Notes under the pieces: generated by a model | Database searches by the model: none | The model's input: the letters and a program-made list of their open reading frames with translations, nothing else | What the model was told of the DNA's origin: nothing | Shown: positions 1 through 64,000 of the stretch, piece after piece | Layout: each line of letters begins with the position of its first letter | How positions within the stretch are numbered: the first letter of the stretch is position 1 | Assembly (NCBI GenBank): GCA_963839205.1 | Contig: CAWITU010000002.1 | Span: 772-64,771, forward strand | DNA length: 64,000 bases | Direction: 5' to 3' | Origin: an uncultured bacterium | GTDB lineage: Bacteria > Patescibacteriota > Minisyncoccia > Phycocordibacterales > CAWITU01 | Program-made: the position numbers and the translations under genes

Positions 1-96
1 TTTATAGCTATCAATGTTAACTTGATGGGCTAGCGCAGAAGCGCGGTCCCCAGGGTTAATAACTTCCAATTCATAATTCGATGCGTTAATTGACAT
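1..96 (-). CDS. hypothetical protein, 5' end only (gene runs off the window start)
   Basis: ATG at 96-94 with a GAGGA-like RBS about 8 nt upstream. The frame stays open to base 1 (MSINASNYELEVINPGDRASALAHQVNIDSYK...). It is truncated, so absent from the ORF track. Confidence 0.3.
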   Translation of the reverse strand, partial: MSINASNYELEVINPGDRASALAHQVNIDSYK

Positions 97-168
97 AGAT
101 CTAATCCTCACTTTCTCAAGCAATACCCTACAGGAATGACCCCAAAAATACTAGTAGCCCTATCATAT

Positions 169-900
169 TTACTTATATTGTTCTCGATTAATATCTGGTA
201 TACCTGCCTCAGTAAGAATTTGGCGTGACTGAATAATTTGTTCTGCATTTAGACCATCTACAACATCAGTGCCCTCACCATCAACCTCTGTCTTTATGAT
301 ATTTTCAGCTGTTCCTTGTTGAATTCCCACAGCCAACATCCCAAGTGTGCGCTGAAAAGCAAGATTGGTAGCGAGCTTTGTTTTTATAGTCTGAGATATG
401 GCCTTATAACTATTACGAATAGCTAAAACTGAAGCACCCAAAAGTGTTCCCGCCTCAGCAACACGTGGCAAATAGTCCATATAGACCTTAGCCCCTTCTC
501 CCGATTCTGAATTCCCTATCATATTTATAAATTCTTGGACAGGACCATTTAAATCCATATCAGCAAAAACGCCAGCCGCAACAATCCCTGATATAACCGC
601 CCCCTTTACATATTTACTTGGACGAGTGAGATTTTCCTTAATATATTTTTGAAGATCAGCCTTAATTGTCTCGGCAAGTGTTGGGCCATTAAAAGTGTCC
701 TCAAATCCATCTTCTCTTATATACGTGCGCTTTGATAGTTCCTCCTTGATTTGTGTCATTCTCTCCGCAAGAGTCAACTTTTCTTGGGCTATTTCTATAC
801 CCTCTTGTGCTTTGATACCCTCCTCGGGTGTCATTGGTAATCGTCCCATACCTTCGAAATTATCACCTTCATTTGTTTTCATAGGTTTATATCCTTCCAT
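169..900 (-). CDS. hypothetical protein (243 aa) with hydrophobic central segments
   Basis: Long ORF in the track, tightly spaced behind the small ORF 910-1083. No family motif recognised. Confidence 0.55.
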   Translation of the reverse strand: MEGYKPMKTNEGDNFEGMGRLPMTPEEGIKAQEGIEIAQEKLTLAERMTQIKEELSKRTYIREDGFEDTFNGPTLAETIKADLQKYIKENLTRPSKYVKGAVISGIVAAGVFADMDLNGPVQEFINMIGNSESGEGAKVYMDYLPRVAEAGTLLGASVLAIRNSYKAISQTIKTKLATNLAFQRTLGMLAVGIQQGTAENIIKTEVDGEGTDVVDGLNAEQIIQSRQILTEAGIPDINREQYK

Positions 901-909
901 TTCAGTAAA

Positions 910-1083
910 TTATTTTTCTTCTAATTGCTTATCAGTTGGCATTGATTGAAGAGTTGTAACAAATTCTCCAAATAAACCATTAACTGTTTTTAAATAATTA
1001 ACCATTTCATTGTTTGTAGCTGAGCCATCCTTTACTTTTTTAGTAAGAAGGTCTAATTCTTTAGTGTTTAGCGGTTCATTCAT
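910..1083 (-). CDS. small hypothetical protein (57 aa)
   Basis: ATG at 1083, TAA at 912-910, MNEPLNTKELDLLTKKVKDGSATNNEMVNYLKTVNGLFGEFVTTLQSMPTDKQLEEK. It lies 9 nt upstream of the next start and is below the ORF-track size cutoff. Confidence 0.35.
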   Translation of the reverse strand: MNEPLNTKELDLLTKKVKDGSATNNEMVNYLKTVNGLFGEFVTTLQSMPTDKQLEEK

Positions 1084-1132
1084 AAAATAACTATACTGAA
1101 AAACTTAAACATTGTAAAACAGGTGTGTAATG

Positions 1133-1208
1133 TGGTGCGCCCAGTTGGAATCGAACCAACGACCCTCTGCTTAAAAGGCAGGTGCTCTACCGACTGAGCT
1201 ATGGGCGC
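1133..1208 (-). tRNA. tRNA-Lys (anticodon UUU), CCA encoded
   Basis: The reverse complement folds as a cloverleaf: acceptor GCGCCCA/TGGGCGC, anticodon loop CTTTTAA, T-arm GGTTCGATTCC, 3' ACCA. Confidence 0.95.
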
Positions 1209-1212
1209 ATGT

Positions 1213-1449
1213 TTATATTCTATCCTTCAAAAACCTTCTACCAAACCCCATCTTGAAGTACTTCTCCCTTGCAATTGCTTTTTCCTTACTAAGGCAAGCT
1301 TCATAATAAAGTAGTATCAAGGGCCTTCTATCTTTTGTTGCTGGCACTCTGCCCAAATTATGTTTTCTCACTCTTTCTTTTAAATCATCACTCCAACCTA
1401 TATAAAGTTTGGAATCCTTTTGACTCAATAAGACATAAGTATAAAACAT
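1213..1449 (-). CDS. stand-alone GIY-YIG nuclease family protein (78 aa)
   Basis: YTYVLLS..KLYIGWSDDLKERVRKHN ... YYE ... AIAREKYFK matches the small GIY-YIG (UPF0213/COG2827-type) pattern. The stop lies 4 nt from the tRNA-Lys 5' end. Confidence 0.85.
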   Translation of the reverse strand: MFYTYVLLSQKDSKLYIGWSDDLKERVRKHNLGRVPATKDRRPLILLYYEACLSKEKAIAREKYFKMGFGRRFLKDRI

Positions 1450-1475
1450 ATTTGTTTTGCACTAAAGGAACAGCT

Positions 1476-1543
1476 AGTCGACTGACTGAGCTACCTGCCC
1501 GCCACTGGCTTCGCCAGCAGGCGATGGCAGGCGGGTGGGCGCA
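1476..1543 (-). other. tRNA-Lys 5' fragment (acceptor 5' strand + D-arm) split by a 42-nt GC-rich hairpin
   Basis: Minus strand reads GCGCCCA-[CCCGCCTGCCATCGCCTGCTGGCGAAGCCAGTGGCGGGCAGG]-TAGCTCAGTCAGTCG. The flanks copy tRNA-Lys positions 1-7 and 8-19. The insert pairs CCTGCC/GGCAGG, CGCC/GGCG and CTGGC/GCCAG with a GAA loop. Confidence 0.6.
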
Positions 1544-1589
1544 AAAGATAGGGAAATTTATACCATACTTTTAATTATTTTGCATTTAT

Positions 1590-2303
1590 TTAGAGGCTTA
1601 AAATAAACTGCTCGAGAGCGCTTTGAAGTTCGTAGGCTCCACGATGGGCTTCGTGATAAATCTCAACTAATTTTGACGAAAGATTTCTGAGTTCTTTTTC
1701 AGAATAATTCTTTGAGAAACCTTTTGCTTTAGAGTACACAAAAGGTTTGAGCCCAGAGGCGGCGGCCGAATCGGCCGCCGCCGCCAAATTCATTGATTTA
1801 ACCTGCCAAAAAAGAGTACCGTGAATTTCTTCTGGTACTGATCCATTCTTCATTGCTTGAAGATATAGCATCCACAAATTTTTCTTATCTCTCTTCCCTA
1901 AGGCGTCAGACAATCCAAATATATTAAATTCCTTTTTTACTACTTCGTCTTTTTCAGACTCTTGTATTTTCTCAGATTTTTTTTCTATCAATTTCAATGA
2001 GTCCTTATCCAGTTTTTGTTCAATGAAGATAAATATATGCTCCGAGGAAGATATCTCGTCTAGCTTTGAAATAATTCTTTCTTTTGCTTCATCATTTTCA
2101 AAAACATGATCAAAAAGCACAATGTACTTTGCTTCAAAAAGACCTTTTCCTTCAATAAAATTATCTAGTTCTGCTTCATTCCAATTATCCGATTCAATTT
2201 TATAGAAAGAAGCATTTGGTTTTCTCTTCAAAAGACTGTCCTTAAGTGCAGTCGCTTTTTCTCTCGTTTTTTGTCGATCTTGTCCGTAAAAAAAATAAAT
2301 CAT
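1590..2303 (-). CDS. holA: DNA polymerase III delta subunit-like (short HolA)
   Basis: N-terminal IYFFYGQD start and FGLSDALGKRDKKNLWMLYLQAMKNGSVPEEIHGTLFWQVKSM resemble the HolA clamp-loader delta subunit. It overlaps the polA stop by 4 nt (operon). Confidence 0.6.
   Translation of the reverse strand: MIYFFYGQDRQKTREKATALKDSLLKRKPNASFYKIESDNWNEAELDNFIEGKGLFEAKYIVLFDHVFENDEAKERIISKLDEISSSEHIFIFIEQKLDKDSLKLIEKKSEKIQESEKDEVVKKEFNIFGLSDALGKRDKKNLWMLYLQAMKNGSVPEEIHGTLFWQVKSMNLAAAADSAAASGLKPFVYSKAKGFSKNYSEKELRNLSSKLVEIYHEAHRGAYELQSALEQFILSL
1758..1782. repeat. intragenic GC-only hairpin, 11-bp perfect stem, 3-nt loop (in holA)
   Basis: GGCGGCGGCCG-aat-CGGCCGCCGCC. It encodes the low-complexity insert AAAADSAAAS, using GCG on one arm and GCC on the other. 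Confidence 0.9.
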
Positions 2304-4702
2304 AGTTGTTTCATAACTTGCCAGCTTGGTCCAACTTTTGCTTCTGCTTTCATCACAATTCCTTCTGTCTCACTAAGCGGCACCACATCTTCCATTACTT
2401 TTTTAATTTTAGTAGCGATACTTTCTAATACATCATCTTGTACTTCATATAATAATTCATCATGAACCTGAAGTAGTGGATAAACTTTTTCCTCTAATTT
2501 TTCTTTAACCAAAAATTCGTCCACTTTAATCATGGCTAATTTAACTATGTCAGCCCCAGTCCCTTGGACTGGGGCGTTTATTGCCATTCTTTCAGCCATC
2601 GCTTTTATAAAAGGTAATTTCGATTTAAGACCCGGAAAATATCTTCTCCTACCAAATAATGTTTCGGTATATCCCCTTCTCATAGCCTCTCCTTTTACAT
2701 TATCCAAATATTCAGCAAGCCCAGAAAACGTTTTAAAGTAATCATCATAAAATTTTTGAGCAGTTGCTCTATCTGATCCCAAATTAGTACGCAAAGCATT
2801 AACTCCCATACCATAAATAATTCCAAAATTTATAACCTTAGCTTGTCTTCTCATTTCTTTATCAACCTTATCAAGTGGAACCCCAAAAACTTCAGAGGCA
2901 ACTGCCGTATGAATATCCTCGCCTTCTTTAAATATAGAAATTAGTTTTTTATCTTTCGAAAGAAAAGCGGCAATACGAAGTTCCATTTGAGAATAATCCA
3001 ATGATAAGAGCGAAAATCCTTTTTCGGCAATAAAAGCCTTACGAATATTTCGGCCAAGTTCACTTTTGATTGGAATATTTTGTAAATTTGGATTTTGTGA
3101 AGCCATTCGTCCGGTAGTGGAACCAGTTTGAATTAGAGTGGTATGAAGTCTCCCGTCTTTTGCGACGAGATCTGGAATTGAATCAATATAAGTAGTTAAA
3201 AGTTTTGAAAGCTCACGATATTTGAGTACTTCTTTGATTATTGGGTGAAGATCAGTCATCTTTTCTAACTCTGATTCTTTGGTTGATTTTGCGCCACCAC
3301 CAGTTTTCTTCTGGTTCTTAACCTTAAGCCCCATTTTTTCAAACAAAATTACTCCGAGCTGTTTTGGTGAAGAGACATTAAATTTCTCCCCGGACATCTC
3401 CCAAATCTTTTCTTCAATACTTGAAAGTTCCTTATGATATTCCTTGGAAAGCCTTTTCAGTTCTGCGGTATCTACCTTTATTCCCCTCTTTTCAATTTTT
3501 CCAATTACAGAAATCAGGGGTAATTCAATTTTTTCAAAAACCTTTTCCAAATCTCTTTTTTTAAGCTCGGCAAAAATAATTTCTGAGGCTTTAGTAAAGT
3601 CCTCAATCTTTGCAAAACTAGTTATGTCCTCTAGGGTCGGATTCGTTATTTCTGAATTAATAATCCAAAGAGCTACTGCTGTTTTTTTAAATTCTATTTC
3701 ATCAATTTTCTGTACTTCTTTTACAGATTCTTTCTCAAGCGAAAATTCTTTCTGACTAATCCCTTGGGCTTCAAAAAAAATCTGATCGAGTCTGGCCGAT
3801 AGGCTTCTAAAATCTAAGTCAGCGAAAAATTTTTTAACCTCGTCCTTTGAAAAAGTTTCTTTCCAAGTTTTTTCTGGTAAATCAAAATCAATTGGAGCGT
3901 CTCGACGAATGGTCGCAAGCATTTTAGAAAATTCCGCCTCTTCCTCACCATCTTGAAGTAATTTAATTATTCTATCTGTTAAACCTTCTTTTTTAAATTC
4001 ATCTGGATTCTTTTTCAAAATGTTGTACATACTTTCTATCGTCCCAAATTTTTGAAGAAGGGTTGATGCGGTCTTTTCACCAATCCCAGCAATGCCAATT
4101 ATGTTATCTGACGGGTCGCCACGTAGTCCTTTAAAATCAGGAAGTAGTTTTGGTGGAAAACCAAAACGATCAACAACCGCTTTTTCGTCATACATAACTG
4201 TGTCATTAATTCCCTTTTTCAAAGTGTAAGCTTTGACTCTATCGCCATCTACCAATTGAAGTGTGTCCATATCTCCGGACGCAATAATAATTTCAATATC
4301 ATTATTGTCTTTCAACTTTTCAACAATCGTTCCCAACATGTCGTCAGCCTCAAACCCTGGCTTGTCATACATTGGAATATTAAAAGATTTAAAAACATCT
4401 CTTGATTTAATTATTTGGGAAATAAGTTCCGGATCAGCCTTTTTTCTACCAGCTTTGTATTCAGCATAAGCCTCGTGCCTATATGTAGGTTCCGGTAAAT
4501 CATAACAAGCGGCTAAATAGTCTGGTTTCAAATCATGAATAATTCGAAGGAGCATGGAAGATAGCCCATATAAACCTCCGGTTGCTTCTCCTTTGCTTGA
4601 GACAAAATCAGGAAGGGCGTGATACGCCCGGTGAAGAATTGCATGAGCATCAAAAAGAATTAGTCTTTTTCTATTTGATTGTGATTTCTCTTTCTTTGTC
4701 AT
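2300..4702 (-). CDS. polA: DNA polymerase I (5'-3' exonuclease + polymerase domains)
   Basis: 800 aa. Contains LILFDAHAILHRAYHAL (5' nuclease), DYSQMELRIAA (motif A), RRQAKVINFGIIYG (motif B) and LQVHDELLYEV (motif C). Confidence 0.95.
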   Translation of the reverse strand: MTKKEKSQSNRKRLILFDAHAILHRAYHALPDFVSSKGEATGGLYGLSSMLLRIIHDLKPDYLAACYDLPEPTYRHEAYAEYKAGRKKADPELISQIIKSRDVFKSFNIPMYDKPGFEADDMLGTIVEKLKDNNDIEIIIASGDMDTLQLVDGDRVKAYTLKKGINDTVMYDEKAVVDRFGFPPKLLPDFKGLRGDPSDNIIGIAGIGEKTASTLLQKFGTIESMYNILKKNPDEFKKEGLTDRIIKLLQDGEEEAEFSKMLATIRRDAPIDFDLPEKTWKETFSKDEVKKFFADLDFRSLSARLDQIFFEAQGISQKEFSLEKESVKEVQKIDEIEFKKTAVALWIINSEITNPTLEDITSFAKIEDFTKASEIIFAELKKRDLEKVFEKIELPLISVIGKIEKRGIKVDTAELKRLSKEYHKELSSIEEKIWEMSGEKFNVSSPKQLGVILFEKMGLKVKNQKKTGGGAKSTKESELEKMTDLHPIIKEVLKYRELSKLLTTYIDSIPDLVAKDGRLHTTLIQTGSTTGRMASQNPNLQNIPIKSELGRNIRKAFIAEKGFSLLSLDYSQMELRIAAFLSKDKKLISIFKEGEDIHTAVASEVFGVPLDKVDKEMRRQAKVINFGIIYGMGVNALRTNLGSDRATAQKFYDDYFKTFSGLAEYLDNVKGEAMRRGYTETLFGRRRYFPGLKSKLPFIKAMAERMAINAPVQGTGADIVKLAMIKVDEFLVKEKLEEKVYPLLQVHDELLYEVQDDVLESIATKIKKVMEDVVPLSETEGIVMKAEAKVGPSWQVMKQL
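2543..2565. repeat. intragenic hairpin, 10-bp perfect stem, 3-nt loop (in polA)
   Basis: GCCCCAGTCC-ctt-GGACTGGGGC, overlying the conserved INAPVQGTGAD segment. Confidence 0.85.
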
Positions 4703-5108
4703 TAATATGAGTGAAATAAATTAATGCGGCATCTTTCGGTAAAATTCCTTTAACTTTTTCTGGCCATTCAATAAAAATAATATTTTTCGGATTTTCTGCG
4801 ATTTCTTTAAATCCTAGTTTCAAAAGTTCTTCGGCGCTTTCAAGTCGGTATGCATCAATGTGAATTAAATGTTCAAAATTTTCTGTTTTAATCTTATAGA
4901 TTTTTTCGATTACAAACGTTGGGCTCTGAACAGTATCTGTCACCCCGAGTGATTTGGCAACTGCCTTAACAAAAGCCGTTTTACCGGCTCCAAGATTACC
5001 GGACAAACCAACAATAATTGCTCCATTGTGTTTTTTCTTCAAAATATCTTTCACAAATTCTTTAGCTATTTTTTCAGTTTCTTTTGGGCTTTTCGATACA
5101 AGTTTCAT
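4671..5108 (-). CDS. tsaE: tRNA t6A37 biosynthesis ATPase TsaE
   Basis: 145 aa with P-loop GNLGAGKTAFVK, SPTF and HIDAYRL motifs typical of YjeE/TsaE. Confidence 0.85.
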   Translation of the reverse strand: MKLVSKSPKETEKIAKEFVKDILKKKHNGAIIVGLSGNLGAGKTAFVKAVAKSLGVTDTVQSPTFVIEKIYKIKTENFEHLIHIDAYRLESAEELLKLGFKEIAENPKNIIFIEWPEKVKGILPKDAALIYFTHINDKEREITIK

Positions 5109-5130
5109 TCAACAATTATAACATCCAGAC

Positions 5131-5169
5131 AAACAAAAAAGGCGCAGAATGAGTAAATCATTCTGCGCC
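5131..5169 (-). terminator. rho-independent terminator of the GC-rich cassette
   Basis: GGCGCAGAATGA-gtaaa-TCATTCTGCGCC (12 bp), followed on the minus strand by TTTTTTGTTT. Confidence 0.8.
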
Positions 5170-5189
5170 CCATAACATAATCGTCAGCG

Positions 5190-5753
5190 TTAGTGAGCCT
5201 GGTGCGAGTTCGCACTCCCGCCACGACTTCCACCACTAGAGTAACAGGTGGTGGTTGTCCTTGTCGGGCAATACGTCTGCCTCTGCTGAGTTGAGCAGTA
5301 CGTCTGCTGCCGTTGGGGAGTGTACTGTTGCCGATACCCCCCACGATTGTACCCACCACCAAAGATAAGCCAGATCGGCGGCAGACTGCAGTACGGCGTT
5401 CCCTGAGCCCAACTATCGTACCAAATCCTTCCAGATGGCTGGGGTTGGCAAGACTGACTACCTCCACTGACAACATTGCTGTTGTAGTTGTCATTATTAT
5501 TTACAACGTTTACCGCTGGCGATTCGGTAGATGCCGGTGTCTGTACGACAGGCTCAGGTGTCGGAGCAGGAGGCGTAGGCGGCTGAACAACAACTTGTTC
5601 CTCAACCAAATCCACCGGATTTCCGCAATCCGCTTTGTACCGCGGAACTAAATTTCCGTCTGGTCCGTACTCACAAGCCAACACAACATCCGGCTTGAAA
5701 CACATAACTCTGGCCTGATCCAGTTCCCGGACAATAGTTGTAAAACTTGGCAT
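5190..5753 (-). CDS. low-complexity Cys/Pro/Gly/Gln-rich hypothetical protein in a GC-rich island
   Basis: 187-aa ORF with a PTPPAPTPEP linker, an N-rich tract and a GGYNRGGYRQQY tail. There is no RBS before its ATG, and its frame is open upstream to 5846, so it may be the frameshifted continuation of 5795-6037. Confidence 0.45.
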   Translation of the reverse strand: MPSFTTIVRELDQARVMCFKPDVVLACEYGPDGNLVPRYKADCGNPVDLVEEQVVVQPPTPPAPTPEPVVQTPASTESPAVNVVNNNDNYNSNVVSGGSQSCQPQPSGRIWYDSWAQGTPYCSLPPIWLIFGGGYNRGGYRQQYTPQRQQTYCSTQQRQTYCPTRTTTTCYSSGGSRGGSANSHQAH

Positions 5754-5794
5754 TGTCCAAGCACAACTCCGCGACCGTTTTGAGCACGTAGTGA

Positions 5795-6037
5795 TTACTC
5801 TCGAACGTCTTGATGCAGCGCCGCGCGTTTCTGCTCCGGCGTCCAGTTAGCCGAGATGGTCGGGAAGGCCCGATCAAAGTGGTGATGAACCACCGGCTCG
5901 TGCACCTGTTGAACATTGGTCTGGACCACAACGGAACCCGTCGCGTCCGGAATACCGACAACCTGCGCCGACACTGATATCTGACTGACGATTAAGCTGA
6001 CAAAGAGCGCGAGAAGCGCTCCAAGGAATTTTTTCAT
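5795..6037 (-). CDS. small secreted protein (signal peptide) in a GC-rich island
   Basis: MKKFLGALLALFVSLIVSQISVSAQ is a signal-peptide-like N-terminus. An AGGAGA RBS lies 8 nt upstream of the ATG at 6037. Confidence 0.6.
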   Translation of the reverse strand: MKKFLGALLALFVSLIVSQISVSAQVVGIPDATGSVVVQTNVQQVHEPVVHHHFDRAFPTISANWTPEQKRAALHQDVRE

Positions 6038-6214
6038 AACGGTATCTCCTGGGTTTGCCTTTTTCTAACACCTACACCAGTAGACGAGAGAAAGGAGGCG
6101 TTTCTTACTGCTTCTAACGTTTGCCAAGAGTATATCACAATTGCAGTAAAAGTCAAGGGTCAAATACCCTCTTTTCCTATAGGTCAAAACTCAAAAAAGG
6201 GCTATACTTAGCGC

Positions 6215-7945
6215 ATGGTTGAGTTTAATGAAGACAAACAAAATTTAAGAGTTCAGGCTTTACGCAAACAAGAAGAGGAAGAGTTGGCTCAAATCCTTTC
6301 TCAAAAGTACGGTATTCCCTATATTGACCTTACTGGCATTCCAATTAACACCGATGCTCTCAGATTAATCCCAGAGGAAGAAGCGAGAAAAAATCAGATG
6401 GCTGGTTTTAATATTGTTGGTAAAAAAGTTCAAGTTGCTGTCTTTGCTCCTCAAAAACAAGAGGTCCAAGAATCTATCAAAGCTCTTGAGGCTAAAGGTT
6501 TTACAATTATTCCTTTTATAACTAGCACGGGTAGCTTAGAAAAAGCCTGGGGAAGATATGCGGAAATTTCTTTTGCTGCCGAAACCAAAGCTGGCTCACT
6601 TGATATTTCAACCGAAGAGATTGAATCGTTTTTAAATGAAGTTAAATCAATTGACGACGTCGGTCGTCTGATAAAAGATGCTCTCGCCCTGAAACGCGCT
6701 TACCGAACCTCCAGAATTTTAAGCATTATCATGGCCGGATCACTTGCAACTAAAGCTTCCGACATCCACATAGAACCAGAAGAAGGTTTTACTAGATTAC
6801 GTTATCGATTGGACGGTGTGCTTATTGAAGCATTAGATTTTGATAAAGATACCTACAATTTATTGCTCTCACGTATTAAACTTCTTTCTAATTTAAAATT
6901 AAATATCAAGGAAAACGCTCAAGACGGGCGCTTCAGCGTAAAAATTAAAGACAAAGACATTGAAATTAGAACTTCCCTTCTACCTGGTGCATATGGCGAA
7001 TCAATCGTTATGCGTATTCTTGATCCAAAATCTATTTCGGTCCCTATGGAAGACCTTGGAATGCCACCTAAACTTTTGGCCATCATCCAACATGAAATTC
7101 AAAAGCCGAACGGTATGCTTTTGACTACCGGCCCTACTGGATCAGGTAAAACCACTTCTTTGTATGCTTTCTTAAAAAAAATTTATTCTCCAGAAGTTAA
7201 AATTATTACTATTGAAGACCCTATTGAATACCATTTACCCGGAATTGTTCAAACCCAGGTGGACATAAAGAGAGATTATACTTTTGCGAACGGTCTTCGT
7301 GCGGTGCTTAGACAGGACCCTGACGTGCTTATGGTTGGTGAAATTCGAGACTCAGATACTGCAGAAACTGCAATTAATGCTTCACTTACTGGACACTTAG
7401 TGTTCTCAACACTTCACACCAATGACGCCCCAGGAGCTTTCCCCCGCTTGATTGACCTTGGTGTTAACTCAAAAGTTTTAACGTCCGCAATTAGTATTAC
7501 GATGGCTCAACGATTAGTTAGAAAGATTTGTAAAAGTTGTATATATCAAATAGAACTTCCAAAAGAGAGATTGGAAATTGTAAAAAGAATTATTGCTTCA
7601 ATGCCCGAAGATGAAAAACCTAAATCAGATTTGAAATTCTTCTCAGGTAAAGGATGTGAGGCTTGTAATAAAATTGGATACGCAGGGAGAATTGGTATTT
7701 ATGAAGGAGTGTTAACCGACGCTAATATTGAAAAGGTTGTTGAATCAAATCCAAGTGAAAGAGAGATCCGACTAGCTGCGAGACCTCAAGGAATTATGAC
7801 CATGACACAAGATGGAATTCAAAAAGTTTTGGCAGGCATAACTTCTCTAGATGAACTAGAAAGAGTGGTTGATTTGGAGGCTGATCTTTACTATAGTGAT
7901 GATAAACCAGCTGAGAAAGTAGGGATTCAGGAAACAAATCTCTAA
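6215..7945 (+). CDS. pilB: GspE/PilB-family type IV pilus/type II secretion ATPase
   Basis: 576 aa with Walker A GPTGSGKTTS, the Asp box/Walker B region DPDVLMVGEIRD, the His box TGHLVFSTLHTN, and tetracysteine CKSC...CEAC. Confidence 0.9.
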   Translation: MVEFNEDKQNLRVQALRKQEEEELAQILSQKYGIPYIDLTGIPINTDALRLIPEEEARKNQMAGFNIVGKKVQVAVFAPQKQEVQESIKALEAKGFTIIPFITSTGSLEKAWGRYAEISFAAETKAGSLDISTEEIESFLNEVKSIDDVGRLIKDALALKRAYRTSRILSIIMAGSLATKASDIHIEPEEGFTRLRYRLDGVLIEALDFDKDTYNLLLSRIKLLSNLKLNIKENAQDGRFSVKIKDKDIEIRTSLLPGAYGESIVMRILDPKSISVPMEDLGMPPKLLAIIQHEIQKPNGMLLTTGPTGSGKTTSLYAFLKKIYSPEVKIITIEDPIEYHLPGIVQTQVDIKRDYTFANGLRAVLRQDPDVLMVGEIRDSDTAETAINASLTGHLVFSTLHTNDAPGAFPRLIDLGVNSKVLTSAISITMAQRLVRKICKSCIYQIELPKERLEIVKRIIASMPEDEKPKSDLKFFSGKGCEACNKIGYAGRIGIYEGVLTDANIEKVVESNPSEREIRLAARPQGIMTMTQDGIQKVLAGITSLDELERVVDLEADLYYSDDKPAEKVGIQETNL

Positions 7946-8079
7946 GCAACGCTTTCAATGAATTAAAAGTTTGATGAACCTTTGAGGATAATTCCAGCAT
8001 AAAACGAGTCTACCCAGAATGTCCTTTAAGATTCACCAATGTGATACCCTTGCGGGTACCGAATTGCTTAGAGATTTGT
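7934..8079. repeat. 16-bp perfect inverted repeats flanking a 114-nt spacer (MITE-like element or large RNA stem)
   Basis: ACAAATCTCTAAGCAA (7934-7949, overlapping the pilB stop) pairs with TTGCTTAGAGATTTGT (8064-8079). After one mismatch, 2 more bp pair. Confidence 0.8.
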
Positions 8080-8129
8080 GTCTTGAATATGAGTTACTTT
8101 CAAAGGTAGCTTAGCATAACTTTATCTAA

Positions 8130-9161
8130 ATGTCAAGCGATATAAAAAAAGTGGAACAAAAAGAAGGAATTACCCCTGACGAGGTTTTTCTTGATCAGAC
8201 CCTTCGCCCTTCCAAATGGGACGACTACATTGGTCAAAAAAATATTAAAGAAAACTTAAGAATTCTTTTGGGTGCTGCTATGGAGCGCAATCACCCACCG
8301 GAACACGTATTATTTTATGGGCCCCCAGGTCTCGGCAAAACAACGCTCGCCCACCTCATCGCCAAAGAAATATCTGCTCAAATAAAAGTTACTTCAGGGC
8401 CTGCAATTGAAAAAGTTGGAGACCTCGCCTCAATTCTTACCAATCTTTCAAAAGGAGACATTCTTTTTATTGATGAAATTCATAGACTTAACAAAACTAT
8501 TGAGGAAGTCCTCTACCCTGCTATGGAATCGGGTCAGCTTGATATTATTATTGGCAAAGGTCCATCCGCTAGAACGATCCAACTTGAGTTACCTTCGTTT
8601 ACTTTGATTGCGGCGACGACGAGGATTTCGCTTTTGTCGTCGCCGCTTAGATCCCGTTTTTCCGGCGGCGTCTTCCGACTGGAATTCTATACACCAAACG
8701 AAATTAAAGAAATTGTTAAGCGCTCCTCAAAAATATTAGGTGTTGAGATTCCGGAAGACGCCGCCTCCCTAATCGCCTCGCGCAGTCGTTTTACACCAAG
8801 AACTGCCAACTATCTCCTCAAACGAGTTCGCGACTTTGTTCAAATGAAGAAAGTTCCTCTAACTAAAGAAGCGGCAGATGAGGCTTTAAAACTTTTAAGC
8901 GTTGATTCTCTTGGTCTAACCTCGTCAGACAGAATAATTCTTGAAACCCTAATTAAGAAATTTGGTGGAGGGCCTGTAGGACTTAACACCCTTGCTTCGT
9001 CTCTATCAGAAGAGGAATCGACAATTGAGGAGTTTAATGAGCCATATCTGCTTCAATTAGGTCTTATCGAAAGGACACCACGAGGAAGATTGGCAACTTC
9101 CCTTGCCTACAAACACTTAGGGATTGAATTGCCCGAGAATTTGCAAGGAAAACTTCTTTAA
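8130..9161 (+). CDS. ruvB: Holliday junction branch migration helicase RuvB
   Basis: 343 aa with [12 protein letters not shown], Walker [16 protein letters not shown], and [15 protein letters not shown]. Confidence 0.95.
8610..8646. repeat. intragenic hairpin, 11-bp perfect GC-rich stem, 15-nt loop (in ruvB)
   Basis: GCGGCGACGAC...GTCGTCGCCGC, encoding the conserved [12 protein letters not shown]. Confidence 0.85.
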
Positions 9162-9191
9162 TTTATCCTATGATTAATTAATTAACACATC

Positions 9192-9722
9192 ATGTCAGGA
9201 CATAATAAATTTTCAAAAATTAAACACCAAAAAGCAGCCACCGACGCCAAGAAGAGCAAGGTTTTTTCTAAGTATTCCAGACTAATCACCGCAGAATCAA
9301 AAAAGGTTAAAGGCGATATGACTTCGCCAACTCTGATTTTTATTATTGAAAAGGCTCGAAAAGAAAATATGCCAAAGGACGTAATAGAAAGAGCGGTAAA
9401 AAAAGGTACGGACATTAGTGTTGGTAGTATGGAAGCAATTACATATGAGGCTTACGGCCCAGGCGGTTCCGCTTTAATTATTGAGGCTTTAACTGACAAT
9501 CGAAACAAAGCGGCACAAGAGGTTAAACATATTTTGTCCAAAAATGGTGCGTCTATAGCAAACCCGGGCGCTGCTTCGTGGGCATTTGAAAAAGTTAATC
9601 GTGAATGGGCTCCAAAAACTACTCTAGATTTATCAGATGAAGATTTGGAAATTCTAACTGCCCTCGTTGACGAACTTGAAGATAACGACGAAGTTCAAGC
9701 GGTTTACACTAACGTTGAATAA
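9192..9722 (+). CDS. yebC: YebC/PmpR-family transcriptional regulator (short form)
   Basis: MSGHNKFSKIKHQKAATDAKKSKVFSKYSR N-terminus and EAYGPGGSALIIEALTDNRNK are characteristic of YebC. Confidence 0.85.
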   Translation: MSGHNKFSKIKHQKAATDAKKSKVFSKYSRLITAESKKVKGDMTSPTLIFIIEKARKENMPKDVIERAVKKGTDISVGSMEAITYEAYGPGGSALIIEALTDNRNKAAQEVKHILSKNGASIANPGAASWAFEKVNREWAPKTTLDLSDEDLEILTALVDELEDNDEVQAVYTNVE

Positions 9723-9728
9723 ACAAAA

Positions 9729-9757
9729 GGCCTTCGGCGCGACAATCGCCGAAGGCC
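9729..9757. terminator. 11-bp GC hairpin after yebC (the U-tract is only on the minus strand)
   Basis: GGCCTTCGGCG-cgacaat-CGCCGAAGGCC. The minus-strand reading is followed by TTTTGTTTA. Minus-strand ORF fragments (9654-9973) read through it. Confidence 0.5.
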
Positions 9758-10032
9758 CAACAAAATATTCACTAAGCGAAATGAACCACTCCTCAGGGAA
9801 TTCTTCCACCTTAATATTGAATTCAGATGCCACTTCCCTTTCCCATTTTGTTCCGATTGATGTTTCCCAATCTGGCAGAAACATGAAGGTTGAGAAGTAC
9901 CCAGTCGCAAAAATTCTTCATTTAACATCCGAGCCCTGATTCTATCTTCCACCAAAAGTTGTGTGTTTGTCATAAGATCAGCTACCTTTCTTTTTTTGAG
10001 ATACTACACAAACTCTTTGATATAATCAACAG

Positions 10033-10515
10033 ATGAAAATAATTGCAGTTGACCCCGGATACGAAAGAGTTGGAATTGCTATTCTTGAGAAAAATAAAAG
10101 TGGAGAAGTGGTTCTCTATTCAGACTGTTTCAAAACCAAGGCAAATTTACCTTTTGAAAAAAGGCTTTTAGAGATTGGTAGCGAAATAAAAAAATTAATT
10201 AAAGAATACAAACCAAACGCTCTTTCTATTGAAACTCTCTTTTTCAACAGTAACCAAAAGACAGTCATGAAAGTTTCTGAAGCTCGAGGTGCTATTTTAT
10301 ACGAAGCAGTCTCAAATGGTCTTAAAATAAAAGAATACACTCCCCTTCAAATTAAAGTGGCAGTTAGTGGTGATGGCCGAGCTGATAAAAAACAAATGAT
10401 TCGGATGGTTGATCTATTAATTAAGAAAACAAAAGAAATTAAATACGACGATGAATATGATGCAATAGCGGCAGGACTAACCTACTTTGCGTCCGAAAAG
10501 TACCTTTTAAAATAA
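10033..10515 (+). CDS. ruvC: crossover junction endodeoxyribonuclease RuvC
   Basis: 160 aa. MKIIAVDPGYERVGIAILE (catalytic Asp), SIETLFFN, and DDEYDAIAAGL at the C-terminus. Confidence 0.9.
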   Translation: MKIIAVDPGYERVGIAILEKNKSGEVVLYSDCFKTKANLPFEKRLLEIGSEIKKLIKEYKPNALSIETLFFNSNQKTVMKVSEARGAILYEAVSNGLKIKEYTPLQIKVAVSGDGRADKKQMIRMVDLLIKKTKEIKYDDEYDAIAAGLTYFASEKYLLK

Positions 10516-10601
10516 GGATATCCACAACTTTAGACTTTCTCGCTTGCACTCTATACAGAATCTGATACAACTATGACATTAGTAGTTAAATGTTTTTATT
10601 T

Positions 10602-10763
10602 ATGGATATTGATGACCCAATGTTAGATCCTCTAGAAGAGGAAAAAGACCCAGAAACCGCAACCGGAGACGGTTTAGGTGATGATGATGACGAAGAGGAG
10701 GGTGCCAAAGGCGTCGCCTCAGTTTGGGATGTTGGAGACGATATGGTTGAGGGTGTTATATAA
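10602..10763 (+). CDS. possible small highly acidic protein (53 aa)
   Basis: ATG at 10602, TAA at 10761-10763: MDIDDPMLDPLEEEKDPETATGDGLGDDDDEEEGAKGVASVWDVGDDMVEGVI. It is below the ORF-track cutoff and its 3' end overlaps the convergent tyrS stop by 8 nt. Confidence 0.3.
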   Translation: MDIDDPMLDPLEEEKDPETATGDGLGDDDDEEEGAKGVASVWDVGDDMVEGVI

Positions 10764-11943
10764 CCCTAATCTTGAGAAATCGTTTCTTACCGACTCTTAA
10801 ATTTAAATCTGACACAACCGAGAAATTCCTATCAAGGATTTTCTCGGTTGTTTCTATATTTTCTATTGCCCCTTCTTTAATGAGGCGAGCAAAGTCTGAT
10901 TTTGATGCAGTAACAGAATTTTCAAGAAGAACATCTGAGAGCATCATTCCTTTTTTAACTTGAACTTCTTCGGCGGTATCTGGAATACCGCCTTTCTTAA
11001 AGGCGGCTTCAAATTGGGAAGCCGCCTCTTCTGCTTTCTCTTTGTTGTGGTAAATAGAAACGATTTCAAGAGCTAATCTTTCTTTAATTTTCTTTGGATT
11101 CTCCCCTTTTTTAATTTCTTCTTCAATCTTTTTAATTTCTTCAATTGAAATATCTGTGCAAAGCAAAAAATACTTAATAATTAATTCATCTTTTATTGAA
11201 AGTACTTTTCCAAACATATCTAACGGCTCATCATCAATATTAATAACATTCCCCCAACTTGTAGACATTTTTCTACCATCAGTTCCTTCGAGCATTGAGG
11301 TGACTAAGATATCCTGCTCGTCCATTCCATAAAACTTCTGAATTGTTCTCCCAGCCTTCACGTTAAAGAGCTGATCAAAGCCCCCAATTTCAACATCGGC
11401 CTTAACAGCCACAGAATCATACCCCTGCATAAGTGGATACATAAATTCTAGAAGAGAAACCTCTTCTCCATTTTCAAGACGTGTTTTAAAATTTCTTCTA
11501 CTAGACATCTGCAAAACCGAGAAACTGTCGGCTAGTTCGGTTACCTCTTTTAACGTTAATTTTGAAAGCCAAACACTATTGTAAACAATTTCCGCTTTTG
11601 AAATATCAATAATCTTACCGAGATGCTTTTCATAATCTTTTAAATTTTTCTCAATATCCTCTACAGAAAGGGTTGGGCGTTTTTCTAATTTATCAGAGGC
11701 ATCTCCAATCTGGGCAGTGAAGTCTCCAACTATTAAAACAATGTGGTGTCCTAAATCTTGAAATTGTCTTAATTTTTTTAGAGGAATTGCTCTTCCAATA
11801 TGAATTTTTGGTCCTGTTGGGTCAATGCCGAATTTAATTCGGAGTTTTTTCCCACTCAAAAGTTTTTCTTCTAGTGTTTTTTTAACTATTATTTCTTCTA
11901 CACCACGATTCAGGAGTTCAGAGATTTTTTCCTTCATCCACAT
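10756..11943 (-). CDS. tyrS: tyrosine--tRNA ligase
   Basis: 395 aa class I aaRS. HIGRAI (HIGH-like), KMSTS (KMSKS), and a C-terminal S4-like domain (SKSDFARLIKEGAI). Confidence 0.9.
   Translation of the reverse strand: MWMKEKISELLNRGVEEIIVKKTLEEKLLSGKKLRIKFGIDPTGPKIHIGRAIPLKKLRQFQDLGHHIVLIVGDFTAQIGDASDKLEKRPTLSVEDIEKNLKDYEKHLGKIIDISKAEIVYNSVWLSKLTLKEVTELADSFSVLQMSSRRNFKTRLENGEEVSLLEFMYPLMQGYDSVAVKADVEIGGFDQLFNVKAGRTIQKFYGMDEQDILVTSMLEGTDGRKMSTSWGNVINIDDEPLDMFGKVLSIKDELIIKYFLLCTDISIEEIKKIEEEIKKGENPKKIKERLALEIVSIYHNKEKAEEAASQFEAAFKKGGIPDTAEEVQVKKGMMLSDVLLENSVTASKSDFARLIKEGAIENIETTEKILDRNFSVVSDLNLRVGKKRFLKIRVI
10988..11026. repeat. two overlapping intragenic hairpins sharing a GGCGG core (in tyrS)
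   Basis: CCGCCTTT-ctt-AAAGGCGG (10988-11006) and GGCGGCTTC-aaattgg-GAAGCCGCC (11002-11026). These pairings are mutually exclusive. Confidence 0.8.
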
Positions 11944-11974
11944 ACTTTACCACAACTATGATAAAATGTATTAA

Positions 11975-14188
11975 ATGAAAAAAGCCGTTATATTTCTAGA
12001 CAATTTGTCAATAAAAATCGTAAAAGAGGTGTCACGCTTCTTTAGACGATTAAAACATAAAAGCTTTAGAAATCAGGTTATAAAAGAAACTGCCTGGGTT
12101 CTTTTGGCTCTGTTCTTCTTTTTGGCTGGATTTATTACAATCTGGGCGGTAAATCTAAAAATCCCTGATCTCCAGTCTTTTGACGAGACTCAGACTGTTG
12201 GTCAATCAACCAAAATATATGACTCAACTGGCCAAGTACTTCTATATAATTTAAATCAGGACACCAAACGAACAGTTGTTCCGTTTGAACAAATTTCTCC
12301 GAATGTTAAAGAGGCCACTATAGCTATTGAGGATAGAAATTTCTATCAAAATCCAGGAATAGATATTATGGCGATAGTGAGATCAATGTTTACAGACATC
12401 ACAACCCTACATTTTAGTGAGGGGGGATCAACCATTACACAGCAAGTTGTAAAAAATCTTCTCCTGACCCAAGACAAAACAATTACTAGAAAATTAAAAG
12501 AAGTTGTTTTGTCTCTCAAACTTGGGCAAGAACTTAGTAAAGACCAGATTCTTAATATGTACTTAAATAGTGCACCTTATGGTGGAAATATTTATGGAGT
12601 TGAAGAAGCTAGTGAAGAATATTTTGGTATTTCAGCAAATAATTTAGATATCGCCCAAGCTGCCTATCTTGCCGCTCTACCTAATGCCCCAACCTACTAT
12701 TCCCCGTATGGAGCCCATGTGAGTGACCTACAAACTAGAAAAAATTTGGTTCTACAAGCAATGCTCCAAACTAATTACATTACTCAAGATCAATACAATA
12801 GCGCTGTTGCTGAACAGGTTACTTTTTTACCTCAAGTTACAAATAGCATAAAGGCTCCCCATTTTGTAATGTACATCAAACAATATCTTGAGGAAAAATA
12901 TGGTGACGATGTTATTAATAAAGGTTTGAAAGTTATTACCACTCTTGATTACCCTCTTCAAGAAGAAATTGAAAGTGTTGCAAAACCGTACGCTCTCCAA
13001 AACGAAAAAGAATTCAACGCCAGCAACATCGCCGCGGTCGCCATTGACCCCACAAACGGCCAGATTCGAGCCATGGTAGGTTCTCGCGATTTTTTTGACA
13101 CATCTATTGATGGAGAGTTCAATGTCGCGACCGCTTACCGCCAACCAGGTTCTTCATTTAAACCAATCGTTTATTCAGAAGCTTTTATAAAAGGTTACAC
13201 TCCAGACACTGTTGTTTTTGACCTTCCAACCCAATTCTCAACAACTTGTTCCCCAAATGGAACAATCCTTGTTCCTGGCGGAAGCTGTTACGCCCCACAA
13301 AATGATGATGGCACCTTCGCTGGCCCTATTACTTTTAGAGACGCTTTGGCTCAATCAAGAAACGTCCCAGCTATTCAAGTTCTTTATTTGGCCGGTATTC
13401 AAGATTCACTTAATTTGGCTAAAAGCATGGGTATTACGAGTTTAAGTACTGCTGATCATTATGGACTCACCCTAGTTCTTGGAGGTGGTGAAGTTTCGCT
13501 TCTCCAATTGACCAATGCCTATGGGACTTTCGCTACTGGTGGTTACACAAATCCAACTAGCGGTATTCTTGAGGTAACCGATAACCAAGGAAATATTCTT
13601 GAACAGTTCGCAACTTCAACTGACCAAGTAATTCCAGCGCAGGTGGCATATCAAATTTCTGACATATTGTCTGACAACGTTGCTCGAACGCCGGCTTTCG
13701 GTGCAAATTCTCCACTTTATTTTCCTGAAAGAGATGTAGCTGTTAAAACAGGTACCACGAACGATTACCGTGACGCATGGGTCATTGGATACACTCCGCA
13801 TATTGTTATCGGCGCATGGGCAGGTAACAACGATAACACCCCTATGGCCAAACAGATCTCCCGATATTTAATTGTTCCGTTCTGGAATCAAATAATGAGT
13901 TTCGAATTGCCTAGAGTTCCAGTTGAAACATTTCCAAAACCTCTTCCAATAGATCCTAATACCAAATCAGAATTAAAGGGTCTTTGGGAAGGCTATGACG
14001 TGAATGGAAATCCGAATGTTCACTCAATTTTGTATTGGGTTGATAAGAGTGACCCAACAGGACTACCACCAGCAAACCCAGCTGACGACCCACAATTTAA
14101 TTTATGGGAGTATCCTATTAGACTCTGGCTTCAAACTCACACCGTCCCTTCTGTTAACTTACCTAACACTTCTTCAACCCCCATCTAA
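11975..14188 (+). CDS. class A penicillin-binding protein (glycosyltransferase + transpeptidase)
   Basis: 737 aa. N-terminal TM helix, GT51 motifs EDRNFYQNPGID and GGSTITQQ, and transpeptidase motifs SSFKP, SRN, KTGTT. Confidence 0.9.
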   Translation: MKKAVIFLDNLSIKIVKEVSRFFRRLKHKSFRNQVIKETAWVLLALFFFLAGFITIWAVNLKIPDLQSFDETQTVGQSTKIYDSTGQVLLYNLNQDTKRTVVPFEQISPNVKEATIAIEDRNFYQNPGIDIMAIVRSMFTDITTLHFSEGGSTITQQVVKNLLLTQDKTITRKLKEVVLSLKLGQELSKDQILNMYLNSAPYGGNIYGVEEASEEYFGISANNLDIAQAAYLAALPNAPTYYSPYGAHVSDLQTRKNLVLQAMLQTNYITQDQYNSAVAEQVTFLPQVTNSIKAPHFVMYIKQYLEEKYGDDVINKGLKVITTLDYPLQEEIESVAKPYALQNEKEFNASNIAAVAIDPTNGQIRAMVGSRDFFDTSIDGEFNVATAYRQPGSSFKPIVYSEAFIKGYTPDTVVFDLPTQFSTTCSPNGTILVPGGSCYAPQNDDGTFAGPITFRDALAQSRNVPAIQVLYLAGIQDSLNLAKSMGITSLSTADHYGLTLVLGGGEVSLLQLTNAYGTFATGGYTNPTSGILEVTDNQGNILEQFATSTDQVIPAQVAYQISDILSDNVARTPAFGANSPLYFPERDVAVKTGTTNDYRDAWVIGYTPHIVIGAWAGNNDNTPMAKQISRYLIVPFWNQIMSFELPRVPVETFPKPLPIDPNTKSELKGLWEGYDVNGNPNVHSILYWVDKSDPTGLPPANPADDPQFNLWEYPIRLWLQTHTVPSVNLPNTSSTPI

Positions 14189-14190
14189 CC

Positions 14191-14445
14191 TTAGAGGATA
14201 TCTTCTACCACCAAATCTTTTATCTGATCTTTAATTTTATCTAAAATAACGTCCTTTCTAAAGAGGACTTCGTTTTTTTCAATCGGAACTATCACTAATA
14301 TTATCTTTCTATTCCTCACTGCAACCGCTTCTGGTTCTAAAATAATTCCAGTAGTTTCCTCAATAATTTTAGAAATAGTTCTTAAATTATCTTTTGGATT
14401 TTTAAATTTTTTAAATTTCTCTAAGAGATCTCCAATTTTTCTCAT
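14191..14445 (-). CDS. small conserved protein downstream of dnaN (DUF721/DciA-like, tentative)
   Basis: 84-aa ORF starting 2 nt after the dnaN stop. The position and beta-alpha pattern (VAVRNRKIILVIVPIEKNEVLF) resemble DUF721 proteins. Assignment is by context. Confidence 0.45.
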   Translation of the reverse strand: MRKIGDLLEKFKKFKNPKDNLRTISKIIEETTGIILEPEAVAVRNRKIILVIVPIEKNEVLFRKDVILDKIKDQIKDLVVEDIL

Positions 14446-14446
14446 C

Positions 14447-15550
14447 TTATTTATTCATCGGCATCACGATATACGAAAAGGTGTTGTCTGAAACCCCGCG
14501 AATTAGAAGTGGTTTGTTTAAGCCGTTAAATGAAAGTGAGAGGCTGTCAGAGTTAATTGATTGAAAAACATCAGCGATATTTTTGTAGTTGAAATTAATA
14601 TCAACATCTTCACCAGTTAAACTTCCTGGTACTAGGTTTGAACTTTCACCGACATCGGCGTTTTTGGTCTTAATTTCAAAACTCTTTTCTTTTGGATGAA
14701 CTTGAATAGTGATTTTATTAAATTTGTCAGCAAATACATTAGCAATTTTTAAAGTATCAATAAAATCTTGCTTTAAAATAATGGCTTCAGTTTCAGCCCC
14801 TTTTGGTATAAGTGGTTTGTAATCTGGGAAAACCCCATCAATAACCCTTGAAGTTATATAAGTATTTTTAAATGCAAAAGCGATTTGGTTTTTATCAATT
14901 AAAACATTAACCTCATCCCCTATCGCCCCCTCAATAACTCTAACAATCTCAACAGCGTTCTTTGAAGGAATTAAAATAGGTTGAAAATCCAGACTTTCTT
15001 TTGTTTTTACTTTTTTCTCTGCTAGTCTGAATGCATCGGTAGCAACAAAGACTAAATTATTTTCGGCTGAATAAACATAAATACTGGACAATTCTGGTTT
15101 CAGACTAGAGATTGAGGCACTGTACCAAACTGATTTAAAACCACTTGCCAAATCTGTCGCTGGAAGAGTTATTGGGGTAGGAGAATCTGTTTTAGGAATA
15201 AGAGGAAAATCTTGGTGAGGTAGACACTTAATCAAAGTGCTATGACTCTTTGTTGAGACGTTTATGTTTCCTGAAACTTCTTGAAGAGTAATATTTCCAT
15301 CACCTTTCATGTTTGAAATAAAACCATTTAGAAAAGAGGCTGGGACCGCCAAAACCCCCTCCTTTTCAACCTTAGCCACAATACTGATTTCAATCCCCAC
15401 ATCAAGGTTTGTTGCTCTAATTACCAGAGCTCCTTTTTTTGCTTCTAAGTACAAACATTTTAGAATTGGGGTGTTGTTATTTTTTGAAGCAATTTTCTCT
15501 GCATAACTCACAGCTTTTCCTATTTCTTCTTTTCTACATTCGAGTTTCAT
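14447..15550 (-). CDS. dnaN: DNA polymerase III beta sliding clamp
   Basis: 367 aa immediately downstream of dnaA. Three-domain length, with typical PILKCLYLEA and a MPMNK C-terminus. Confidence 0.9.
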   Translation of the reverse strand: MKLECRKEEIGKAVSYAEKIASKNNNTPILKCLYLEAKKGALVIRATNLDVGIEISIVAKVEKEGVLAVPASFLNGFISNMKGDGNITLQEVSGNINVSTKSHSTLIKCLPHQDFPLIPKTDSPTPITLPATDLASGFKSVWYSASISSLKPELSSIYVYSAENNLVFVATDAFRLAEKKVKTKESLDFQPILIPSKNAVEIVRVIEGAIGDEVNVLIDKNQIAFAFKNTYITSRVIDGVFPDYKPLIPKGAETEAIILKQDFIDTLKIANVFADKFNKITIQVHPKEKSFEIKTKNADVGESSNLVPGSLTGEDVDINFNYKNIADVFQSINSDSLSLSFNGLNKPLLIRGVSDNTFSYIVMPMNK

Positions 15551-15756
15551 ATTTGTGTGTATCTTCTTATATATAAAATTATTATTACTATTATGGTTGT
15601 GGATATGTGGAAATCTTTTTCTGTGAACTTATATATAGGTGTCTCAAGAAGTTATTTTTTTGACTATGTTGGTAATTTCCTCACTTACATCCCACACATT
15701 TTTATTTATTTTATTTCTCTACATTCTATCAACACCACACACACCAATTATCCACA
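15551..15756. other. candidate oriC (dnaA-dnaN intergenic) with DnaA boxes and an AT-rich unwinding region
   Basis: Perfect box TTATCCACA at 15748-15756, TGTGGATAT at 15598-15606, TGTGGAAAT at 15606-15614, and an AT-only stretch at 15565-15595. A further box, TGTGGATAG, lies at 17179-17187 in the dnaA-rpmH spacer. Confidence 0.6.
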
Positions 15757-17109
15757 TCATATCAATGCCCTAATTTGATTAAGTTCTTGAAGTAATCTTC
15801 CATTAACCTTTAATTCATTTCTTATTTTTTCACAAGAATGAATAACCGTTGTGTGGTCACGGTCCCCCAACTTATGACCAATTGAAGGGTAAGAAACATT
15901 AAAATCTTCTCGAAGAATATACATAGCAAGCTGTCTTGGCTTCACAACTTCTTTACGTCTACTCTTATCATAGATAATTCCCTCTTCAAGGTTATAAAAA
16001 TTAGCGACAATTTTAACTAAGTTTTCAACCGAAATATTCTTTACTGGCTTTGCAGCATTCTTCATCATATTTTTAATATCTGTAATGTCCACTACTCGAC
16101 CACGTAATTGGACTTGGCACATTATTGAGTTAAGAATCCCCTCTAATTCTCTTATATTGCCATCTATGGAGGACGCTAAGTAATCTATGACCTGATTCTC
16201 CAATTCTAGATTATTAAGTCTGGCTTTTGATTTTAGGATAGCTATGCGTGATTCTAGATCTGGTTTAGGAATATCAACAATCATACCGGCCACAAATCTT
16301 GATTTGAGTCTTTCCTCAAGTCCGGGAATATAATTTGGGTGTTTGTCTGAAGAAAAGATGATTTGTTTATTGTTTTCATATAAAACATTAAAAAGATGAA
16401 ACAATTCTTCCTGAGTTTTTTCTGTATTTGATAAAAATTGGATATCGTCCATGATTAACACATCATACTTTCGGTATTTCTCTTTAAAATTATTAGTTTT
16501 GGTCATGCCCATGTTAACTGCGTTGATGTAATCTTGGGTAAATCTCTCACAGGTAACATAAAATACCCTCTTTTCCCTATTATTAGCTTTAATATGATTA
16601 CCAACTGCTTGAATTAAATGAGTTTTGCCTCGGCCAGTGTCCCCATAAATAAAAAGTGGATTGTAAACTACAGGTTTCTTGATAATTGCTTGGGACGCGG
16701 CGTAAGCCAACTCATTGAAAGGACCAACAACAAAATTTTCAAAGGTATATCGTGGGTTTAGGTTGTCTTCTTTATTGATGAGGTCTCCTAGAGGTAACTC
16801 TTTGTTCAACTGTTCCAATGGTTTTGATAGTGGTGTTGGAATTTTCTTTCTATCACCATCATCAGTCTTAGCAATGATGTAATCAACAGATCTAACACCT
16901 TCAGAAAGGGTGCGAAGTGATTTTAAAATGAATTTATGATACTTTTCCCTAACCCAATCTCTAACAAAAGGGTTTGGGACTGAGATAACAACCATTCCCT
17001 CATCATTCTTAACCAATGCAGTTTCACTAAACCACATATTTAGGGCAGTCTTTGAAAAATTAATTTCAACTTCCAGTAAGACATTATCCCAAAGAGTTTT
17101 ACTATCCAT
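15757..17109 (-). CDS. dnaA: chromosomal replication initiator DnaA
   Basis: 450 aa. Walker A GDTGRGKTHL, box VII, and the C-terminal DNA-binding helix GDRDHTTVIHSCEKI. Confidence 0.95.
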   Translation of the reverse strand: MDSKTLWDNVLLEVEINFSKTALNMWFSETALVKNDEGMVVISVPNPFVRDWVREKYHKFILKSLRTLSEGVRSVDYIIAKTDDGDRKKIPTPLSKPLEQLNKELPLGDLINKEDNLNPRYTFENFVVGPFNELAYAASQAIIKKPVVYNPLFIYGDTGRGKTHLIQAVGNHIKANNREKRVFYVTCERFTQDYINAVNMGMTKTNNFKEKYRKYDVLIMDDIQFLSNTEKTQEELFHLFNVLYENNKQIIFSSDKHPNYIPGLEERLKSRFVAGMIVDIPKPDLESRIAILKSKARLNNLELENQVIDYLASSIDGNIRELEGILNSIMCQVQLRGRVVDITDIKNMMKNAAKPVKNISVENLVKIVANFYNLEEGIIYDKSRRKEVVKPRQLAMYILREDFNVSYPSIGHKLGDRDHTTVIHSCEKIRNELKVNGRLLQELNQIRALI

Positions 17110-17231
17110 GATGAGGGTATTATATACTCGCTTTGTTTTTGTAAAACTTGCGCAAAGTTTACAACTATGTTGATAAGTTGTGGATAGTTATTAACGTTGG
17201 CACTTATTATTGTTTGTGTTATAGTCTTCCC

Positions 17232-17366
17232 ATGTCATTCACATATAAACCAAAAAAACGAAAGAGAAGCAGAAGTCACGGTTTTCTCAAAAGACAGAAT
17301 ACTCCAGGTGGTAAGAAGACCATCGTCAGAAGAATGAGAAAAGGTAGAAAGAAACTCACTGTTTAA
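17232..17366 (+). CDS. rpmH: 50S ribosomal protein L34
   Basis: [44 protein letters not shown] (44 aa). The ORF-track entry 17148-17366 has a spurious N-terminal extension. Confidence 0.9.
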
Positions 17367-17367
17367 G

Positions 17368-17703
17368 ATGATTCCAACTAAAAATAGGATAGGTAAAACT
17401 AACTTTGATAAAATAATGCAAAGTAGTAAAGTTGTGTCCTCTCCCCACTTCTCTCTTCGAGTATCCAGAACTGACATTTCAAGAGAACCACTTGTAGCGG
17501 TGGTTGTTTCAAAAAAAATATCTAACAAAGCTGTGACTCGAAATTTTATAAAAAGAAGAGTCAGGTCAATTTTGGAAGAAATTCTTGATATACTTAACCC
17601 TCAAGTAAGGTTAATTATTTTTCCAAAAAAAGGGGCTGATATAATTTTGTTCGCTTCTTTTAAAAAAGAGTTACTTGATCTAATAAAACCATGTATTTCC
17701 TAA
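17368..17703 (+). CDS. rnpA: ribonuclease P protein component
   Basis: 111 aa directly after rpmH, with the RNR-like basic motif SKKISNKAVTRNFIKRRVR. Confidence 0.85.
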   Translation: MIPTKNRIGKTNFDKIMQSSKVVSSPHFSLRVSRTDISREPLVAVVVSKKISNKAVTRNFIKRRVRSILEEILDILNPQVRLIIFPKKGADIILFASFKKELLDLIKPCIS

Positions 17704-18410
17704 AACTTATATTTTATACTCCCCTCTACAACGCTTTGGTCTTTTTAATCCAGCACGTTCCATCTGCTGACCTTGGGTTTGCAGTGATTGTTTTAACTAT
17801 TTTAGTTCGTTTAATTATTGCTCCACTTAATCTAAATGTTATTAAGACTCAAGTTAAACTTCGAGCGCTTGAACCGGAACTCGCTGCGCTTCGAAAGAAA
17901 TATGAAGGAGACAAAACTAAAGAAGCTGAAGCCCTCTTTGCGTTTTATCGAGAGAATCATGTAAATCCTTTTGGTGGAATTTTACCTCTACTTATTCAAA
18001 CACCAATTCTTATCTCTTTATATTTTATTTTTAGAAGTTCTGGACTTCCCCACATAGATGGAACTCTTTTGTATCCTTTTGTTCATTTACCAAGCATGGT
18101 AAATGTTCAATTTTTGAATATCATCAATATTATTCAAAAAAGCCTTGTTTTAGCGGCTTTTGTGGCTATAACCCAGATTATTCAAGTACGTTTTTCGATT
18201 CCAGCCATGCCAAAAGTTGAGGGAAAATCTTCATTTCAAAACGATTTAGCCAAAAGTATGAATCTTCAGATGAGATACACCTTACCTCTTATGACCGCCT
18301 ATATTTCCTACATAACCTCTGGAGCTGTGGCTCTTTATTTTATAACAAGCAATCTTTTCTCTATAGCCCAAGAAATTTATGTTAGAAAAACTATAAGGAA
18401 GAAGAGCTAG
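17691..18410 (+). CDS. yidC: membrane protein insertase YidC (short Gram-positive type)
   Basis: 239 aa, multi-TM, with FAVIVLTILVRLIIAPL, NPFGGILPLLIQTPILISLY, and conserved rpmH-rnpA-yidC synteny. Confidence 0.9.
   Translation: MYFLKLIFYTPLYNALVFLIQHVPSADLGFAVIVLTILVRLIIAPLNLNVIKTQVKLRALEPELAALRKKYEGDKTKEAEALFAFYRENHVNPFGGILPLLIQTPILISLYFIFRSSGLPHIDGTLLYPFVHLPSMVNVQFLNIINIIQKSLVLAAFVAITQIIQVRFSIPAMPKVEGKSSFQNDLAKSMNLQMRYTLPLMTAYISYITSGAVALYFITSNLFSIAQEIYVRKTIRKKS
17859..17895. repeat. intragenic near-perfect hairpin (9 bp + 1-nt bulge) in yidC
   Basis: TTCGA-GCGC ... GCGCTTCGAA, encoding LRALEPELAALRK. Confidence 0.6.
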
Positions 18411-19718
18411 CATTCAACTGAAGTCCCCAAAGACTCAAATCTCTTTTATTCATGAATGTAAGATAATCTTCTTTGCTATCAAGAGATAGATTGATTGCAT
18501 CAATATCTCCATTAGAAATTTGTCTAAGTGGGGCTAAGTCTTTTGTTACTCCTGTTTTGGTATTAATCATCCAAATAGAATCAGAAAAAGAAACTATCCC
18601 TTGGTACCACTGATCAGGGTATGTTGCCCGTGGTATAGAATCTGGTACAGCACAGTAAACTACGGAGTTATTTAACTGACTCCAAACACATTTTTCCGGA
18701 AGAGTTTTTAATGTAATTGGAGTGGTGTTTTCGTTTGAAATATTTAGTAAGCCAGAATTAAAAGTTTGAGCATCTGTATTGCTGTCAGAATAAAAGCCAA
18801 GTTTTAAATCTGGTGAAACTGACATGGTCAGTCCAGCGATATCCCCAAGAATTTTATTTAATGAATTTGTTTGGGTATTGAAAAGATATGAATAGCCATT
18901 TACTCCACCAGAGGCTTTCGTTGTAAATACTAATGTATTAGTCGATGGCCATAGAACCTGCCACTCATTTATGGGTGAGCTCCACACAGGACTCTGTTTG
19001 GTACCATCAACATTAGCTATAACCCCAGCACCTGAAGATTTAAAAAGGAAGAAAAACTTATTTTGTAGAGGAGATGGAACTATTTCTGATATGTCTTTTG
19101 AAAGAAGAGAGGCCGTTAGAGTATCAAAACTTGTTGTAGCGGTTGATGTTGAAGTAGGGGGAGCTATAAGGTGGGCATAATAAGTCGAAATGGTGTCTGT
19201 GTCCTCGTTTTCAATTGTCTGGATAAGTAAAGAATTTCCAGTATTATCAAAATAGGCGTTGTAAACTTTCGGGAAGGTTGTGTTTGAAATCCTATCAACT
19301 ACCCAGCTGCTAGTAGCAGTTTCGTATATATTACCAGTGGCTCTATCTATATAACGTATGAATGTCTCAAGATTTTTATGAGTGACTATTTTTGTGCTAC
19401 TAGTTGAGACTGTTGAAGTAGAAATTACGGTTCTATCAATAAATGTCTCTCCCCCAACAGGCGCAGTACTTATTTCGCGAAGGGTTGGTATGGGTGTATT
19501 TATGTTTTGAGTTGAACTTCCTGTTCCAGAATTTCCGAATTTGAGTTTGAGTTTGAGTTTTGGTTTGAACCCGAACTGCCAAGAAACGAATTTGCTGAAT
19601 TTCCATTAAAAGGAGAAGCCACTGATTGTTGTTGAAGATAATAATAAAAACCATATAACCCAAAACCAAGGATGATTATTATTGCAATTGTTATCAATGT
19701 GAGATTACTTTTGGACAT
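18391..19718 (-). pseudogene. membrane-anchored protein with beta-propeller-like C-terminal region; one frameshift next to an NS-repeat
   Basis: The N-terminal TM ORF 19500-19718 continues in another frame (GNSGTGSSTQNINTPIPTLREISTAP...) with no stop through to ORF 18391-18987. The frame change falls at about 19530-19545, beside the (TTTGAG)3 repeat. Confidence 0.7.
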
Positions 19719-19732
19719 GATTATATTTTACA

Positions 19733-20366
19733 CTAATTTGCAGAAGGAGTTCCTATTGTTATTGAACCACTTTGTAAGGGGGGGAATGCATTTGAACTCG
19801 GAGTAATATTTAAACCGGTACCAGATTGATTAGTATTCACATCTAAACCCGTTATATCAAATAAATTTGGACCAAGGGTTGTTCCCGATGGTGTTACAGT
19901 CATATGAATAATTTGATGCATTAGGGGCTAATGGGGCTGTGACAGTTATTGGTGACATCGCTGCGGGTGATGCCGTACTCAGCGCCCCGGTGAGTATCAA
20001 CCGACTGGGGATTGATAGTTGTTTTTAGTATCTTCGGATCAATCGTATACAAAATTAGATACGAACATAAAGCCAAGAGTAGTCCCCACAGAGCTGACTG
20101 AATCCTCTCCTTCCTTCTGACTTCCCCGATATGGCATCTGTAGACATATATTGAATACCTCCAATTACAATCATGATAACCGCTAGACCGCAGGCGACGC
20201 CAAGGCCCGCGTAGAAGACACTGTTCAGGTAGGAGCTAAGGTCGGTTTGAGTATTAGCCGCTTCAGTACCTATAGCTTGGAGGGGTTGATATCCCTGGGC
20301 AAAGCTGGTAGTTGGTAGTAAGAATAGGATGTTTGATATTAAAAATAAGATATATTTTTTAATCAT
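19733..20366 (-). pseudogene. T4SS pilin-like protein, paralogue 1 (frameshifted)
   Basis: Signal peptide MIKKYILFLISNILFLLPTTSFAQG plus the shared core LSSYLNSVFYAGLGVACGLAVIMIVIGGIQYMSTDAISGK. After GKSEG the paralogous sequence (KERIQSALWGLLLALCSYLILYTIDP) continues in another frame. The tail ORF is 19733-19921. Confidence 0.65.
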
Positions 20367-21086
20367 ATTTATTACTAATTGACAGTAATCGTTAAACTAC
20401 CTGATTTAGAACTGTTTCCATTACCAGGCGACCAGGCTCCTATAGCCTGTTGCTGCCGCCAGAGAAATTTCTCCATATGCAGGACCGTGGTCTCCGACGA
20501 TTGCATTTACAGACAGCCCTGTCGCGCTGTTAGTTATAGTTACTGGGGTACCTAAAGGTATTGAACTATCGCTTGGTACAACAATATAATAACTAGTATT
20601 AGCATCTAGACCACCAAGAGAGGTTGCTGATTGATATGTTGGGTCATTAAATGGGGGTGGGTTTGTTCCGTCAGTATCGATAGCTATCCCGTTAGTTGTT
20701 ATAACAGTCTGTGGATTACCATCTGGACCATCAACTGTTTCATAAGTACCACCGCTTCCAGCGTAATTAATTCCATCTACATTTGTTACGCCCGGATTAT
20801 ACGGCGGTGCCGATGTATTCAATGTACCCGAGGTGTCTGTAGATTGAAGAGTCAAAGTCGTATTCAATATCGTCGGATCAATCGTATACAAAATTAGATA
20901 CGAACACAAAGCCAAGAGTAGTCCCCACAAAGCTGACTGAATCCTTTCCTTTCCCTCCTCTTTCCCCGATATGGCATCAGTAGACATATATTGAATACCT
21001 CCAATTACAATCATGATAACCGCTAACCCGCAAGCGACGCCAAGGCCCGCGTAGAAGACACTGTTCAGGTAGGAGCTAAGGTCGGT
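20034..21086. repeat. ~213-bp direct repeat (20034-20246 and 20873-21086), the duplicated pilin core
   Basis: The two copies are near-identical by eye and differ by a few substitutions. A 1-nt length difference in the CT-rich stretch causes the frameshift in copy 1. Confidence 0.85.
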
Positions 21087-21170
21087 GGTTGAAACGGATG
21101 CAGGCTCAGTGCCTATTTGTTGGAGTACTGTATAGTTTTGGGCTAACAATATTGTAAAAATAGGAAACAT
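20421..21170 (-). CDS. T4SS pilin-like N-terminal domain fused to a secreted GH75/RlpA-like hydrolase-type C-terminal domain
   Basis: Two TM helices as in TrbC/VirB2-type pilins. The C-terminus has IAIDTDG ... YYIVVP ... GTPVTITNSATGLSVNAIVGDHGPAYGEISLAAA, resembling the GH75 chitosanase D.DG / GE.S..A pattern or DPBB lytic domains. Confidence 0.6.
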   Translation of the reverse strand: MFPIFTILLAQNYTVLQQIGTEPASVSTTDLSSYLNSVFYAGLGVACGLAVIMIVIGGIQYMSTDAISGKEEGKERIQSALWGLLLALCSYLILYTIDPTILNTTLTLQSTDTSGTLNTSAPPYNPGVTNVDGINYAGSGGTYETVDGPDGNPQTVITTNGIAIDTDGTNPPPFNDPTYQSATSLGGLDANTSYYIVVPSDSSIPLGTPVTITNSATGLSVNAIVGDHGPAYGEISLAAATGYRSLVAW

Positions 21171-21191
21171 TAGAAGAAGTTTTTGACTTGG

Positions 21192-22216
21192 TTAAATGTG
21201 AGTGAAAATTGGTTTGAAGCACTTTCTAGAAAATTGGAAACGCTCCCTAAGGCATAGAGATATGGAAGCATTTCCGTTTTGGTTATTTTGATTTCTAAAA
21301 ATCATTTCATCTTGAGAAGTTGGAACAGAGATATTGCTTCCATTAAGTTGCCATGTATAGGTAATATCTGGGTCAGTCCTTGTGAGTATTACCAAAAAAA
21401 TAAGGAAAAGCTTCGAACTTTACTTCTTGATCTCCAAGATTGTAGGAATTATTTATAGCTTTATTAAATAAAATTCCATATAAAGGATTGTCTTCATAAA
21501 CCAAAGCTTGCTCCGGCGAAGTTCCTAAAGTGATAAATTTTGAAGCTGATAGAGAACCATCGGTAGAAGTGACATCAACTCGGATAAGTATAGGATTAAT
21601 TATAATGAGTTCCTTGGACAGTTAAAACATTTTTTCCATAGCCTGATTTATCTCCCAATACCGTAGTATCTTGGCTCCAAGTATAAATTAGTTTTTTTGG
21701 ATTCACTGGATTTCCATTTGAATCAATAAAACCAGGCATCGCCACAAAAGAAACAGTACCTACTGGAGGGAAAAGTGCTTTCCCTTCATAGAAAGGTGGC
21801 ACATAAGAATTGGCTTGCCAGATAATATCTAAATCTTCTGGAGTAATTGGGATATCTTTGGTCACAGAAGTTACCATCAGGGGTCTGTATTTGAGCAGAT
21901 ACATCACTTAATTGACCTTTACCGCCAACAGTAAAGGTGTAAGTCTTATCTCCTATTCCCGTTTGAACAACTTTTCCATTAACTGACCAAGTTATAGATG
22001 AAGAATCAATATTGGATGTATAGTCTGCCAAGGCAATTGTGACAGTATCGTATGGGGCAGGTATTTCTGGGTCAGTAGTGACAGTTACTTCCACCTTGAG
22101 AAAGTTGTGGAAATTGCTATCGATAAAGCTTGGTCAGTAGAATTAGTTGATTGAGCGAAGGAAAGACTTGGAATAAATATTAAGGTAAATACTATAAGAG
22201 ACAAGCCTTTTTTCAT
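21192..22216 (-). pseudogene. secreted repeat (Ig/PKD-like) protein, multiply frameshifted
   Basis: Signal peptide MKKGLSLIVFTLIFIPSLSFAQ at 22216. The fragments 21786-22094, 21596-21907 and 21192-21395 join only by frame changes (for example VSAQIQTPDGNF|VTKDIPITPEDL). Confidence 0.6.
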
Positions 22217-22223
22217 GTCTTTA

Positions 22224-22706
22224 TTATACAACGTCTTCACCCATGGCTCTAGCAGCCTTATCCATGTTTTTCTTTAATATTTTTCCAACTAAAGATTTTT
22301 TCAGAGCCTCTTCTTCAAGCTTAGTGAATAGAACAACCAAACCTATATCTAATGTCCAAAGTGATATTATACCTCCTGTTAATACTTCAATAGCAAAACC
22401 ACCAAAAAATGAAACAGCAGTTCTTGTGCCTGATAAATTTATTCCTCGCATTTTAAAAAAAATATAAAAGAGGAATTCCGCTGACCAATCAATCGCTTCA
22501 TTAGCAATTTCACCCAAAACATATTCACCAGCCAATGCATCAATACTGTATTCTAAAACATCAAGACAAACACAAACAACCATTAAAGGTATCCAAACAC
22601 TGTTTGGTAATTTGCTGTCAGGTAATTTAGTTTGTCTTTTATTTTCTAGATCCTGTCTTTTTTGCCAGGAGGGATTTTCTTTTAATTCTGGCGATTCGTA
22701 AGCCAT
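22224..22706 (-). CDS. integral membrane protein (160 aa), island-encoded
   Basis: Intact ORF with 3-4 hydrophobic helices, tightly packed between virB4 and the secreted-protein gene. Confidence 0.6.
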   Translation of the reverse strand: MAYESPELKENPSWQKRQDLENKRQTKLPDSKLPNSVWIPLMVVCVCLDVLEYSIDALAGEYVLGEIANEAIDWSAEFLFYIFFKMRGINLSGTRTAVSFFGGFAIEVLTGGIISLWTLDIGLVVLFTKLEEEALKKSLVGKILKKNMDKAARAMGEDVV

Positions 22707-22710
22707 GAAA

Positions 22711-24555
22711 TTATTTGTTTAAATCTTTCTGCTCATTTTCTAATTTAGTTTGTTTGAAAGCTAGTATTTGGTGTGGATCAGAAGTAATAATTTGATCTTC
22801 AGTATAGGAAGCAATAATTTTGATGGCGACATGTTTTAGACCAGCAAAGAATATTCCCTCTCCTACATCTGATTCAAGAAGAAGATATTTTTCTTCATCT
22901 GTTAGGTTAAAGGTTCTTTGAACTTCATCAATTGAAGATGGGGATTGTTTAAGTAGAATTTGAATTGAGGAGTTTGTAATAATTGGAAGACCATATGGAG
23001 ATTTTAGGAAGTCCTCAACGTCTTGAGTAATTGTGGCGAGCCCCAAATAATATTTTCTTCCTCTTTTTGCAAGGCTCAAAAGAAATGAGGCAGTATCTTC
23101 TGATTTCATCATCCACCAAGCTTCATCAATAACAAGTAATCTTTTTTTCAATTCTTTTCTAATAGCATTCCAAATAAAATGCATGACGATGTACATGGCA
23201 ATTGGTTTTAATTCATCTTCCATATCACGAACTGAAAAGACTACGAATTTTTTGTTGATATCCACGTTTGTTGGCCTATTGATGAAACCAGCCCAAGTTC
23301 CTTTTGTATATTTTTCTAAACGTTGTACCAATGATTCCCCTCCTTCCATTCCAGCTAGAACTAATTCAAAGTCGGACATAAGTGGTGGTGCAACCTCAGC
23401 AAAATTTGATTCTGGAGTAATGTCTTTTAGAGCATATGTTTCGGTAATAGCTCGGTCAACAATTGAATCTTCTTCAGGAGTTAAGTCCTCCTAACATGAT
23501 TCGGAATAGACCAACCAGGTTAACAATGTTTGAGCGCAAAACATCGGCGGGCGATTCGTCTTCTCTGGCAGTAGGTAGGTCAAACGGATTAATGTGGTGT
23601 TCGGAGGTAAGCGAAATATTGAAGTATCGCCCGCCGGCTGCTTCAGCAAGATATTCGTATTCTTTTTCTGGGTCAATGACAATAACATCAGTATCAAACA
23701 TGAGAGATCGTAAAATTTCTAGTTTGGTTGCGTATGATTTACCAGATCCAGCTTTAGCAAAAGTCACAGAGTTGTAGTTTTCCAAGAGAAAATCTATCAA
23801 AAAGAATTAAACTTGAATTGTGTCGGTTAACTCCGTAAAGAATTCCTTTGTCGGATGTAAGGTCAAATGAAGTAAAAGGAAAAATACTAGAAAGTGGTGA
23901 AGAATTTAGTTTTGAATGCACATCCAAGCTCATCTGATGCAATTGGCATAACACTTCTAAAACCTTGTTCTTGTTGAAAAAGAGCTGGTTTTACATAAAC
24001 TAATTTAGCTTCAAGAATTGATTTGATTTCAGATTCAATTTTATCAAGTTCTCCTTGGCTGTCAGCATAAACAGAAATATATAATCCAACATCAAAGATT
24101 CTCTCTTGGGCTTGTTGTAAATCGTCTCGAAGTTTTTCAAGATCTTGGTAAGCAGTGTCTAATACGGGATCTCTAACTAACCCCTTCTCTTCTCTCATAT
24201 GAATTTGACTTTGAACTTCAGCCACTTTCTTTTGAAATTGTCGAAGAATTGTCGCTGTATCAATTGGATGAATGAATATAGAAATATCAAAGATTTTATC
24301 AAGATTGATTATTGGAGCAAACCAGCTTTCTGATAGAAATCTTGGGTATGAAATGATAAAAAATGTTCTGACAATTTTATCTCCAAAACTAAGTTCTCTA
24401 GGAGTAATCTTTAATGCCGATGGAGCAATAATATCTTTCAATTCCAAAATACCTGCATCATAAATATCCTGTGGAAGAATAGAGGTTATTGGTGTAGTTT
24501 TGGACTCTTGTTTTTTAAAAAAATCGCTTATTTTCATATTATTGGTTTTGATCAA
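22711..24555 (-). pseudogene. virB4: VirB4/TrbE/PrgJ-like type IV secretion ATPase, split into 4 frames
   Basis: Four fragments. 23887-24555 is the VirB4 middle domain (YPRFLSESWFAPIINL). 23754-23954 reads FPFTSFDL..ILYGVNRHNSSLILFDRF. 23474-23800 carries Walker A AKAGSGKSY. 22711-23379 plus upstream carries Walker B LLVIDEAWWMM and ATITQD. Three frame changes are needed. Confidence 0.85.
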
Positions 24556-25198
24556 GCGGGATAGGTTTATCTACATCCCCTGGATTAAATATTTTATAAT
24601 AGAGTTCAACTAGTTCTTCTGTACCAAGCTCAACAACTCTAATTCCACAACGAACTAGTCCTTGTTCAACAACGCTAATTCTTTGATCAAGTTGAGTTTT
24701 ATTATCGTCAAAATTTTGGTTTTTTTCATCTGCTTCAGATTTCTTATCTTTTTTCTTGAACAAACTAGCTCCAGGAATTTGAGAGGTGTTTTGGAGGGCT
24801 GCTGGAGAATATGGTACGACAATGAAAAAACTTTTAGTCATAATATTGACGGTTTCAGTGAAACTTTTGATGAATTCAATATATTCTTTGATTTGAATTT
24901 TCATCAAATCCCCCATTTGTTCCTTCTGTCTTTCTTCAAGAAGAGCGATGTATGGGCGAATATCTAATCTTCTTGATTCAACAAAAATTTGAATTGAAAA
25001 ATTAAGAGAGTTTAGAAAATTTTGAAATTGTAGAATAATTCCTTGCTGTTCATCCGAGCTTTTTAGAGCAAAGTTTAAAGATGAAGCCATGACTATTGCT
25101 CTAAGCGAATTATCTTTCATCACAACTACCCCATCATGTATTTCTTTGATGGGAATAAAGTCTTGGGTTGCTTTTGAAGTTTGAGCGGCTGTGGCCAT
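24539..25198 (-). CDS. VirB4 N-terminal-domain-like protein (possibly the 5' part of the same disrupted virB4)
   Basis: DFIPIKEIHDGVVVMKDNSLRAIVMASSLNFALKSSDEQQGIILQFQNFLNSL is the typical N-terminus of Gram-positive VirB4 homologues. It overlaps the next ORF by 17 nt. If joined, the ATPase would be about 830 aa. The likely start is the ATG at 25198. Confidence 0.6.
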   Translation of the reverse strand: MATAAQTSKATQDFIPIKEIHDGVVVMKDNSLRAIVMASSLNFALKSSDEQQGIILQFQNFLNSLNFSIQIFVESRRLDIRPYIALLEERQKEQMGDLMKIQIKEYIEFIKSFTETVNIMTKSFFIVVPYSPAALQNTSQIPGASLFKKKDKKSEADEKNQNFDDNKTQLDQRISVVEQGLVRCGIRVVELGTEELVELYYKIFNPGDVDKPIPLDQNQ

Positions 25199-25408
25199 AT
25201 TTAAATAATTATAACCTATTTGTGCTTCGTGGAATTGGTGCAACTTCTTTTGAGTAGGCTGTTTCGTTAATATCCAGACTCCAACTTAAATCTTTTAATT
25301 TACTTTCAGAAAGTTTTGGTACAGCGATATTAGCATTTCCAGCCAAACCACTTTGTTGGGTGTTTGCCTCGGGCTTTCTTTTCAGATTTTTTCCAAAGAT
25401 AGAGTTTG

Positions 25409-25660
25409 CTACCCAAGAAAATATTTAACCCCAGCCTCTAGAACCTCAATAAAAGGTTTACTATTAATTTTGTACATTGCGAGAGCAACACCAAAAGCTA
25501 CTGCAACAGCCATAAATGGAATGGCTAATATAAGTGGTAAGAATTTGTAGAAAATAAAAGCTAGGCCTACACCGCCACCTAAATAAATGAATTGTTTGAA
25601 GGTAAAGGGACCAAAAATCTTATCTTCAACTTCAATAAATTGAGGAACTTGGTATCTCAC
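25409..25660 (-). CDS. PrgI/VirB3-like small membrane protein
   Basis: MRYQVPQFIEVEDKIFGPFTFKQFIYLGG followed by two TM helices matches the PrgI family pattern. A plausible C-terminal continuation (SKLYLWKK...) lies in other frames down to about 25216. Confidence 0.7.
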   Translation of the reverse strand: MRYQVPQFIEVEDKIFGPFTFKQFIYLGGGVGLAFIFYKFLPLILAIPFMAVAVAFGVALAMYKINSKPFIEVLEAGVKYFLG

Positions 25661-25678
25661 CTTTTAAGTATATCACTT

Positions 25679-26464
25679 TTAATTCATTGGCTCCCTGTAG
25701 GGATCAACAGTGTATGATTTTGTAGATGGTTCTGCGTTTGGTTTAACAACAATTTCTTCTTTAGCAGAGCTAACAATCGAATTTAGTTTATTTTGAACAA
25801 TACCTATTGTTTTCACGTTATCTTTGGCTGGAGTTCCTGTCTGTATAGGAGTAGTAGCATTAATCTCTGGTGGTAGTTTAATTGGGGCATTAATTTCAGT
25901 GATAACATCTTGAGGAAGAGCCTCAACTTTCGGTTTTGTTTCAGGTTGGTTGTCCAGTACATTTATTGATGGTGTGGCTATCGGTGGGATGATTGGTTTT
26001 GTCTCTTGAGTAATTGGGTGAATAGTCTCAGTTGGGTTCTCTATCTCATTTAGTATTTGTTCTGGAGTTGGATTTGCTTCAGGAACTTTGTTTTCGGCAG
26101 GAATTGGGTTGATTTGTGTTGGTGGAACAACATTTTCATTGTCATTTTTGTATACTTCTTCAAGATATTGTCTAATTGGGACGAAGATTTTTAAATTTAT
26201 TTCCTCAGTAATTTGATTAGCTTGAATAGGGTTTATTTTTAAATTGTCCTGTAAGTTTCTGGCATAGTTATCTGGGCTTTCCAAACCAAGCATCACCAAC
26301 AAAGTTTCGTCCTCTAATAATGCCCCTTGATCAATGTGTAATTTCTTTTCCTTAACAATTTCCTGAAGAGTCGGTCGTAGGTTCGATGAAGTAATTGCAT
26401 CCTGTAGACCCTTTGGTAATGACGAGAATCTCTCTTCTATTTTGTTTTTTACGTTTTGATCCAT
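25679..26464 (-). CDS. hypothetical protein with Pro/Thr/Ile-rich C-terminal half
   Basis: Intact 261-aa ORF in the island operon. No family recognised. Confidence 0.55.
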   Translation of the reverse strand: MDQNVKNKIEERFSSLPKGLQDAITSSNLRPTLQEIVKEKKLHIDQGALLEDETLLVMLGLESPDNYARNLQDNLKINPIQANQITEEINLKIFVPIRQYLEEVYKNDNENVVPPTQINPIPAENKVPEANPTPEQILNEIENPTETIHPITQETKPIIPPIATPSINVLDNQPETKPKVEALPQDVITEINAPIKLPPEINATTPIQTGTPAKDNVKTIGIVQNKLNSIVSSAKEEIVVKPNAEPSTKSYTVDPYREPMN

Positions 26465-26467
26465 TGT

Positions 26468-28978
26468 TTAAGATTTATGTTCCCCTCCCCCACCTCCACT
26501 TCCCCCCACGTCGTCTTTTTCCTTTTTCGATTCACCCCCCTTTTTGCCCGCAAAATCTTTAAGTTCATCAAGCAACCTGTCTTCTTTAGATTTCCTAAGT
26601 TCTTTTCTTATATTTAATGCCGCTTCTTTGGAGGCTTGAGAATGGGCGGTAGAAGTTGAGCAATCTTGGTTTTTCTAATTGTTTTGAGTAGTTAAGCTGT
26701 CTAGTTTTTCCTTGGTCTCTAATTATTTTTATCTTATTATCTGCTTGATTAAGCTGTTGATCAAATTCTTTTTGTTTTGTTTCAATAGTATTTTTTGTTC
26801 GGTCATTAATTTCCTTAATCTTGTCGTCAAAAGCACTCAATCTTTGTGCTATTGGTTGTTTTGTTTTTGTTATCACATCACCCTCTATCTTCAAAGATTC
26901 TATTTTGTTTTGATACTCAGCCCGCTTGTATGGATTTGTTTCTAGCGCACCCATACTTTTATTGTGCTCAAGTTCCTCCTTGATCTCAGACAATCTTTGA
27001 TTCATCTTCTTTTCTTCCTCAAGGTCTTTTTTATATTCACTGCCCTCTGAGCCCTCATTTAATGTTTTAAGTTCTAATTTACCTTTTTCTTCAATTTCTC
27101 TCTTTCCTTTCTTTTCAAACGTATCCTTATTATCATTAATTTCTTTCTTTCTTTCCTCGGTGGTGTCAATTTCTTTCTGTTCGTTGTAAGTTTGTTTTCC
27201 AATTTCTTTACTAAATTCTAATTTGGCTTTCTCATTATCTGATAGGGCTTTTCTGTATCCACCATCTTTTGCCTTTCCAAGGTCTCCTAGTGAACCAGTT
27301 ATAGCGCCAGTTACAGAACCCGCACGCGCGTCAAAACTAGATTTCGCAACCTTGGAGGTTCCTTTATACAAGAATCTAGTAAATGCATTGTTTGCTGCAC
27401 CCTCTTTGAGAAGTGCGCTTTTACTTTCTGCCCATGTTTCCGACTGTATTTCTTCCAATCATGGCAGTTCCTCCAAATACTGTTCTTCCTGCAAGTTTGG
27501 TTCCTGCATTTACTGCTCCCGATACGGCCGCTCCACCACTCGAGGCCATTGATTTTGAAATAACAAGTGAAGTAATAAGGAATCCCATTGCGATAACTAA
27601 ATGGAAAATAAATCCTGTTGCACAGGCCCAGTCTAATGCCCCGCCAGAAATGGTGCTTAGGAACCCAACCGCTCCATTTTGACCACTACACCCACTTCCG
27701 TTATTGAAATTATTTGAGCCAATGATTTGCAGTGTTACCCACATTAAAGCAAAGAAAACTACTGGAAATATACTCTGGTCAAATAAAGTTTTCCACCACT
27801 TCTCAGCAATCATAGAATTAGTTTTGGGTAGGATCATGCTCGCAAAAGCAACCGGCGAGACAATTATCAAGAAAACAAGAACAACATACCTCACAATAAA
27901 TAGTACACAAGCTATGAGTAGAACCACCCCGACAAATAAAAGAAGTCCTGACATTAATATCGATTGAATAAATGCTTGAACATAATTAGTATTGTTAAAT
28001 TGGATTGTGGACTGATTAACAGAAGTGCCGGTGGTTGTCTTTCCGCCAAGGAAAGACGAAAGGCCAAGATTTGAAAGAAAGGCGGTTGCTATTCCTCCTG
28101 ATGGGTCAAATCCTACCAAGGTGGCGCCAACTGAACCCTGTGCAGGAGTTTCAATTGCATTCAAAAAAGTTAAAGTTAAAATATTTGTCCCATCAATAAT
28201 TACTTCAGTGAAAAATAAACTGAAGTTGATTAATAAGGCAATAACAATAACCATACTTAAGATTTTTTTAGTATTAAAACTCTCAAGTCTCAAGATTAGG
28301 GCAATAGAAATATACAGGAGAATAAAGATGAAAAAGATATTTGAAAGGTCTCTGAATGTAGACCACGTTGTATTGACAATCGGCCCTAGGTCGCTGGCAC
28401 CTAAATGTGTTGCTAGATTGGCTACTGTATAGCCGACTACAAAATTAAGTAAAAAGGCAATTATTGTGACAACCATACCAACTATCGCAAAAACAGCTAA
28501 GGCTATCGCTTGAAATAATGAACAAACTATTCCAGCTGGGTCTGGAACAACTAGCCAGACCGCGGACTGGCACCCTGCACTTTTGGTGGAGTTGCCACTT
28601 CCTGTTGTGCCAGTGGTTTGGGAGGCGGCGGCTACGCGGTACGGCGGCGGCAACGGCGGTAGATCCAAACGAAGGTGTTGTAGCGTTACTTGTACTATTT
28701 GATCCAGTTTGAGATGAATCGAGTGATGATCCATTAGGTAAAAGAGTAGTATCGTAAGGATTAGTACCTGTTTCGCTACTCCCGCCAGTACCCACATCAA
28801 GTGTCGGAGTTGAACCTAGGTCTGAAGATGCCCCAGTAGTGTCACTACCAGTAGTATTTACTGGGTTACCGTTTGCATCAAAAATTTGGGCAAAAACAGT
28901 AAAAGGTGATACAAACGAGGCTGTAATTAATATCCCCAAAACTAATTTTTTATATTCTTTCTTCATTATTAATATCAA
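26468..28978 (-). pseudogene. large polytopic membrane protein (VirB6/TrbL-like by context) with a long coiled-coil K/E-rich tail; at least 3 frameshifts
   Basis: The signal-peptide ORF 28445-28978, the multi-TM ORF 27421-28800 and the coiled-coil ORF 26595-27458 connect only by frame changes. A further shift at AAGAAAAGA extends the tail (ELRKSKEDRLLDELKDFAGKKGGESKKEKDDVGGSGGGGGEHKS*) to 26468. Confidence 0.6.
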
Positions 28979-30256
28979 CTATGATTTGCTAAGAATTTGA
29001 CCGACAGCTTTTTGAATCAGGGCTTGCACCAATACATTTACCACCTGGTCGAATTTTTGCGCTGCGACCAATCGTAGATTAGGAAGATTTAGAGTTGTCT
29101 CTGGTGTTGAATATTTAATTAGACTTCCTGGGAGTGGTGATAGCACAATTGGTATCCGTTGAGAGCTCTCAAAACCAAATTGATTACTCCCTTGTCCAGT
29201 TGACAATTAGTTTGATTAAGAGTCCCATTGATTTCGCTGGAGTTGTTGTTGTTGTAGTTCTTTTGCTTGATCAATTTGCCTCTGTGCTATCTGACTATTT
29301 ATGATTGAAGAACTAAGATAATTATTCCCCGGATTAGCAAAACCAGCTCCAAAAGCATTAAGATTAAAGGAATTTGGGTCTCCATAATAAAACCCTTGAG
29401 TAGTTTGTCCCACCACTTAAATAATTTACAATATTATTATTAATTCCTTCGCTACTATTGTTGTATTGAGCCATTATCCCTTGTAATATTTGTTGTTGAA
29501 ATTGTTTTACACCAGGATCTGATATACCATTATTAGCTTTCTGAAAGGCACTAGCAAAACCAAGTGTCTGTTGGTCGGCGATATTGGTGAAGAATTGTTG
29601 TGGGTTATTTACGAAAGCTGGGTTACCATTAAAACCACTCTTAATCCAATTAATAGTGCTATTTCCTATAGCTTGAATCAAAGCGTTACCAATACAAAAT
29701 GCCACAGCATCCCAGCTCGGTAATGAAATGGATATAGGAAGACCGAAAAGTGAAATTACTGTTCCTGTATGTGCTGCTGTAGCAACTGAACTCTGGGCAT
29801 TTAAAGTACCTTCATCTTGGCTAGGTACTGCCTTTATATTAAGGGCAGATGAAATAGCGTTAGAAAGGGTATTTATCCCTTGGTTAACTACGGACTGAAT
29901 AGCTTTTGAGAGAAATAATCCAACTGAACAACCGCTAGCTTGAAGTGCGATATCGCCAGGATTCGGTGCTGCGGTAGTGCTTTGTCCATCTGATCCAGCT
30001 TGAGTCCTTGAGATTTAGTGAAGTTGGGTTGTCGGATCAATTGTGTTTGCGTTATTTGCAGTAGTATTAAATTGGTTAAGTTGTAGACCGTTGCGTTGAG
30101 TTGACGGTACCTACGGTTGAAGTTGGATTTAGTTGAAGATCAGAATTTGGTAATTGTGAGGATAGTGTAGCGGTTTGAGCAAAAACCGCTAAAGGAGAAA
30201 TAAATAAGCAAGTGACTAAGTACGGCTGAGATTATTTTAATTTTATTTCTTTGCAT
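28979..30256 (-). pseudogene. secreted Q/N-rich hypothetical protein, multiply frameshifted
   Basis: ATG at 30256 with a signal-like N-terminus. The fragments 29364-29705, 29216-29416 and 28979-29206, plus the unlisted 5' part, join only via frame changes. Confidence 0.5.
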
Positions 30257-30260
30257 TTTA

Positions 30261-31055
30261 TTATTGGTTCCAAATAAAACCAGCTTCCTTTGCACTAAAA
30301 ATTATACCATTTTGGGCGAAATATGTTGAAAAGGCTGTCATGGTAGAAGTTGAGCTATTTTGTATGTTATTAGCATTTTGCATTGCAACTACAGCTTTTA
30401 GTGGGTCAGCTTGATAATCATTTAATTCTCTAAGATCCACCGCTAAATCATGGTAATTATTTATTGTTTGTAAATCAGTTGAAACAAAATCATTTGGAGT
30501 TGCGATTTGAATAAGTTGACTAGCTATGGCGTCATATTGGTCTGCTATAGCATTTACATCCCCACTATACTTCTTAGGATTATTAGCTATGAGAGTTAGA
30601 TTAGTGATTTCTATTTGGGCAAAAGCATTACCATAATTTCTAATAGCAGTTTTATCAGTTGGATTAAATGTCTTTATGTCGCTAATTGAATACATTTCTG
30701 GCTGGCCAATGGTGCTGATCTCCGTAGAAAATGAATCAACTAAGGCATTTTGTGTGTCTGTTGCATCAAGACCAGTTTGATCAAGATTCACATAACTGGA
30801 AAATGCTGTTTTAGCGAATCTGTCAGTTAGAGTGTCAGTCGCATTAAAATCATCTCCAGTAAAAGCGGTGTCGGGATTAAATAGGAAAAGTGTTGAACTG
30901 CTTGAGTCCACAGAAAGTGGCTGGGTTGAATTATCATACGTTAATTCTCCAGCAATTTGATTTTTTGATGGAAAATATTTTATATAAATAGAGCCGCCAA
31001 TAACCAAGATGGCAACTAGAATTAAAGAAATTATTTTTTTACTTGGAGAGTGCAT
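30261..31055 (-). CDS. membrane-anchored hypothetical protein (264 aa)
   Basis: Intact ORF with N-terminal TM helix IISLILVAILVIGGSIYI. It is the first gene of the minus-strand island operon. Confidence 0.6.
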   Translation of the reverse strand: MHSPSKKIISLILVAILVIGGSIYIKYFPSKNQIAGELTYDNSTQPLSVDSSSSTLFLFNPDTAFTGDDFNATDTLTDRFAKTAFSSYVNLDQTGLDATDTQNALVDSFSTEISTIGQPEMYSISDIKTFNPTDKTAIRNYGNAFAQIEITNLTLIANNPKKYSGDVNAIADQYDAIASQLIQIATPNDFVSTDLQTINNYHDLAVDLRELNDYQADPLKAVVAMQNANNIQNSSTSTMTAFSTYFAQNGIIFSAKEAGFIWNQ

Positions 31056-31099
31056 TTACTTGTAGAAATTATATAAAATATCGTGATACAATACAATTA

Positions 31100-32134
31100 A
31101 TGAAGACTAACATCTCTTTAGTTTTAGCGGTTTTATTCTCTCTTGTTGCAACGAGCGTTTATGCTTCGACAAATTCATTTAATTTCTCTAGAAATTTAAG
31201 TCTTGGTTCGTCAGGAAGTGACGTTCAACAGCTTCAAATTATTCTTAATCAAAATTCTGCAACTAAAATAGCACTCTCCGGCCCAGGTTCTCCAGGCCAG
31301 GAGTCAACTTATTTTGGTAATTTAACCAAACAGGCAGTTATCAAATTTCAAAATCTATATTCTTCTAAAATCCTTATCCCATCAGACCTTACGACAGGTA
31401 ATGGCTTCGTTGGAGCTTTAACTAGAAGCGTTTTAAATTCCCTTTCACAAGTTTCAACTAATGTGCCAGCTATTTCAGCGACAACAAATAGTCTTGTTCT
31501 AACAAATATAACGACTTCTCCTGTAAATAATCAAAATAATTCAACAACTACAGCTTCAACCACCCCAACAGTTTTTGTTTTTTCAGTCAGTCCTTATCAA
31601 GTGAAACCTGGAGGTACTATTCTTATAAATGGTTTTGACTTTAGCACCAGTTCGAATAAGCATATATTTGGATAATAATTTGGTTGGAACTATTTCTTCA
31701 ACCTCAACAACCGAACTCAATTTTCAAATTCCCCAAAAAATTTCGCCAGAATACATACACAATTAGAGTAACCAATAATTTGGGAGATAGTAGTAATGAT
31801 TTTCAACCTGTTAGATTTATTGTTACTAATTCTCCCTTCCAGCTCCGCGAATTTCTTCAATTTCTCCATCAAGCGATTAATGCTTCATCAACTATTACAA
31901 TTACTGGTACTGGTTTTACATCAAAATGGAAATGCTATTTTCACTCCCTTTGGAGATAATTACTTCTTTAATTTCTAACGGGACAACACTCCAATTTACT
32001 TTTGCTAGCTCTTCAATCAAACGGTTTTAAATGCTGTTCCTCAGGCTAAAGGTTCAACTTTTCAGATACCAATATATGTTTCAAATATGAATGGGACGAG
32101 TAATTTAGAAATGATAAATTTTCAAATCCAATGA
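31100..32134 (+). pseudogene. secreted peptidoglycan-binding (PG_binding_1-like) protein with IPT/TIG-like repeats, frameshifted
   Basis: Signal peptide MKTNISLVLAVLFSLVATSVYA. GSSGSDVQQLQIILN...TYFGNLTKQAVIKFQ is a PG-binding motif. The downstream repeats (ILINGFDFS, ITITGTGFTS) lie in three different frames. Confidence 0.6.
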
Positions 32135-32513
32135 AAAAAATTTTACTCTCATTTATATTGATTTATTTCTTTATTTGGCCCGATAATTGTTTCGGCCCAG
32201 ATCAATCATCAGAAGTACCTTTTGGTGGGCCACTTCTTTTTACTATTACTGTGGCTGTAGTGGAAATATATTAAATTTTATTTTTAATGATGAAACGCTT
32301 ACACCAATAACTTTAGTATTTCAGCCAGGATTATCTATTTTATATTCTTATTACAATATTACTTACTCCTGGCACACAGGAACTTGGAGATTATATTCCG
32401 GGAGCTGGTCAGTGTTGGATTCCGATTGGTAACGGAAATTGTGCTTACATTCCTTCTTTGGTGCCTATGGTAATTTGCCAGGAACTGGTACAACATTAGT
32501 GCCAACTCTCTAG
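32131..32513 (+). pseudogene. small secreted Cys-containing protein, frameshifted
   Basis: The ATG overlaps the previous stop (ATGA). Signal-like MKKILLSFILIYFFI, then VPFGGPLLFTIT / CGCSGNILNFIF... / CWIPIGNGNCAYIP in different frames. Confidence 0.4.
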
Positions 32514-33286
32514 AATTTTTCTCCAATCTTCTAAGGTTATATCTTCCGCTCTGACTTTAAGGTCAATATTATTTTTTTTAAATATTTCTTCTAGTTTTGT
32601 TTTAGGATAATCTCTTGGAAAGATTTCCAATTAGCATTTTGCGTTTGCTGGAAAAGCCAAGCTTGATTAGTTCGAAAAACTTTTTTTTGTCTATTTTGTT
32701 TTCGGTAAAAAAGTTTTTTGAGATGTTTCCAATCTGAATTATCGCCGAGTCAACTTTAGGACTCGGCGAGAAGAATCTTTTTGAAATAGTCTCAATGTAT
32801 TTTGGTTTTCCATATGCTTTTACGCTTATTGAGAGAATGCTTTCCTTATTATCTCTAGCAACAATTCTCTGAGCCACTTCTTTTTGAACAAGGACAACCA
32901 TTGTGATGGTTGATTATCTGATTCAAGAAATTTTCTAAAATTGCCCCAGTTATGTAATAAGGAATATTTGCTACCAACTTATACTTGCCAGTATTTTCTA
33001 GAAAATCCAAATTAGATTTCAAGAATATCATCGTGAACTAAGATTAATTTTTTGTCCTTAATTTCTCTTGAGAATTTTTCTTGAAGAACTGGCATCAATT
33101 CGTTGTCTTTTTCAACCGCAATAACTTGCGCCGCCTCTTTAAGTAAGAACTTCGGTTAAAGTGCCATATCCAGGCCCTATTTCCAGAACAATATCGTCAT
33201 TGACAATTGAGGCGGCGCCAGCAATTTTCTCCAATGCCCAGCTTGGATTTAAGAAAATTTTGACCTAATGATTTTTTAGCTTTCAT
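32496..33286 (-). pseudogene. rsmA: 16S rRNA (adenine1518/1519-N6)-dimethyltransferase RsmA/KsgA, at least 5 frameshifts
   Basis: MKAKKSLGQNFL, VLEIGPGYGTLTEVL, KLVANIPYYITGAILENFL, MVVLVQKEVAQRIVA and a C-terminal ...DLKVRAEDITLEDWRKILE are all present, but in six successive frames. Confidence 0.8.
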
Positions 33287-33362
33287 TTTTTTGTAATATT
33301 GAAATTAAAAATCTATAAAAATTGCTTTAGCTCCTGTTGGTCTTTCTTCTGCCTCCAGTAAA

Positions 33363-35254
33363 TTATCTGGCAATGTCAGTTAGAAATTGAGATGGAGTGT
33401 TTACTTGTTTACTGCCGTATATTGTTCTCATTTCTGTGTAGGAAAGAAATAATTTTTTCTTGGCTCGAGTTAAAGCAACATAAAAAAGTCTTCTCTCCTC
33501 CTCCGCTTCTTCTTCGGTCAAATTATCATCATCTTTTTCGTGCGGAAATAATCCCTCCTCGAGTCCGGTAATAAAAACATATTCAAATTCTAGTCCTTTT
33601 GAGGCATGCACTGTCATTAATTTTACCGCCCTCTCATTTTTAATCATACTGTCTTGATCGGTCGCGAGCGCGGCATCAGTCAAAAGCGCCGAAATTCCTT
33701 CTTCTGGTTCTAAAATATCATAACGGGTCGCCAAAGTTGCCAATTCTTTCATGTTTTCAATCTTATCTTCGTCCTCTTCTTTACCATGTTTATATAAATT
33801 TTCTGAACCTGTTTCACGAATAATAAATTTAATTGTTTCAGATGGTTTATTTTCTTTTGCAAATCAGCAATTTTTTGTAATAACTTTCGGAAAGACATAA
33901 CTCTTTCAAGAGTCGCTTCTGGCAGAGTTCCTTCAAGTCCAGAAAATATTTTTAATAGACTAACTTTTCCAATTCCTCTAGCTGGGGAATTAATAATTCT
34001 TTTTATGTCGGCATTTGATTCTGGATTAAGAGCAGCTCGAAGATATGATAGTACATCTTTAACCTCTTTTCTTTCAAAGAATCTGGTTCCCAAAAGTTGA
34101 TAAGGAATATTTTTTAAAAGAAAAGATTCTTCAATCACGCGTGATTGAAAGTTTGCACGATAAAGTACCGCAATTTCATTTGCTCTGACACCACTTTGAA
34201 TAAGTTCACGAGCCTTTCCAGAAATGAAATTGGCTTCATCAGCTTCGTCATATCCTTGAAAAAAGGTAATTTTTTCACCCTCAATATTTCTGGTAAATAG
34301 ATTTTTATCTTTTCGGTGAACATTTTTTGAGATAATTTGGTTCGCTGCAGTTAAGATTGTTTGAGTGGATCTGTAATTTTCTTCCAGAAGAATGACTTTG
34401 GCATCTGGGTAATCCTTTTCAAAATTTAGAATATTTTTAATATTTGCTCCTCGCCAGCTATAAATAGTTTGGTCAATATCTCCAACTACTGCAATATTTT
34501 TATATTTTTCTGCTAATTTTTTGGCAATCCGATATTGAACTTCGTTTGTATCTTGATATTCGTCAATGTGAATGTATTTCCAAGTTTCCTGATATCTTTC
34601 CAAAACTTCTTTATCTGATTCTAGAAGGAGCATTGTCTTGAGGAGAAGATCATCAAAGTCCAATGCTTTTTCTTCTTTAAGAATTCTTTCATAACCGTGC
34701 CAAATTTTTGCCGTAACATCAGTGATGTAATCACCTCCTTTTTCTTCTTCGTAACGGCTAGCTGTAAAACCGTTTCCTTTTTCTCTGGAAATTGTTCCGA
34801 GAATTCTATTGGCTTCAAATTGTTTTGGGTCGTACCCCGCTTCAGTCGTCGCTTCTTTGACAGCTCGTTTTGAATCGCCCCGGTCATAAATAGAGAAATG
34901 TTTTGGAAGTCCAAGTTTGGCAGCGTTGTCTTTAAGAATATGAACTCCTAAAGAGTGGAAGGTGCTCATGAACGGCCTCTCTAAGATACTGACTGGCCTG
35001 TTCAGTTCCTTATCTTCCGAAATGGCTTTCTCAACTCTCTCTTTCATTTCTTTAGCGGCTTTGTTGGTGAAGGTTATGGCCAGAATATTTGAGGGGGTTA
35101 CACCATCATGAATCAGGTTCAGGATGCGATGTGTGATAGTTTTGGTCTTGCCGGCGCCTGCGCCGGCAAGAATTAGAAGCGGCCCTCGTGTAGTGAGGGC
35201 CGCTTCCCTCTGTTTTTCATTTAATCCAATAAGATGAGCTTGTTTTTGATCCAT
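33363..35254 (-). CDS. pcrA: ATP-dependent DNA helicase PcrA/UvrD family, one frameshift near 33.85 kb
   Basis: Walker A LILAGAGAGKT, DEYQDTN, and the LEENYRS and VHASKGLEF motifs. ORF 33749-35290 goes out of frame at about 33850 and continues in frame with ORF 33363-33752. The likely start is ATG 35254 (MDQKQAHLIGLNEKQ). Confidence 0.85.
35146..35171. repeat. intragenic hairpin, 12-bp stem, 2-nt loop (pcrA Walker A)
   Basis: TCTTGCCGGCGC-ct-GCGCCGGCAAGA, encoding ILAGAGAGK. Confidence 0.8.
35176..35206. repeat. intragenic hairpin, 12-bp perfect stem, 7-nt loop (pcrA)
   Basis: GAAGCGGCCCTC-gtgtagt-GAGGGCCGCTTC, encoding EAALTTRGPL. Confidence 0.9.
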
Positions 35255-35354
35255 TGGGCCTACTATAGCACACCACATCTTTATCCCCATTGGGCTTTGA
35301 CAAGGGTCAGCATAAGTCTATGATAGAAGTATACCTACAGTAGACATAGATTTA

Positions 35355-36543
35355 ATGGCTCTACTAGGCCATTTTACTGAATTCCAGAATTATCATTATT
35401 TTAAGGCTTATTTTAGAATTTTTCTCCAAATATCGACAATTAATACCTATATTTATCGTTTTTACGGCTTTATCTACGCCTGTTTTTGCTTATGCTGGGG
35501 TCTTTTCAATTTTTTCTAATCTGTTTATTAATCCAACCGATGCTCAAGTGCAGAATGGGACATTGTCGGCAAATGTTGATTCTGAAACAGTTCCTTTGCT
35601 TCAAGCTGCAGTTAATAGTGATCCAAATCCAGATAAACAAAATGCTGTCGTCACAATTGCCGATAATGCCTTAGTTGATTCTTCCGGTCCAGAAGGAACC
35701 GCTTCGGATATAGATGGGGCTTCTAGTACTTCAGATCAGATTTCTATTTATGTTGTAAGAAGTGGAGATTCGTTAAGTTCAATTGCCTCAATGTTTGGCG
35801 TTACTTCGAATACTATTCGGTGGGCCAACGATATTCCAGCAGGAACATCTATTCAGGAAGGTCAAACCCTAGTTATTCTCCCAGTTTCTGGTGTTGAACA
35901 TACTGTTAAGAAAGGTGAAACACTCCAATCTATTGCTAAATCATATAAGGGGGATGTGAACGAAATTGCTCAGTTTAACAACATCGCTGATAATTCTAGT
36001 CTTGCTGTTGGGGACACTCTAATTATCCCTGATGGTGAGTCTACAGTTGTCAGTCAAACTCCTAGTTCTTCATCAAAAAAATCAAACACCTCAAATTCTG
36101 TAATCGGTAACTCTTCTGAAGGTGGAATTGTGACGGGTGGATCTTTGAGTGAGGTAATCTTGGATACGTTGTCTTCAAGAGAGGAAGTTGATACGACTGG
36201 ATATTTCACATGGCCAATTAAAAATGCAATTGAGACTCAAGGACTCCACGGACATAACGCTGTTGATCTCGCAGCCGCATATGGTAGCCCAATCCTAGCC
36301 GCCGCTTCTGGAAAAGTTATAGTGAGCCGTAACTCAGGTTGGAATGGAGGCTATGGTAGTTATATTGTTATCAGTCATTCTAATGGAACACAAACTTTGT
36401 ACGCTCACCTTAGTAAAAATTATGCTTCTGTGGGCCAGGAAGTAACACAAGGCCAAAAAATTGGTGCTGAAGGAGAAACAGGGCTTGCAACGGGCCCGCA
36501 TCTTCACTTCGAAGTTCGTGGTGGCAATAATCCTTTTATTTAG
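35355..36543 (+). CDS. secreted LysM-domain M23 family metallopeptidase (N-terminal frameshift or non-canonical start)
   Basis: Two LysM repeats (YVVRSGDSLSSIASMFGV, HTVKKGETLQSIAKSY) and the M23 motifs HNAVDLAA and GPHLHFEV. The signal peptide (IPIFIVFTALSTPVFAYA) is in frame with ORF 35548-36543 but lacks a start. The ATG at 35355 is one frame off, across a T5 run. Confidence 0.8.
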
Positions 36544-38090
36544 GATTCACTTTTCTTCGGTCTATACTGTAGGGCTTCTAATAAGTGTTTATCTTCTACT
36601 TTTTCCTTTTTATCTAAATCGGCTATTGTTCGTCCGAGTTTAATAATTCTGTGATACGAACGTGCTGATAAGTCTAATTTGGTAGCAAAATTATTTAATG
36701 TTTCCAGTGCTCCTTTTTCCAAATTAGCTAATTTTATTATTTCTTTAACCGGGATTTCACTATTTAAATGAATATTTGATGGCAGGTGTTTAAGACGGAT
36801 TCTCTGAATCTCTCTGGCTTGTCTAACGCGCTCGACAACCGAGAAACTTTTTTCACTTTGGTTGTCGAGCGCTAGTTTCTGGTGATCAACAACCGGCGCC
36901 TCTATCCACATATCAATTCTATCCATTATTGGCCCAGATATTTTACGATTATAGTGACTGAGTTCTCTGATACTACAAACGCATGATTTGTTTTTAACTC
37001 CCTGATTGCCACAGGGACACGGATTCATTGTGGCAATCAAAATAAACTGTGCAGGAAAATGCGAAGAACTTTTTACTCTTGAAATAGTAATCATCCGGTC
37101 CTCTAGCGGTTGGCGAAGGGATTCAATAACTCGTTTTTCAAATTCTGGGAATTCATCTAAAAACAAAATCCCTCTGTGGGCTAAAGTAATTTCTCCAGGC
37201 TTTGGGTTTGTACCTCCTCCGACCATGGCAACGTATGAAACGCTATGGTGCGGAGATCTAATGGGAGGTTTAACGATTAGACTTTCTTTAAGAGAGCCTG
37301 CAACTGAATGAATACTGGTAACTTCAAGAATTTCTTCAAAGCTCAAGGGCGGCAGGAGGCCTTTGAAAGCTTTTGCTAACATGGTCTTGCCAGTACCGGG
37401 CGGACCGAAAAGAACAATGTTGTGGCCTCCTGCCGCTGCTATTTCTAATCCCCTTTTAGCCATTTCTTGGCCTTTGATGTCTGATAGATCAATTTCATTT
37501 GGTTCTTTGGTAATAATTATTTTTGTTGGAGGCGCGGCCACCATGGGTGGCCGCGCCTCACTTTTCTCCCCTTTTATATTTACATGATTAATAACTTCTT
37601 CTAATGTGTTTGCTCCAAATATTGAAATATCTCTAATGAGGGCTGCTTCCTCGGTGTTTTCTTTTGGTAAAAATATTTCTTTGAATCCAGCGCGTTTTGC
37701 CTCAATCACCTGTGGCAAAACGCCCCTAATCTTCTGTAGTGTACCGTCTAGTGATAACTCCCCAATAAAAATTCTTTTATCAGCTTTAAATGAAATCTCT
37801 TTTGATGCTAGTAGATATGCCATCGCAATTGCTAAATCAAAAATTGGACCCTCTTTTTTAAGATCTGCTGGAGCCAAAGAAACAATTATCTTTTGGTTTT
37901 TACTTTTTGGTGATGAAAAGCCGCTGTTTTTAATTGCAGATGAAACTCTGTCTCGAGACTCCTCAACTGCTTTATCAGGAAGCCCTACAATAGAAAAAGC
38001 GTGGAGACCTTTTGAAAGATCCACCTCCACGCTTATGATCTGAGCCTTAAGAAGTGAATGTTGGGCACTCCAAACTTTAGCAAAACTCAT
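36540..38090 (-). CDS. comM: YifB/ComM family Mg-chelatase-like AAA+ ATPase
   Basis: 516 aa. Lon-like N-terminal domain, Walker A GPPGTGKTM, LFLDEFPEF, and the cysteine cluster NPCPCG. Confidence 0.9.
   Translation of the reverse strand: MSFAKVWSAQHSLLKAQIISVEVDLSKGLHAFSIVGLPDKAVEESRDRVSSAIKNSGFSSPKSKNQKIIVSLAPADLKKEGPIFDLAIAMAYLLASKEISFKADKRIFIGELSLDGTLQKIRGVLPQVIEAKRAGFKEIFLPKENTEEAALIRDISIFGANTLEEVINHVNIKGEKSEARPPMVAAPPTKIIITKEPNEIDLSDIKGQEMAKRGLEIAAAGGHNIVLFGPPGTGKTMLAKAFKGLLPPLSFEEILEVTSIHSVAGSLKESLIVKPPIRSPHHSVSYVAMVGGGTNPKPGEITLAHRGILFLDEFPEFEKRVIESLRQPLEDRMITISRVKSSSHFPAQFILIATMNPCPCGNQGVKNKSCVCSIRELSHYNRKISGPIMDRIDMWIEAPVVDHQKLALDNQSEKSFSVVERVRQAREIQRIRLKHLPSNIHLNSEIPVKEIIKLANLEKGALETLNNFATKLDLSARSYHRIIKLGRTIADLDKKEKVEDKHLLEALQYRPKKSES
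36828..36872. repeat. intragenic hairpin, 13-bp perfect stem, 19-nt loop (comM)
   Basis: GCGCTCGACAACC ... GGTTGTCGAGCGC. Confidence 0.9.
37005..37039. repeat. intragenic hairpin, 10-bp perfect stem, 15-nt loop (comM)
   Basis: GATTGCCACA ... TGTGGCAATC, over IATMNPCPCGNQ. Confidence 0.8.
37349..37436. repeat. intragenic long-range inverted repeat, 13 bp perfect, 62-nt spacer (comM, brackets Walker A)
   Basis: GCGGCAGGAGGCC (37349-37361) pairs with GGCCTCCTGCCGC (37424-37436). Confidence 0.9.
37539..37569. repeat. intragenic hairpin, 14-bp perfect GC-rich stem, 3-nt loop (comM linker)
   Basis: GAGGCGCGGCCACC-atg-GGTGGCCGCGCCTC, encoding EARPPMVAAPP. Confidence 0.95.
37692..37723. repeat. 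intragenic hairpin, 10-bp perfect stem, 12-nt loop (comM)
   Basis: GCGTTTTGCC ... GGCAAAACGC. Confidence 0.8.
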
Positions 38091-38156
38091 TCATCAAGTA
38101 TGACAAAGAGTGATGAATTTTCTATTAATTATTTATGAAATAAGTATGAGGAAAAA

Positions 38157-38513
38157 TTAAGATGAGTGTTCTATGCAGGTTGTCGCTGATGGGCTAGCTT
38201 CGAGACGATCTTCTGGAATAGTTTTTCCACAAACATCGCACACTCCGTAAGTTCCATCTTCTATTTTTTTAAGAGCATTATTTACGTCGAACAATTGTAT
38301 TTCTAATTGTTTGAGAATTGCGGTGTTTCCTTCATAACTCTCTATTTGGTCAGCGACTTCGTTTCTATCTGCATTTAAAATGTCCAATTTATCTGGTGTA
38401 GCTTCCCAATCAGCTGGATTTCCGGGGTTTATTTTACCAACTGTCTTTAATTCTTCTTCCAACTTCTTTTTCTCAACTTCAAGTTTTTGTTTAAAATGTT
38501 GAATATTTTCCAT
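38157..38513 (-). CDS. TraR/DksA family C4-type zinc-finger protein
   Basis: 118 aa. A coiled-coil N-terminus, then CDVCGKTIPEDRLEASPSATTCIEH. Confidence 0.8.
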   Translation of the reverse strand: MENIQHFKQKLEVEKKKLEEELKTVGKINPGNPADWEATPDKLDILNADRNEVADQIESYEGNTAILKQLEIQLFDVNNALKKIEDGTYGVCDVCGKTIPEDRLEASPSATTCIEHSS

Positions 38514-38536
38514 ATTTATATTATATCAGAAAGTTT

Positions 38537-39454
38537 TTAGTGAACTAGTTGATTCTTTAGGAGCCTATCTACGACTTCAGTAAACGTATCAATGTTATCA
38601 GTAATGATGATAGTGTTTTGATCTAAGAAAGAATAGAAGAAAAGAGAATTTCCTCCTCCGTCTATGAAGACCCTCACGTCTTTGTTATCTATGACTTTGT
38701 CAGCCCAATGTCTTGTATTAAGTGTGGTTTTGGTTGAAGTTGCTGTCGAACTTGAAGTCTGAGCTTCAGTTAAACCAAAGATTCCCTCCATGTCATTTTC
38801 CATGGCTGGCTCATAATCTAACATCCCAGAGTAAGCATTATCGTACGAAGATGTTGTGAGGATAATAAATGGATTATTAGCTTGGAATGAATGAAGGCCA
38901 AAGAAAAACTGAGGGTCAAGTGATCGAACTAATTCATTCGGTATATTTGAATTCAACGCGCCCATGAAATCATTGAATGTCATTACTCCTTGGATTTTGC
39001 TTGATGAAGCAACAAAAACTAATTTTTTTATAGTCCCTAACGGCAAATTTGAATTTTTTTCGTTTTGAATAGCATTGAATACATCTTGTCTGTTTGAATT
39101 AGTTAGATCAATATTTTCGGAATATTCAAAGTGAATAACATCTGTTACAACAGGCGTGGCTGTAACATTTTTGGGTGTAATTTGGTTGATGTAGTAGAAA
39201 AGACCAACAGCACCTCCACCGATTAATACAAGAAAGACGCTTATAGAAATTAGAATAATATTTCTTCTTGATGTTGGAGATCTTTCCTCGTCAATTTCTT
39301 TATTTTCTTCTCTCTTTTTATTTTCGGCCAACGCCATTTTGACAATGGAGACATTGTCCTTATGTATAGCATCAGCTACGTCTTGTTTATACGTCTTTAT
39401 TCTTTTGAGAATCGTACTCTCTTTTTTTGGTTCGTTCTTATTCTCTAAAATCAT
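38537..39454 (-). CDS. membrane-anchored hypothetical protein (305 aa)
   Basis: Intact ORF with a single TM helix (IILISISVFLVLIGGGAVGLFYY). No family recognised. Confidence 0.55.
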   Translation of the reverse strand: MILENKNEPKKESTILKRIKTYKQDVADAIHKDNVSIVKMALAENKKREENKEIDEERSPTSRRNIILISISVFLVLIGGGAVGLFYYINQITPKNVTATPVVTDVIHFEYSENIDLTNSNRQDVFNAIQNEKNSNLPLGTIKKLVFVASSSKIQGVMTFNDFMGALNSNIPNELVRSLDPQFFFGLHSFQANNPFIILTTSSYDNAYSGMLDYEPAMENDMEGIFGLTEAQTSSSTATSTKTTLNTRHWADKVIDNKDVRVFIDGGGNSLFFYSFLDQNTIIITDNIDTFTEVVDRLLKNQLVH

Positions 39455-39473
39455 ATTCTAATTTTACTCCTGT

Positions 39474-41585
39474 TTAGACTTTAATGAAATTGGGATCAGC
39501 TTGTTTAATTGAAAGATTGATTCTTCCTCGGTCATCTACCTCTTTTACAACCACTGGAACCTTGTCTCCCTCTTTTAAATATTTGGAAACTTGATCAATT
39601 CTTGTTGGAGAAATTTCGGAAATATGAACTAAACCTTCAGTGTTGTAACCAATTCTAACAAATGCCCCGAAATCTAGGATTTTTACAACTTCTCCTTCAA
39701 ATCTTTCTCCCTTTTTGTATTCGTGTGTCATGCCCTCAATAATATCTCTAGCTTTTTCAGCTGAACCATTTTTACCAGTCACAAATACGGTGCCATCATC
39801 TTCAATATCAATTTCAGCTCCAGTTTTTTCTTTAATTTCTTTAATTGTTTTTCCGCCTGAACCAATAACCATTCCAATTTGATCTGGTTTAATCTTAATT
39901 GAAAGAATTTTTGGAGCATTTGGAGACAAGTCTGCGCGAGGTTTTGCAATTTCTTTTTCAATAACATCAAGAATCTGAAGTCTGGCTTTTGTAGCCGCTT
40001 CAAGTGCTTCACTTAGAATCTTGAGTGGAATCCCTCCGACTTTAACATCCATTTGTATAGCGGTTACGCCCTGTCTTGTTCCTGCGACTTTGAAATCCAT
40101 GTCACCGTGTTCATCTTCGGGTCCTTGAATGTCTGTAAGAAGTGTATATTTTCCATCCTGAGCATAATTAGGAGATAACATTAGTCCTGAAGCAATTCCA
40201 GCAACCGGTGCTTTGATTGGTACTCCTCCATCCATAAGAGCAAGTGTACTTCCACAAACTGATCCCATTGAAGTTGATCCGTTTGATGCCATTGATTCTG
40301 AAACTAATCTGATTGTGTAAGGAAAAATTTCTTTTGCTGGGATAACCGCGAGTAAAGCTTTCTCGGCAAGATTACCGTGACCAACCGCCCTTCTATTTAT
40401 TCCTCCCATTCTGCCAGTTTCGCCAGAAGAAAAAGGTGGAAAATTATAGTGATGCATAAATCTTTTCTTTTCTTGAATTTCCATACCATCAATTGTCTGT
40501 GAATCCTGTGGTCCACCAAGGGTTAATGCTGATAGGACGTGGGTCCCTCCTCTATAGAAGATTCCTGAGCCATGAAGAATCGGTGAAATACCACCAGCTC
40601 TTGCGAAAAGTGGTCTTAGCTCATCAATTTTACGACTGTCTGCTCTTCGGTTTTTTTCAATTGCCTCTACGTGAAGTATATTGTTAACCATTTCTTCAAA
40701 ATATTCCTTAGCAGGAAACGTATCTCCTTCAGGAAATTTTTCTGTGAAGAGAGTTATCCATTTTTCTTCAAGAGCGTGGATATTATCCTTACCTGCGCCA
40801 GAAAAAACTGCGTTGTCTAATTCTTTTTCAATATTTTCCTTGAATAGTGAGATGACTTCTTCTGAAAGCACCGCTTTTGGAAATTCTTTCTTAACTTTTC
40901 CAATTTCTGTGATTATTTTCTTTTGGAAATCTTGGATTTTTTCTATTTCCGCTGAAGCTAAAGTTAAAGTTTTGTTAACTAGGTCATTTGATACTTCCTT
41001 AGCTGCCGTTTCAATCATATTAATGTTGCCGTCTTTACCACAGGCTACAATTTCTAATTCAATATCATCAGAATGTCTGATTTCGTAAGTTGGGTTTAAA
41101 AGTAAATCATCTTTTTCTTTTAATTTTCCAATTCTAACTGCGCTAGCTGGTCCAGCCCATGGAATATCTGATGTACCAAGTGCTAGTGATGCTGCAATTA
41201 CTCCTAATACATCTGGGTCTTCCTGATCGATTGAAAGAACAGTGATGACAACTTGGATTTCGTTTCTGATGTGTTGCTCGAAGAGTGGCCGAATCGTGCG
41301 GTCCACGATTCGGCCAGACAAAATTGCTTCATCGGACGGTCTGCCTTCACGTCTTGTAAACTGTCCACCTAGAATTTTTCCAGCTGCGTAAAATCTTTCT
41401 TCGTAATCAACAACGAGTGGTAAATAGTTTGTGTCCTTTGGATTTTTGGACATTACGGCCGTCGCTAGAACGACTGTGTTTCCACAACTAACCATCACTG
41501 ATCCATTTGCTTGATCAGCTAAATCATTGAATTCTGCTTTTAAAGTCTTACCACCAACCTCCAACGAGTATTCTTTTTTATTCAT
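39474..41585 (-). CDS. pnp: polyribonucleotide nucleotidyltransferase (PNPase)
   Basis: 703 aa. Two RNase PH domains (GRIVDRTIRPLF, FPPFSSGE), then a KH domain (IGSGGKTIKEI) and an S1 domain. Confidence 0.95.
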   Translation of the reverse strand: MNKKEYSLEVGGKTLKAEFNDLADQANGSVMVSCGNTVVLATAVMSKNPKDTNYLPLVVDYEERFYAAGKILGGQFTRREGRPSDEAILSGRIVDRTIRPLFEQHIRNEIQVVITVLSIDQEDPDVLGVIAASLALGTSDIPWAGPASAVRIGKLKEKDDLLLNPTYEIRHSDDIELEIVACGKDGNINMIETAAKEVSNDLVNKTLTLASAEIEKIQDFQKKIITEIGKVKKEFPKAVLSEEVISLFKENIEKELDNAVFSGAGKDNIHALEEKWITLFTEKFPEGDTFPAKEYFEEMVNNILHVEAIEKNRRADSRKIDELRPLFARAGGISPILHGSGIFYRGGTHVLSALTLGGPQDSQTIDGMEIQEKKRFMHHYNFPPFSSGETGRMGGINRRAVGHGNLAEKALLAVIPAKEIFPYTIRLVSESMASNGSTSMGSVCGSTLALMDGGVPIKAPVAGIASGLMLSPNYAQDGKYTLLTDIQGPEDEHGDMDFKVAGTRQGVTAIQMDVKVGGIPLKILSEALEAATKARLQILDVIEKEIAKPRADLSPNAPKILSIKIKPDQIGMVIGSGGKTIKEIKEKTGAEIDIEDDGTVFVTGKNGSAEKARDIIEGMTHEYKKGERFEGEVVKILDFGAFVRIGYNTEGLVHISEISPTRIDQVSKYLKEGDKVPVVVKEVDDRGRINLSIKQADPNFIKV
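41286..41316. repeat. intragenic hairpin, 13-bp perfect stem, 5-nt loop (pnp)
   Basis: TGGCCGAATCGTG-cggtc-CACGATTCGGCCA, encoding the conserved SGRIVDRTIRP. Confidence 0.95.
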
Positions 41586-41708
41586 CTTTGTAGATGATTC
41601 CCAGATTTTAGGTTTTAAAGAAGCATTGCTCCCTTAAAAACTACCTATCCAGGAATCATGATTAATTGATAACAAATACACTCTAGCAAATTTATAGATA
41701 AATTCCAC

Positions 41709-42266
41709 CTAAACAGTTTCTGTAGTTGAAGGACGAGGGTCTCTTCTTTGTGGTCGGCTTGAGCCACCCATCAAATATTTTCTAGGATTTTGATCAAGAT
41801 CGAGGAAATCATCAACTGCTTCTTTAAGTTTTCCAGATGAGGACTTACCGAATGAAACAGCTTCAACTTGGCAACCGTTCATTTTTAAGTATTCAACAAG
41901 TGGTATGAAGTCTCCGTCGCCGGCAATAATAATAACAGTATCAAGTTTTGGAGCCATTTTAATGGCATCAACTGCAATACCAACATCCCAATCAGCTTTT
42001 TTAGCGCCACTTGAAAATATCTGAAGATTTTTAGTCTTTGTTTCAATTCCGAGTTTTTCAAGTGCGTCAAAGAAACCTTTTTCTTCACCGCTTTCGGTTG
42101 TAATAACATAAGCGACGACTCTAACTAGAATTCTTCCAGCAAGAGCATCCTTAACAATTGCTCCGAAATTAACTCGGGCATGATAAAGATTTTTAGCACT
42201 ATGATAAAGGTTCTGGGCGTCTATGAAGATTCCAACTCTTTGTTCTTTATGTTTTATAACTGACAC
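41709..42266 (-). CDS. NYN-domain (LabA/DUF88-like) protein
   Basis: VGIFIDAQNLYHSA ... IIIAGDGDFIPLVEYLKMNGCQVEAVSF is the NYN/LabA pattern. Confidence 0.8.
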   Translation of the reverse strand: MSVIKHKEQRVGIFIDAQNLYHSAKNLYHARVNFGAIVKDALAGRILVRVVAYVITTESGEEKGFFDALEKLGIETKTKNLQIFSSGAKKADWDVGIAVDAIKMAPKLDTVIIIAGDGDFIPLVEYLKMNGCQVEAVSFGKSSSGKLKEAVDDFLDLDQNPRKYLMGGSSRPQRRDPRPSTTETV

Positions 42267-42276
42267 GTAGTTCTTT

Positions 42277-42543
42277 TTACTTCTTTAATTCGAGTTTCTT
42301 TAGGATAACTTGGTATCTCTTTGGGTTTTTCTTCTGAAGATATTTTAGATGAGTCTGTCTGTTAGCAACCATGGCCAATAGACCACGTCTTGAGTGGTTG
42401 TCTTTGTTGTTTTTCTTCAAATGAGCAGCAAGTTCGTCAATTCTTTTAGTCAAAATGCCGATCTGTACTTCAGGTGAACCGGTATCGGTCTCGTGAACCT
42501 GAGTTTCTTTGATTATCTTGGTTTTTTTAGTCTTTGTAATCAC
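42277..42543 (-). CDS. rpsO: 30S ribosomal protein S15
   Basis: ...THETDTGSPEVQIGILTKRIDELAAHLKKNNKDNHSRRGLLAMVANRQTHLKYL. A GTG start at 42543 gives the canonical 89 aa (the track ORF is N-extended). Confidence 0.9.
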   Translation of the reverse strand: MITKTKKTKIIKETQVHETDTGSPEVQIGILTKRIDELAAHLKKNNKDNHSRRGLLAMVANRQTHLKYLQKKNPKRYQVILKKLELKK

Positions 42544-42600
42544 GGGCAAAGTGTACCATATAAGCCATATTTCCGCAAGCATGATATACTATTGTGCGAC

Positions 42601-43539
42601 ATGCCCTCCTCAACCATATCAAAGCTAAAACAGGAGTTTTTAGAGTATACCGAAATCGAAAAAGGCCGTGCAATTAGAACTGTTGAGAATTATGATCACT
42701 ATTTGTCAGTATTTTTGGAATATTCTAAGGTTTCTAGTCCCAAAGAGATAACCGATCTTAAGGTTAGGGAGTTTCGTCTGTGGCTAAATCGTCAATCGGG
42801 TGGCAATAATAAAAAAACCGGAGAGACGATGCAGAAGAAAACTCAGAACTATTATTTAATTGCTTTAAGATCTTTTCTAAAATATTTAGCAAAAAGAGGT
42901 CTTACTTCCCTATCGGCTGACCAGATTGAATTAGCCAAAATACCCGAAAGAAGTATTGATGTTATTACCGATGAAGAATTACGAAGACTTTTAGGTGCAC
43001 CAGACTCCGAGGAAGACCCAGAAAAGAAGGCCAGAGGTAAGGCTATTTTGGAACTTCTCTTTTCAACCGGCCTTCGTGTTTCAGAACTTTGTTCACTAAC
43101 TTGTGATTTAGACTTACACCGCGATGAATTTTCAATTAGAGGTAAAGGCGGAAAAGTTAGAGTAGTTTTTCTTTCTGATGAAGCCAAAACGGCAGTTAAA
43201 GAATATCTAGCGCTTCGTAAGGATATGAACGATGCCCTTTTTGTAAAAATTGGAGTAGAAAAAAGTGCTACAGAAAAAACTGGAGGATTAACCCGCCGTT
43301 CGATCGAAAGGATTGTTAAGCGTTACGCTACCATCGCCGGTATTTCTAAAAAAGTTACTCCACACGTGATTAGACATAGTTTCGCGACGGACCTTCTTTC
43401 AAATGGTGCTGACTTGAGATCAGTCCAAATGCTTTTGGGCCATTCAAATATCACTACAACCCAGGTTTATACTCACGTTACTGACAAACACCTTCGAGAT
43501 ATTCACAAGAAATTTCACAATAAAAAGGCTGATAATTAG
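42601..43539 (+). CDS. tyrosine recombinase XerC/XerD family
   Basis: N-terminal SAM-like domain (EIEKGRAIRTVENYDHYL) and catalytic residues in ELLFSTGLRVSEL, HVIRHSFAT, LLGHSNITTTQVYTHV. The start is taken at ATG 42601. Confidence 0.85.
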   Translation: MPSSTISKLKQEFLEYTEIEKGRAIRTVENYDHYLSVFLEYSKVSSPKEITDLKVREFRLWLNRQSGGNNKKTGETMQKKTQNYYLIALRSFLKYLAKRGLTSLSADQIELAKIPERSIDVITDEELRRLLGAPDSEEDPEKKARGKAILELLFSTGLRVSELCSLTCDLDLHRDEFSIRGKGGKVRVVFLSDEAKTAVKEYLALRKDMNDALFVKIGVEKSATEKTGGLTRRSIERIVKRYATIAGISKKVTPHVIRHSFATDLLSNGADLRSVQMLLGHSNITTTQVYTHVTDKHLRDIHKKFHNKKADN

Positions 43540-43673
43540 GGCTATAAATATTTGACGTTTTGCTCTATTGGTGTAGGCTTACCCACGGATTTTTAGAGTA
43601 CTTTGCCATCGTAGTGTTGGTGACATTGATCATTGCTTTTCAAATCCAGAAAACAAAAACCGTAAACATACAT

Positions 43674-44045
43674 ATGCGTAATAATGTTATTGTGCCTGAT
43701 CTAAACTCCAAGAGAGCAAGTAAAGGCAACCCCGACAGAACAACCATTCATCAGATGGGGACGTGCCCGAAATACCTAAAAGAGGTCTTCCCACTTCTTG
43801 AAGGGGCAGCGGCACAGGACAAGGATCGACTTAAGGATGTCCTTGTTCCTCTCATCGAGAAGAATCGTCTGGACTGTTGGTGGAATAAAGAAGGAATTCG
43901 AATCGGCCAGGCCTGGTTCGTTCGGCGCGACAAAAGCACCGAAACGGAAAGATTCTTTCTGGATATCTGTAAAACCCTGAAAATTAAACCAATTCAGGAA
44001 GCAGGAGGGTGGAATAGCCTCAAGTGGGAAACCACCCAAAAATAA
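43674..44045 (+). CDS. hypothetical protein in a GC-richer cassette
   Basis: ORF 43560-44045. The internal ATG at 43674 is the more plausible start. A strong terminator follows. No family recognised. Confidence 0.45.
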   Translation: MRNNVIVPDLNSKRASKGNPDRTTIHQMGTCPKYLKEVFPLLEGAAAQDKDRLKDVLVPLIEKNRLDCWWNKEGIRIGQAWFVRRDKSTETERFFLDICKTLKIKPIQEAGGWNSLKWETTQK

Positions 44046-44067
44046 AGGAAATCAATTCAAAGAAACA

Positions 44068-44094
44068 AACGGCGGTCACTATGTGACCGCCGTT
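44068..44094 (+). terminator. rho-independent terminator
   Basis: AACGGCGGTCAC-tat-GTGACCGCCGTT, followed by TTCTTTTT. Confidence 0.85.
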
Positions 44095-44120
44095 TTCTTT
44101 TTGTATGCTAAACTTTCCGT

Positions 44121-44901
44121 ATGGCTTTAAGAATTATTTCTTGGAACGTAAATGGCATTCGCGCTTGGTATAAAAAGGGAATGCTTGATTGGTTCTTAAA
44201 AGAATCTCCTGATATTTTTTGTTTACAGGAAACCAAAGCTCATCCAGATCAATTGTCAGAAGATCTTCGAAATCCAAAAGGATATTTTTCATATTTTGAT
44301 CATTCAAGAACTAGAAAGGGTTATAGCGGGGTCGCAATTTATACAAAGGTTAAGCCGGATAAAGTTGAATACGGACTTGGTTTAGAAAAACTTGATCAGG
44401 AAGGCCGATTCTTAGCTCTATTTTTTAATAAAACAGTTTTAATAAATATCTACTTCCCTAACGGTGGTGGTGGTCCAGAAAGATTAAAATTTAAACTCGA
44501 ATATTACGAAGCATATTTAAAATATATTGATGCACTCCAAAAAAAGAATTTTGAAATTGTTTTTTGTGGAGATATAAATACTGCGCATAATGAAATTGAT
44601 TTAGCGCGTCCAAAAGAGAATGAAGATAATACTGGATTTCTTCCTATTGAAAGAGAATGGCTTGATCAAGTGGTTGGTCATGGATATGTGGATGTTTGGA
44701 GACATCTATATCCATCTAAAATTATGTATACGTATTGGGATATGAAAACTTTTGCCAGAGATAGAAATGTTGGTTGGAGGATAGATTACTTTTTTGTGAG
44801 TTCAGATATGGTTAAAAACGTCAGCAGACATGAAAATATACAATGAAATCTTCGGTTCTGACCACTGTCCAATAGAGTTGGTCCTCAAGAATAATCTATA
44901 A
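44121..44901 (+). CDS. xth: exodeoxyribonuclease III (Xth), C-terminal frameshift
   Basis: MALRIISWNVNGIRA, CLQETK and GWRIDYFFVS are present. The canonical C-terminus IFGSDHCPIELVLKNNL* is in the +1 frame after about 44820 (A5 run), ending at 44901. Confidence 0.85.
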
Positions 44902-45118
44902 AGGACATTATCCACAGGTATGTCCTTTACATAATTCTCAAGGACATTACAATGTATATGGGTGAGCGCAGAAACAATTCTGGCATAAGTTCTTTCCAAG
45001 GAACGTTTGGAGAAAATAAGAAGCAAATTCTCAATATATCTTATAGGGCCCCAACGGGGCACCTCAACTTTCTCTGAATTTGTCTCAATAGTTTTCTACT
45101 GAGGGTCTCCTTATATTT

Positions 45119-45162
45119 GGGCCGCTTACCGCAATTATTAATGCCGCTAAGCGGTCCTTTTT
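45119..45162 (+). terminator. rho-independent terminator about 220 nt downstream of xth
   Basis: GGGCCGCTTA...TAAGCGGTCC (10 bp including one G-U pair), followed by TTTTTATTT. Confidence 0.7.
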
Positions 45163-45183
45163 ATTTCTATAAAATAAATATTT

Positions 45184-46648
45184 TTATTTCACCCAGTATT
45201 TTTTATTGATCTCCCCTATTGATTCTTCCTCAAGTTTTTCTTTCATTTCCTTGCCCTTCTCTCCTAATTTCAAAAGTTCTTTATCGCTCATTTTAGCCAT
45301 ATTCTTAGCCTCTTTTTCTAGATATTCTTCGGTATTTAATTCAGGATTTTCTAATACTTCTTCCAATAATGCGTGTAGAATTTGACCAATCTTTGGTCCA
45401 GGTTGAAGCTTTGTAATATCAATTATTTTCTGACCATTTATTTTTAGCATTGAAACCGACAATGGATCTCTCATCGCCTGTTCAATCATTGCTGTATATT
45501 TTCTAAGTCGATATGGACTTTCTTTTGGTCTCCCTGTTCCAATACGATCACACATTCTAACTTTCATTAAATTCCAAATATTTTCAGGACCAACATTTCT
45601 TACCATTCTACGAACAGCAGATAAAGTTATTTGTTCGGTGTCAGAAAAAAACATGTGCCACCTAACAAGGTTGCTCACATCGTCAACTGTCTTTTTGGGA
45701 AATTTTAGATCAGTCAGTGTCTTTTTGGTTATTCTGGAACCAACAACGTCATGTCCGTAGAAAGTCCATTCCTTTTTAGGCTCTGAATAACGCCTGGTGT
45801 GAGGTTTGGCTATATCATGAAACAAAGCCGCTAATCTGACCTCTAATGGCCAATTCTTGTCCGCAGAGTGCTGTACAGTCCTAAGTAGGTGTTCCCATAC
45901 CTCATAGGCATGGGCTTTGTTTTGTTTGATTCCAATGCTTTTCTCAAGTTCTGGAGCAATAAATGGTAGTAAACCTATATCCTGAGCCATAATGATACCT
46001 TTCATTGGGTTTTTAGACATAAGAATTCTAATGAATTCCTCTCTGAATTCGCTCTTTAGCGATGCTTTCTAGGTGTTTCACATGTAACATCATGGCCTTT
46101 TTGGTATCCATGTTAATCGTGAAACCTAATTCTGAGGCAAAACGGACAGCTCTGAGTATTCGGAGGGCATCCTCAAGGAATCTTTCCTCTGGCTTCCCTA
46201 CCGCTCTAATCACTTTGTCCTTTATATCCTGTTGTCCTTTATAAGGATCAACGAGCGTTTCGTTTTCCTCATCATAAGCAATTGCGTTGATTGTGAAGTC
46301 TCTCCTCTTTAGATCATCAACAAGATTCTTACTAAATGTAACTTTATCTGGGTGGCGGAAGTCGCTATAAGTAGTTTCAATTCTGTATGGTGTTACCTCT
46401 ATCACCTTCAGGGTTTCGTCGGTTGTTTCCTCGTTAACTATGCCAACCGTTCCATATTGGTTTTCATAGAAAGTTTTTACAAAAAGTGCCTGAATCTGCT
46501 CAGGGTTTGCATTCGTAGTTATGTCCCAATCCTTTGGCTTTCTCTTCAAGATTAAATCTCTAACACAACCACCCACTAAATAAGCCTCAAAATTGGCTTT
46601 TTTGAGGGTTTCGGTTATTCGTGAAACTTCTTTAGGGATACCTTTCAT
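45184..46648 (-). CDS. cca: CCA-adding tRNA nucleotidyltransferase with HD domain, split by one frameshift at about 46025
   Basis: ORF 46028-46648 has LVGGCVRDLILKRKPKDWDITT and RDFTINA. ORF 45184-46020 has the HD domain (LFHDIAKP). The junction KERI|REEFIRILMSKNP is restored by a 1-nt frame change. Confidence 0.85.
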
Positions 46649-46705
46649 TTACGCATTCTAGCTAATTTTTCGCATAAAGGCTATGTAATGATATGATAAT
46701 TTTAC

Positions 46706-46777
46706 GCCCTCGTGGTGAAATGGATATCACAACAGTCTTCGGAACTGTTGTTCCGGGTTCGAATCCTGGCGGGGGCA
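46706..46777 (+). tRNA. tRNA-Arg (anticodon UCG), no encoded CCA
   Basis: Acceptor GCCCTCG/CGGGGGC, anticodon arm ACAGT-CTTCGGA-ACTGT, T-loop GGTTCGAATCC. Confidence 0.9.
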
Positions 46778-46845
46778 CAACTATATATCCTGGCAAGGTC
46801 AAAAAATTTCTGATATATTAAGTCAGCTTTTCGCGACTACGTGAA

Positions 46846-46883
46846 GCGGGCCTGCCCCGCCGTAGCTCACGAAGTGAGCGAAG
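46846..46883 (+). promoter_or_regulatory. structured tRNA-Gly(GCC) leader: acceptor-like minihelix + GAA-loop hairpin
   Basis: GCGGG-cctgc-CCCGC (46846-46860), then GCTCAC-gaa-GTGAGC (46865-46879), ending 4 nt before the tRNA. In an alternative pairing, TGCCCCGCC pairs with the tRNA 5' strand GGCGGGCA. Confidence 0.6.
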
Positions 46884-46957
46884 GCGGGCATGGTTTAGTG
46901 GTAGAACACATCCTTGCCAAGGATGAGACGGGAGTTCGATTCTCCCTGCCCGCACCA
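46884..46957 (+). tRNA. tRNA-Gly (anticodon GCC), CCA encoded
   Basis: Acceptor GCGGGCA/TGCCCGC, anticodon arm CATCC-TTGCCAA-GGATG, T-loop AGTTCGATTCT, 3' ACCA. Confidence 0.95.
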
Positions 46958-47058
46958 ATTTAATCACCTTTATCTGTTAGGTTCCCCAATCATTCATTAT
47001 AAATTCAGGTATTTTCATGTATTCTTATTTGATTGTTCAGCAGGATTCATATATATTT

Positions 47059-47282
47059 GTTTCATATGAAACTGTGGATAAACCTGTGAACATGTGTATA
47101 AAGGACATTTCGGATGAGTCTTTTATCTATTCAATTTCAATGGTGTCCAATATGTAATAATGGCTTTGAATATGGCTTATATACCAAAATGTCTATTAAA
47201 ATATAGTCCTTTATTACGTAGTATTAAATATGTTTCACGTGAAACATATTATGACTATATAGACGTTAAACATGAAACATAT
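47059..47282. promoter_or_regulatory. palindromic operator-like sites upstream of and overlapping the yraN start
   Basis: GTTTCATATGAAAC (47059-47072), the 24-bp perfect palindrome AATATGTTTCACGTGAAACATATT (47226-47249), and the half-site TGAAACATATT (47272-47282) on the start codon. A perfect DnaA box TGTGGATAA lies at 47073-47081. Confidence 0.5.
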
Positions 47283-47658
47283 TGAACCAAAAATAAGGCC
47301 TAAAAACATAGTAAATGGAAAAATTGGTGAGAATATCGCTACTAAGTTCCTAGAGCGAAAATGTTACACGATTCTTGATCGAAATTATTTAAGGAAGTGG
47401 GGAGAGTTAGATATAGTTGCTCTAAAGGACAACGTTGTTAGTTTTGTAGAAGTTAAAACTATTTCTAATCCGCTATATCGGGCAGAAGAAAATATGCACA
47501 CTTGGAAATTAAAAAGATTGAGGAGAGCAGTTCAAACTTATTTACTTGAAAATGGACATTTGGAGAAATATGATTGGCAATTTGATTTGATAACTGTGCT
47601 ATTGGATTTTAATAAAAGGGTAGGGAAGGTTAAACATTTGAAAGATATTATTATCTAA
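47272..47658 (+). CDS. yraN: YraN family (UPF0102) endonuclease-like protein
   Basis: GKIGENIATKFLERKCYTILDRNYLRKWGELDIVALKDNVVSFVEVKT matches the YraN pattern (G..E..A..L....Y.IL.RN......GE.D). Confidence 0.8.
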   Translation: MKHIEPKIRPKNIVNGKIGENIATKFLERKCYTILDRNYLRKWGELDIVALKDNVVSFVEVKTISNPLYRAEENMHTWKLKRLRRAVQTYLLENGHLEKYDWQFDLITVLLDFNKRVGKVKHLKDIII

Positions 47659-47705
47659 ATTAATTGTGATTTTGGGTCAGTTCGTGATACATTAGAGCCT
47701 CATCA

Positions 47706-47778
47706 CGGAGTGTGGTGTAACGGCTAACATACTTGCTTTGGGAGCAAGGGACTCCGGGTTCGAATCCCGGCACTCCGA
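47706..47778 (+). tRNA. tRNA-Pro (anticodon UGG), no encoded CCA
   Basis: Acceptor CGGAGTG/CACTCCG, anticodon arm CTTGC-TTTGGGA-GCAAG, T-loop GGTTCGAATCC. Confidence 0.9.
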
Positions 47779-47786
47779 ATTAGTTT

Positions 47787-48095
47787 ATGTCTCAGACTTT
47801 CAGTAAAAAAGTAGAAGATTTTAAGTGTGAAAACTGTGGTTTTGATGTTTCTGGAAATGGATACACTAACCATTGTCCGAAGTGTCTTTGGAGTAAGCAT
47901 GTGGATATCCACCCTGGAGATAGATTGTCAAAATGTGGGGGAATGATGAAGCCGATTTCTGTGGAATCTAAAAATGGGGAATATGTTATTACTCATTCTT
48001 GCGTTATTTGTGGACATAATAAAAATAATAAAACTTCTCCAGAAGATGATTTTGATCAAATAATTAAAGTCTCAAAACTGCCGTTGACTTCCTAA
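47787..48095 (+). CDS. RNHCP domain-containing zinc-ribbon protein
   Basis: FKCENCGFDVSGNGYTNHCPKCLWSKHVDIHPGDRLSKCGGMMKP matches the RNHCP-domain pattern. Confidence 0.75.
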   Translation: MSQTFSKKVEDFKCENCGFDVSGNGYTNHCPKCLWSKHVDIHPGDRLSKCGGMMKPISVESKNGEYVITHSCVICGHNKNNKTSPEDDFDQIIKVSKLPLTS

Positions 48096-48190
48096 TTTAA
48101 TAGGAGTAAAACTGATATGTGAGTTGTAGTTCTTTGAAAAAATGACTACACGATTTACTACCGCGAGCAAAGCTCGCAGAAGGGTTGCCG

Positions 48191-48700
48191 ATGATGACTA
48201 ATGTTCAGCAGACTATCGCTGACCGTCTCAGACTCGTCCCAAGTTACAGGAGGTTGGTTATCAAGCCGACTGATGGTAAGGAGACGATTAGTGAAGCTAG
48301 GGAAGTATTTGGTGATATTGATCGCGATTTCCTCGGGTGCGATGTTGAGTCAAAACCAACGGCTGAAATGCCAGCGCGGGTTTATGAAATGACCAGAAAC
48401 GGTAGGTTTGGCTATTTCTTTTGCGGATTCAGAAGGAAATTGGATGATCTATGTTTTACTCAACCGCAGATCAAATGTTTTGTTGCAGATTATTCCGACA
48501 TGCTCCATCCGAGCGGGCACAAAACTTGGTTCTTATTCAAGTCCAAAGGGGAACTCCTTGTTGCGCGCGTGACTTGGCTGACTAGTGGTCAGAAAACAAT
48601 AAAGGTCAATCGACTGTTGTCTGAAGTGGTCTGGCCGTGCGCCAATTACCGCTCGCGTCTTGTAGTTCCGGAACTATCCAAATTAGTACTTAGTTCCTAA
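48191..48700 (+). CDS. hypothetical protein in a GC-richer cassette
   Basis: ORF 48185-48700 (ATG at 48191), visibly GC-richer than its neighbours, with its own terminator. No family recognised. Confidence 0.5.
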   Translation: MMTNVQQTIADRLRLVPSYRRLVIKPTDGKETISEAREVFGDIDRDFLGCDVESKPTAEMPARVYEMTRNGRFGYFFCGFRRKLDDLCFTQPQIKCFVADYSDMLHPSGHKTWFLFKSKGELLVARVTWLTSGQKTIKVNRLLSEVVWPCANYRSRLVVPELSKLVLSS

Positions 48701-48718
48701 GTTGAGTTCGTCATTATT

Positions 48719-48750
48719 CCCTGACCATCCGAAATTTCGGAAGGTCAGGG
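48719..48750 (+). terminator. rho-independent terminator
   Basis: CCCTGACC-a-TCCGAAATTTCGGA-a-GGTCAGGG, followed by GATTTTATTTTT. Confidence 0.85.
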
Positions 48751-48785
48751 GATTTTATTTTTATACAAAATTTATTTAAACTAAA

Positions 48786-49982
48786 TTAGTAGTGACCAGG
48801 GTTAGCTTTAATAAGTTCCTGGGCGAGGGGAATACCGGGGCCATTTTCGAAATCGGTTTTGAAAATGGCCCCGGCGCCCGTCACAATATCATTAAGACTT
48901 TCATTAATATTTGCTTGAAGACTTCGATTTATATATGAAGTTGAAATTGCATCTAAACTTCTTCCCCCCGTTGAGGAGTCGTCCATTGATGTGGAAACAA
49001 TACCGATGAGTTGATTGTTTGAATCAGTGATTGCTCCGCCGGATGAGCCTTTTTGCGCTACGTTTGATAGTGGCAAGAGAAATTAGATCAGAACTATTAT
49101 CTGAATTAAAACTATATATATTCTCAACTTTTCCGGTTTCCGAAATTAGATTTAGATTATTTAATACTTGGTCGCCAGAAGAATTTCCAGCAGGATAAGC
49201 CGTTGCCTTGGCTTGGGTTAAAGAAGTTTGGTCTTGGGTATTTATAGTAATAATTTTTGGAGCCACAGTTTTATTTTCACCAGTGATCTCCAAAAGTCCG
49301 TAGTCATATTCTCCGGTACCTTCTGGATTGTTTTGCGAAATAGCAGTTAGGTTATTTTTAATCCATTGTGGTGGCTCATAAAGAACTTTTAATGAATAAA
49401 GAGTTTTGGCAGGGGAGCCGACTCTGCCAACACAGCTTCTATTTGGATCATTTAAATAATCATCAATCAGAACATATTGAGCGACGTGAGCATTAGTCAA
49501 AATGACATCTTGGGAAATAATAACACCGCTGGCAGTAACCATGGTTATATTATTTCCGACTCTAGTGGTGCAAAAAATATTAACGACAGAATCTGATGGG
49601 GTTGTGGCATTTTGGCTTGGAGGAAGGGCAACATTAGTACTTTGTTTTAGGTTTGTTAAGCCAACTGGTGCGCTCGGTTGAGTTGGTTGGGTGGAGTTGC
49701 TGTTGTTCGAAGATTGGTAGAAACAGTTTTTAGTGGAACTTGTTTAAAATCCGGTGCGACAATTTTCAAATAGGGAAGCGTGGCATTTTGATTCGCAGTA
49801 ACTTGTGGTTTTGCTTCTGGTTGAAATCCAATTACATCTGATAATCCAATTTGAGTATTACTTGAAGTTGCTTGTGGAGGTTTCGATTAATAGAACTTGT
49901 CGTACTTGAACTGAATAGGGAAGAGAGCAAGAAAAATAATGAGAAGACGGTATTAATGACAGATACGGTGGCTGTAGGTCAT
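48786..49982 (-). pseudogene. membrane-anchored trypsin-like (S1/HtrA-type) serine protease, multiply frameshifted
   Basis: His motif ILTNAHV (ORF 49024-49542) and Ser motif GSSGGA (ORF 48786-49076) are in different frames. The N-terminal parts (TM segment, VVNIFCTTRVGNN) upstream of 49542 need further frame changes. The start is tentatively ATG 49982. Confidence 0.65.
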
Positions 49983-50041
49983 AGGAAGAGTATATCAAAA
50001 TTGTCTGAAATAGATTGGTCTGATATATTAATGAAGCTTTG

Positions 50042-50091
50042 GCGGGCTTGCCTCGCGAAGTCCTGCTTCGCTGAAGCTTCGCAGGACGTAG
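50042..50091 (+). promoter_or_regulatory. structured tRNA-Gly(UCC) leader: acceptor-like minihelix + hairpin
   Basis: GCGGG-cttgc-CTCGC (50042-50056; 13/15 identical to the motif at 46846), then GTCCTGC...GCAGGAC (50060-50087), ending 4 nt before the tRNA. Confidence 0.6.
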
Positions 50092-50162
50092 GCGGGATTA
50101 GTTTAATGGTAGAATAACAGTTTTCCAAACTGTGGGTGGGAGTTCGATTCTCCCATCCCGCA
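50092..50162 (+). tRNA. tRNA-Gly (anticodon UCC), no encoded CCA
   Basis: Acceptor GCGGGAT/ATCCCGC, anticodon arm ACAGT-TTTCCAA-ACTGT, T-loop AGTTCGATTCT. Confidence 0.9.
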
Positions 50163-50170
50163 TAAATGCA

Positions 50171-50198
50171 AAAGGTCAGGACTTGTTCCTGGCCTTTT
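50171..50198 (+). terminator. rho-independent terminator after tRNA-Gly(UCC)
   Basis: AAAGGTCAGGA-cttgt-TCCTGGCCTTT, followed by a T run. Confidence 0.75.
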
Positions 50199-50317
50199 GT
50201 ATTTACTGCTATTCATTAGAGAGAATCGAAAGCCGGAGCGAAGTTGCTATGTCGCAATCAATCTTCAGCGACAAGCAACGAGCGAGGCGGGGTCGCGGAA
50301 ATTTTGCGCAGCAAAAT

Positions 50318-50338
50318 TATCCGTAACCGATTCTCCAT
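50318..50338 (+). repeat. degenerate direct copy of the tRNA-Gly(UCC) 3' end (att-like scar)
   Basis: AACCGATTCTCC-ATCCCACA compared with the tRNA 3' end GTTCGATTCTCCCATCCCGCA. It lies about 155 nt downstream of the tRNA. Confidence 0.6.
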
Positions 50339-50367
50339 CCCACAGATTAGTATAAGAATGGTAAAGC

Positions 50368-50397
50368 AAAAATCCTCCCTGTTACGGGAGGATTTTT
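50368..50397 (-). terminator. terminator of hup (bidirectional hairpin)
   Basis: AAAATCCTCCC-tgttac-GGGAGGATTTT, with A/T runs on both sides. Confidence 0.8.
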
Positions 50398-50421
50398 GCT
50401 TTTTCTTTAAAGAAAACTAAA

Positions 50422-50694
50422 TTATTTAACTGCTTCTTTCAAAGCTTTGGCGGCGCGGAATTTTGGTACGCGCATAGCTGCAACCTTGATTGCTTCACCG
50501 GTTCGAGGATTTCGAGCGGTTCTAGCAGCTCTCTGCTTTGCAGAGAAGATACCAAGACCTGCAATTGAAACCTCATCGCCTTTCTTTAGACTGTTAACGA
50601 TTGAATCAATAACAGTGTCAACAACTTGTTCGGCTTGAACCTTTGTTCCACCGAGAACTTGCTGTACTGCTTCAACGATACTTGCTTTATTCAT
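50422..50694 (-). CDS. hup: HU family DNA-binding protein
   Basis: 90 aa. MNKASIVEAV...GDEVSIAGLGIFSAKQRAARTARNPRTGEAIKVAAMRVPKFRAAKALKEAV. Confidence 0.95.
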   Translation of the reverse strand: MNKASIVEAVQQVLGGTKVQAEQVVDTVIDSIVNSLKKGDEVSIAGLGIFSAKQRAARTARNPRTGEAIKVAAMRVPKFRAAKALKEAVK

Positions 50695-50786
50695 ATTTTT
50701 TAAATTAAAAAATAATTAATTCGACCGCTTATAACTAGCAATCATTATATAGTAAGCCATTTTTGGCGCAATAGGGAGAAAATTTA

Positions 50787-52316
50787 CTATCTTGCGAACT
50801 CAATAACTCTATTTTCTCGAATGACCGTAACTTTAATTTCACCAGGATATTTAAGTTCACCTTCGATACGAATAACCATATCTCTAGCCATTTTTTGGGC
50901 TTCCATGTCTGAAACTTCAGTTGGAACAACGAATACTCTAATCTCTCTACCAGCCTGAAGTGCGTATGATTTTTCAACACCTTTGAATGAATTAGCAATT
51001 GCTTCAAGGTCTCCAAGTCGTTTTAGATAATTCTCAACACTGTCACGTCTGGCACCTGGACGGCCTCCAGAAATAGCATCAGCGGTCTGAACAATTCTAG
51101 ATTCAAGTGTTTCGTAAGGATATTCTTCATGATGAGCCTGCATCGCTTTGACGATATCTTCGCTCGCACCAAATTTTTGTAGAATTCTTCTACCAATCTC
51201 AACGTGTGTTCCAGCAACTTCGTGATCAAGAGCCTTACCAATGTCATGAAGAAGTGCTCCAGCTTTGGCTGTGGCAACATTTGCACCAAGTTCTTCGGCT
51301 ATCATGCCGGCAATGTGGGCCATTTCTACAGAGTGTTGAAGAACATTCTGTCCGTAACTTGTTCTGAAGTATAAACGGCCAAGAATTGAGACAATGCGTG
51401 GATCCAAATTGAAAACTCCACATTCATAAGCGGCTTGTTCACCTTTTTCTTTGATAATTTTATTAATTTCAGACTTTGCTTTTTCAACCTCCTTCTCAAT
51501 TTTGGCTGGTTGAATTCTACCGTCTAGAATAAGAGCCTCTAGGGCCACACGAGCAACCTGTCGTCTTATTGGATCAAATGAAGAGATGATGATTGATCCT
51601 GGGGTGTCGTCAACAATGACTTCAACGCCAGTGATTCTTTCAAAAGCTTTAATGTTTCTTCCTTCCTTTCCAATAATTTTGCCTTTAATTTCGTCAGAGG
51701 GAATAGTGACACTTGTTGTAAAAATATCTTGGCTGACAGAATTGGCGAGACGTTGAATTGAAGTTGTCAAAATTTCTTTAGCTTTTTGCTCTAACTTCTC
51801 AGCATTTCCCATTTCTAATTTCTGCAAACGAACACGGAGATCTTCCTCACTATTTTTCTCCATAGTGCTGACCAACTCATTTTTAGCGTCTTCCTCGGTC
51901 ATACCCGCAATTTTTTGGAGTTCTTTTTTCTTCTCCTCGTCTGCTTTGGCTAACCTTTCCTTGAGTTCATCTGCTTCTAAAATTCTTTTCTTAATAAGTT
52001 CTGATTCTTTGTCTATATCAACTTGGCGTTTATCCAAAAATTCCTCCTTGTTAATTAATCTATCCTCGGTTTTCTTTGTTTTTTCTGCGTGCTCTTTGGC
52101 TTCTTCACGCGTGGTGCGCAAAGTTTCGCTGGCTTCCTTTTCGGCATCCAACGTAATTTTTTTGGCAGCTTCCCTTGCTTCAAGCATCATCTGCTTGATC
52201 TCAAGTTCCATTGAACCTTTTCGGCCCAAGGCAATAATCACTCGAAGGAAATATCCTACGAGTGCGCCCAAAGCCAGAGCCGCTAGAAAGATCAGGGCAA
52301 CTAGTTTTAAAGACAT
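50787..52316 (-). CDS. rny: ribonuclease Y
   Basis: 509 aa. N-terminal TM helix, long coiled coil, KH domain (GKIIGKEGRNIKAFE), and HD domain (LLHDIGKA). Confidence 0.95.
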   Translation of the reverse strand: MSLKLVALIFLAALALGALVGYFLRVIIALGRKGSMELEIKQMMLEAREAAKKITLDAEKEASETLRTTREEAKEHAEKTKKTEDRLINKEEFLDKRQVDIDKESELIKKRILEADELKERLAKADEEKKKELQKIAGMTEEDAKNELVSTMEKNSEEDLRVRLQKLEMGNAEKLEQKAKEILTTSIQRLANSVSQDIFTTSVTIPSDEIKGKIIGKEGRNIKAFERITGVEVIVDDTPGSIIISSFDPIRRQVARVALEALILDGRIQPAKIEKEVEKAKSEINKIIKEKGEQAAYECGVFNLDPRIVSILGRLYFRTSYGQNVLQHSVEMAHIAGMIAEELGANVATAKAGALLHDIGKALDHEVAGTHVEIGRRILQKFGASEDIVKAMQAHHEEYPYETLESRIVQTADAISGGRPGARRDSVENYLKRLGDLEAIANSFKGVEKSYALQAGREIRVFVVPTEVSDMEAQKMARDMVIRIEGELKYPGEIKVTVIRENRVIEFAR

Positions 52317-52488
52317 GGTGGCGGTATTTCGCCTTTATAGGTTAGCAATCCTCGATGGAATGGTTCTTCTCTTTAGATTTTGAATAGCTTAATGCCATAA
52401 AGAATTGAAAATTTCAGGCGAAAGTAAATTAAATGGTAATACCACTATAGTAGTACCTTTTGTTTTTTTAGTCAAAATTCGCCTCTTT

Positions 52489-53073
52489 TTAGAGTATTTT
52501 GTCAATAACCCCGTATTTTTTAGATTCTTCGGCTGACATGTAGAAATCTCGCTCAACATCGCTTTGGATTTTGGCAAAAGTTTGGCCAGTATTTTTAGCT
52601 AAAATCTTATTAAGATTTTCTTTAAGTCGAATAATCTGTTTGGCGGTAATTTCAATATCTGTTGCCTGACCTTGGAAACCACCACTTGGTTGGTGAATCA
52701 TAATTTCAGCGTTTGGAAGAGCAAAACGTTTTCCTTTAGTTCCGGAAGATAAAATAACTGCCCCCATGGATGCCGCCATACCGACACAAACAGTCTGAAC
52801 GTCTGGCTTAACATGAAACATTGTGTCAATAATTGCTAAACCCGCTGAAACGGATCCACCTGGGGAATTAACATAAAGGAGAATATCTTTTTTAGCATCT
52901 TCAAATTGTAAAAATAAAAGTTGGGCAATAACTAGGTTGGCAACATCGTCGTCAATTGGTCCAGCAAGAAAAATAATTCGTTCCTTTAATAGGCGTGAAT
53001 AAATATCATAGGCTCTTTCGCCGAATTGTGATTTCTCTAGGACTGTAGGTATAAGCATGGACATAAATTTCAT
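52489..53073 (-). CDS. clpP: ATP-dependent Clp protease proteolytic subunit
   Basis: [30 protein letters not shown], with catalytic GMAASMGA and HQP. The true start is probably one of the internal Met codons (53073/53064/53058) of track ORF 52489-53118. Confidence 0.9.
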
Positions 53074-53150
53074 GTTTAGCGAATAATAGGGGAAGTATAG
53101 CAGAATAGCCTTTTGCATGGTAGAACTTATATAAAAGGAGACTTAGTTCT

Positions 53151-54212
53151 ATGAAAAATGATATTTCTGTTTTCAGGCCCATCTGGGCAGGTTCGGGACT
53201 TATGAATTTCTATGGTGAAGGTTATCGCTTTCACCGACCAATTAAAAAGATTTTTGGGAACCATTTCCCCAAGGTTACTTTCCTATCTAAGACTACGACG
53301 ATTTTCGGAAGAGAAGGTTTCATGCCGCTTAACGAAAATCTGCAACCTCGGGATTTATTTCCGGCGTGCATTTACGTTAACCATCTTAAACAGATTGTGC
53401 TGAATGCTGTTAGTCTGAGTGGGCCCGGTTTCGGGAATTTGCTTTTCCGTGGGTTGTGGCAAGAGATAATTGAGCCGTGGTGGCTCTCCTTCATGCCAGT
53501 TGAAAATACATTGGAAAAGCAGATTGGTGAAATTAGAATGTTTCGTGATCTTCTAATTTTTCACTTTCCAAATTTTTTGACAAGACAACTTGGTGTTCAG
53601 ATAAATCTGTCCTGCCCAAACACTGGTCACGATGTTAAGGTATCTATTTCTCACATTCTGGCCTTGTTGGATGAACTTGACCCTTTGGTTGCTTTGGGGA
53701 TTGTGATTAGTGTCAAAATAAGTGTTGAGTTCTCACCTGAATTGGGTTTGGCGATTTCTAGACATCGAAATTGTCACGTCCTTCATTTGAGCAACACCGT
53801 TCGATTTCGCGAACTTTCTGACAAAATCGATTGGGATTATTACTTCGGTTCATTACCACAGTACATTCGTGATGGGGCCAAATTCGGCAAAATTAACTGG
53901 GGTGAATATCGTGGGCCAGGGGGATCTCCTTTGGTCAGGCGAAAGGTTAATGGCAAGTATATTAGCCAACCAGGTGGACTTTCTGGAGCACCACTTAAGC
54001 CTTTGGTTGTTGATTGGCTGAAACGGGGCAGGAAACTTGGAATTGTTAAACCAATTAATGCTGGAGGTGGAATTCGACACCCCCTAGACATTGATGAGTT
54101 TAGCGAGGCAGGAGCAGATTCTTTCTCTGTATCATCAGCGATCATACTCGCCCCTCATCAGTTTGGCAGGATTGTGAAAAGGGCCTATCAAATAAAGGGG
54201 TTGGAGTATTAG
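53151..54212 (+). CDS. divergent dihydroorotate dehydrogenase-like TIM-barrel protein
   Basis: NAVSLSGPG, INLSCPNT and GGLSGAPLKPLVVDWL...INAGGGI resemble PyrD family-1 motifs (N.GL.N.G, N.SCPN, GGLSG). GC-richer than the surroundings. Confidence 0.55.
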   Translation: MKNDISVFRPIWAGSGLMNFYGEGYRFHRPIKKIFGNHFPKVTFLSKTTTIFGREGFMPLNENLQPRDLFPACIYVNHLKQIVLNAVSLSGPGFGNLLFRGLWQEIIEPWWLSFMPVENTLEKQIGEIRMFRDLLIFHFPNFLTRQLGVQINLSCPNTGHDVKVSISHILALLDELDPLVALGIVISVKISVEFSPELGLAISRHRNCHVLHLSNTVRFRELSDKIDWDYYFGSLPQYIRDGAKFGKINWGEYRGPGGSPLVRRKVNGKYISQPGGLSGAPLKPLVVDWLKRGRKLGIVKPINAGGGIRHPLDIDEFSEAGADSFSVSSAIILAPHQFGRIVKRAYQIKGLEY

Positions 54213-54229
54213 TTATTTAGGGTTTTTGC

Positions 54230-54256
54230 GGCGGCGACCAATTTTGGGTCGCCGCC
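54230..54256 (+). terminator. rho-independent terminator
   Basis: GGCGGCGACC-aattttg-GGTCGCCGCC, followed by TTTTCTTTT. Confidence 0.85.
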
Positions 54257-54354
54257 TTTTCTTTTATATTGCATTTTTTGTTTTTTACTTTAGTATGACT
54301 TCCGAAACGACAGATAATTTTTTCTGTCATAGAACCCTGAAAGGAAAAGGAAAA

Positions 54355-55610
54355 TGAAAAAACTTCTAACTATTGCTGGGCGTATTATCAATTTCAATTC
54401 AATGTTTCTCGGTACTGTTGTAATTGATCGAAGTACTGGTCTGATTGTTGAAATTAAGGCTTACAATCCGAGGGCGGACATTGCCAGTCACGAAGCTTCA
54501 TATTTTTGCTGGTTTTGTTGACCTCCATGTTCACGGCCGAGAAGATTCGACCGCGAAGCAAAACTACAAGGAGGATTATCAGACGCTTGGAGAAGCGGCG
54601 ATAAATGGTGGTGTTGTGGCCTTGGCTTCAATGCCTAATCTACCTCTGCCTCCGACAACGCTCAAACTTTATCGTGAGATTGAGGAGTTGACTCTAAAGT
54701 CTCGGGTGACAGTTATTCCGTACGCAGCAATCGCTCCCGGTTCTCGGCCATTTGGGAAGTATCCATACAAGGGATTCTTGGCCGAATCGGTTAACGATTT
54801 GAAGTTTACTTCGGAGAAGGAGGCAGCAAAAACCCTCCAACATTACCGCGGTAAACATGTTAGTCTCCACTGCGATGATAATGAAATACTGAAGGAGTCG
54901 GCAGGCGAGTCTACGCATGAAAGGCGCCGGCCGGCCTCGTCTGAAGTTCGGGCAGTACGATTTGCCATAAATCAGGCGAGAGAGAACAGGTTCAATCTTA
55001 AGGTAGTTCACTGTTCAACAAAGGAAGGGCTGGGATTAATTGTTCGGGCGAAAAGGAATCGCAATGTAAATATCGTTGTCGAAGCGACACCTCACCATAT
55101 TTCGACAAACATCAGTTTTTTAAATGATGCTAATCGGAGATGGTGGCAGATGAATCCTCCGATTCGCGATCGAGCTGATCAGGAAGCAATTTTAAAGGGG
55201 TTGGAATTAGGTGACATTGATTTTTTTGCCACCGATCACGCTCCTCATACCAAGGAAGAAAAGGAAAAGGGTATGTCAGGTCAACCTCACTTGGATACCT
55301 TCGGATCTATTTCTGACCTCATTAATCGTCCACGAAAGGATTTAACCCGACAATCATTGCTCGGGTGGCTTCCTATAATCCTGGTCGTTGGCTTAATCAG
55401 TTCTTGTCTCGGAAAGCTCCGAGGCTTGGGCAGATTGCTCCAGGATTTGCTGGGTCGTTGACGATTCTTGATTTGGAAACACCGATCAAGTTTACCAATG
55501 CAATGGTGAAGAGTAAGTGCAGGTGGTCGCCTTTCCACGGAAAGACTTTCCCGGGAAGCGTCGCCTACACAATCATCCGTGGGGAGATTGTGAAAGGACA
55601 TGAACTCTAA
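54355..55610 (+). pseudogene. pyrC: dihydroorotase (PyrC-like amidohydrolase) with at least 3 frameshifts
   Basis: The N-terminus MKKLLTIAGRIINF...EASYF stops in a T5 run, just before AGFVDLHVHGRED (ORF 54445). FATDHAPH is present. The C-terminus switches frames twice around 55305-55340 (LFLTSLIVHE / GFNPTIIARVASYNPGRWL) and ends in ORF 55365-55610. Confidence 0.8.
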
Positions 55611-55624
55611 GTTGAAAATTATTT

Positions 55625-55652
55625 GGCCGGCTGCGAAACTACGCAGCCGGCC
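55625..55652. terminator. bidirectional terminator between pyrC and doxX
   Basis: GGCCGGCTGCG-aaacta-CGCAGCCGGCC, flanked by AAAT and TTTTT. Confidence 0.85.
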
Positions 55653-55663
55653 TTTTTGTTTGT

Positions 55664-56071
55664 CTAAAGAGGAAGATCAAAAGCGTAATATCCCGGACCG
55701 CTTAATGTTAGAGAAATTAAGATTACTAAAAGAATAAAGTATAAAACTCTCTCATGTTCAAGTGTTGTTGGGTGTTGAAGTTTAACAATAAAGGCGACCG
55801 CCATGATGACTGCGAGAATTAATGCAGTAGGTTGAGTAAGAAGTCCAACGACTAGAAGCACTCCACCAATTAATTCGATAATTCCCAAAGAGATAGCAAA
55901 GAAAAGACCTTGTCTAAATCCAATTGATTCAAAAAATAGTTTCTTGTGAGTTCTTTTGGTGGTTAATTTCTGATAACCATAAAAAACAAACAAACATCCA
56001 ATCGCCACTCTTAGTAAAAGTGGAGCAAAGAAACGAAAATTTAAAAGATAGGGAATGGTTGAAAGTAACAT
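55664..56071 (-). CDS. DoxX family membrane protein
   Basis: 135 aa, four TM helices. LLRVAIGCLFVFYGYQKL is typical of DoxX. Confidence 0.75.
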   Translation of the reverse strand: MLLSTIPYLLNFRFFAPLLLRVAIGCLFVFYGYQKLTTKRTHKKLFFESIGFRQGLFFAISLGIIELIGGVLLVVGLLTQPTALILAVIMAVAFIVKLQHPTTLEHERVLYFILLVILISLTLSGPGYYAFDLPL

Positions 56072-56095
56072 ACTTTAAGTATAGCATCTCTATAT

Positions 56096-56587
56096 ATGTC
56101 GCAAAGCCCTAAAAAAATAAAAGATATTCGTGTAATTCTCCACGATATTCGAAGTGTTCATAATGTTGGTTCAATATTTCGAACATCGGATGCACTCGGC
56201 GTTTCAAAAATATATTTGACTGGTTACACTCCAACTCCGATAGATCATTTTGGAAAAGTCCGAAGTGATATCTCAAAAACTGCCTTAGGTGCGGAGAAAA
56301 CAATTTCTTGGGAGTATTTTAAAACTGCAAACAATTTAATTAAAAAATTAAAGGCAGAAAAATTTCAAATAATTGCCGTTGAGCAAGATGAAAAATCTAC
56401 AGATTATAAAAAATTTAAACCAAAATATCCGATTGCTATTTTAGTAGGCAATGAGGTTAAAGGAATTTCTAAAACAATTCTTAATAAAGTTGATTTGGTT
56501 GTTGAGATTCCGATGAAAGGGGAGAAGGAGTCGCTCAATGTTGGAGTTGCATTCGGCGTCGCCCTTTTTAGGATTTTGAATATCTAA
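56096..56587 (+). CDS. SpoU/TrmH family RNA 2'-O-methyltransferase
   Basis: HNVGSIFRTSDALGV, LVGNEVKGIS and ESLNVGVAFGVALFRI are SPOUT class motifs. Confidence 0.85.
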   Translation: MSQSPKKIKDIRVILHDIRSVHNVGSIFRTSDALGVSKIYLTGYTPTPIDHFGKVRSDISKTALGAEKTISWEYFKTANNLIKKLKAEKFQIIAVEQDEKSTDYKKFKPKYPIAILVGNEVKGISKTILNKVDLVVEIPMKGEKESLNVGVAFGVALFRILNI

Positions 56588-57500
56588 GTTTCTGGTGAGT
56601 GTCGCAAAAATGGGCGCTTCGGGTTCCAACAATTTTTCTGACAATTTTTCCGCCACATCCTTTTTTAAGACAAGGTAATCCTTTTCTCCTGTAGACCATA
56701 TGTTGAGTTTGAAACTTTCCTCTTTCGCCGTGAATATTTCTATAATCAGAAGTTGAATCTCCTCCAAAATCAATTCCATTTTTTAATACCTCAAGAATTG
56801 ATTTGTATAAAACTTTTAAATCTTTTTCGGGAATATCTTTGACTCGCTCCTCTGGGTTTAGGCTTGACCTAAATAATGCTTCGTCAGAATAAATATTTCC
56901 AATGCCAGCAATTAAGTTTTGATCCATGAGAACTGTTTTAATTCTTCCTGTTGGACGTTTCATTATCTGAGATTTAAAAATTTGGTATGTAAAATCTTTA
57001 TCCAGTGGTTCAGGTCCGATGTCTTTAAGGTGGAGAGATTGGTGAAGATCTTTGGTTTCAATTAAAGTAACTTTTGCGAACTTTCTTACATCAGCAAGGA
57101 CTAGATTTTTATTGTTTGAGAAGGTAAAAACCAAATGAATAAATCTGTTGTATGGGTCAGTAAGGGGACCTTCTTTAAGTGCAGTCCAGCGTTGTTTTTT
57201 CTCCTTAGGATTAAAAAAATATTGCCCATACATTAGGTGACCCGTCATCTTCATGTGAATAAGAATGGTGACATCACCACTTAAGTGAATTAAAACATTC
57301 TTTGCTCTACGTGTAGAGGACAATATTTTTTTATCGAGTACTTTCTTCTTAAAATTTTGAAAGAATATTTTGTCCTTTATATTATCTTTACCAATATGAG
57401 TCACACTTAGGTAATCAGTCCAGACATCAGAAATAACTAAACCCTTAGTAAGTTTATTGATTCCATCAACTGTTGTCTGGACTTCAGGAAGTTCTGGCAT
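56568..57500 (-). CDS. mutM: formamidopyrimidine-DNA glycosylase (Fpg/MutM/Nei family)
   Basis: MPELPEV N-terminus, the H2TH region LMDQNLIAGIGNIYSDEALF, and the C-terminal zinc finger CLKKGCGGKIVRKIVGTRSAHFC. Confidence 0.9.
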   Translation of the reverse strand: MPELPEVQTTVDGINKLTKGLVISDVWTDYLSVTHIGKDNIKDKIFFQNFKKKVLDKKILSSTRRAKNVLIHLSGDVTILIHMKMTGHLMYGQYFFNPKEKKQRWTALKEGPLTDPYNRFIHLVFTFSNNKNLVLADVRKFAKVTLIETKDLHQSLHLKDIGPEPLDKDFTYQIFKSQIMKRPTGRIKTVLMDQNLIAGIGNIYSDEALFRSSLNPEERVKDIPEKDLKVLYKSILEVLKNGIDFGGDSTSDYRNIHGERGKFQTQHMVYRRKGLPCLKKGCGGKIVRKIVGTRSAHFCDTHQKLRYSKS

Positions 57501-58816
57501 TATTTTTTAAGTTCCAAATATTTTTTTAGTTCCTCTTTGGCAACTTCAGCGTCACTCCAAATAGTTCGAGTATTGTTTGGTCCCATGATGTATGGGTCGG
57601 TTCCTTTGCCTGTTATGATTACCGTATCACCAGTTTTAGCCTTAGATACAGCCCTCGCAATCGCTTCGCGTCTCTTCATAATTATTTCATATCGTTTCTC
57701 AGTGATTCCCTTAGCCATATCTGCCAGTATGTTCTCGGGTTTTTCATCGTAAGGGTCCTCGTCAGTCAGAATTATTTCGTCACAGTAGGTGTCAGCAATT
57801 TTACCCATCTCAGGTCTTTTCCATTTGTCGCGGCCGCCGCCTGTGTTGCCTAGAACACAGACGCGGCGGCCGGTCTTGAATACTTCATAAATTTTTTTAA
57901 GAGAGTCTGGGGTGTGAGCGTAATCAACAATTACTCTGAAATCTTGTTTCAAAAATAATGGATCAGTTTCATCAAGTGTTATCTTTTGTACTCGGCCAAG
58001 GATTCCTTTAAATTTTTCTAAGGCATTTTTGATTGTATCTAAGTGCACACCTTCTTGCGTCTTCGTATAAGTAATTGCTGCAAGAATATTTGAGATATTA
58101 AAAATCCCTGGCAAGTTTGTACTTATTTTTTCTCCAAGGTAAGTTATTTCAGAACCTTCAGTACCCAAGACAAATGGTTCGGCTTCAGCTAACGAATATG
58201 TTAATTTTTCAAGACCATCAATCTTCAGGAATCTTTCACTTTCTTTATCATCCGCATTAGCTACCAAAATCTTTCTTGGTTTATTAGATTTTGCTAATGC
58301 TAGAGCTATGCTTAGTTTAGCCCTAACGTATTTTTCGTATGAGCCATGCGATTCAATATGTTCGGGTGAAAGGTTGGTGAAAAGCAGAGCGTCAGAATCA
58401 ATAAATCGATGTCGGTATTGTTTTGCTCCCTCGGAAGTCATTTCTAAAATTGCATAGTCACATTTTGCAGTCACTGCATCTCTTAAAAATTTCTGAACAA
58501 AAAATCTTCCTGGAATCGTCATTTTGTATTTATTCGCTCTTGACTCATCCCCAATTTTAAATCGAACAGTTCCTGCGAGTGACGTTTTGTACCCAGCTTC
58601 TTCCAGGATGGCATTTACTACTTCAACTGTTGAGGACTTTCCTTTGGTACCTGTGACCATTACAACTTTAATATTTCGTGAAGGAAAGTTATAAATGACT
58701 GCCCCTGAAAGTGCTAATAGAAAGTGGTAGGAAGGTTGAGCAAAGGCAAAAATATTTCTCGGAATATATTTTTTTATTGTTCGAAGAACATTGTCCGCAC
58801 TCATATTATTTTCCAA
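57500..58816 (-). CDS. murE: Mur ligase family protein (MurE-like)
   Basis: VTGTKGKSST P-loop, IVDYAHTPDSL, VLGNTGGGRDKWKRPEMG, and LTDEDPYDE (DNPR-like). Confidence 0.7.
   Translation of the reverse strand: MENNMSADNVLRTIKKYIPRNIFAFAQPSYHFLLALSGAVIYNFPSRNIKVVMVTGTKGKSSTVEVVNAILEEAGYKTSLAGTVRFKIGDESRANKYKMTIPGRFFVQKFLRDAVTAKCDYAILEMTSEGAKQYRHRFIDSDALLFTNLSPEHIESHGSYEKYVRAKLSIALALAKSNKPRKILVANADDKESERFLKIDGLEKLTYSLAEAEPFVLGTEGSEITYLGEKISTNLPGIFNISNILAAITYTKTQEGVHLDTIKNALEKFKGILGRVQKITLDETDPLFLKQDFRVIVDYAHTPDSLKKIYEVFKTGRRVCVLGNTGGGRDKWKRPEMGKIADTYCDEIILTDEDPYDEKPENILADMAKGITEKRYEIIMKRREAIARAVSKAKTGDTVIITGKGTDPYIMGPNNTRTIWSDAEVAKEELKKYLELKK
57831..57872. repeat. intragenic hairpin, 10+7 bp stem with 2-nt bulge, 6-nt loop (murE-like)
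   Basis: CGGCCGCCGC-CTGTGTT-gcctag-AACACAG-ac-GCGGCGGCCG, encoding RRVCVLGNTGGGRD. Confidence 0.9.
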
Positions 58817-59369
58817 GAATTTTAAGTGCCGCTTTTATGCGATCAGAAGGGGAGACTAATTCTCCAGAAATTTCGCGAAGTGCTTCCCGTGCTTCTTTGT
58901 GTGAATAACCCATCGCTTTTAAAGCTTCGAGCGTTTCAACTTCATCTTTTAAATTAATTTCATTTTCTTCTTTATCAAATTTTCCTTTAAGTTCCAAAAC
59001 AATCTTGTCGGCGATTTTTTTACCAACGCCCGAAACTTTTACTAAGTGGGTTGTATCACCAGAGGACACAGCTTTTTTAAGAGAAGAGATTGTGGCGAGA
59101 TTGAGTACTGTCATCGCAGTCTTTGGACCGATTCCGGATATGCCAATTAACATTCCAAAAAAATCTAATGCCGGTTTGTCCTCGAAGCCATAAAGATCGA
59201 GGGCGTTTTCACTTACTGCAAGGTGAGTCCAAAAATCTAATTGCTCTCCTTCTTTAGCTCTATCAATTATGTGAGTTGGAACAGTCACCTTGAAACCAAC
59301 GCCTCCAACATCAATAACTAAGAACCTTTCTGCTAGATGAATAACCTTCCCAGAGAGTTTGTAAATCAT
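58806..59369 (-). CDS. ruvA: Holliday junction DNA helicase RuvA
   Basis: MIYKLSGKV..., helix-hairpin-helix repeats (GISGIGPKTAM, VSGVGKKIADKI), and a C-terminal domain III. Confidence 0.9.
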   Translation of the reverse strand: MIYKLSGKVIHLAERFLVIDVGGVGFKVTVPTHIIDRAKEGEQLDFWTHLAVSENALDLYGFEDKPALDFFGMLIGISGIGPKTAMTVLNLATISSLKKAVSSGDTTHLVKVSGVGKKIADKIVLELKGKFDKEENEINLKDEVETLEALKAMGYSHKEAREALREISGELVSPSDRIKAALKILGK

Positions 59370-59424
59370 ACTTGTATATTAGCAAAATTTGCCATTTCTA
59401 TCATCATTTGGTATATTCTTTGCC

Positions 59425-59688
59425 ATGCCTATCACATCTGGTGCCAAGAAAGCTCTACGAAGTTCAAAGACCAAAAGAGTCTTTAATGTTCGCCGTGCTG
59501 AAAAAGCTGCCAAACTAATTAACCAAATCAGAAAGTTGGTCAAAGCCCAAAAAACTGAAGACGCTGAAAAGCTTCTTTCTTCCGCTTACAAGGCACTCGA
59601 CAAAGCTGCCAAGGCTCACACAATCAAAAAGAATACCGCTTCCAGAAAGAAATCTCGCCTCGCTAAACTCATTAAGACTTTAAAATAA
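59425..59688 (+). CDS. rpsT: 30S ribosomal protein S20
   Basis: MPITSGAKKALRSSKTKRVFNVRRAEKAAKLINQIRKL... (87 aa). The track ORF is N-extended. Confidence 0.9.
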   Translation: MPITSGAKKALRSSKTKRVFNVRRAEKAAKLINQIRKLVKAQKTEDAEKLLSSAYKALDKAAKAHTIKKNTASRKKSRLAKLIKTLK

Positions 59689-59700
59689 TAAAAAAGAAAA

Positions 59701-59729
59701 AGCGCTTCGCACACAAATTGCGAAGCGCT
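59701..59729. terminator. bidirectional terminator between rpsT and the antiporter gene
   Basis: AGCGCTTCGCA-cacaaat-TGCGAAGCGCT, flanked by AAAAA and TTTTTTT. Confidence 0.85.
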
Positions 59730-59742
59730 TTTTTTATGTATA

Positions 59743-60792
59743 TTAGGAGTGGAAGAAAAAGGCAACTGCGATAATCACATAAGTAATCATCAGTTGAATT
59801 CCTTCGAGCCAGTTGCTTTCACCGTCTTCAATAACTGCGTTTGCGATGAACACTGAAAGGACTATTGCTACCAATTCAAAAATATTGAAAACCAAATTCA
59901 TTTTGTATGGAAGGAAAAGACTAACAATAACCAAAAGAGGGGCGACAAATAAAGCCATCTGCGTTGCGGAACCAAATGAAATTTGAAGCGAGATGTCCAT
60001 TCTGTTTTTAATTGCAACAGTAACAGCAGAAGCGTGTTCTGCAATATTTCCAATAATGGCTAGGATAACGACACCAATGAATAATTGAGTCCAACCAAGT
60101 GAATCAATTGCTCCACTTATTGAATTAACTAAAATATCTGACATCCAAACAACACAAAGGGTCGCCAAGACGAGAATGGTTATTCCTTTTGCTCGTGACC
60201 ACTTCGGTTCATATTTTTCCAATTCATCAAGATATAAGTGCTTGTGAGTATAAAGAGAAAATAAAAGGCCTGCGATATAAACAACAATCATTGATATCGA
60301 AACAAATACACTTAGATTCTGAATAGCGGCCTGACCAATGTTTGGAGAAGTTAAAAGAAATATGGCAGGAATAACCAAAGAAATTACTCCGACTAGGAGT
60401 GTTGAAGCCCCAGCACGTGCCGCTGTTATATTGAATGTTTGCTTCTTCTGTCTTAACCCGCCAAAGAACATGGCCATACCAAGAACCAAGAGTAAGTTTC
60501 CAATTATGGAACCAGTAATTGAGGCTTTTACTACTTCAATTAAGCCTTTTTGAAGCGCAAGAATACCAATCACAAGCTCAGTCGCATTTCCGAGGGTAGC
60601 ATTTAGAAAACCACCAACGGCAGGACCAGATCTTCCAGATATTTCTTCAGTTGCTTCTCCTAAATATTTTGCTAGTGGGACGATGGCCAGGGCCGAAATA
60701 AAAAATAAGATAACATCTGGAACACCAATATAACTGCCAATGACAGCCACTGGTATTAACACTAATAGTGCTAGAGAAATTTTATCAATCAT
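59743..60792 (-). CDS. Ca2+/cation:H+ antiporter (CaCA family)
   Basis: 349 aa, about 10-11 TM helices, with alpha-repeat signatures GNATELVIGILAL and GNIAEHASAV. Confidence 0.85.
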   Translation of the reverse strand: MIDKISLALLVLIPVAVIGSYIGVPDVILFFISALAIVPLAKYLGEATEEISGRSGPAVGGFLNATLGNATELVIGILALQKGLIEVVKASITGSIIGNLLLVLGMAMFFGGLRQKKQTFNITAARAGASTLLVGVISLVIPAIFLLTSPNIGQAAIQNLSVFVSISMIVVYIAGLLFSLYTHKHLYLDELEKYEPKWSRAKGITILVLATLCVVWMSDILVNSISGAIDSLGWTQLFIGVVILAIIGNIAEHASAVTVAIKNRMDISLQISFGSATQMALFVAPLLVIVSLFLPYKMNLVFNIFELVAIVLSVFIANAVIEDGESNWLEGIQLMITYVIIAVAFFFHS

Positions 60793-60793
60793 A

Positions 60794-61264
60794 TTAGAAA
60801 CCGAGATATTCCATTACTTTAACTGAAAGTGATTCGACATGTTCTTCTTCCGGAAGTCGGGCGCTTAAGAATGAATGAACTTCATCAGGGTGAATACCTT
60901 CAATCGGAATAACAATATGTGGCATCATAACTTTAATAGATTTTAAAATTAGTTTTGGTCTTGGGGTTTGGTTGTAATCTTCAACCCAGAATGATTCGAG
61001 GGTGGGGTATGGATAAAGTGTTTTTTCAATTCGAATGCCTTTTTTACTTAGTTCATATGTAATAAGTTTTGATGGTCGCTTTGTGTACAAGACTAATGCG
61101 AATACACCAATCGCAATTACTAGAGCAAAGAGATAATCATTCCAAATTATTGAAAGAGCAATAATTGAGAGCGTAATAATTGCAACCGCCCAGTACCAAT
61201 CGGTACTTCTTTCGTAGTGATCGTATTCGTGCGCTTGCCAACGTAAGGGTATTACATCTGCCAT
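60794..61264 (-). CDS. two-TM hypothetical membrane protein (156 aa)
   Basis: Intact ORF starting 2 nt upstream of the antiporter gene. Two adjacent TM helices are followed by a soluble domain. Confidence 0.55.
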   Translation of the reverse strand: MADVIPLRWQAHEYDHYERSTDWYWAVAIITLSIIALSIIWNDYLFALVIAIGVFALVLYTKRPSKLITYELSKKGIRIEKTLYPYPTLESFWVEDYNQTPRPKLILKSIKVMMPHIVIPIEGIHPDEVHSFLSARLPEEEHVESLSVKVMEYLGF

Positions 61265-61318
61265 ACAATAAGTATATCAGAAATTGCCGATTTAATAATT
61301 ATTTGTTAGAGTATTTTC

Positions 61319-61555
61319 ATGATAAGCCATTCATTCTTGTTTTTATTAGCCCTGTTGGTTATTTGGAGCCTCGTTTGGAAAGGTTTGGCCCTTTGGAAGT
61401 CAGCCAGACGCGATGATTTATGGTGGTTCCTTGCAATTCTTATCATAAACACGGCTGGTATTCTTGAAATAATTTACATTTTCTTCATAGCTAACGGTCC
61501 TGATAAAGAAAAATCAAGGATCGAAGTTGATATTGAGATAGGAAAGAAAGAGTAG
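61319..61555 (+). CDS. small two-TM membrane protein (DUF5652-like, tentative)
   Basis: LVWKGLALWKSARRDDLWWFLAILIINTAGILEIIYIFF resembles a small membrane protein family common in small-genome bacteria. Confidence 0.55.
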   Translation: MISHSFLFLLALLVIWSLVWKGLALWKSARRDDLWWFLAILIINTAGILEIIYIFFIANGPDKEKSRIEVDIEIGKKE

Positions 61556-61560
61556 CTACT

Positions 61561-61598
61561 CTATCGCACTTGTCTTAGAATATTGAAAACAGGAGGAG
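61561..61598 (+). repeat. partial copy of the tRNA-Ser D/anticodon-arm region with a 7-nt insertion in the anticodon loop
   Basis: CTATCGCACtTGTCTT[AGAATAT]GAAAACAGGAGGaGT compared with the tRNA-Ser internal CTATCGCACCTGTCTTGAAAACAGGAGGGGT. It lies 24 nt upstream of the intact gene. Confidence 0.7.
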
Positions 61599-61622
61599 TG
61601 AAAATTATTTCAGGATATCAGT

Positions 61623-61713
61623 GCGGAGGAGTGGCAGAGAGGTCTATCGCACCTGTCTTGAAAACAGGAGGGGTCGTAAGGCTCCCGTGAGTTCGAATCT
61701 CACCTCCTCCGCA
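61623..61713 (+). tRNA. tRNA-Ser (anticodon UGA), class II long variable arm, no encoded CCA
   Basis: Acceptor GCGGAGG/CCTCCGC, anticodon arm CCTGT-CTTGAAA-ACAGG, variable arm GGGGTCGTAAGGCTCCC, T-arm GTGAG-TTCGAAT-CTCAC. Confidence 0.9.
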
Positions 61714-61796
61714 CTGATTCTGACTCCAGAGCTATTTTATATTGACGAAACAGACTTTCGTGATATTGTGTGTTTTAAATAAGGAGGGGGATATAA

Positions 61797-62132
61797 ATGG
61801 ATCATTTAAAAAACTTGTCTAAGGAAGAGCTTACTGAGCTGTTACAAAAAGATCGGGACCAAATTGCAGAGAAGGATGAAAATATTTTACGAGAAATTCA
61901 TGAAAGGAACCTTTTGGCTAGCCGGGTGGGAATTCTCAAGGAATTGCTTGGTCTGCCCTTGCGTGATGAAGCTCTTGAACGGAAAAAACTCATGAGGCAT
62001 CGAATACAGGCAGTAATTCTGGCGGAACATCCTGAAAAGGTTGAACAGCTATTTTCTTTCATTATGGCGTGGTCCTTTTCTCATCAGGTAGTTCAAAGCG
62101 AAAAGAGGAAGCAAAATAAAACCAGTTGTTGA
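61797..62132 (+). CDS. hypothetical protein (111 aa)
   Basis: ORF with a GGAGGGGG RBS upstream and a terminator overlapping its stop. No family recognised. Confidence 0.55.
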   Translation: MDHLKNLSKEELTELLQKDRDQIAEKDENILREIHERNLLASRVGILKELLGLPLRDEALERKKLMRHRIQAVILAEHPEKVEQLFSFIMAWSFSHQVVQSEKRKQNKTSC

Positions 62133-62163
62133 ATGGCGGCCCTGAATCAATCGGGCCGCCATT
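62132..62163. terminator. bidirectional terminator
   Basis: AATGGCGGCCC-tgaatcaatc-GGGCCGCCATT, followed by TCTGTTT. Confidence 0.8.
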
Positions 62164-62168
62164 TCTGT

Positions 62169-62459
62169 TTATTTTATTGCCCTTTCTTTTTTTAGAATCT
62201 CAAATTTCTTTTTGATACCTCCTCTATTGTATCCGCCCATTTTACCGTCGCTCCTTATTACTCTATGACAGGGTACTTTTGGATTGAAGTTTTGTTTCAT
62301 TATTGAGCCAACCACGCGAGATGCGTTTGGACTATCAGCTTTTATCGCCACTTGTTTGTATGACATTGTCTTTCCTTTAGGAATGTGGGATACAACCAGT
62401 AAGACTTTTTCTTTAAAAGTTTTTAGCATATTATAGAGATGTCTATTATCAATAAACAA
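62169..62459 (-). CDS. ogt: methylated-DNA--protein-cysteine methyltransferase (MGMT/Ogt DNA-binding domain protein)
   Basis: IPKGKTMSYKQVA...VPCHRVIRSDGKMGGY contains the PCHRV active-site motif. The start is possibly the internal Met at 62432. Confidence 0.85.
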   Translation of the reverse strand: MFIDNRHLYNMLKTFKEKVLLVVSHIPKGKTMSYKQVAIKADSPNASRVVGSIMKQNFNPKVPCHRVIRSDGKMGGYNRGGIKKKFEILKKERAIK

Positions 62460-63110
62460 AACAGCATGTCAACACAAAAAGAAGTATTAGAGGCTCTTAA
62501 TTGGCGATATGCCACCAAATCATTCGATCCGAACAAAAAATTAACTCAAGAACAATTGGATTTCCTACTCGAAGCCATCCGTCTAGCCCCTTCATCTTTC
62601 GGAATTCAGCCATGGGAATTTATTGTTGTAACAAACCCTGAAATTAGAGCGAAATTAAAAGATGCCTCCTATGGGCAAGCTCAGGTCACCGAAGCTTCTC
62701 ATTTGATTGTTTTTGCCATTAAGAAAAATATTGATAGCCCATTTGTAGATAACTTTATTAAATCTGTTGCAAACACAAGGGGAACAACAGTTGATAGTTT
62801 GAAAGGGTACTCTGACGGAATAAAGGGTGCTGTAAGTTCTAGAACTCCTGATGGTGTAAAAGAATGGTCTGCTCGACAAGTGTATATTGCACTGGGTGTA
62901 CTTCTTTTGGCGGCAGCTGAAGTTGGAATTGATGCGGGACCAATGGAGGGATTTGATCCACAAAAATTTGATGAAATCCTTAGTCTTGAAAAATTAGGAC
63001 TTGAATCAAAAGTTATTGCCGTAGTAGGTTTTAGAAAAGAGGGTGATCCATATTCTCTTGAAAAAAAGGTCAGATTTCCAAAAGAAGAAGTTATTCTTGA
63101 AGTAAAATAA
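62439..63110 (+). CDS. NAD(P)H nitroreductase family protein
   Basis: LNWRYATKSFDPNKKLTQEQLDFLLEAIRLAPSSFGIQPWEFIVV is the classical nitroreductase N-terminus. Confidence 0.85.
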   Translation: MSIINKQNSMSTQKEVLEALNWRYATKSFDPNKKLTQEQLDFLLEAIRLAPSSFGIQPWEFIVVTNPEIRAKLKDASYGQAQVTEASHLIVFAIKKNIDSPFVDNFIKSVANTRGTTVDSLKGYSDGIKGAVSSRTPDGVKEWSARQVYIALGVLLLAAAEVGIDAGPMEGFDPQKFDEILSLEKLGLESKVIAVVGFRKEGDPYSLEKKVRFPKEEVILEVK

Positions 63111-63113
63111 ATT

Positions 63114-63851
63114 ATGAAATGCATCGGTATTGATTATGGTAGTAAGAATGTTGGGATTGCGGTGGGGGACAGCGAGCACGGCCTAGCTTTTCCTAAGGCC
63201 GTGCTCGCTAACTCCTCGCGCCTTCTTGCGGAAATCAAAGAAATCGTGACGCAAGAAGGCGCGGGAAAAATCATCCTCGGAGAATCTCAAGATTTTAAAG
63301 GAGTGGACAATCCGATAATGAAGAAAATTCTCTCTTTTAAGAAAGACCTTGAGGATGATTTAAAGATTCCAGTTATTCTTCACCCAGAATTTATGACTTC
63401 AGCTGAGGCAGAAAGATTGCAGGGCAAAAATGACATGATTGATGCTTCAGCTGCCGCACTAATTCTCAAAAGTTTTTTTGATAATAAAAAGAATGAAATC
63501 GTCAAAAGTGAAAAACCCGAAGTCACTTTTGACGATTTTTCTAAAATCCAAATTAAGGTTGGTGAAATTTTGTCAGTCGAGAAGGTTCCAGCAACTGATA
63601 AACTTTTAAAACTGTCTGTTAATTTTAATGAGGCATCACCTCGCCAAATCATTTCTGGTATCGCCCTTCATTTTTCTGACCCAGCGGTGCTTGTTGGCCA
63701 AAAATGTTTTTTCGTAACTAATTTACAGTCTAGAACTATTCGAGGGTATGAAAGCAACGGTATGCTCTTCGCAGTTGGTGGAAAGGATGATATCCCATTC
63801 TCATTAATTAAAGCAGGTCCAGAAATTCCCCCAGGAACTCCCGCAAATTAA
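63114..63851 (+). CDS. ruvX: fusion protein: YqgF/RuvX nuclease domain + C-terminal tRNA-binding (Trbp111/CsaA-type OB) domain
   Basis: The N-terminus MKCIGIDYGSKNVGIAVGD...LPEFMTSAEA is YqgF-like. The C-terminus FSKIQIKVGEILSVEKVPATDKLLKLSVNFNE..RQIISGIALHF..LVGQKCFFVTNLQSRTIRGYESNGMLFA is the tRNA_bind fold. Confidence 0.8.
   Translation: MKCIGIDYGSKNVGIAVGDSEHGLAFPKAVLANSSRLLAEIKEIVTQEGAGKIILGESQDFKGVDNPIMKKILSFKKDLEDDLKIPVILHPEFMTSAEAERLQGKNDMIDASAAALILKSFFDNKKNEIVKSEKPEVTFDDFSKIQIKVGEILSVEKVPATDKLLKLSVNFNEASPRQIISGIALHFSDPAVLVGQKCFFVTNLQSRTIRGYESNGMLFAVGGKDDIPFSLIKAGPEIPPGTPAN
63171..63209. repeat. intragenic hairpin, 14-bp perfect stem, 11-nt loop (ruvX)
   Basis: AGCGAGCACGGCCT-agcttttccta-AGGCCGTGCTCGCT. 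Confidence 0.95.
63217..63263. repeat. intragenic hairpin, 14-bp perfect stem, 19-nt loop (ruvX)
   Basis: CGCGCCTTCTTGCG ... CGCAAGAAGGCGCG, extendable by a G-U and a C-G pair. Confidence 0.95.
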
Positions 63852-63887
63852 TTTAAATTGAATTATTGGCGTGATATACTTAAACCA

Positions 63888-64000
63888 ATGCGGTTTAATA
63901 TTCTTTCATATTTTCCCTCGCCAGCTTTTCTGTCTATGCCATCGTTTGGTATTGATATTGGATCAAAATCAATCCAAGTAGTTGAGCTTAAACAGTCTAA
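63888..64000 (+). CDS. pilM: type IV pilus assembly protein PilM-like, 5' end only
   Basis: MRFNILSYFPSPAFLSMPSFGIDIGSKSIQVVELKQS matches the PilM N-terminus (FGIDIGS.SIK.VEL). It runs off the window end. Confidence 0.55.
   Translation, partial: MRFNILSYFPSPAFLSMPSFGIDIGSKSIQVVELKQS

Follow-up and report, generated by a model that had tools for sequence, protein, structure and literature searches.

Read on the minus strand, the locus in the window (the whole 64,000-nucleotide stretch of DNA analysed here) starts with a promoter-like site, followed by a fragment of a tRNA-Lys gene split by a GC-rich hairpin, a small GIY-YIG nuclease gene, and an intact tRNA-Lys(UUU) gene (Table 1). Every feature of this layout listed in the first-pass annotation is present, with minor coordinate corrections; GCGCCCA is indeed a copy of the first seven tRNA bases but ends at 1542, not at 1549. 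The hairpin (CCCGCCTGCCATCGCCTGCTGGCGAAGCCAGTGGCGGGCAGG) has a GCGAAGC core and is predicted to fold as DNA with −14.8 kcal/mol (z = −3.1). With the hairpin removed, 17 consecutive bases are identical to positions 1–17 of tRNA-Lys. The probability of such a split match arising by chance anywhere within the upstream 400 nt is about 5e-7, a rough bound. The bases that follow the fragment (AGTCG...) show no significant alignment with the tRNA (519 of 2000 shuffles equal the score), and at locus L001, extending the fragment as far as the anticodon arm gives no significant match either (286 of 2000 shuffles); the window fragment therefore comprises positions 1–17 only. The D-arm piece is part of a near-palindrome (AGCTCAGTCAGTCGACTAGCT) with a predicted fold of an 8-bp stem with one bulge, which might conceivably be the scar of a snap-back repair. 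From its sequence, TGgTATAAA may act as a promoter; it is absent from a consensus promoter scan because it has no −35 match. TGGTATAAA occurs at the natural distance 5′ of an identical tRNA-Lys in five sites that lack the ORF and the hairpin (empty sites L109, L110, L111, L114, and L115). The TAA stop codon of the ORF overlaps the leader motif TAAACAT, and two of the empty sites (L109 and L111) as well as the occupied site L001 likewise have (G/A)TAAACAT 5′ of the identical tRNA-Lys.

Table 1. Features of the locus and of a weak hairpin relative elsewhere in the window
Feature	Position	Strand	Remarks
Promoter-like extended −10 site TGgTATAAA	1557–1565	minus	14 nt 5′ of the tRNA fragment; sequence reading
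GCGCCCA, copy of tRNA-Lys positions 1–7	1536–1542	minus	acceptor stem 5′ strand; exact match to 1202–1208
Hairpin, GC-rich imperfect palindrome, 42 nt	1494–1535		between tRNA positions 7 and 8
TAGCTCAGTC, copy of tRNA-Lys positions 8–17	1484–1493	minus	D arm; exact match to 1192–1201
Near-palindrome, 21 nt	1472–1492	minus	D-arm piece plus partial inverted self-copy
GIY-YIG nuclease ORF, 78 aa	1213–1449	minus	catalytic domain only; UPF0213/Slx1 branch
ACAT, 4 nt	1209–1212	minus	final tRNA leader bases
tRNA-Lys(UUU), intact	1133–1208	minus	ARAGORN; Rfam RF00005, 74.6 bits
Weak hairpin relative in the tRNA-Gly(GCC) leader	46851–46892		3′ arm is the first 9 tRNA bases

The product of the ORF matches the GIY-YIG family of Pfam (PF01541) with 55.1 bits (cut-off 22.6, E = 9.3e-15). 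A homology search gave 445 homologs, the best being 67–83% identical, and 488 relatives were confirmed in species-representative genomes, mostly of the Patescibacteria type. In an alignment of 31 sequences, Y4, Y15, G17, R25, H29, and E61 are invariant and E49 is nearly so; we take the catalytic roles of the conserved residues to be those assigned after I-TevI. A pair of C-terminal helices (REKYFKxGFGRxFLKxR) is invariant and specific to the subfamily. The closest relatives by sequence are UPF0213 proteins and Slx1, with profile matches to PDB entries 1zg2 (E = 1.7e-8), 1ywl (E = 3.3e-6), and the Slx1 structure 7wme (E = 0.008). The AlphaFold model (pLDDT 95.3) has the strand–strand–helix–strand–helix–helix order of the GIY-YIG fold. 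The best Foldseek matches to the model are 1zg2, Slx1, and I-TevI, with E-values that reach only 0.003–0.15 because the domain is small. The catalytic fold and one helix pair take up all 78 residues, and there is no separate DNA-binding domain. As the protein ends at residue 78, without the C-terminal zinc finger of Slx1, it is not an Slx1 orthologue. NCBIfam holds no specific family for the protein, and exact-protein look-ups of the GIY-YIG protein and of HolA from the window matched no record. A phage origin was rejected, as PHROG gave no match and the family occurs in a single one of 2.9 million viral contigs; a defence-system reading was rejected as well, the PADLOC match being marginal (E = 0.002 over 28 residues). 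The dN/dS ratio is 0.07–0.12 (0.07 against L001); the ORF is under strong purifying selection and would encode an active protein, a predicted nuclease.

The first-pass annotation described the hairpin-split tRNA as an oddity. The hairpin belongs instead to one conserved family linked to the ORF, and in some relatives it takes the form of inverted repeats around the ORF. Thirty-five distinct hairpins align as a single family, with the orientation reversed in 18. In 300 kb, 85 of 88 pattern matches (97%) lie within 200 nt of the ORF. The family covariance model (R1) matches 70 of 80 species-level loci and, among 11 control loci that lack the ORF, not one; the remaining species loci mostly have split or nested arms. 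With R1, the window hairpin reaches 47.2 bits when read on the minus strand and 37.3 bits when read on the plus. It is identical in 41 of 42 positions to the hairpin of L001, which is inverted, despite an ORF dS of about 1.8 between the two loci. The search for further copies in the 64-kb window gave one strong R1 site and neither a second GIY-YIG gene nor a second strong hairpin. Hairpins are nested or arranged in tandem at L036, L045, L053, L062, L093, and L102. Two arms flank the ORF in constant order at L037, L042, L047, L056, L061, and L098, and hairpins also occupy the apical loop of another hairpin or of an AT-rich, terminator-like hairpin (L098 and L073). The use of either orientation, the nesting, and the arms around the ORF suggest that the hairpin acts at the level of DNA. 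Split 5′ fragments with hairpins but without an ORF are found at L108 and L040, where the hairpins are of types other than R1, and as second copies in L009, L083, L087, and L092.

A tRNA gene is located 0–122 nt downstream of the ORF, on the same strand, in at least 63 of the 80 species-level loci. The partners span 12 amino-acid types, and in many loci the gap is only 0–7 nt; at two further loci, the partner is a tRNA-Asn that contains a group I intron. An exact copy of the 5′ end of the partner tRNA itself lies beside the ORF in 46 of 71 distinct loci (upstream in 45), where a GC-rich hairpin of the conserved family splits it cleanly. Across the loci compared, the duplicated part is the 5′ end of the tRNA, not the 3′ part. 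The insertion points of the hairpins span positions 3–22 of the tRNA copies and cluster at 7–8, 10–12, and 19–22. No clear target consensus is seen at these points, with a weak preference for TA at one junction, and there is no short or fixed-length target-site duplication; the 5′ duplication is long and of variable extent. The acceptor stem of the fragment differs from that of the intact tRNA at L013, L027, L053, L068, L071, and L093, as judged by sequence comparison. The ORF lies to the right of the hairpin, to the left, or inside it (outside in most tRNA loci), a variability that is not predicted by one simple mechanism. A genome may hold several copies of the ORF, some of them in tandem (L071/L075 and L097). 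The arrangement is also found in a protein gene. At four NAD-epimerase loci (L038, L042, L055, and L061), a 5′ fragment of the gene is cut at GGAGF; next come the hairpin or arms, then the ORF, and then the complete gene, which begins with an ATG of its own. At L061 and L055, the bases 3′ of the element (TCGGTTC) have codons unlike those of the local gene and are donor-like. At L042, the two N-termini of the epimerase differ, which suggests that one end is foreign.

An exact search for the tRNA-Lys sequence (a 73-mer) found nine metagenome contigs with the identical tRNA and with neither the ORF nor the hairpin. Empty sites, which the first pass proposed to compare with occupied ones, thus exist. 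The site formed by DoxX and tRNA-Lys is occupied in L001–L006 and empty in L107, L109, L110, L111, L114, and L115, six of the nine contigs, a comparison of distant relatives (DoxX 32–47% identical) rather than of strains. With empty sites in existence and a fragment match beyond chance, the locus is neither an arrangement common to all relatives nor a fortuitous similarity. Behind holA, the nearest relatives by HolA (81% and 56% identity) carry a convergent gene and no tRNA, and they gave no direct empty/occupied pair for the holA locus of the window. As tRNA-Lys lies behind DoxX in distant relatives and is missing behind holA in the closest ones, the whole unit in the window has been relocated, together with its tRNA. 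The core of the first annotation, the insertion of a mobile GIY-YIG gene at a tRNA gene with one intact and one disrupted partial copy as its outcome, has strong comparative support, since the arrangement recurs at 12 tRNA types in dozens of genomes and empty sites exist; the window locus itself is not a simple in-place insertion. In the pairs window/L001, L082/L083, and L083/L087, similarity is confined to the stretch from the fragment to the tRNA and the flanks are unrelated, which points to a block that moves as a unit. No integrase gene lies between holA and tRNA-Lys in the window. Among the ORFs, no pairs with at least 80% DNA identity were found at different tRNA types, and the nearest protein neighbour is at the same tRNA type in 23 of 65 cases (11 expected), a weak clustering; recent jumps are therefore undocumented. 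Synteny is seen in the copy pairs L025/L028 and L054/L089, and many copies appear to be old and to have been passed on vertically.

Our reading is that region 1133–1565 is one copy of a selfish cassette, carried mainly by Patescibacteria-type genomes, that spreads by homing; as a whole, we hold this statement to be probable with moderate confidence. That a mobile or selfish element made of the GIY-YIG gene and the hairpin is linked to tRNA genes at their 5′ ends is very likely. Homing with a carried 5′ end is a more tentative proposal for the mechanism, plausible but just short of what we would call probable. The element is widespread in ultra-small Patescibacteria and apparently undescribed. 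The cassette would have three parts: the 78-aa GIY-YIG gene, the conserved palindrome of about 40 nt, and a substitute 5′ end for the gene that is targeted. The palindrome would be the collapsed, ORF-less form of the two inverted-repeat arms of the element. The nuclease, of the Slx1/UPF0213 type and without a DNA-binding domain, would cut a conserved gene free of the cassette near its 5′ end, in tRNA genes within the D arm near the GCTCAG box, and the cassette-bearing copy would be the template for repair of the break. As the cassette has the leader and the beginning of the target immediately behind the ORF, the repaired locus would end in an intact gene. The resident promoter and 5′ end would remain upstream as a non-functional remnant that contains the palindrome; in the window, the remnant would be tRNA-Lys positions 1–7 and 8–17 on either side of the hairpin. 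A single transcript probably runs from TGgTATAAA through the fragment, the hairpin, the ORF, and the tRNA, which RNase P would then free. It would begin at about 1556–1550; a start within the 3′ end of the ORF, at the promoter-like TTGGTA-16-TAGAAT (1244–1217), is a possible alternative. The hairpin would interrupt the direct repeat, blocking loss of the ORF by recombination between the two tRNA 5′ copies, and may also protect the fragment against recutting.

Homing has its counterpoint in the protein itself, whose 78 residues offer no evident means of recognising a long site. In addition, the intact tRNA behind the ORF retains any site that lies within the tRNA, so that self-immunity is left unexplained. 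Homing also accounts for the spread of the 5′ duplication, not for its first origin. The split 5′ fragments with hairpins at sites without an ORF, the variable place of the ORF relative to the hairpin, and the lack of near-identical ORFs at different tRNA types speak against the reading too. A more specific version of the proposal is possible, although we are inclined to doubt it. The element would be a new class of bacterial mobile element, largely of Patescibacteria, whose nuclease, in an Slx1-like way, recognises the folded DNA form of its own 40-nt palindrome and enters the 5′ ends of tRNA genes and genes for Rossmann motifs, with the carried 5′ end and promoter context healing the damage. 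The same nuclease may recognise the related GCTCAG stem-loop of tRNA genes too.

The features of the hairpin family would also suit an inverted-repeat transposon, an explanation that we regard as unlikely. The GIY-YIG protein would cut and paste, or copy, a unit of arms, ORF, and arms, together with its 40-nt ORF-less derivative, into DNA that forms stem-loops (the D arm of tRNA genes or the loops of other hairpins). The 5′ duplication would then stem from widely staggered cuts, from repair synthesis, or from survivors in pre-existing partial duplications. The constant order of the arms at six loci agrees with such a transposon, as do the short ORF-less copies (35 distinct hairpins) in both orientations, the entry of hairpins into the loops of other hairpins and of terminator-like hairpins, the clean insertions without flanking sequence of their own, and the weak TA preference. 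Target duplications of fixed length would be expected and are not seen; the copies are not dispersed (one strong site in 64 kb, 97% of matches beside the ORF), and at most tRNA loci the hairpin does not enclose the ORF. We know of no GIY-YIG enzyme that carries out strand transfer. At L061 and L055, the foreign codons that follow the element are better explained by a carried target than by a local duplication.

Purifying selection as broad and strong as that on the ORF could also mean a benefit to the host. The GIY-YIG protein could have a cellular role, such as repair or processing at strongly transcribed tRNA genes, with the fragment and the hairpin as a stabilising or regulatory leader. The common strand and narrow gap of ORF and tRNA, the promoter before the fragment, and the syntenic, apparently old copies are all in keeping with a host operon. 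We nevertheless consider it improbable, given the patchy distribution with empty sites at an identical tRNA, the choice of 12 tRNA types and a protein gene as partners, and the several, at times tandem, copies in one genome. Because the hairpin is oriented at random, it does not preserve a fixed RNA sequence; some hairpins are nested, and at some loci, the ORF is inside the hairpin arms. A coincidence, in which an independent GC-rich miniature repeat mobilised by another enzyme landed in a decayed tRNA duplicate near an unrelated GIY-YIG gene, is very improbable. There are other GC-rich palindromes in the window (1749–1788 and 37529–37559), and other hairpin types split tRNA fragments that lack the ORF (L108 and L040), but the palindromes fail the family model, the hairpin and the ORF occur together in essentially all 80 species loci (70 matched by the model, with no matches in the control loci), and the arms flank the ORF in six. 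The intron-containing or split tRNA raised in the first pass, with the upstream fragment as a 5′ exon spliced to downstream sequence, can practically be discounted: the fragment does correspond to tRNA positions 1–17 and relatives do have group I introns in tRNA-Asn, but no group I or other Rfam intron model matches within 1–5000 at E up to 10, the 237-nt ORF leaves no space for a ribozyme core, the tRNA downstream is whole and reaches 74.6 bits by itself, and the introns of the relatives are in the anticodon loop of the downstream tRNA, unlike here.

As a homing cassette, the element resembles the mORFs of fungal mitochondria, which form gene hybrids in atp6 of Allomyces macrogynus and in atp6, atp9, cox2, and nad3 of Glomus (PMC3630166). 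An mORF brings a foreign gene terminus, the native terminus is left as an unexpressed relic, and the hybrid gene is functional (PMC3630166). Both systems have a free-standing endonuclease gene (GIY-YIG in atp9) inside a conserved gene and a duplicated gene terminus beside the ORF, here at 46 of 71 tRNA loci and four epimerase loci. The mORFs replace the 3′ (C-terminal) end in organelles, whereas the element in the window replaces the 5′ end, with leader and promoter context, on a bacterial chromosome. It also differs in its mainly tRNA targets, its 78-aa nuclease, and its conserved inverted-repeat hairpin. According to the first-pass annotation, an association of small GIY-YIG genes with tRNA loci is known. 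In the searchable literature, we found this for phage T4 SegB only, and we found no published description of the architecture of GIY-YIG gene, hairpin, and tRNA 5′ fragment. SegB is a free-standing GIY-YIG homing endonuclease within a tRNA gene cluster that recognises a conserved motif of tRNA genes (T-psi-C) and drives the inheritance of itself and of neighbouring tRNA genes (PMC2330249). The GIY-YIG gene among tRNA genes is common to both, but the insertions here are in the acceptor and D-arm region, and SegB is a phage gene without target duplication or hairpin, whereas the present family is found in one of 2.9 million viral contigs. In I-TevI and in Seg proteins, the catalytic domain is joined to a DNA-binding domain, which the 78-aa protein lacks. 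SegB and other Seg endonucleases are about three times longer than 78 aa, with a separate DNA-binding region. The nearest sequences and folds, UPF0213/YhbQ/YazA and the Slx1 domain (1zg2, 1ywl, 4xm5, and 7cq3), have the URI-type GIY-YIG core in common with the protein. Slx1 is a structure-selective nuclease for branched DNA (PMC7017083). By analogy, an Slx1-like activity fits a hairpin or cruciform substrate here; unlike Slx1, the 78-aa protein has no zinc finger and no Slx4 partner. A link of YhbQ/YazA to tRNA genes or hairpins was not found in the literature.

Short GC-rich palindromes in AT-rich genomes are also known from REP elements with their RAYT transposases and from mitochondrial GC clusters and double-hairpin elements. 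These share with the present hairpins the use of either orientation, the nesting, and a long form with an enzyme gene between the arms. Their copies are dispersed, whereas the hairpins here stay by the nuclease gene in 5′ fragments, and the REP-type enzymes are HUH or DDE transposases rather than GIY-YIG. MITE-like transposons likewise have a long form with an enzyme between arms and short copies without it; their fixed target duplication and many dispersed copies are not seen here (64-kb window and 300 kb scanned for the hairpin pattern). Islands and prophages with tyrosine integrases that enter tRNA genes carry a partial tRNA copy, rebuild an intact tRNA, and leave a partial duplicate at the other end. 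The site in a tRNA gene and the partial copy are shared; in the islands, the duplicate is the 3′ part of the tRNA and an integrase gene is present, unlike in the element of about 330 nt, which duplicates the 5′ part and has no integrase.

Known selfish elements in essential genes are spliced out (introns and inteins) or carry the 3′ end of the gene (islands and mORFs). The present element appears to use a third way in, supplying tRNA genes with a new front end and promoter context. If so, essential single-copy genes can be colonised without an intron or intein. Patescibacteria have tiny genomes in which tRNA genes are typically single-copy, and the element would offer a route for the movement and exchange of tRNA genes between genomes and a reason why tRNA genes change place in this group. 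It would also account for the tRNA-like fragments and GC-rich hairpins, hundreds in number, that lack an annotation in genomes of Patescibacteria. The substrate of the widespread small GIY-YIG proteins of the UPF0213/YhbQ type becomes testable, and a minimal predicted nuclease of 78 aa with a defined DNA hairpin as partner is a possible practical tool.

Other hairpins in the window were compared with the family. The GC-rich palindrome inside holA (1749–1788) was rejected as an insertion, as homologs have the same length and R1 does not match; a further GC-rich palindrome (37529–37559) has no R1 match. The resemblance of the hairpin end to tRNA-Gly genes and their leaders, noted in the first pass, is close for the start of tRNA-Gly(GCC), GGCGGGCATG, which has one mismatch to the end of the window hairpin, and weak for the leader. 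The leader hairpin has −14.4 kcal/mol as DNA (z = −4.6) and matches R1 with 18.7 bits (E = 0.036); whether it belongs to the R1 family is uncertain. A copy of GCGGGC precedes this hairpin.

The minus-strand reading and the annotation bear out what the first-pass annotation had described at this locus, a tRNA-Lys gene preceded by a small GIY-YIG ORF and by a 5' fragment of the tRNA that is split by a hairpin. Of the span it gave, 1133–1549, only the upper end changes, to 1542. With the palindrome removed, the fragment is an exact copy of tRNA positions 1–17 (rough chance bound 5e-7); in the window, similarity to tRNA-Lys past position 17 is not significant. As DNA, the palindrome has a stable predicted fold (−14.8 kcal/mol, z = −3.1). 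The G+C content of the window is 37.8%.

Parts of the cassette and its surroundings, in minus-strand order
Feature	Position	Strand	Basis or remark
End of polA and holA	holA 2303-1590	minus	Pfam DNA_pol3_delta_C (holA)
Extended -10-like TGgTATAAA	1565-1557	minus	sequence reading
GCGCCCA, first piece of the fragment	1542-1536	minus	sequence reading
42-nt GC-rich imperfect palindrome CCCGCCTGCCATCGCCTGCTGGCGAAGCCAGTGGCGGGCAGG	1535-1494	minus	sequence reading
TAGCTCAGTC, second piece of the fragment	1493-1484	minus	sequence reading
34-nt spacer	between TAGCTCAGTC and ORF	minus	starts with a partial inverted copy of the bases before it
78-aa ORF	1449-1213	minus	Pfam GIY-YIG, E = 9.3e-15
ACAT	between ORF and tRNA-Lys(UUU)	minus	
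tRNA-Lys(UUU)	1208-1133	minus	ARAGORN; Rfam 74.6 bits

The ORF has 445 homologues at E ≤ 1e-5, the best 120 of which are 67–83% identical across all 78 residues, and a scan with one genome per species confirmed at least 488 relatives. Loci were compared for the best 80 of these species-level relatives (L numbers denote loci and contigs, also those from metagenomes; WIN is the window's own locus). Most carry record titles of Patescibacteria lineages (Paceibacterota, Doudna-, Magasanik-, Zambryski-, Woese-, Levy-, Roizman-, Saccharibacteria and others); about 20 of the 80 are titled otherwise, for example 'uncultured Gammaproteobacteria' (names as deposited). A tRNA gene lies 0–122 nt downstream of the ORF on the same strand in 63 of the 80 loci, with Lys UUU/CUU, Asn, Thr, Phe, Met, Gln, Val, Ile, Ala, His, Leu and Pro as partners. 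Two further loci have a tRNA-Asn directly behind the ORF that was missed by ARAGORN because its anticodon loop holds a group I intron (RF00028; L023 1762–1996, 79.4 bits; L064 1765–1977, 69.7 bits), and therefore two kinds of mobile element share one tRNA gene there. One more (L070) has a tRNA-like start truncated at the contig end. The arrangement also holds in strain-level metagenome contigs. The cassette layout is recurrent and no accident.

The partner tRNA's own 5' end is duplicated beside the ORF in 46 of 71 distinct loci; the duplicate is upstream of the ORF in 45 of them, whereas in L102 it lies between ORF and tRNA. It is split cleanly by a GC-rich insert of 30–82 nt, with exact matches of at least 4–6 nt before the insert (5') and at least 5 nt after it (3'). 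The insertion point is variable and clusters after tRNA positions 7–8 (the window included), 10–12 and 19–22 (D loop). Past the insert there are only about 7–12 more tRNA bases, then about 7 nt and the ATG of the ORF. The tRNA leader and promoter region are also part of the duplicate in several loci (L029, L040, L046, L059, L084). Split fragments with hairpins also occur without an ORF, in L108 and L040 and as second copies in L009, L083, L087 and L092. Those at L108 ~975–1068 and L040 ~535–643 and 180–291 precede intact genes for tRNA-Lys, tRNA-Ala and tRNA-Leu without an intervening ORF. The ORF-less hairpins at tRNA-Lys and tRNA-Ala differ in sequence from the family (TCCCGAC..GTCGGGA; TCGCCCACAGGGCGA plus CCACCCAGTGGGTGG) and may be additional hairpin families with the same habit.

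The target is a protein-coding gene, for an NAD-dependent epimerase/dehydratase, in L038, L042, L055 and L061. Here the 5' fragment covers the start codon through the ..TGGAGF codons and is followed by the hairpin or its left arm, the ORF and an intact gene with its own ATG (..TGGAGFIGSH..). In L042 the two N-termini are unlike each other (MNILV.. and MKRNKILV..), and in L061 and L055 the TCGGTTC (coding IGS) directly after the element has the codons of L042, unlike the local intact gene. Read together, these sequences suggest that the element carries the duplicated target sequence, at least in part. Differences between the acceptor stems of fragment and intact tRNA in L013, L027, L053, L068, L071 and L093 point in the same direction. 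Gene conversion between the repeats can explain why fragment and intact tRNA are identical in old copies; L083 and L087 each hold two hairpin-bearing copies, identical inside each genome and different between the genomes.

The ORF-linked hairpins form a single family, in which 35 distinct simple hairpins align with a one-orientation consensus CCCGCCCGCCATCGCAAGC..GCTTGCTCAGGCGTTGCGGGCGGG. Relative to ORF and tRNA, 18 of the 35 have the opposite orientation, and this randomness favours a DNA element over a sequence-specific role of the RNA. Of 88 hairpin pattern matches in 300 kb of distinct locus DNA, 85 are within 200 nt of a GIY-YIG gene. A covariance model (R1) built from 27 hairpins finds the hairpin in 70 of the 80 species loci (the others mostly have split or nested arms) and has no match in 11 loci without the ORF; in the 64-kb window it finds one strong site (47.2 bits). 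The window hairpin is identical at 41 of 42 positions to that of its nearest relative, L001, where it is inverted. The two ORFs differ at almost all synonymous sites (dS ~1.8), which leaves strong constraint on the hairpin sequence or its recent exchange as explanations. In most loci the ORF is to the right of the hairpin. In about 12 tRNA-Lys(GGGCC..) loci it is to the left; the hairpin then abuts the tRNA, and its terminal GGG also forms the tRNA's first bases. In six loci (L037, L042, L047, L056, L061, L098) the ORF lies between the two arms, whose order is constant, so the short hairpin appears to be an inverted-repeat element, one able to carry the ORF, in collapsed form and without the ORF. 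Hairpins are tandem in L093 and L102 and nested in the apical loops of others in L036, L045, L053 and L062, always directly 5' of (C)TCAGGCG. The conserved bulge GCTCAGGCGTT has GCTCAG in common with the tRNA D arm; this motif and the nesting site hint at how the target may be recognised.

An exact search with the 73-nt tRNA-Lys returned nine metagenome contigs, none of which encodes the GIY-YIG ORF or has the hairpin. In six of the nine the tRNA lies behind a DoxX gene and the promoter TGTGGTATAAAA; the DoxX context is common to these empty contigs and the occupied loci L001–L006. DoxX is only 32–47% identical among these distant genomes, so the site is a conserved one, filled or empty, and no strain polymorphism. 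No tRNA follows the DoxX gene of the window (55664–56071), behind which lie a terminator-like hairpin and a convergent gene (55600–56071 region), nor holA in the closest holA relatives. In the window lineage promoter, fragment, hairpin, ORF and tRNA therefore occupy a new place as a unit, the tRNA-Lys gene having moved from behind DoxX. Both ends of the unit look native to a tRNA-Lys gene: the fragment is fronted by TGGTATAAA, and, here as in the empty sites, TAAACAT stands directly before the intact tRNA. Similarity of related cassettes is limited to the fragment-to-tRNA stretch, with unrelated flanks, in WIN/L001, L082/L083 and L083/L087. The pairs L025/L028 and L054/L089 are syntenic and look vertically inherited. 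No recent jump of the ORF between tRNA types was found among the compared loci.

Other rearrangements were seen in these regions. In the window, ~977 nt (156–1132) with two minus-strand ORFs (910–1083, 57 aa; 169–900, 243 aa; no above-threshold Pfam and no PHROG match) separate the tRNA-Lys 3' end from 155..46, which in L007 adjoins the tRNA directly with 100% identity; this is either an insertion/deletion at the tRNA 3' end or a chimeric assembly in L007. The ~1060 nt extra in L028 as compared to L025, directly past the tRNA-Asn 3' end, is another such insertion/deletion. In L013/L014 (2240–2440) a tRNA-Ile(UAU)-like gene (GGTCCGG..) has a 114-nt insert in its anticodon loop that holds another complete tRNA (GGAGCAG.., Rfam 76 bits); sister contigs L015–L022 are without it. 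Window positions 54445–55610 hold an amidohydrolase-family gene in two overlapping ORFs (338 and 81 aa); a frameshift or sequencing error might explain this, as might a pseudogene.

An alignment of 31 sequences of the ORF family has a mean column identity of 78%, and the GIY-YIG catalytic residues and the C-terminal REKYFKxGFGRxFLKxR segment are invariant. dN/dS is 0.07–0.12 in seven ORF pairs; one more pair is identical in protein. The AlphaFold model of the 78-aa protein is confident (pLDDT 95.3), and the structures closest to it are 1zg2, Slx1 (TM up to 0.74) and the catalytic domain of I-TevI. Profile searches match the solved UPF0213 proteins BH0048 and EF2693, and Slx1 weakly; Slx1, YhbQ and YazA are regarded as one family (PMC7017083). 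The protein has no DNA-binding domain, and no specific NCBIfam or PHROG family and no convincing PADLOC family was found for it. A library at 50% identity contains 737 clusters at E ≤ 1e-10 and 5386 at E ≤ 0.001, so the wider small GIY-YIG group is large, with the tight subfamily collapsing into few clusters. The gene is present in only 1 of 2.9 million viral contigs, in the usual tRNA-Lys layout.

The unit is most likely a selfish cassette that occupies conserved genes at their 5' ends. Among described systems, fungal mitochondrial mobile ORFs follow the most similar logic: an endonuclease gene moves together with a foreign terminus of the target gene, the hybrid gene is functional and the native terminus remains as a relic (PMC3630166). 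The cassette would mirror this: what stays as a relic would be the promoter and 5' end of the resident gene, and the cassette would supply the 5' end of the working gene behind the ORF. SegB of phage T4, also a GIY-YIG enzyme, has its site in a conserved tRNA-gene motif and spreads tRNA genes with itself (PMC2330249). A cassette-free gene would be broken near the GCTCAG/D-arm region and repaired with an occupied copy as the template, the fragment providing the left homology and the intact gene the right. The resident promoter would then drive a transcript across fragment, hairpin, ORF and tRNA, from which RNase P would free the tRNA. By cutting the direct repeat into stretches of at most 20 nt, the hairpin would hinder deletion of the ORF by repeat recombination and could hinder re-cutting of the relic. 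Against this mechanism, any internal site persists in the intact tRNA, which leaves self-immunity unexplained; the ORF can be right of, left of or inside the hairpin; and split fragments with hairpins occur without it. An inverted-repeat element moving by cut-and-paste or copy is a serious rival, and a role beneficial to the host is possible. For the selfish cassette, the known kinds are the GIY-YIG nuclease, the palindromic miniature element and the replacement of a gene terminus by a mobile ORF; the combination of 5' polarity, tRNA targets and a bacterial host appears new, and full-text literature searches returned no published description of the architecture. It should interest researchers of mobile DNA and of Patescibacteria genomes.

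Further GC-rich stretches occur in the window. The leaders of both tRNA-Gly genes (46851–46892; 50040–50096) have a GC-rich hairpin, and in front of each hairpin the first bases of the tRNA recur as a short copy (GCGGGC, GGCGGG). The tRNA-Gly(GCC) leader hairpin, whose 3' arm is the tRNA's own 5' end, matches R1 weakly (18.7 bits, E = 0.036); the tRNA-Gly(UCC) leader has no match to R1 and folds no better than chance. The palindrome GGCGGCGGCGGCCGATTCGGCCGCCGCC inside holA (1749–1788, coding AAAADSAAAS) has no match to the hairpin family and was rejected as an insertion, since the homologous stretch in relatives has the same length. None of the islands at 37529–37559 (perfect 14+14 palindrome GAGGCGCGGCCACC/GGTGGCCGCGCCTC), 28619–28659 (GGCGGCGGC-rich) and 57831–57872 (16-nt inverted repeat) matches the hairpin model. 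In L102 (768–878), inverted GC-rich arms, CCTGCCCGACTTGCCTGAC and GTCAGGCTGG, enclose a tRNA-Arg(CCU) gene, as if the tRNA sat in the loop of a hairpin element.

Follow-up and report, generated by a model that had tools for sequence, protein, structure and literature searches.

The window, the 64-kb stretch of DNA analysed here, comes from a small uncultured CPR/Paceibacteria bacterium with a genome GC content of 38%, and its conserved housekeeping genes, whose identities were verified by Pfam, contain perfect GC-rich palindromes at about 100 times the level expected by chance. These "coding palindromes" are perfect inverted repeats of 10–14 bp (up to 16 bp) in functional genes, and both of their arms code for protein. 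In holA, the gene of DNA polymerase III delta, an 11-bp stem of 100% GC with a 3-nt loop encodes the peptide AAAADSAAA (1758–1782, minus strand) and folds as RNA at −27.6 kcal/mol (z −4.5). The polA gene carries a 10-bp stem with a 3-nt loop in the motif NAPVQGTGAD (2553–2575, minus strand), and ruvB an 11-bp perfect stem on a conserved RuvB motif (8610–8646, plus strand). Two hairpins lie in tyrS on the minus strand, one with a 10-bp stem and a 7-nt loop (11001–11027) and one in the C-terminal region with a 12-bp perfect stem of 42% GC and 90% complementarity over 20 nt (10814–10851). No hairpin was found between 11.0 and 32.7 kb, a gap wider than the hairpin-free island at 18.4–32.5 kb that the initial annotation had described.

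The pcrA gene, on the minus strand, contains a tandem pair that folds at −48.6 kcal/mol (z −9.6). Its members, 4 nt apart, are an 11-bp stem with a 4-nt loop on the Walker A motif ILAGAGAGKT (35146–35171) and a 12-bp stem (35176–35206). The former differs from the family consensus by synonymous changes alone, and the supposed alteration of Walker A is not seen, AGAGAGKT being the consensus itself; the latter includes a Val-to-Ala replacement (V31A) of a residue that is invariant in 18 of 18 relatives. Five hairpins are clustered in comM, also on the minus strand. Both arms of the 13-bp stem at 36828–36872 (aa 407–421) differ from the family consensus, but at positions where the family itself varies, while the 11-bp stem at 37003–37039 (45% GC), on LIATMNPCPCGNQ, has an invariant Ala changed to Thr (A354T), and ACA thus pairs with the Cys codon TGT. 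The inter-domain linker EARPPMVAAPP is encoded by a 14-bp stem of 86% GC with a 3-nt loop (37529–37559; −32.6 kcal/mol, z −7.6), and 10-bp stems are found at 37692–37723 (aa 123–133) and 37997–38034 (aa 19–32). Further along the minus strand, pnp has a 13-bp stem with a 5-nt loop on SGRIVDRTIRP (41286–41316), and a Mur ligase gene has a 10-bp stem of 100% GC, continued by 7 bp past a 2-nt bulge, on TGRRVCVLGNTGGGR (57831–57872). On the plus strand, ruvX contains a second tandem pair (−62 kcal/mol, z −8.7), made of 14-bp stems at 63171–63209 (aa 20–32) and 63217–63263 (aa 35–50), 7 nt apart, and the inter-domain linker of this RuvX/tRNA_bind fusion ORF carries an AT-rich perfect stem of 16 bp (63496–63538).

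The initial annotation had listed 16 hairpins, 12 of which are real as given. Those of polA and of the comM linker exist but had been placed about 10 nt away, at 2543–2565 and 37539–37569, and two do not exist: yidC at 17859–17895 offers no more than a 5-bp perfect stem, within a fold that is itself imperfect (−12 kcal/mol), and no stem was found at comM 37349/37424. Stems of up to 17 bp had been reported, whereas the longest perfect GC-rich stem measures 14 bp. The location of stems on conserved motifs was borne out for PolA (INAPVQGTGAD), RuvB, PcrA Walker A, PNPase and the Mur ligase (GNTGGGRDKW). The hairpins at comM 37997–38034, tyrS 10814–10851 and the AT-rich ruvX 63496–63538 had been overlooked.

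Stems were counted when they were perfect, at least 10 bp long, at least 55% GC, closed by a loop of 3–60 nt and inside ORFs. By this measure, 14 GC-rich stems of 10–14 bp lie within verified CDSs (14–15 in ORFs), whereas shuffling yields 0.14–0.2 (0.16 with synonymous codons, 0.14 with dinucleotides), in agreement with the earlier estimate of a number far above chance; for stems of at least 13 bp, the count is five against an expected 0.00. The stems are all-or-none, with no excess of imperfect ones when counted against the null: perfect stems number 13 (0.6 expected), those with one mismatch 4 (0.35 expected), and those with two or more mismatches are at the null level.

The GC content at third codon positions (GC3) is 0.77 in the arms, compared with 0.33 in the loops and 0.30 in all CDSs, an increase that is restricted to paired bases. 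The hairpins are built almost entirely of synonymous choices, and the view that these are unusual for the genome holds. They are not insertions, because the encoded proteins keep the length of their orthologues, and the codons of comM, pnp and pcrA match those of the orthologues one to one in alignments. The arms coincide with quasi-palindromes imposed by the protein, in which codon positions 1 and 2 are partly complementary through the peptide (Gly-Pro, Arg-Arg, Ile-Ile, Ala opposite Gly or Ala), and the wobble bases are all complementary. The pnp hairpin, which is purely synonymous, illustrates this: its peptide SGRIVDRTIRPLF occurs identically, without a hairpin, in several relatives (L008, L017 and L038), where positions 1 and 2 are already complementary, and all five wobble pairs are matched only in the window. 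The GC-rich hairpins of linker or filler segments (comM EARPPMVAAPP, holA AAAADSAAA) occupy sites that are AT-rich in relatives, the comM linker being Lys-rich and of equal length there. Invariant residues were replaced (A354T, V31A) despite available routes of purely synonymous pairing; changes at conserved positions are nevertheless not commoner in the arms (3 of 36) than elsewhere (46 of 692).

At the orthologous comM, pcrA and pnp sites, the hairpins are absent from all 81 relatives (57–69% ComM identity; nearest relative 67–69%), and the positional conservation that had been proposed as a check was found in 0 of 25–81 genomes. The density of hairpins in CDSs is 0.282 per kb in the window and 0.018 per kb in the 81 relatives (1,034 kb of CDS), a 15-fold difference, and the hairpins are specific to one lineage. 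The relatives have another comM hairpin, kept perfect through compensatory wobble changes. Its site is bimodal, with 4 of 4 wobble pairs matched in 5 genomes (0.17 expected) and the other 11 genomes looking random, and compensatory double changes occupy 17 cells against 8.4 ± 2.8, a value reached in 0 of 500 shuffles. Carriers and non-carriers are intermixed in a clade of 82–89% identity, in which synonymous sites are saturated. Because GC3 rises only in paired bases and the relatives' hairpin is maintained by compensatory changes, some force must act on pairing itself, and the hairpins are more than incidental. Selection at the RNA level within ORFs, the cause suggested by the initial annotation, is not specifically supported.

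The best reading, still a tentative one, is a lineage-specific arm-to-arm correction at the DNA level, akin to template switching, whose products are sifted by the stability of the hairpin and the function of the protein. The peptide sequence would force partial complementarity at codon positions 1 and 2, giving a quasi-palindrome, and the free wobble positions, along with some tolerant residues, would become exactly complementary in the lineage. One arm would serve as the template for the other in a strand-symmetric manner, by way of a stalled 3′ end that switches template within the same molecule or of hairpin-directed repair, and such templating would perfect the repeat and maintain its perfection thereafter. 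Only stems stable enough to fold, which are GC-rich, would enter the cycle and remain there, and which products survive would depend on purifying selection acting on the protein. The hairpins would then need no function. We infer a templated mechanism as most likely, and likewise stability filtering as the cause of the GC bias; template switching alone gives no account of this bias, and must be combined with a GC-biased step or with selection for stability. A purely mutational model also fails to predict the clustering of the hairpins and their over-representation in DNA-metabolism genes. Multi-nucleotide templated events in one arm are not directly seen because no close outgroup exists.

Selection on mRNA structure is a serious rival, mainly through the GC bias, although on balance it is somewhat unlikely. 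It holds that very stable hairpins are selected for an effect on the transcript, for instance as barriers to 3′-to-5′ decay by PNPase, as protection of the ends left by RNase Y or as pause sites of transcription or translation, and that they evolved at the places where the protein sequence allowed them at the least cost. The window encodes both RNase Y and PNPase, GC enrichment falls exactly on paired bases, wobble included, and the stems equal the genome's own intrinsic-terminator hairpins in size and GC content. The mostly synonymous build without excess damage to conserved residues, the covariation at the relatives' comM site, the clustering in particular genes and a slight surplus of G-U relative to A-C in the stem flanks on the sense strand (13 vs. 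6; 6 vs. 3) point in the same direction. However, none of the roughly 165 stem pairs is G-U, and sense and antisense strands behave alike (mean difference in folding energy −0.4 kcal/mol; six G-U-containing stems on each, all extending Watson-Crick cores). Mutation-selection balance predicts a spectrum of imperfect stems rather than all-or-none ones, invariant residues were changed where synonymous pairing was possible, and 0 of 81 relatives show positional conservation. Nor is there the regularity expected of a cis-element, as no shared motif was found among the arms, codon phases show no preference (5/4/6), loops range from 3 to 22 nt, positions within genes are not consistent and, of the 151 sites where synonymous codons would permit a hairpin, only about 4% carry one. 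Strict Watson-Crick pairing, strand symmetry, the all-or-none pattern and the lack of positional conservation fit DNA templating at least as well as RNA selection; the unraised amino acid damage in the arms equally fits a careful, selection-driven construction.

A functional role at the DNA level would also suit stems that are strand-symmetric, strictly Watson-Crick paired and stably folded as ssDNA. The palindromes would be extruded as hairpins or cruciforms for a structure-specific protein to recognise, be it a resolvase, a helicase or a nucleoid protein, maybe in feedback with DNA-repair and recombination genes. Hairpins occur in 6 of 14 DNA-metabolism genes (holA, polA, ruvB, pcrA, comM and ruvX) and in 3 of the roughly 32 remaining genes outside the island, but this association is post hoc and comes from a single window rich in DNA-metabolism genes, of which dnaA, dnaN, ruvA, ruvC, fpg and xerC have no hairpin. 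With neither a common motif nor conservation in relatives, this explanation is improbable, and stems of 10–14 bp are short for cruciform extrusion from duplex DNA. Intragenic termination of antisense (or sense) transcription is very improbable: the hairpins at 2553, 11001, 35176 and 37529 are picked up by a terminator scan, each on the strand that does not encode the gene, and antisense T-rich tails follow 5 of 15 hairpins, yet 18% would have them by background in A-rich coding strands (p = 0.125), 10 hairpins have none, and sense tails (2 of 15) compare with a background of 11%. The earlier exclusion of terminators by the missing U-tract agrees with this. Chance, biased composition, artefacts of assembly or amplification and mobile palindromic insertions (RPE, MITE or REP-like) are the least credible sources, the one point in their favour being that 8 of the 23 hairpins contain the GC-rich codon string GCSGC. 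Shuffles give about 0.2 stems against the 14 observed, and the independent Logan assembly L081, with 99.98% identity across window positions 34530–39471, carries every hairpin of pcrA and comM. The hairpins leave the reading frame and conserved residues intact, as would not be expected of random artefacts, and unchanged orthologue lengths and the lack of a shared consensus speak against mobile insertions; that the arms do not form one repeat family had already been recognised.

Among known systems, the closest match is the coding palindromes of hairworm (Nematomorpha) mitochondria, described in 2019 and themselves unexplained (PMC6649704). These are likewise perfect inverted repeats in functional genes, with conserved protein encoded by both arms, unchanged length and pairing through the degeneracy of the code; their identity is "binary", perfect or absent, without an excess of imperfect repeats, and their scattered sites are gained and lost among related lineages. 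Their authors favour an origin by arm conversion or template switching and a possibly non-functional, "parasitic" nature (PMC6649704). They differ in belonging to an animal mitochondrion rather than a bacterial chromosome, in arms of up to 284 bp compared with 10–16 bp, and in favouring one codon phase; the strong GC enrichment of arms within an AT-rich genome is a feature of the window.

Quasi-palindrome correction by template switching during replication (Ripley, 1982) is also described in coding regions of S. cerevisiae (PMC8604942). Quasi-palindrome mutations universally perfect palindromes through templating, and trans-acting factors alter their rates by orders of magnitude (PMC6357072, Lovett lab); the same logic has been proposed for inverted-repeat enrichment in E. 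coli (PMC5941160), the creation of RNA hairpins (PMC8794818) and Nematomorpha (PMC6649704). The likeness lies in a perfected inverted repeat that requires a prior partial palindrome, a strand-symmetric DNA process, double changes that look compensatory but can arise in a single step, and a rate that can vary by lineage through its dependence on trans-acting factors. In contrast, the process is described as single events or a modest genome-wide enrichment, mainly in non-coding DNA, and not as about 100-fold GC-rich perfect stems on conserved housekeeping motifs; the GC bias is outside the known mechanism, and templating in the window is proposed from the finished repeats.

Rickettsia palindromic elements (RPEs) and intragenic MITEs are also hairpin-forming palindromes tolerated in genes of a reduced genome, but RPEs are mobile, 100–150 bp long, share a consensus, add residues as in-frame insertions and decay over time, whereas the hairpins described here are perfect, add no residues and have no consensus. 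Functional RNA structures in coding regions (Meyer & Miklos-type), as cited in PMC6649704, likewise take their pairing from synonymous sites, and they are positionally conserved and imperfect, with G-U pairs, in contrast to the lineage-specific, perfect and G-U-free stems of the window. Intrinsic (Rho-independent) terminators and REP elements share the GC-rich stems of 10–14 bp; the CDS hairpins differ in having no T-tract, in lying within ORFs on conserved motifs and in not being repeated, and the intergenic terminators of the window itself, at 5141, 44067, 54230, 55625 and 62132, are alike except for the tail.

The GC-rich coding stems of the window, whose overall GC content is 37.8%, lie wholly within protein-coding genes that were verified by Pfam. 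The gene names proposed in the initial annotation are essentially right, since Pfam agrees with them. It identifies holA, polA, tsaE, a PilB-type ATPase, ruvB, yebC, ruvC, tyrS and a class A PBP, then pcrA, a LysM-M23 peptidase, comM, dksA, pnp, an NYN-domain protein, rpsO, a Xer-type recombinase and the CCA-adding enzyme, as well as RNase Y, clpP, fpg, a Mur ligase, ruvA and a ruvX-tRNA_bind fusion; dnaN, dnaA, rnpA and yidC form an origin neighbourhood, which marks the DNA as a bacterial chromosome. A one-genome-per-species scan places the genome in the Paceibacteria/Nomurabacteria group of the Patescibacteria, with best ComM relatives at 57-66% identity. The ComM of the window is recorded from one 279-kb contig (NCBI, ENA), the next closest among 5.8 billion proteins being 69% identical, and the nearest relative in the searched collections has 67-69% ComM identity.

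Each of the 16 sites at which a hairpin had been proposed was read and its longest perfect Watson-Crick stem computed, after which stems were enumerated exhaustively over the 64 kb of this one genome. Twelve of the 16 coordinates stand, with stems of 9-14 bp. The polA hairpin and one of those in comM exist as well, about 10 nt away from where they had been put, their true sites being 2553-2575 and 37529-37559. The other two are lost, as the yidC site is just a weak imperfect fold and the stem at comM 37349/37424 is absent. Exhaustive enumeration adds hairpins in comM (37997-38034) and tyrS (10814-10851), an AT-rich 16-bp perfect stem in the ruvX-tRNA_bind gene (63496-63538), and a set of intergenic GC-rich hairpins. 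In that gene, ruvX is fused in frame to a CsaA/EMAP-like tRNA_bind domain (63114-63851), and the AT-rich stem, which sits in the linker, may be a former intergenic element.

The excess over chance, which the initial annotation had estimated roughly, is borne out by two sets of 100 shuffles, one preserving dinucleotides and the other exchanging synonymous codons within genes. With GC-rich defined as at least 55%, the ORFs contain 15 GC-rich perfect stems of at least 10 bp (14 after reclassification of the one at 5141) against 0.14-0.16 expected, and 5 stems of at least 13 bp against 0.00 expected. Folding energies of the stems as RNA range from -18 to -33 kcal/mol (z -3.5 to -9.6), and as ssDNA they are stable too. 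An assembly or amplification artefact is ruled out by the preserved reading frames and conserved residues and by an independent contig, the Logan assembly of run ERR10755936, which shows 1 mismatch in 4,942 nt (99.98%) against window positions 34530-39471 and contains all pcrA and comM hairpins.

The view that these structures are not terminators holds, as they are all inside ORFs and T-rich tails follow 2 of 15 on the sense strand (background 11%) and, on the antisense strand, 5 of 15 (18%), which is no enrichment over what base composition gives, so that termination on either strand is rejected. The hairpin at 5141-5169, which had counted as coding, is an ordinary intergenic terminator: it lies 20 nt past the stop of the 5190-5753 gene, has a T-tract on the strand of that gene, and is overlapped by a spurious ORF. 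Intergenic GC hairpins, unlike those in CDSs, mostly carry T-tracts. The terminators at 5139-5185 (minus strand) and 55625-55667 (plus strand) differ in their stems and have a 13-nt tail in common, TTTTTGTTTGTCT. Within intergenic region 48700-49024 lie a near-perfect palindrome of 23 nt (48716-48753) and, at 48835-48874, a GC-rich 14-bp hairpin that no T-tract follows; Rfam finds no match in 48716-48874, and its scan of the window returns six tRNAs and nothing else.

That the hairpins form no repeat family is likewise supported, the longest strings common between them being 10-11 nt and of (GGC)n type. Mobile palindromic elements (RPE, MITE, REP) are rejected on the lack of a common consensus and of any length change relative to orthologues. 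The 10-nt string TTGCCACAGG occurs in the comM hairpins at 37003-37039 and 37692-37723, and the 10-nt string GGCCGAATCG in those of holA (1758-1782) and pnp (41286-41316), each pair being otherwise unrelated; this sharing is slightly above expectation and may be due to chance. A recognition or methylation motif was also considered and found unconvincing, since GGCC (10 of 23 hairpins, 4.8 expected) and GCSGC (8 of 23, 2.8 expected) are not universal and owe their excess to strings of Ala/Gly codons. Thermophily as the source of the GC-rich stems is rejected as well, with a tRNA GC of 0.555 in the window and 0.541 +/- 0.042 in relatives. The origin neighbourhood (14447-18410) has dnaN and dnaA on the minus strand, rpmH (~17233-17366), rnpA and yidC on the plus strand, and DnaA-box matches at 15598, 15748, 17168 and 17179. 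If the origin lies at ~15.6-17.2 kb, 10 of 15 hairpins are in head-on genes, which is no enrichment because ~63% of CDS length (ORF-length tally) would equally be head-on to replication, itself an unusual arrangement.

In codon alignments with 18-81 relatives, comM, pnp and pcrA keep their length through every hairpin, and both arms encode conserved protein sequence; equal lengths in the alignments of these genes with 25-81 relatives exclude insertion. The pnp hairpin illustrates how a stem is built. Its peptide, SGRIVDRTIRPLF, is identical in several relatives, and its first two codon positions pair already (Gly/Pro, Arg/Arg, Ile/Ile, Val/Thr); the window alone has all five wobble pairs complementary as well, which yields a 13-bp perfect stem at no amino-acid change. 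A partial palindrome of this kind, at codon positions 1-2, also pre-exists in relatives at the pcrA Walker A and at comM 351-363 and is not evident in them at the comM linker (37529) or at comM 36828. Since the family consensus is AGAGAGKT, the stem on the pcrA Walker A involves synonymous changes only. Elsewhere, residues that tolerate substitution were altered: EARPPMVAAPP stands in the comM linker in place of an equally long Lys-rich sequence in relatives, and comM 407-421 departs from the consensus on both arms. Residues invariant across all relatives are replaced in comM (A354T, so that ACA pairs with the Cys codon TGT) and in pcrA (V31A), and in both a purely synonymous route to pairing existed. 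Excess damage to the arms, as a sign of blind overwriting, is not significant at positions conserved to at least 90% (3/36 changed in arms vs 46/692 elsewhere); over all positions, 46% are changed in arms vs 33.5% elsewhere, a modest excess (p = 0.03).

Only the paired bases are GC-enriched: GC3 reaches 0.77 in the arms, compared with 0.33 in the loops, 0.40 in flanks of 30 nt and 0.30 for CDSs overall. All three codon pairing phases are used (5/4/6). By synonymous choice alone, ~151 sites in the window CDSs could host a GC-rich 12-bp stem and 6 do, so the process is far from saturated. The hairpins are clustered, judged post hoc: comM has five of them, and pcrA and ruvX a tandem pair each. 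Counted by gene, again post hoc and in a small sample, GC-rich hairpins occur in 6 of 14 DNA replication, repair and recombination genes (holA, polA, ruvB, pcrA, comM, ruvX) and in 3 of ~32 other non-island genes (tyrS, pnp, Mur ligase).

Conservation of position, which might be expected of the selected RNA or DNA hairpins that the initial annotation had proposed, is not found: none of the 25-81 relatives compared has a hairpin at the orthologous comM, pnp or pcrA sites, including the syntenic locus L082, whose ComM is 68% and PNPase 76% identical. The density of GC-rich perfect stems is 0.282 per kb in the window vs 0.018 per kb in 1,034 kb of long ORFs from 81 related loci, a difference of ~15x. 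L082 has its own 13-bp GC-rich perfect hairpin (L082:7111-7146) in the orthologue of a 305-aa protein of the window (38537-39454), at a site where the window is without one. In two further related loci, the palindrome CCAACTTGGGTGCGGAGCACCCAAGTTGG and variants of it recur in long ORFs (L035:13918-13940, 14143-14177 and 14413-14441; L077:5095-5123); the recurrence may reflect a small mobile element or a coding palindrome unit present in several copies.

A different comM hairpin is found in relatives. Five of their loci form a perfect 12-bp stem at the peptide SAERLGLSAR (L005:11406-11432; L051:11412-11438; L057:11406-11432; at the same codons in L012 and L033), 11 other genomes encode this peptide without the stem, and the window has no hairpin there. 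Within a clade whose proteins are 82-89% identical and whose synonymous sites are saturated, carriers and non-carriers are intermixed; the carriers differ mutually by complementary wobble pairs, L005 from L012 by four double changes. Pair counting gives 17 cells altered on both sides vs 8.4 +/- 2.8 in shuffles (0/500 reach it), and the covariation score is reached by 1/500 shuffles, a kind of statistic that can be inflated on related sequences. The paired wobble positions are bimodal, with five genomes at 4/4, one at 3/4 and ten random-looking, where 0.17 genomes are expected at 4/4. Covariation is seen for this hairpin only, those of the window being without conservation. Gain and loss are dynamic, the window hairpins missing from orthologous sites and the other hairpin patchy among relatives. 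The phenomenon thus described has a counterpart in relatives and is not unique in kind.

Comparable structures are the coding palindromes of Nematomorpha (hairworms), perfect inverted repeats inside mitochondrial genes, for which the authors argue that one arm is actively converted by the other, perhaps through template switching, and that the palindromes may have no function and preserve themselves (PMC6649704). Like them, the hairpins are perfect, strand-symmetric, all-or-none stems with both arms coding, which are found at scattered sites, are gained and lost between lineages and are kept up by paired changes (PMC6649704). Unlike them, they have arms of 10-16 bp rather than tens to hundreds of bp, reside in a bacterial chromosome rather than a mitochondrial genome, and show no preferred codon pairing phase. 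In bacteria, quasi-palindrome template switching, by which one arm is copied from the other at the DNA level, is an established class of mutation that "universally perfects" the repeat, and its rate shifts by orders of magnitude depending on trans-acting factors (PMC6357072). The process has been put forward to explain why perfect inverted repeats are enriched and conserved in E. coli (PMC5941160) and how RNA hairpins arise and persist (PMC8794818).

Given these precedents and the match to the nematomorph combination, we rate as the best explanation, held tentatively and a little short of probable, a lineage-specific increase in the templated correction of arms, with hairpin stability and protein function acting as filters. 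One arm would be corrected from the other at a rate raised in this lineage, and hairpins that are stable and leave the protein functional would be retained. Its main weakness is the GC bias, as arm copying alone does not lift GC3 from 0.30 to 0.77 and leaves GC-rich stems in regions where relatives are AT-rich unexplained. Perhaps only GC-rich quasi-palindromes fold well enough for conversion and retention, or the repair may be GC-biased, or stability may be selected. Selection for stable mRNA hairpins, a possible but rather doubtful alternative, would account for the bias through selected stability, and G-U exceeds A-C weakly, though not significantly, in the stem flanks (13 vs 6) and at the relatives' site (6 vs 3). 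The stems themselves, however, have zero G-U pairs and a mean sense-antisense folding-energy difference of -0.4 kcal/mol, and stems that need G-U are equally rare on both strands and merely extend Watson-Crick cores, so that G-U asymmetry fails as a signature of RNA selection. Neither is there an excess of GC-rich stems with at least 2 mismatches, which stay at the null level, while perfect stems number 13 vs 0.6 expected and 1-mismatch stems 4 vs 0.35. A conserved cis-regulatory RNA structure is rejected, there being no positional conservation, G-U pairs or strand asymmetry and only tRNAs in Rfam. The hairpins could both arise by templating and be retained by selection.

The post hoc enrichment in DNA-metabolism genes is the sole hint of a DNA-structural function, which we consider very unlikely. 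Hardly less improbable is a lineage-specific cis-element system in which a structure-specific RNA- or DNA-binding factor would read stable, sequence-independent stems in holA, polA, ruvB, pcrA, comM and ruvX; if true, this would be a motif-free post-transcriptional or DNA-structural regulon of replication, recombination and competence genes. On a less radical reading, the hairpins may be the first bacterial case of "selfish" coding palindromes that maintain themselves through GC-biased conversion directed by the hairpin.

Coding palindromes themselves are already known, and what is classified as new here is short GC-rich ones in a bacterial (CPR) chromosome, at ~15x the density in relatives. 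Full-text searches yield no paper linking Patescibacteria to coding inverted repeats or hairpins, for "coding palindromes" they lead to the Nematomorpha work and to papers on Rickettsia RPE, and a 2026 inverted-repeat survey of 118,019 genomes does not mention this phenomenon. A free-living-type bacterial chromosome can gather perfect hairpins over catalytic motifs that are universally conserved, such as Walker A, the active-site region of PolA and the core of PNPase, with the proteins unaltered and the price paid nearly all in wobble positions. If the cause is mutational, the genome is a natural experiment on how far template switching and hairpin stability mould synonymous sites, and a caution against reading function into every coding-region structure that is conserved and covaries. 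The Nematomorpha phenomenon would then extend to bacteria, whose abundant genomes would allow the causal replication or repair factor to be tracked down through comparisons of gene content. Should selection be the cause, the hairpins would amount to a layer of control at the level of mRNA or DNA structure that does without sequence motifs, in CPR bacteria, a group about whose gene regulation very little is known. In practice, such stems have consequences for PCR, for coverage in sequencing, for expression in heterologous hosts and for codon-based models of evolution applied to these genomes.

Two genes of the window are split by frameshifts, namely pcrA (33363-35290; ORFs of 513 and 129 aa), which is a single ORF of ~640 aa in relatives and aligns there end to end with the joined halves, and the CCA-adding enzyme (45184-46648; ORFs of 206 and 278 aa), also a single ORF in relatives. 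Neither break adjoins a GC hairpin, and the splits are either assembly indels or real pseudogenes. The island at 18391-32500 has zero GC-rich hairpins despite ~30 synonymous opportunities. It contains a T4SS pilin (20421-21170), a TraG P-loop fragment (22711-23379) and numerous short overlapping ORFs with TTG/GTG starts and no Pfam match, and looks like a degraded conjugative element.

What the first reader, a model, noticed from the sequence alone, without database searches (positions are those of the whole stretch)
18391..32513. ~14 kb Gram-positive-type T4SS-like island lacking relaxase and coupling protein
One minus-strand operon (31055 down to 18391) plus two divergent plus-strand genes encode the components below.
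- A VirB4-like ATPase.
- A PrgI/VirB3-like protein.
- A VirB6-like polytopic protein with a roughly 300-aa coiled-coil tail.
- Two TrbC/VirB2-type pilin-like proteins.
- Several signal-peptide proteins: Ig-like repeats, Q/N-rich, beta-propeller-like.
- A PG-binding/IPT protein and a small Cys protein.
No relaxase, VirD4, VirB11, integrase or oriT-like feature is visible. The island sits directly next to yidC near the origin. For a reduced-genome, probably episymbiotic organism, such a minimal apparatus could mediate DNA uptake or host-cell contact rather than conjugation. Most partner proteins have no recognisable family.
Basis: partly seen in the sequence, partly recalled or inferred. Interest (0 to 1): 0.8.

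Follow-up and report, generated by a model that had tools for sequence, protein, structure and literature searches.

The report
Known Patescibacteria secretion locus, error-ridden copy
This is the conserved type IV secretion gene cluster that nearly all Paceibacteria (ultra-small, host-dependent bacteria) carry next to their replication origin, already described in 2023 and 2025; in this record it is peppered with about 35 single-base indels that are almost certainly sequence errors.

Summary
No relaxase or coupling protein was found among the window's ORFs of about 240 aa or more.

It is not an island. In 80 Paceibacteria species the same cluster sits in the same place, uvrD–ksgA–cluster–yidC–dnaA–dnaN. 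This relaxase-less, origin-proximal Patescibacteria T4SS has been published (Wang 2023; Quiñonero-Coronel 2025), including the idea that it serves host interaction or import rather than conjugation.

They hit 10 of the 14 cluster genes plus ksgA and uvrD; the other ~49 kb has one or two. I read these as assembly errors:
- The rebuilt VirB4 keeps 221 of 222 invariant residues.
- A same-species contig has an intact gene where the window has five indels, against 16 synonymous and 5 conservative changes.
- Most sited indels are single-base insertions outside repeats.

One possibly new point: one pilin carries a C-terminal GH75 (chitosanase-type) domain with its full catalytic tetrad, in a family of 61 clusters.

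The parts
22711..24537 (-). VirB4-family ATPase (about 608 aa when rebuilt), split into 4 frames by three +1 insertions at about 23927, 23783 and 23485
   Evidence: PF19044 P-loop_TraG E 6.8e-18, DUF87 and AAA_10. 85-91% identity to intact proteins of 605-640 aa. Insertions located against three orthologue DNAs. 221 of 222 invariant columns kept.
24539..25198 (-). TrsD / TraC-like protein (related to the VirB4 N-terminal domain); intact
   Evidence: 71-74% identical to orthologues of 217-218 aa that carry PF26593 TraC-like. The 2025 survey reports TrsD as the most abundant partner of Patescibacteria VirB4.
25245..25660 (-). PrgI/VirB3-like small membrane protein, two frame breaks at about 25408 and 25375
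   Evidence: PF12666 E 6e-8. Orthologues are 144-155 aa. tblastn pieces lie in frames -1 and -3. Insertion sited.
26468..28966 (-). VirB6-like polytopic membrane protein with a K/E-rich tail of about 290 aa that looks like a coiled coil; three frame breaks at about 28637, 27456 and 26660
   Evidence: AF2 model of the core has pLDDT 78 and pTM 0.75. The four best Foldseek PDB matches are R388 TrwI/VirB6 (8rt9_F E 5e-3, probability 1.0). TrbL PF04610 is sub-threshold in 4 of 10 orthologues and precomputed in family members. Frame map.
20375..21170 (-). Pilin 1: VirB2-like T4SS pilin domain (residues about 31-96), a linker, and a C-terminal GH75/DPBB glycoside-hydrolase domain; one late frame break at about 20445
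   Evidence: PF18895. Tail against V-Csn E 0.0046. Family profile against V-Csn E 2.8e-16. Glyco_hydro_75 in 12 of 62 and T4SS_pilin in 32 of 62 members. D-D-D-E kept. Late shift found.
19733..20366 (-). Pilin 2: paralogous VirB2-like pilin without the GH75 tail; three frame breaks at about 20110, 19995 and 19925
   Evidence: Core nearly identical to pilin 1. DNA direct repeats of 136 and 110 nt at 93% and 87% identity, with offsets of 840 and 839. tblastn to orthologous pilins lies in two frames.
18391..19718 (-). 453-aa-family secreted or anchored protein (N-terminal TM segment plus a body that may be a beta-propeller); one frame break at about 19.56-19.60 kb
   Evidence: 48.5% identical to the L005 orthologue. 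Present in 62 of 80 loci. DPPIV_N in 3 of 26 and PD40 in 1 of 26 orthologues, all sub-threshold. No PDB sequence match.
21192..22216 (-). 349-aa-family signal-peptide protein with repeated beta-rich modules (possibly Ig-like); at least 7 frame breaks
   Evidence: Present in 74 of 80 loci. Five indels proven against the same-species contig L097, at 22132, 22117, 22088, 21873 and 21606. Two more at about 21369 and 21255. BiPBP_C E 1.2e-3 in an orthologue.
22224..22706 (-). 160-aa membrane protein, family unknown; intact
   Evidence: 32-38% identical to orthologues of 139-160 aa. 97.5% identical to P0126 from an independent sample. No Pfam hit.
25679..26464 (-). 261-aa protein with a Pro-rich C-terminal half, family unknown; intact
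   Evidence: 33% identical to the L001 262-aa orthologue. No Pfam family.
28979..30256 (-). Q/N-rich signal-peptide protein (375-554-aa family); at least 3 frame breaks plus in-frame stops
   Evidence: tblastn pieces in frames -3 and -1 against L001 and L004 orthologues. Three-frame reading. No Pfam family in orthologues.
30261..31055 (-). 264-aa bitopic protein (N-terminal TM segment plus a probably helical ectodomain), first gene of the operon; intact
   Evidence: 41-43% identical to orthologues. No PDB profile match. AF2 model unusable, pLDDT 36.
31100..32134 (+). Divergent PG_binding_1 + IPT/TIG secreted protein; at least 4 frame breaks
   Evidence: PG_binding_1 22.7 bits in the window. 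TIG E 2.9e-9 and PG_binding_1 E 2e-4 in the L001 orthologue. Frames read.
32131..32499 (+). Small Cys-rich secreted protein (162-170-aa family); at least 2 frame breaks
   Evidence: Three-frame reading compared with the L001 and L004 orthologues.
32505..35290 (-). Flank, not part of the system: ksgA (32505-33295, at least 4 frame breaks) and a UvrD-like helicase (33308-35290, breaks at about 33865 and 33358). Marks the upper edge of the damaged zone.
   Evidence: tblastn and blastx frame maps. Indel sites. RrnaAD and UvrD Pfam domains in orthologues.
14447..18410 (.). Flank, not part of the system: dnaN (14447-15550 -), dnaA (15757-17109 -), rnpA (17368-17703 +) and yidC (17691-18410 +). All are intact and mark the origin-proximal position.
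   Evidence: Full-length single-frame tblastn matches. Pfam domains of orthologues. Frame map.

Best explanation
The region is the chromosomal, origin-proximal type IV secretion locus that is a core feature of Paceibacteria (Patescibacteria/CPR). It is not a mobile island.

Shown by homology or fold:
- A VirB4 ATPase with its TrsD partner.
- A PrgI/VirB3-like protein and a VirB6-like protein.
- Two VirB2-like pilins, one of which displays a GH75-type glycosidase domain.
- A set of lineage-specific secreted or wall-binding proteins.
- No relaxase and no coupling protein in view.

Inferred mechanism:
- VirB4 is held at the membrane by PrgI and VirB6 and powers pilin extraction and assembly of a short pilus or stalk through the cell's own wall.
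- The secreted proteins anchor this structure in peptidoglycan and contact the host.
- The machine serves the epibiotic lifestyle and not conjugation.
- My committed guess, at about 40%, is a contact-dependent import conduit for host DNA or other macromolecules. This is by analogy with the coupling-protein-less ComB and Ced import systems.
- The main alternative, at about 35%, is export of effectors or hydrolases.

Separately, the roughly 35 single-base indels that break the genes between 19.55 and 33.87 kb are errors of the deposited assembly. They are not biology (about 85-90%).
For: Identity:
- Pfam hits for VirB4, PrgI and the pilin.
- VirB6 fold match.
- TraC-like/TrsD orthologues.
- 8000 or more VirB4 homologues; the named and titled top hits are Patescibacteria MAGs.

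Core locus: identical gene order uvrD-ksgA-cluster-yidC-dnaA-dnaN in 80 species.

Not conjugative:
- No relaxase or T4CP among 20 long window ORFs (237-800 aa) scanned with Pfam.
- None in the precomputed Pfam annotations of four orthologous loci.
- The literature reports the same.

Function: the T4SS genes and pilin array are essential for epibiotic growth of Southlakia epibionticum, and comEC is dispensable.

Indels are errors:
- The rebuilt VirB4 keeps 221 of 222 invariant and 324 of 326 columns conserved at 95% or more. Intact orthologues miss 0-4 invariant columns.
- Same-species contig L097 (97.8% DNA identity, independent sample) has an intact 349-aa-family gene where the window has 5 indels. 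The substitutions there are 16 synonymous against 5 conservative non-synonymous.
- The breaks cross into ksgA and uvrD, which are unrelated to the cluster.
- Most sited indels are single-base insertions, and 4 of the 5 proven against L097 lie outside homopolymers.
- About 35 breaks in 14.3 kb compare with one confirmed and one possible break in the other ~49 kb.
- The fragments are the deposited record's own gene calls on one 279,057-bp contig.
Against: - No experiment exists for any Paceibacteria T4SS. Essentiality data come from Saccharimonadia, whose cluster differs in composition.
- The direction of transport is unknown.
- A coupling protein could be encoded outside the 64-kb window.
- No VirB8-like component was found.
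- For the error reading, I could not see reads or coverage.
- I cannot explain why errors would be confined to one 14-kb stretch.
- Direct same-species confirmation covers only 1.4 kb, that is 5 of about 35 sites.
Confidence: 0.82

Rival explanations
1. The frameshifts are real. In this strain the T4SS locus, together with ksgA and the end of uvrD, has recently been inactivated and is decaying. That would mean natural loss of a system thought to be essential for the epibiotic lifestyle.
For: The breaks are in the deposited assembly itself. They are heavily concentrated on the locus. One further frameshift exists elsewhere, in the trypsin-like protease at about 49.06 kb, so this genome may carry some true pseudogenes.
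Against: - There is no amino-acid decay. VirB4 keeps 221 of 222 invariant columns.
- Against the same-species contig there are 16 synonymous and 5 conservative changes beside 5 indels in 790 bp. That indel-to-substitution ratio of about 0.24 is several-fold above what, from general knowledge, I take to be typical bacterial mutation spectra (roughly 0.1 or less); this was not measured here.
- From general knowledge, bacterial pseudogene decay is biased towards deletions at repeats. Here most sited indels are insertions outside repeats.
- The breaks span at least three unrelated transcription units on both strands.
Confidence: 0.08
2. It is a horizontally acquired island, the remnant of an integrative conjugative element that lost its relaxase and coupling protein.
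For: VirB4 of the Patescibacteria clade nests within the MPF_FATA class of monoderm conjugative elements, which suggests an ancient transfer into the phylum's ancestor.
Against: - Gene order and both flanks are the same in 80 species from several Paceibacteria lineages.
- There is no integrase, att-like boundary or compositional step at 18.4 or 32.5 kb.
- 99.3% of Patescibacteria VirB4 proteins have their closest homologue within the same class.
- Any acquisition predates the class.
Confidence: 0.03
3. The machine mainly exports material: effectors, wall hydrolases, or only the pilus as an adhesin. It acts on the host cell and does not import anything.
For: [quoted passage not shown]
- The pilin-GH75 fusion and the several Sec-signal partner proteins fit a surface-acting, wall-attacking apparatus.
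Against: - From general knowledge, known effector-translocating T4SSs almost always use a coupling protein. None is near this locus.
- The partner proteins have their own signal peptides and would not need the T4SS for export (sequences).
Confidence: 0.35

Closest known systems
Patescibacteria-clade T4SS (Wang et al. 2023, Cell, Southlakia epibionticum SEML1_0006-0019; Quiñonero-Coronel et al. 2025, Microb Genom)
   Same: VirB4 + TrsD + PrgI/VirB3 + VirB6 + VirB2-like pilins. No relaxase. Chromosomal, next to dnaA/dnaN/ksgA/rnpA, as reported for Paceibacteria.
   Different: - This record's copy is frameshifted throughout, which is probably artefactual.
- There are two pilins here, against the six-gene array of Southlakia.
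- One pilin carries a GH75 domain that those papers and the two held supplement files do not mention.
- The Paceibacteria partner proteins (264, 554, 261, 160, 349 and 453 aa families) have no counterpart named there.
MPF_FATA conjugative T4SSs of monoderms (pCF10 Prg/Pcf, pIP501 Tra, pGO1 Trs)
   Same: - A VirB4, PrgI, polytopic VirB6-like (PrgH) core.
- The TrsD partner of the pGO1 subclass.
- No outer-membrane complex.
- A PG-binding or hydrolase accessory.
   Different: - Those systems have a relaxase, a coupling protein (PcfC/TraJ), VirB8-like proteins and surface adhesins, and they lack VirB2 pilins.
- They are on plasmids or ICEs.
- Here the relaxase and T4CP tests are not met, pilins are present, and the locus is a fixed chromosomal one.
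DNA-import T4SS relatives: Helicobacter pylori ComB and the crenarchaeal Ced system (CedA/A1/A2/CedB)
   Same: From my own knowledge, with Ced mentioned: a VirB4-type ATPase plus a VirB6-like membrane protein plus small pilin-like proteins, working without a relaxase or coupling protein.
   Different: - No sequence-level relationship beyond VirB4 was tested here.
- Import by the Patescibacteria system is a hypothesis only.
- ComB works in a diderm envelope and Ced in an archaeal one.
GH75 chitosanases (Pfam PF07335; V-Csn, PDB 7TVL/7TVM)
   Same: The pilin tail family matches V-Csn at E 2.8e-16 and keeps the D-D-D-E active-site positions. The fold is a double-psi beta-barrel.
   Different: - It is a minimal version without V-Csn's inserted domain (113 profile positions against 164 residues).
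- It is fused behind a T4SS pilin.
- Its substrate and activity are untested.

Membership tests
Type IV secretion system (VirB4-based) | VirB4-family ATPase with a P-loop | tested here: met
   PF19044 E 6.8e-18, DUF87 and AAA_10. The Walker A motif GSGKS is visible. 85-91% identical to proteins that sources name VirB4/TraC.
Type IV secretion system (VirB4-based) | VirB3/PrgI-like and VirB6-like membrane components next to virB4 | tested here: met
   PrgI PF12666 E 6e-8. For VirB6, the four best PDB fold matches are TrwI/VirB6, and TrbL is sub-threshold or precomputed in family members. The window copy itself has no Pfam hit.
Type IV secretion system (VirB4-based) | VirB8-like bitopic component | tested here: inconclusive
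   The 264-aa bitopic protein gave no PDB profile match and an unusable AF2 model (pLDDT 36). The literature also fails to find VirB8 in most Patescibacteria.
Type IV secretion system (VirB4-based) | Open, translatable genes in this sequence | tested here: not met
   About 35 frame breaks. 10 of the 14 cluster genes are interrupted. This is judged an artefact of the record.
Conjugative element (MPF + relaxase + coupling protein, mobile) | Relaxase (MOB) gene associated with the MPF genes | tested here: not met
   None among 20 long window ORFs (237-800 aa) scanned with Pfam, in the six frame translations of the cluster, or in the precomputed Pfam annotations of L001, L004, L005 and L099. The rest of the genome was not seen.
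Conjugative element (MPF + relaxase + coupling protein, mobile) | VirD4/TcpA-type coupling protein | tested here: not met
   Same scans as for the relaxase. Only the 64-kb window and 10-kb flanks of relatives were examined. VirD4-like genes often lie far from virB4 in Patescibacteria.
Conjugative element (MPF + relaxase + coupling protein, mobile) | Variable insertion site with integrase or att boundaries | tested here: not met
   Same flanks in 80 species. The nearest tyrosine recombinase, at 42493-43539 and of XerC/D type, is 10 kb away.
Patescibacteria-clade T4SS (PMC12102498) | VirB4 belongs to the monophyletic Patescibacteria clade | tested here: inconclusive
   No tree was built. All named or titled top homologues are Patescibacteria (Paceibacteria-type) MAGs at 79-91% identity, which makes membership very likely.
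Patescibacteria-clade T4SS (PMC12102498) | TrsD, PrgI, VirB6 and VirB2-like pilins near virB4, with dnaA/dnaN/ksgA/rnpA in the neighbourhood | tested here: met
   compared.
GH75 glycoside hydrolase (pilin 1 tail) | Significant profile match and conserved D-D-D-E active-site residues | tested here: met
   Family profile against V-Csn E 2.8e-16. PF07335 in 12 of 62 members, best E 3e-8. The tetrad is kept in 58-61 of 62 members and in the window copy. Enzymatic activity cannot be tested here.

The most novel reading that the evidence does not exclude
In this lineage the T4SS pilin itself carries the wall-cutting enzyme. A VirB2-like pilin is fused to a catalytically complete GH75 (chitosanase-type, double-psi beta-barrel) domain. 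That would put a glycosidase on the surface of the pilus or at the base of the channel.

This could stand in for the VirB1 hydrolase that most Patescibacteria T4SS loci seem to lack. Alternatively, it could cut GlcN-containing glycans, such as de-N-acetylated peptidoglycan, in the host wall to open the contact site.

The fusion family is shown here: 61 representative clusters, of which about half of the members carry a recognisable pilin domain. Its role is inferred. I found no report of it in the searchable literature.
Probability: 0.35. Interest if true: 0.6.

Novelty: already known. Interest (0 to 1): 0.3.

Why it matters
The system matters. It is one of the few envelope machines that ultra-small, host-dependent Patescibacteria keep, and in Saccharibacteria it is essential for growth on the host. 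That is established knowledge, though, and this window adds one more copy.

The practical points are these:
- The locus in this deposited assembly cannot be taken at face value. Automatic annotation will report fragments or pseudogenes, and a naive reading could wrongly claim loss of the T4SS.
- The 'island' label would mislead comparative work.
- The pilin-GH75 fusion is a small, testable lead on how a monoderm T4SS with pili gets through peptidoglycan.

Tried and rejected
- **Alternative genetic codes.** Recoding TGA, TAG or TAA does not repair the ORFs.
- **Finding the source record.** Exact look-ups of DnaA, YidC and P0121 returned no locus. The proteins are on record on a 279,057-bp NCBI/ENA contig.
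- **Metagenome scan across VirB4 site 23783.** It gave 11 hits, all without the extra base. All are other species at 70-74% identity, so they do not decide the question.
- **P0312/L099 as a closer reference.** It is another species at 71% identity.
- **Profiles against PDB sequences.** The VirB6-like, 264-aa and 453-aa families found nothing.
- **AF2 of the 264-aa protein.** With a 2-sequence alignment the model was unusable, so the VirB8 question stays open.
- **Codon-usage Viterbi frame tracker.** It was too noisy to count breaks, so the counts rest on homology and ORF structure.
- **My own errors, corrected.** An 'in-frame stop at 18988' was a misreading of ORF listings. YebC at 9192-9722 is a complete short form and not frameshifted. 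Pilin 1 is not intact but has a late frameshift.
- **The 349-aa family alignment.** It failed twice on stop codons in tblastn ranges and I dropped it.

Full report
**What is there**

The window is Patescibacteria DNA read in the standard code. Recoding any stop codon does not repair the ORFs. Between yidC (17691-18410) and ksgA (32505-33295) lies a co-oriented minus-strand cluster with two divergent plus-strand genes.

Because the ORFs looked fragmented, I scanned whole-frame translations, not ORF calls. Pfam finds three families:
- PrgI (PF12666, E 6e-8).
- A VirB4-type P-loop spread over two frames (PF19044 E 6.8e-18, DUF87, AAA_10).
- A T4SS pilin (PF18895).

A VirB4 rebuilt across the frames is 85-91% identical to intact proteins of 605-640 aa. 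These come from thousands of contigs; the named ones are Paceibacteria/Parcubacteria, and some sources name the protein VirB4 or TraC. The ORF upstream (24539-25198) is the separate TraC-like/TrsD protein.

The VirB6 call was the weakest, so I tested it three ways:
- Sequence profiles found nothing in the PDB.
- 4 of 10 orthologues reach Pfam TrbL only below threshold.
- An AlphaFold model of the core built from 81 homologues (pLDDT 78, pTM 0.75) has R388 TrwI/VirB6 chains as its four best PDB matches (best E 5e-3, probability 1.0).

I accept VirB6 homology on that basis. The labels for the partner proteins rest on much weaker evidence:
- 'beta-propeller-like': DPPIV_N in 3 of 26 orthologues.
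- 'Ig-like': BiPBP_C at E 1.2e-3 in one orthologue.
- PG-binding/IPT: borderline in the window but clear in an orthologue.

**It is a core locus, not an island**

Intact relatives show the order ksgA, two divergent genes, then proteins of 263-276 aa, 375-554 aa, the VirB6-like protein, 189-262 aa, PrgI, TrsD, VirB4, 139-160 aa, 349 aa, pilin, pilin, 453 aa, and then yidC, dnaA and dnaN.

A scan of one genome per species returned at least 580 species with this VirB4. In the 80 loci fetched, the order uvrD-ksgA-cluster-yidC-dnaA-dnaN is the same wherever the contig is long enough.

The rest of the window is housekeeping DNA: PolA, a PilB-like ATPase, RuvB, RuvC, PBP1, ComM, PNPase, RNase Y, Fpg and others. 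None of the 20 long ORFs scanned (237-800 aa) is a relaxase or a coupling protein. The only recombinase is XerC/D-like and lies 10 kb away. There is no compositional step at the borders.

**It is already known**

- Wang et al. 2023 (PMC10633639) showed by Tn-seq that the Saccharibacteria T4SS and its pilin genes are essential for epibiotic growth. They noted the lack of recognisable coupling and relaxase proteins.
- Quiñonero-Coronel et al. 2025 (PMC12102498) surveyed 3,035 genomes. They defined a monophyletic Patescibacteria VirB4 clade nested in MPF_FATA.
- The same survey listed VirB4, TrsD, PrgI/VirB3, VirB6 and VirB2-like pilins as the widespread parts. It reported the near absence of relaxases, showed the proximity to dnaA, dnaN, ksgA, rnpA and rpmH in Paceibacteria, and proposed import of DNA or other macromolecules from the host.
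- A 2025 review repeats this (PMC12857230).

**The damage**

Mapping intact orthologous proteins onto the window shows repeated frame switches inside genes.

Breaks by gene:

| Gene | Breaks |
|---|---|
| VirB4 | 3, all +1 insertions at about 23927, 23783 and 23485 |
| PrgI | 2 |
| VirB6-like | 3 |
| Q/N-rich protein | at least 3 |
| 349-aa gene | at least 7 |
| Pilin 2 | 3 |
| Pilin 1 | 1 (late) |
| 453-aa gene | 1 |
| TIG gene | at least 4 |
| Cys-rich gene | at least 2 |
| ksgA | at least 4 |
| uvrD | 2 |

That is roughly 35 breaks between 19.55 and 33.87 kb. dnaN, dnaA, rnpA, yidC, PBP1 and the first 1.4 kb of uvrD are each in one frame. The other ~49 kb holds many long intact ORFs and only one confirmed break, in a trypsin-like protease near 49.06 kb. 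A second, near 5.1-6.0 kb, is possible.

All the fragments are the deposited record's own gene calls on one 279,057-bp NCBI/ENA contig. The indels are therefore in the public assembly.

**Errors or decay?**

Four observations point to errors.

1. The rebuilt VirB4 keeps 221 of 222 columns that are invariant among 85 orthologues, and 324 of 326 columns conserved at 95% or more. Intact orthologues miss 0-4 invariant columns in a leave-one-out test.
2. An independent sample (Logan ERR10755936, L097, 1,376 bp) is the same species at 97.8% DNA identity. Its 349-aa-family gene is open for 262 codons. Against it the window has five single-base indels (22132, 22117, 22088, 21873 and 21606) and none in the adjacent 160-aa gene. 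The substitutions in that gene are 16 synonymous against 5 conservative non-synonymous. Purifying selection is evident, and an indel-to-substitution ratio near 0.24 is hard to reconcile with natural divergence.
3. The breaks ignore functional boundaries. They run through ksgA and the end of uvrD and fall on both strands.
4. Most sited indels are single-base insertions, and 4 of the 5 proven against L097 lie outside homopolymers. From general knowledge, natural slippage mutations favour repeats and bacterial pseudogene decay favours deletions.

I put the error reading at 85-90%. I cannot explain why one 14-kb stretch is affected. A locally low-coverage or unpolished long-read segment is a guess. 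Only read mapping can settle it.

**How it probably works**

Shown: the parts list above, their conservation, and the absence of conjugation-specific genes in view.

Inferred from the families:
- VirB4 hexamers dock on PrgI and VirB6 at the membrane. They drive extraction of VirB2-like pilins and assembly of a pilus or stalk.
- The PG-binding/IPT protein and the secreted partners anchor or extend the structure through the wall and towards the host.

Without a coupling protein, the closest working analogies are the import systems ComB and Ced (my own knowledge; Ced is cited). I therefore favour a contact-dependent import conduit at about 40%, over export of effectors or hydrolases at about 35%. 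Nothing here tests the direction of transport.

**A possibly new detail**

The C-terminal ~140 residues of pilin 1 resemble a double-psi beta-barrel.
- A single-sequence search gave a borderline match to the GH75 chitosanase V-Csn (E 0.0046).
- An exhaustive search found 61 representative clusters with this domain.
- Their profile matches V-Csn at E 2.8e-16.
- 32 of 62 aligned members carry a T4SS_pilin domain, and 12 reach Pfam Glyco_hydro_75 on their own. A few pair the domain with PG_binding_1 or CHAP instead.
- The D-D-D-E active-site positions defined for V-Csn (PMC9485262) are kept in 58-61 of 62 members, including the window copy.
- Among the 80 loci, only two other pilins share this tail, so it is sporadic.
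- I found no mention of it in the T4SS papers, in their held supplements, or elsewhere in the library.

A pilin-borne glycosidase could supply the VirB1-type wall-cutting function that most of these loci seem to lack, or it could attack the host wall. That role is inference.

**Verdict**

The striking fragmentation is most likely an assembly artefact. Interest is low to moderate. It comes mainly from the caution about this record and the pilin-GH75 lead.

Noticed in passing
window 20375-20852 (-): The C-terminal domain of pilin 1 is a GH75/double-psi beta-barrel glycoside-hydrolase domain with the full D-D-D-E tetrad. It belongs to a family of 61 representative clusters, about half of them fused to T4SS pilins. 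I found no report of this in the searchable literature.
   Followed up: yes
window 22711-24537 compared with 14447-18410: VirB4 is far more conserved than the housekeeping genes beside it. Between the window and L004/L005 it is 85-91% identical in amino acids. The same genome pair gives DnaA 67%, DnaN 62% and YidC 64%, and the partner proteins only 25-50%. 222 of about 607 VirB4 columns are invariant across 85 species.
   Followed up: partly
window 48786-49542 (-): A trypsin-like serine protease is split by one frame break near 49.06 kb. The His motif (TNAHV) and the Ser motif (GSSGG) lie in different frames. This is the only confirmed break outside the damaged zone.
   Followed up: partly
window 35548-36543 (+): A LysM + Peptidase_M23 protein lies just beyond uvrD. 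It is a wall hydrolase of the kind the 2025 survey lists among VirB1-associated domains, so it may be a functional partner of the T4SS.
   Followed up: no
window 20003-20246 and 20842-21086: The two pilin genes share direct repeats of 136 nt and 110 nt at 93% and 87% identity, which encode an almost identical pilin core. This suggests recent duplication or gene conversion. The offset changes from 840 to 839 exactly at pilin 2's frameshift.
   Followed up: partly
window 5105-6037 (-): In a locally GC-richer stretch (0.43), a signal-peptide ORF is followed by ORFs in other frames. Their products are rich in Pro, Thr, Gln and Cys and have no Pfam family. This may be another frameshifted secreted protein.
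   Followed up: partly
window 9192-9722 (+): YebC/TACO1 is a short form of 176 aa. It keeps the N-terminal domain and the canonical C-terminal end but lacks most of the middle domain. It is complete, not frameshifted.
   Followed up: partly
window 6215-7945 (+) and 36540-38090 (-): A PilB-like T2SSE ATPase (type IV pilus) and a ComM-like Mg-chelatase-family protein lie in the same origin-proximal neighbourhood as the T4SS.
   Followed up: no
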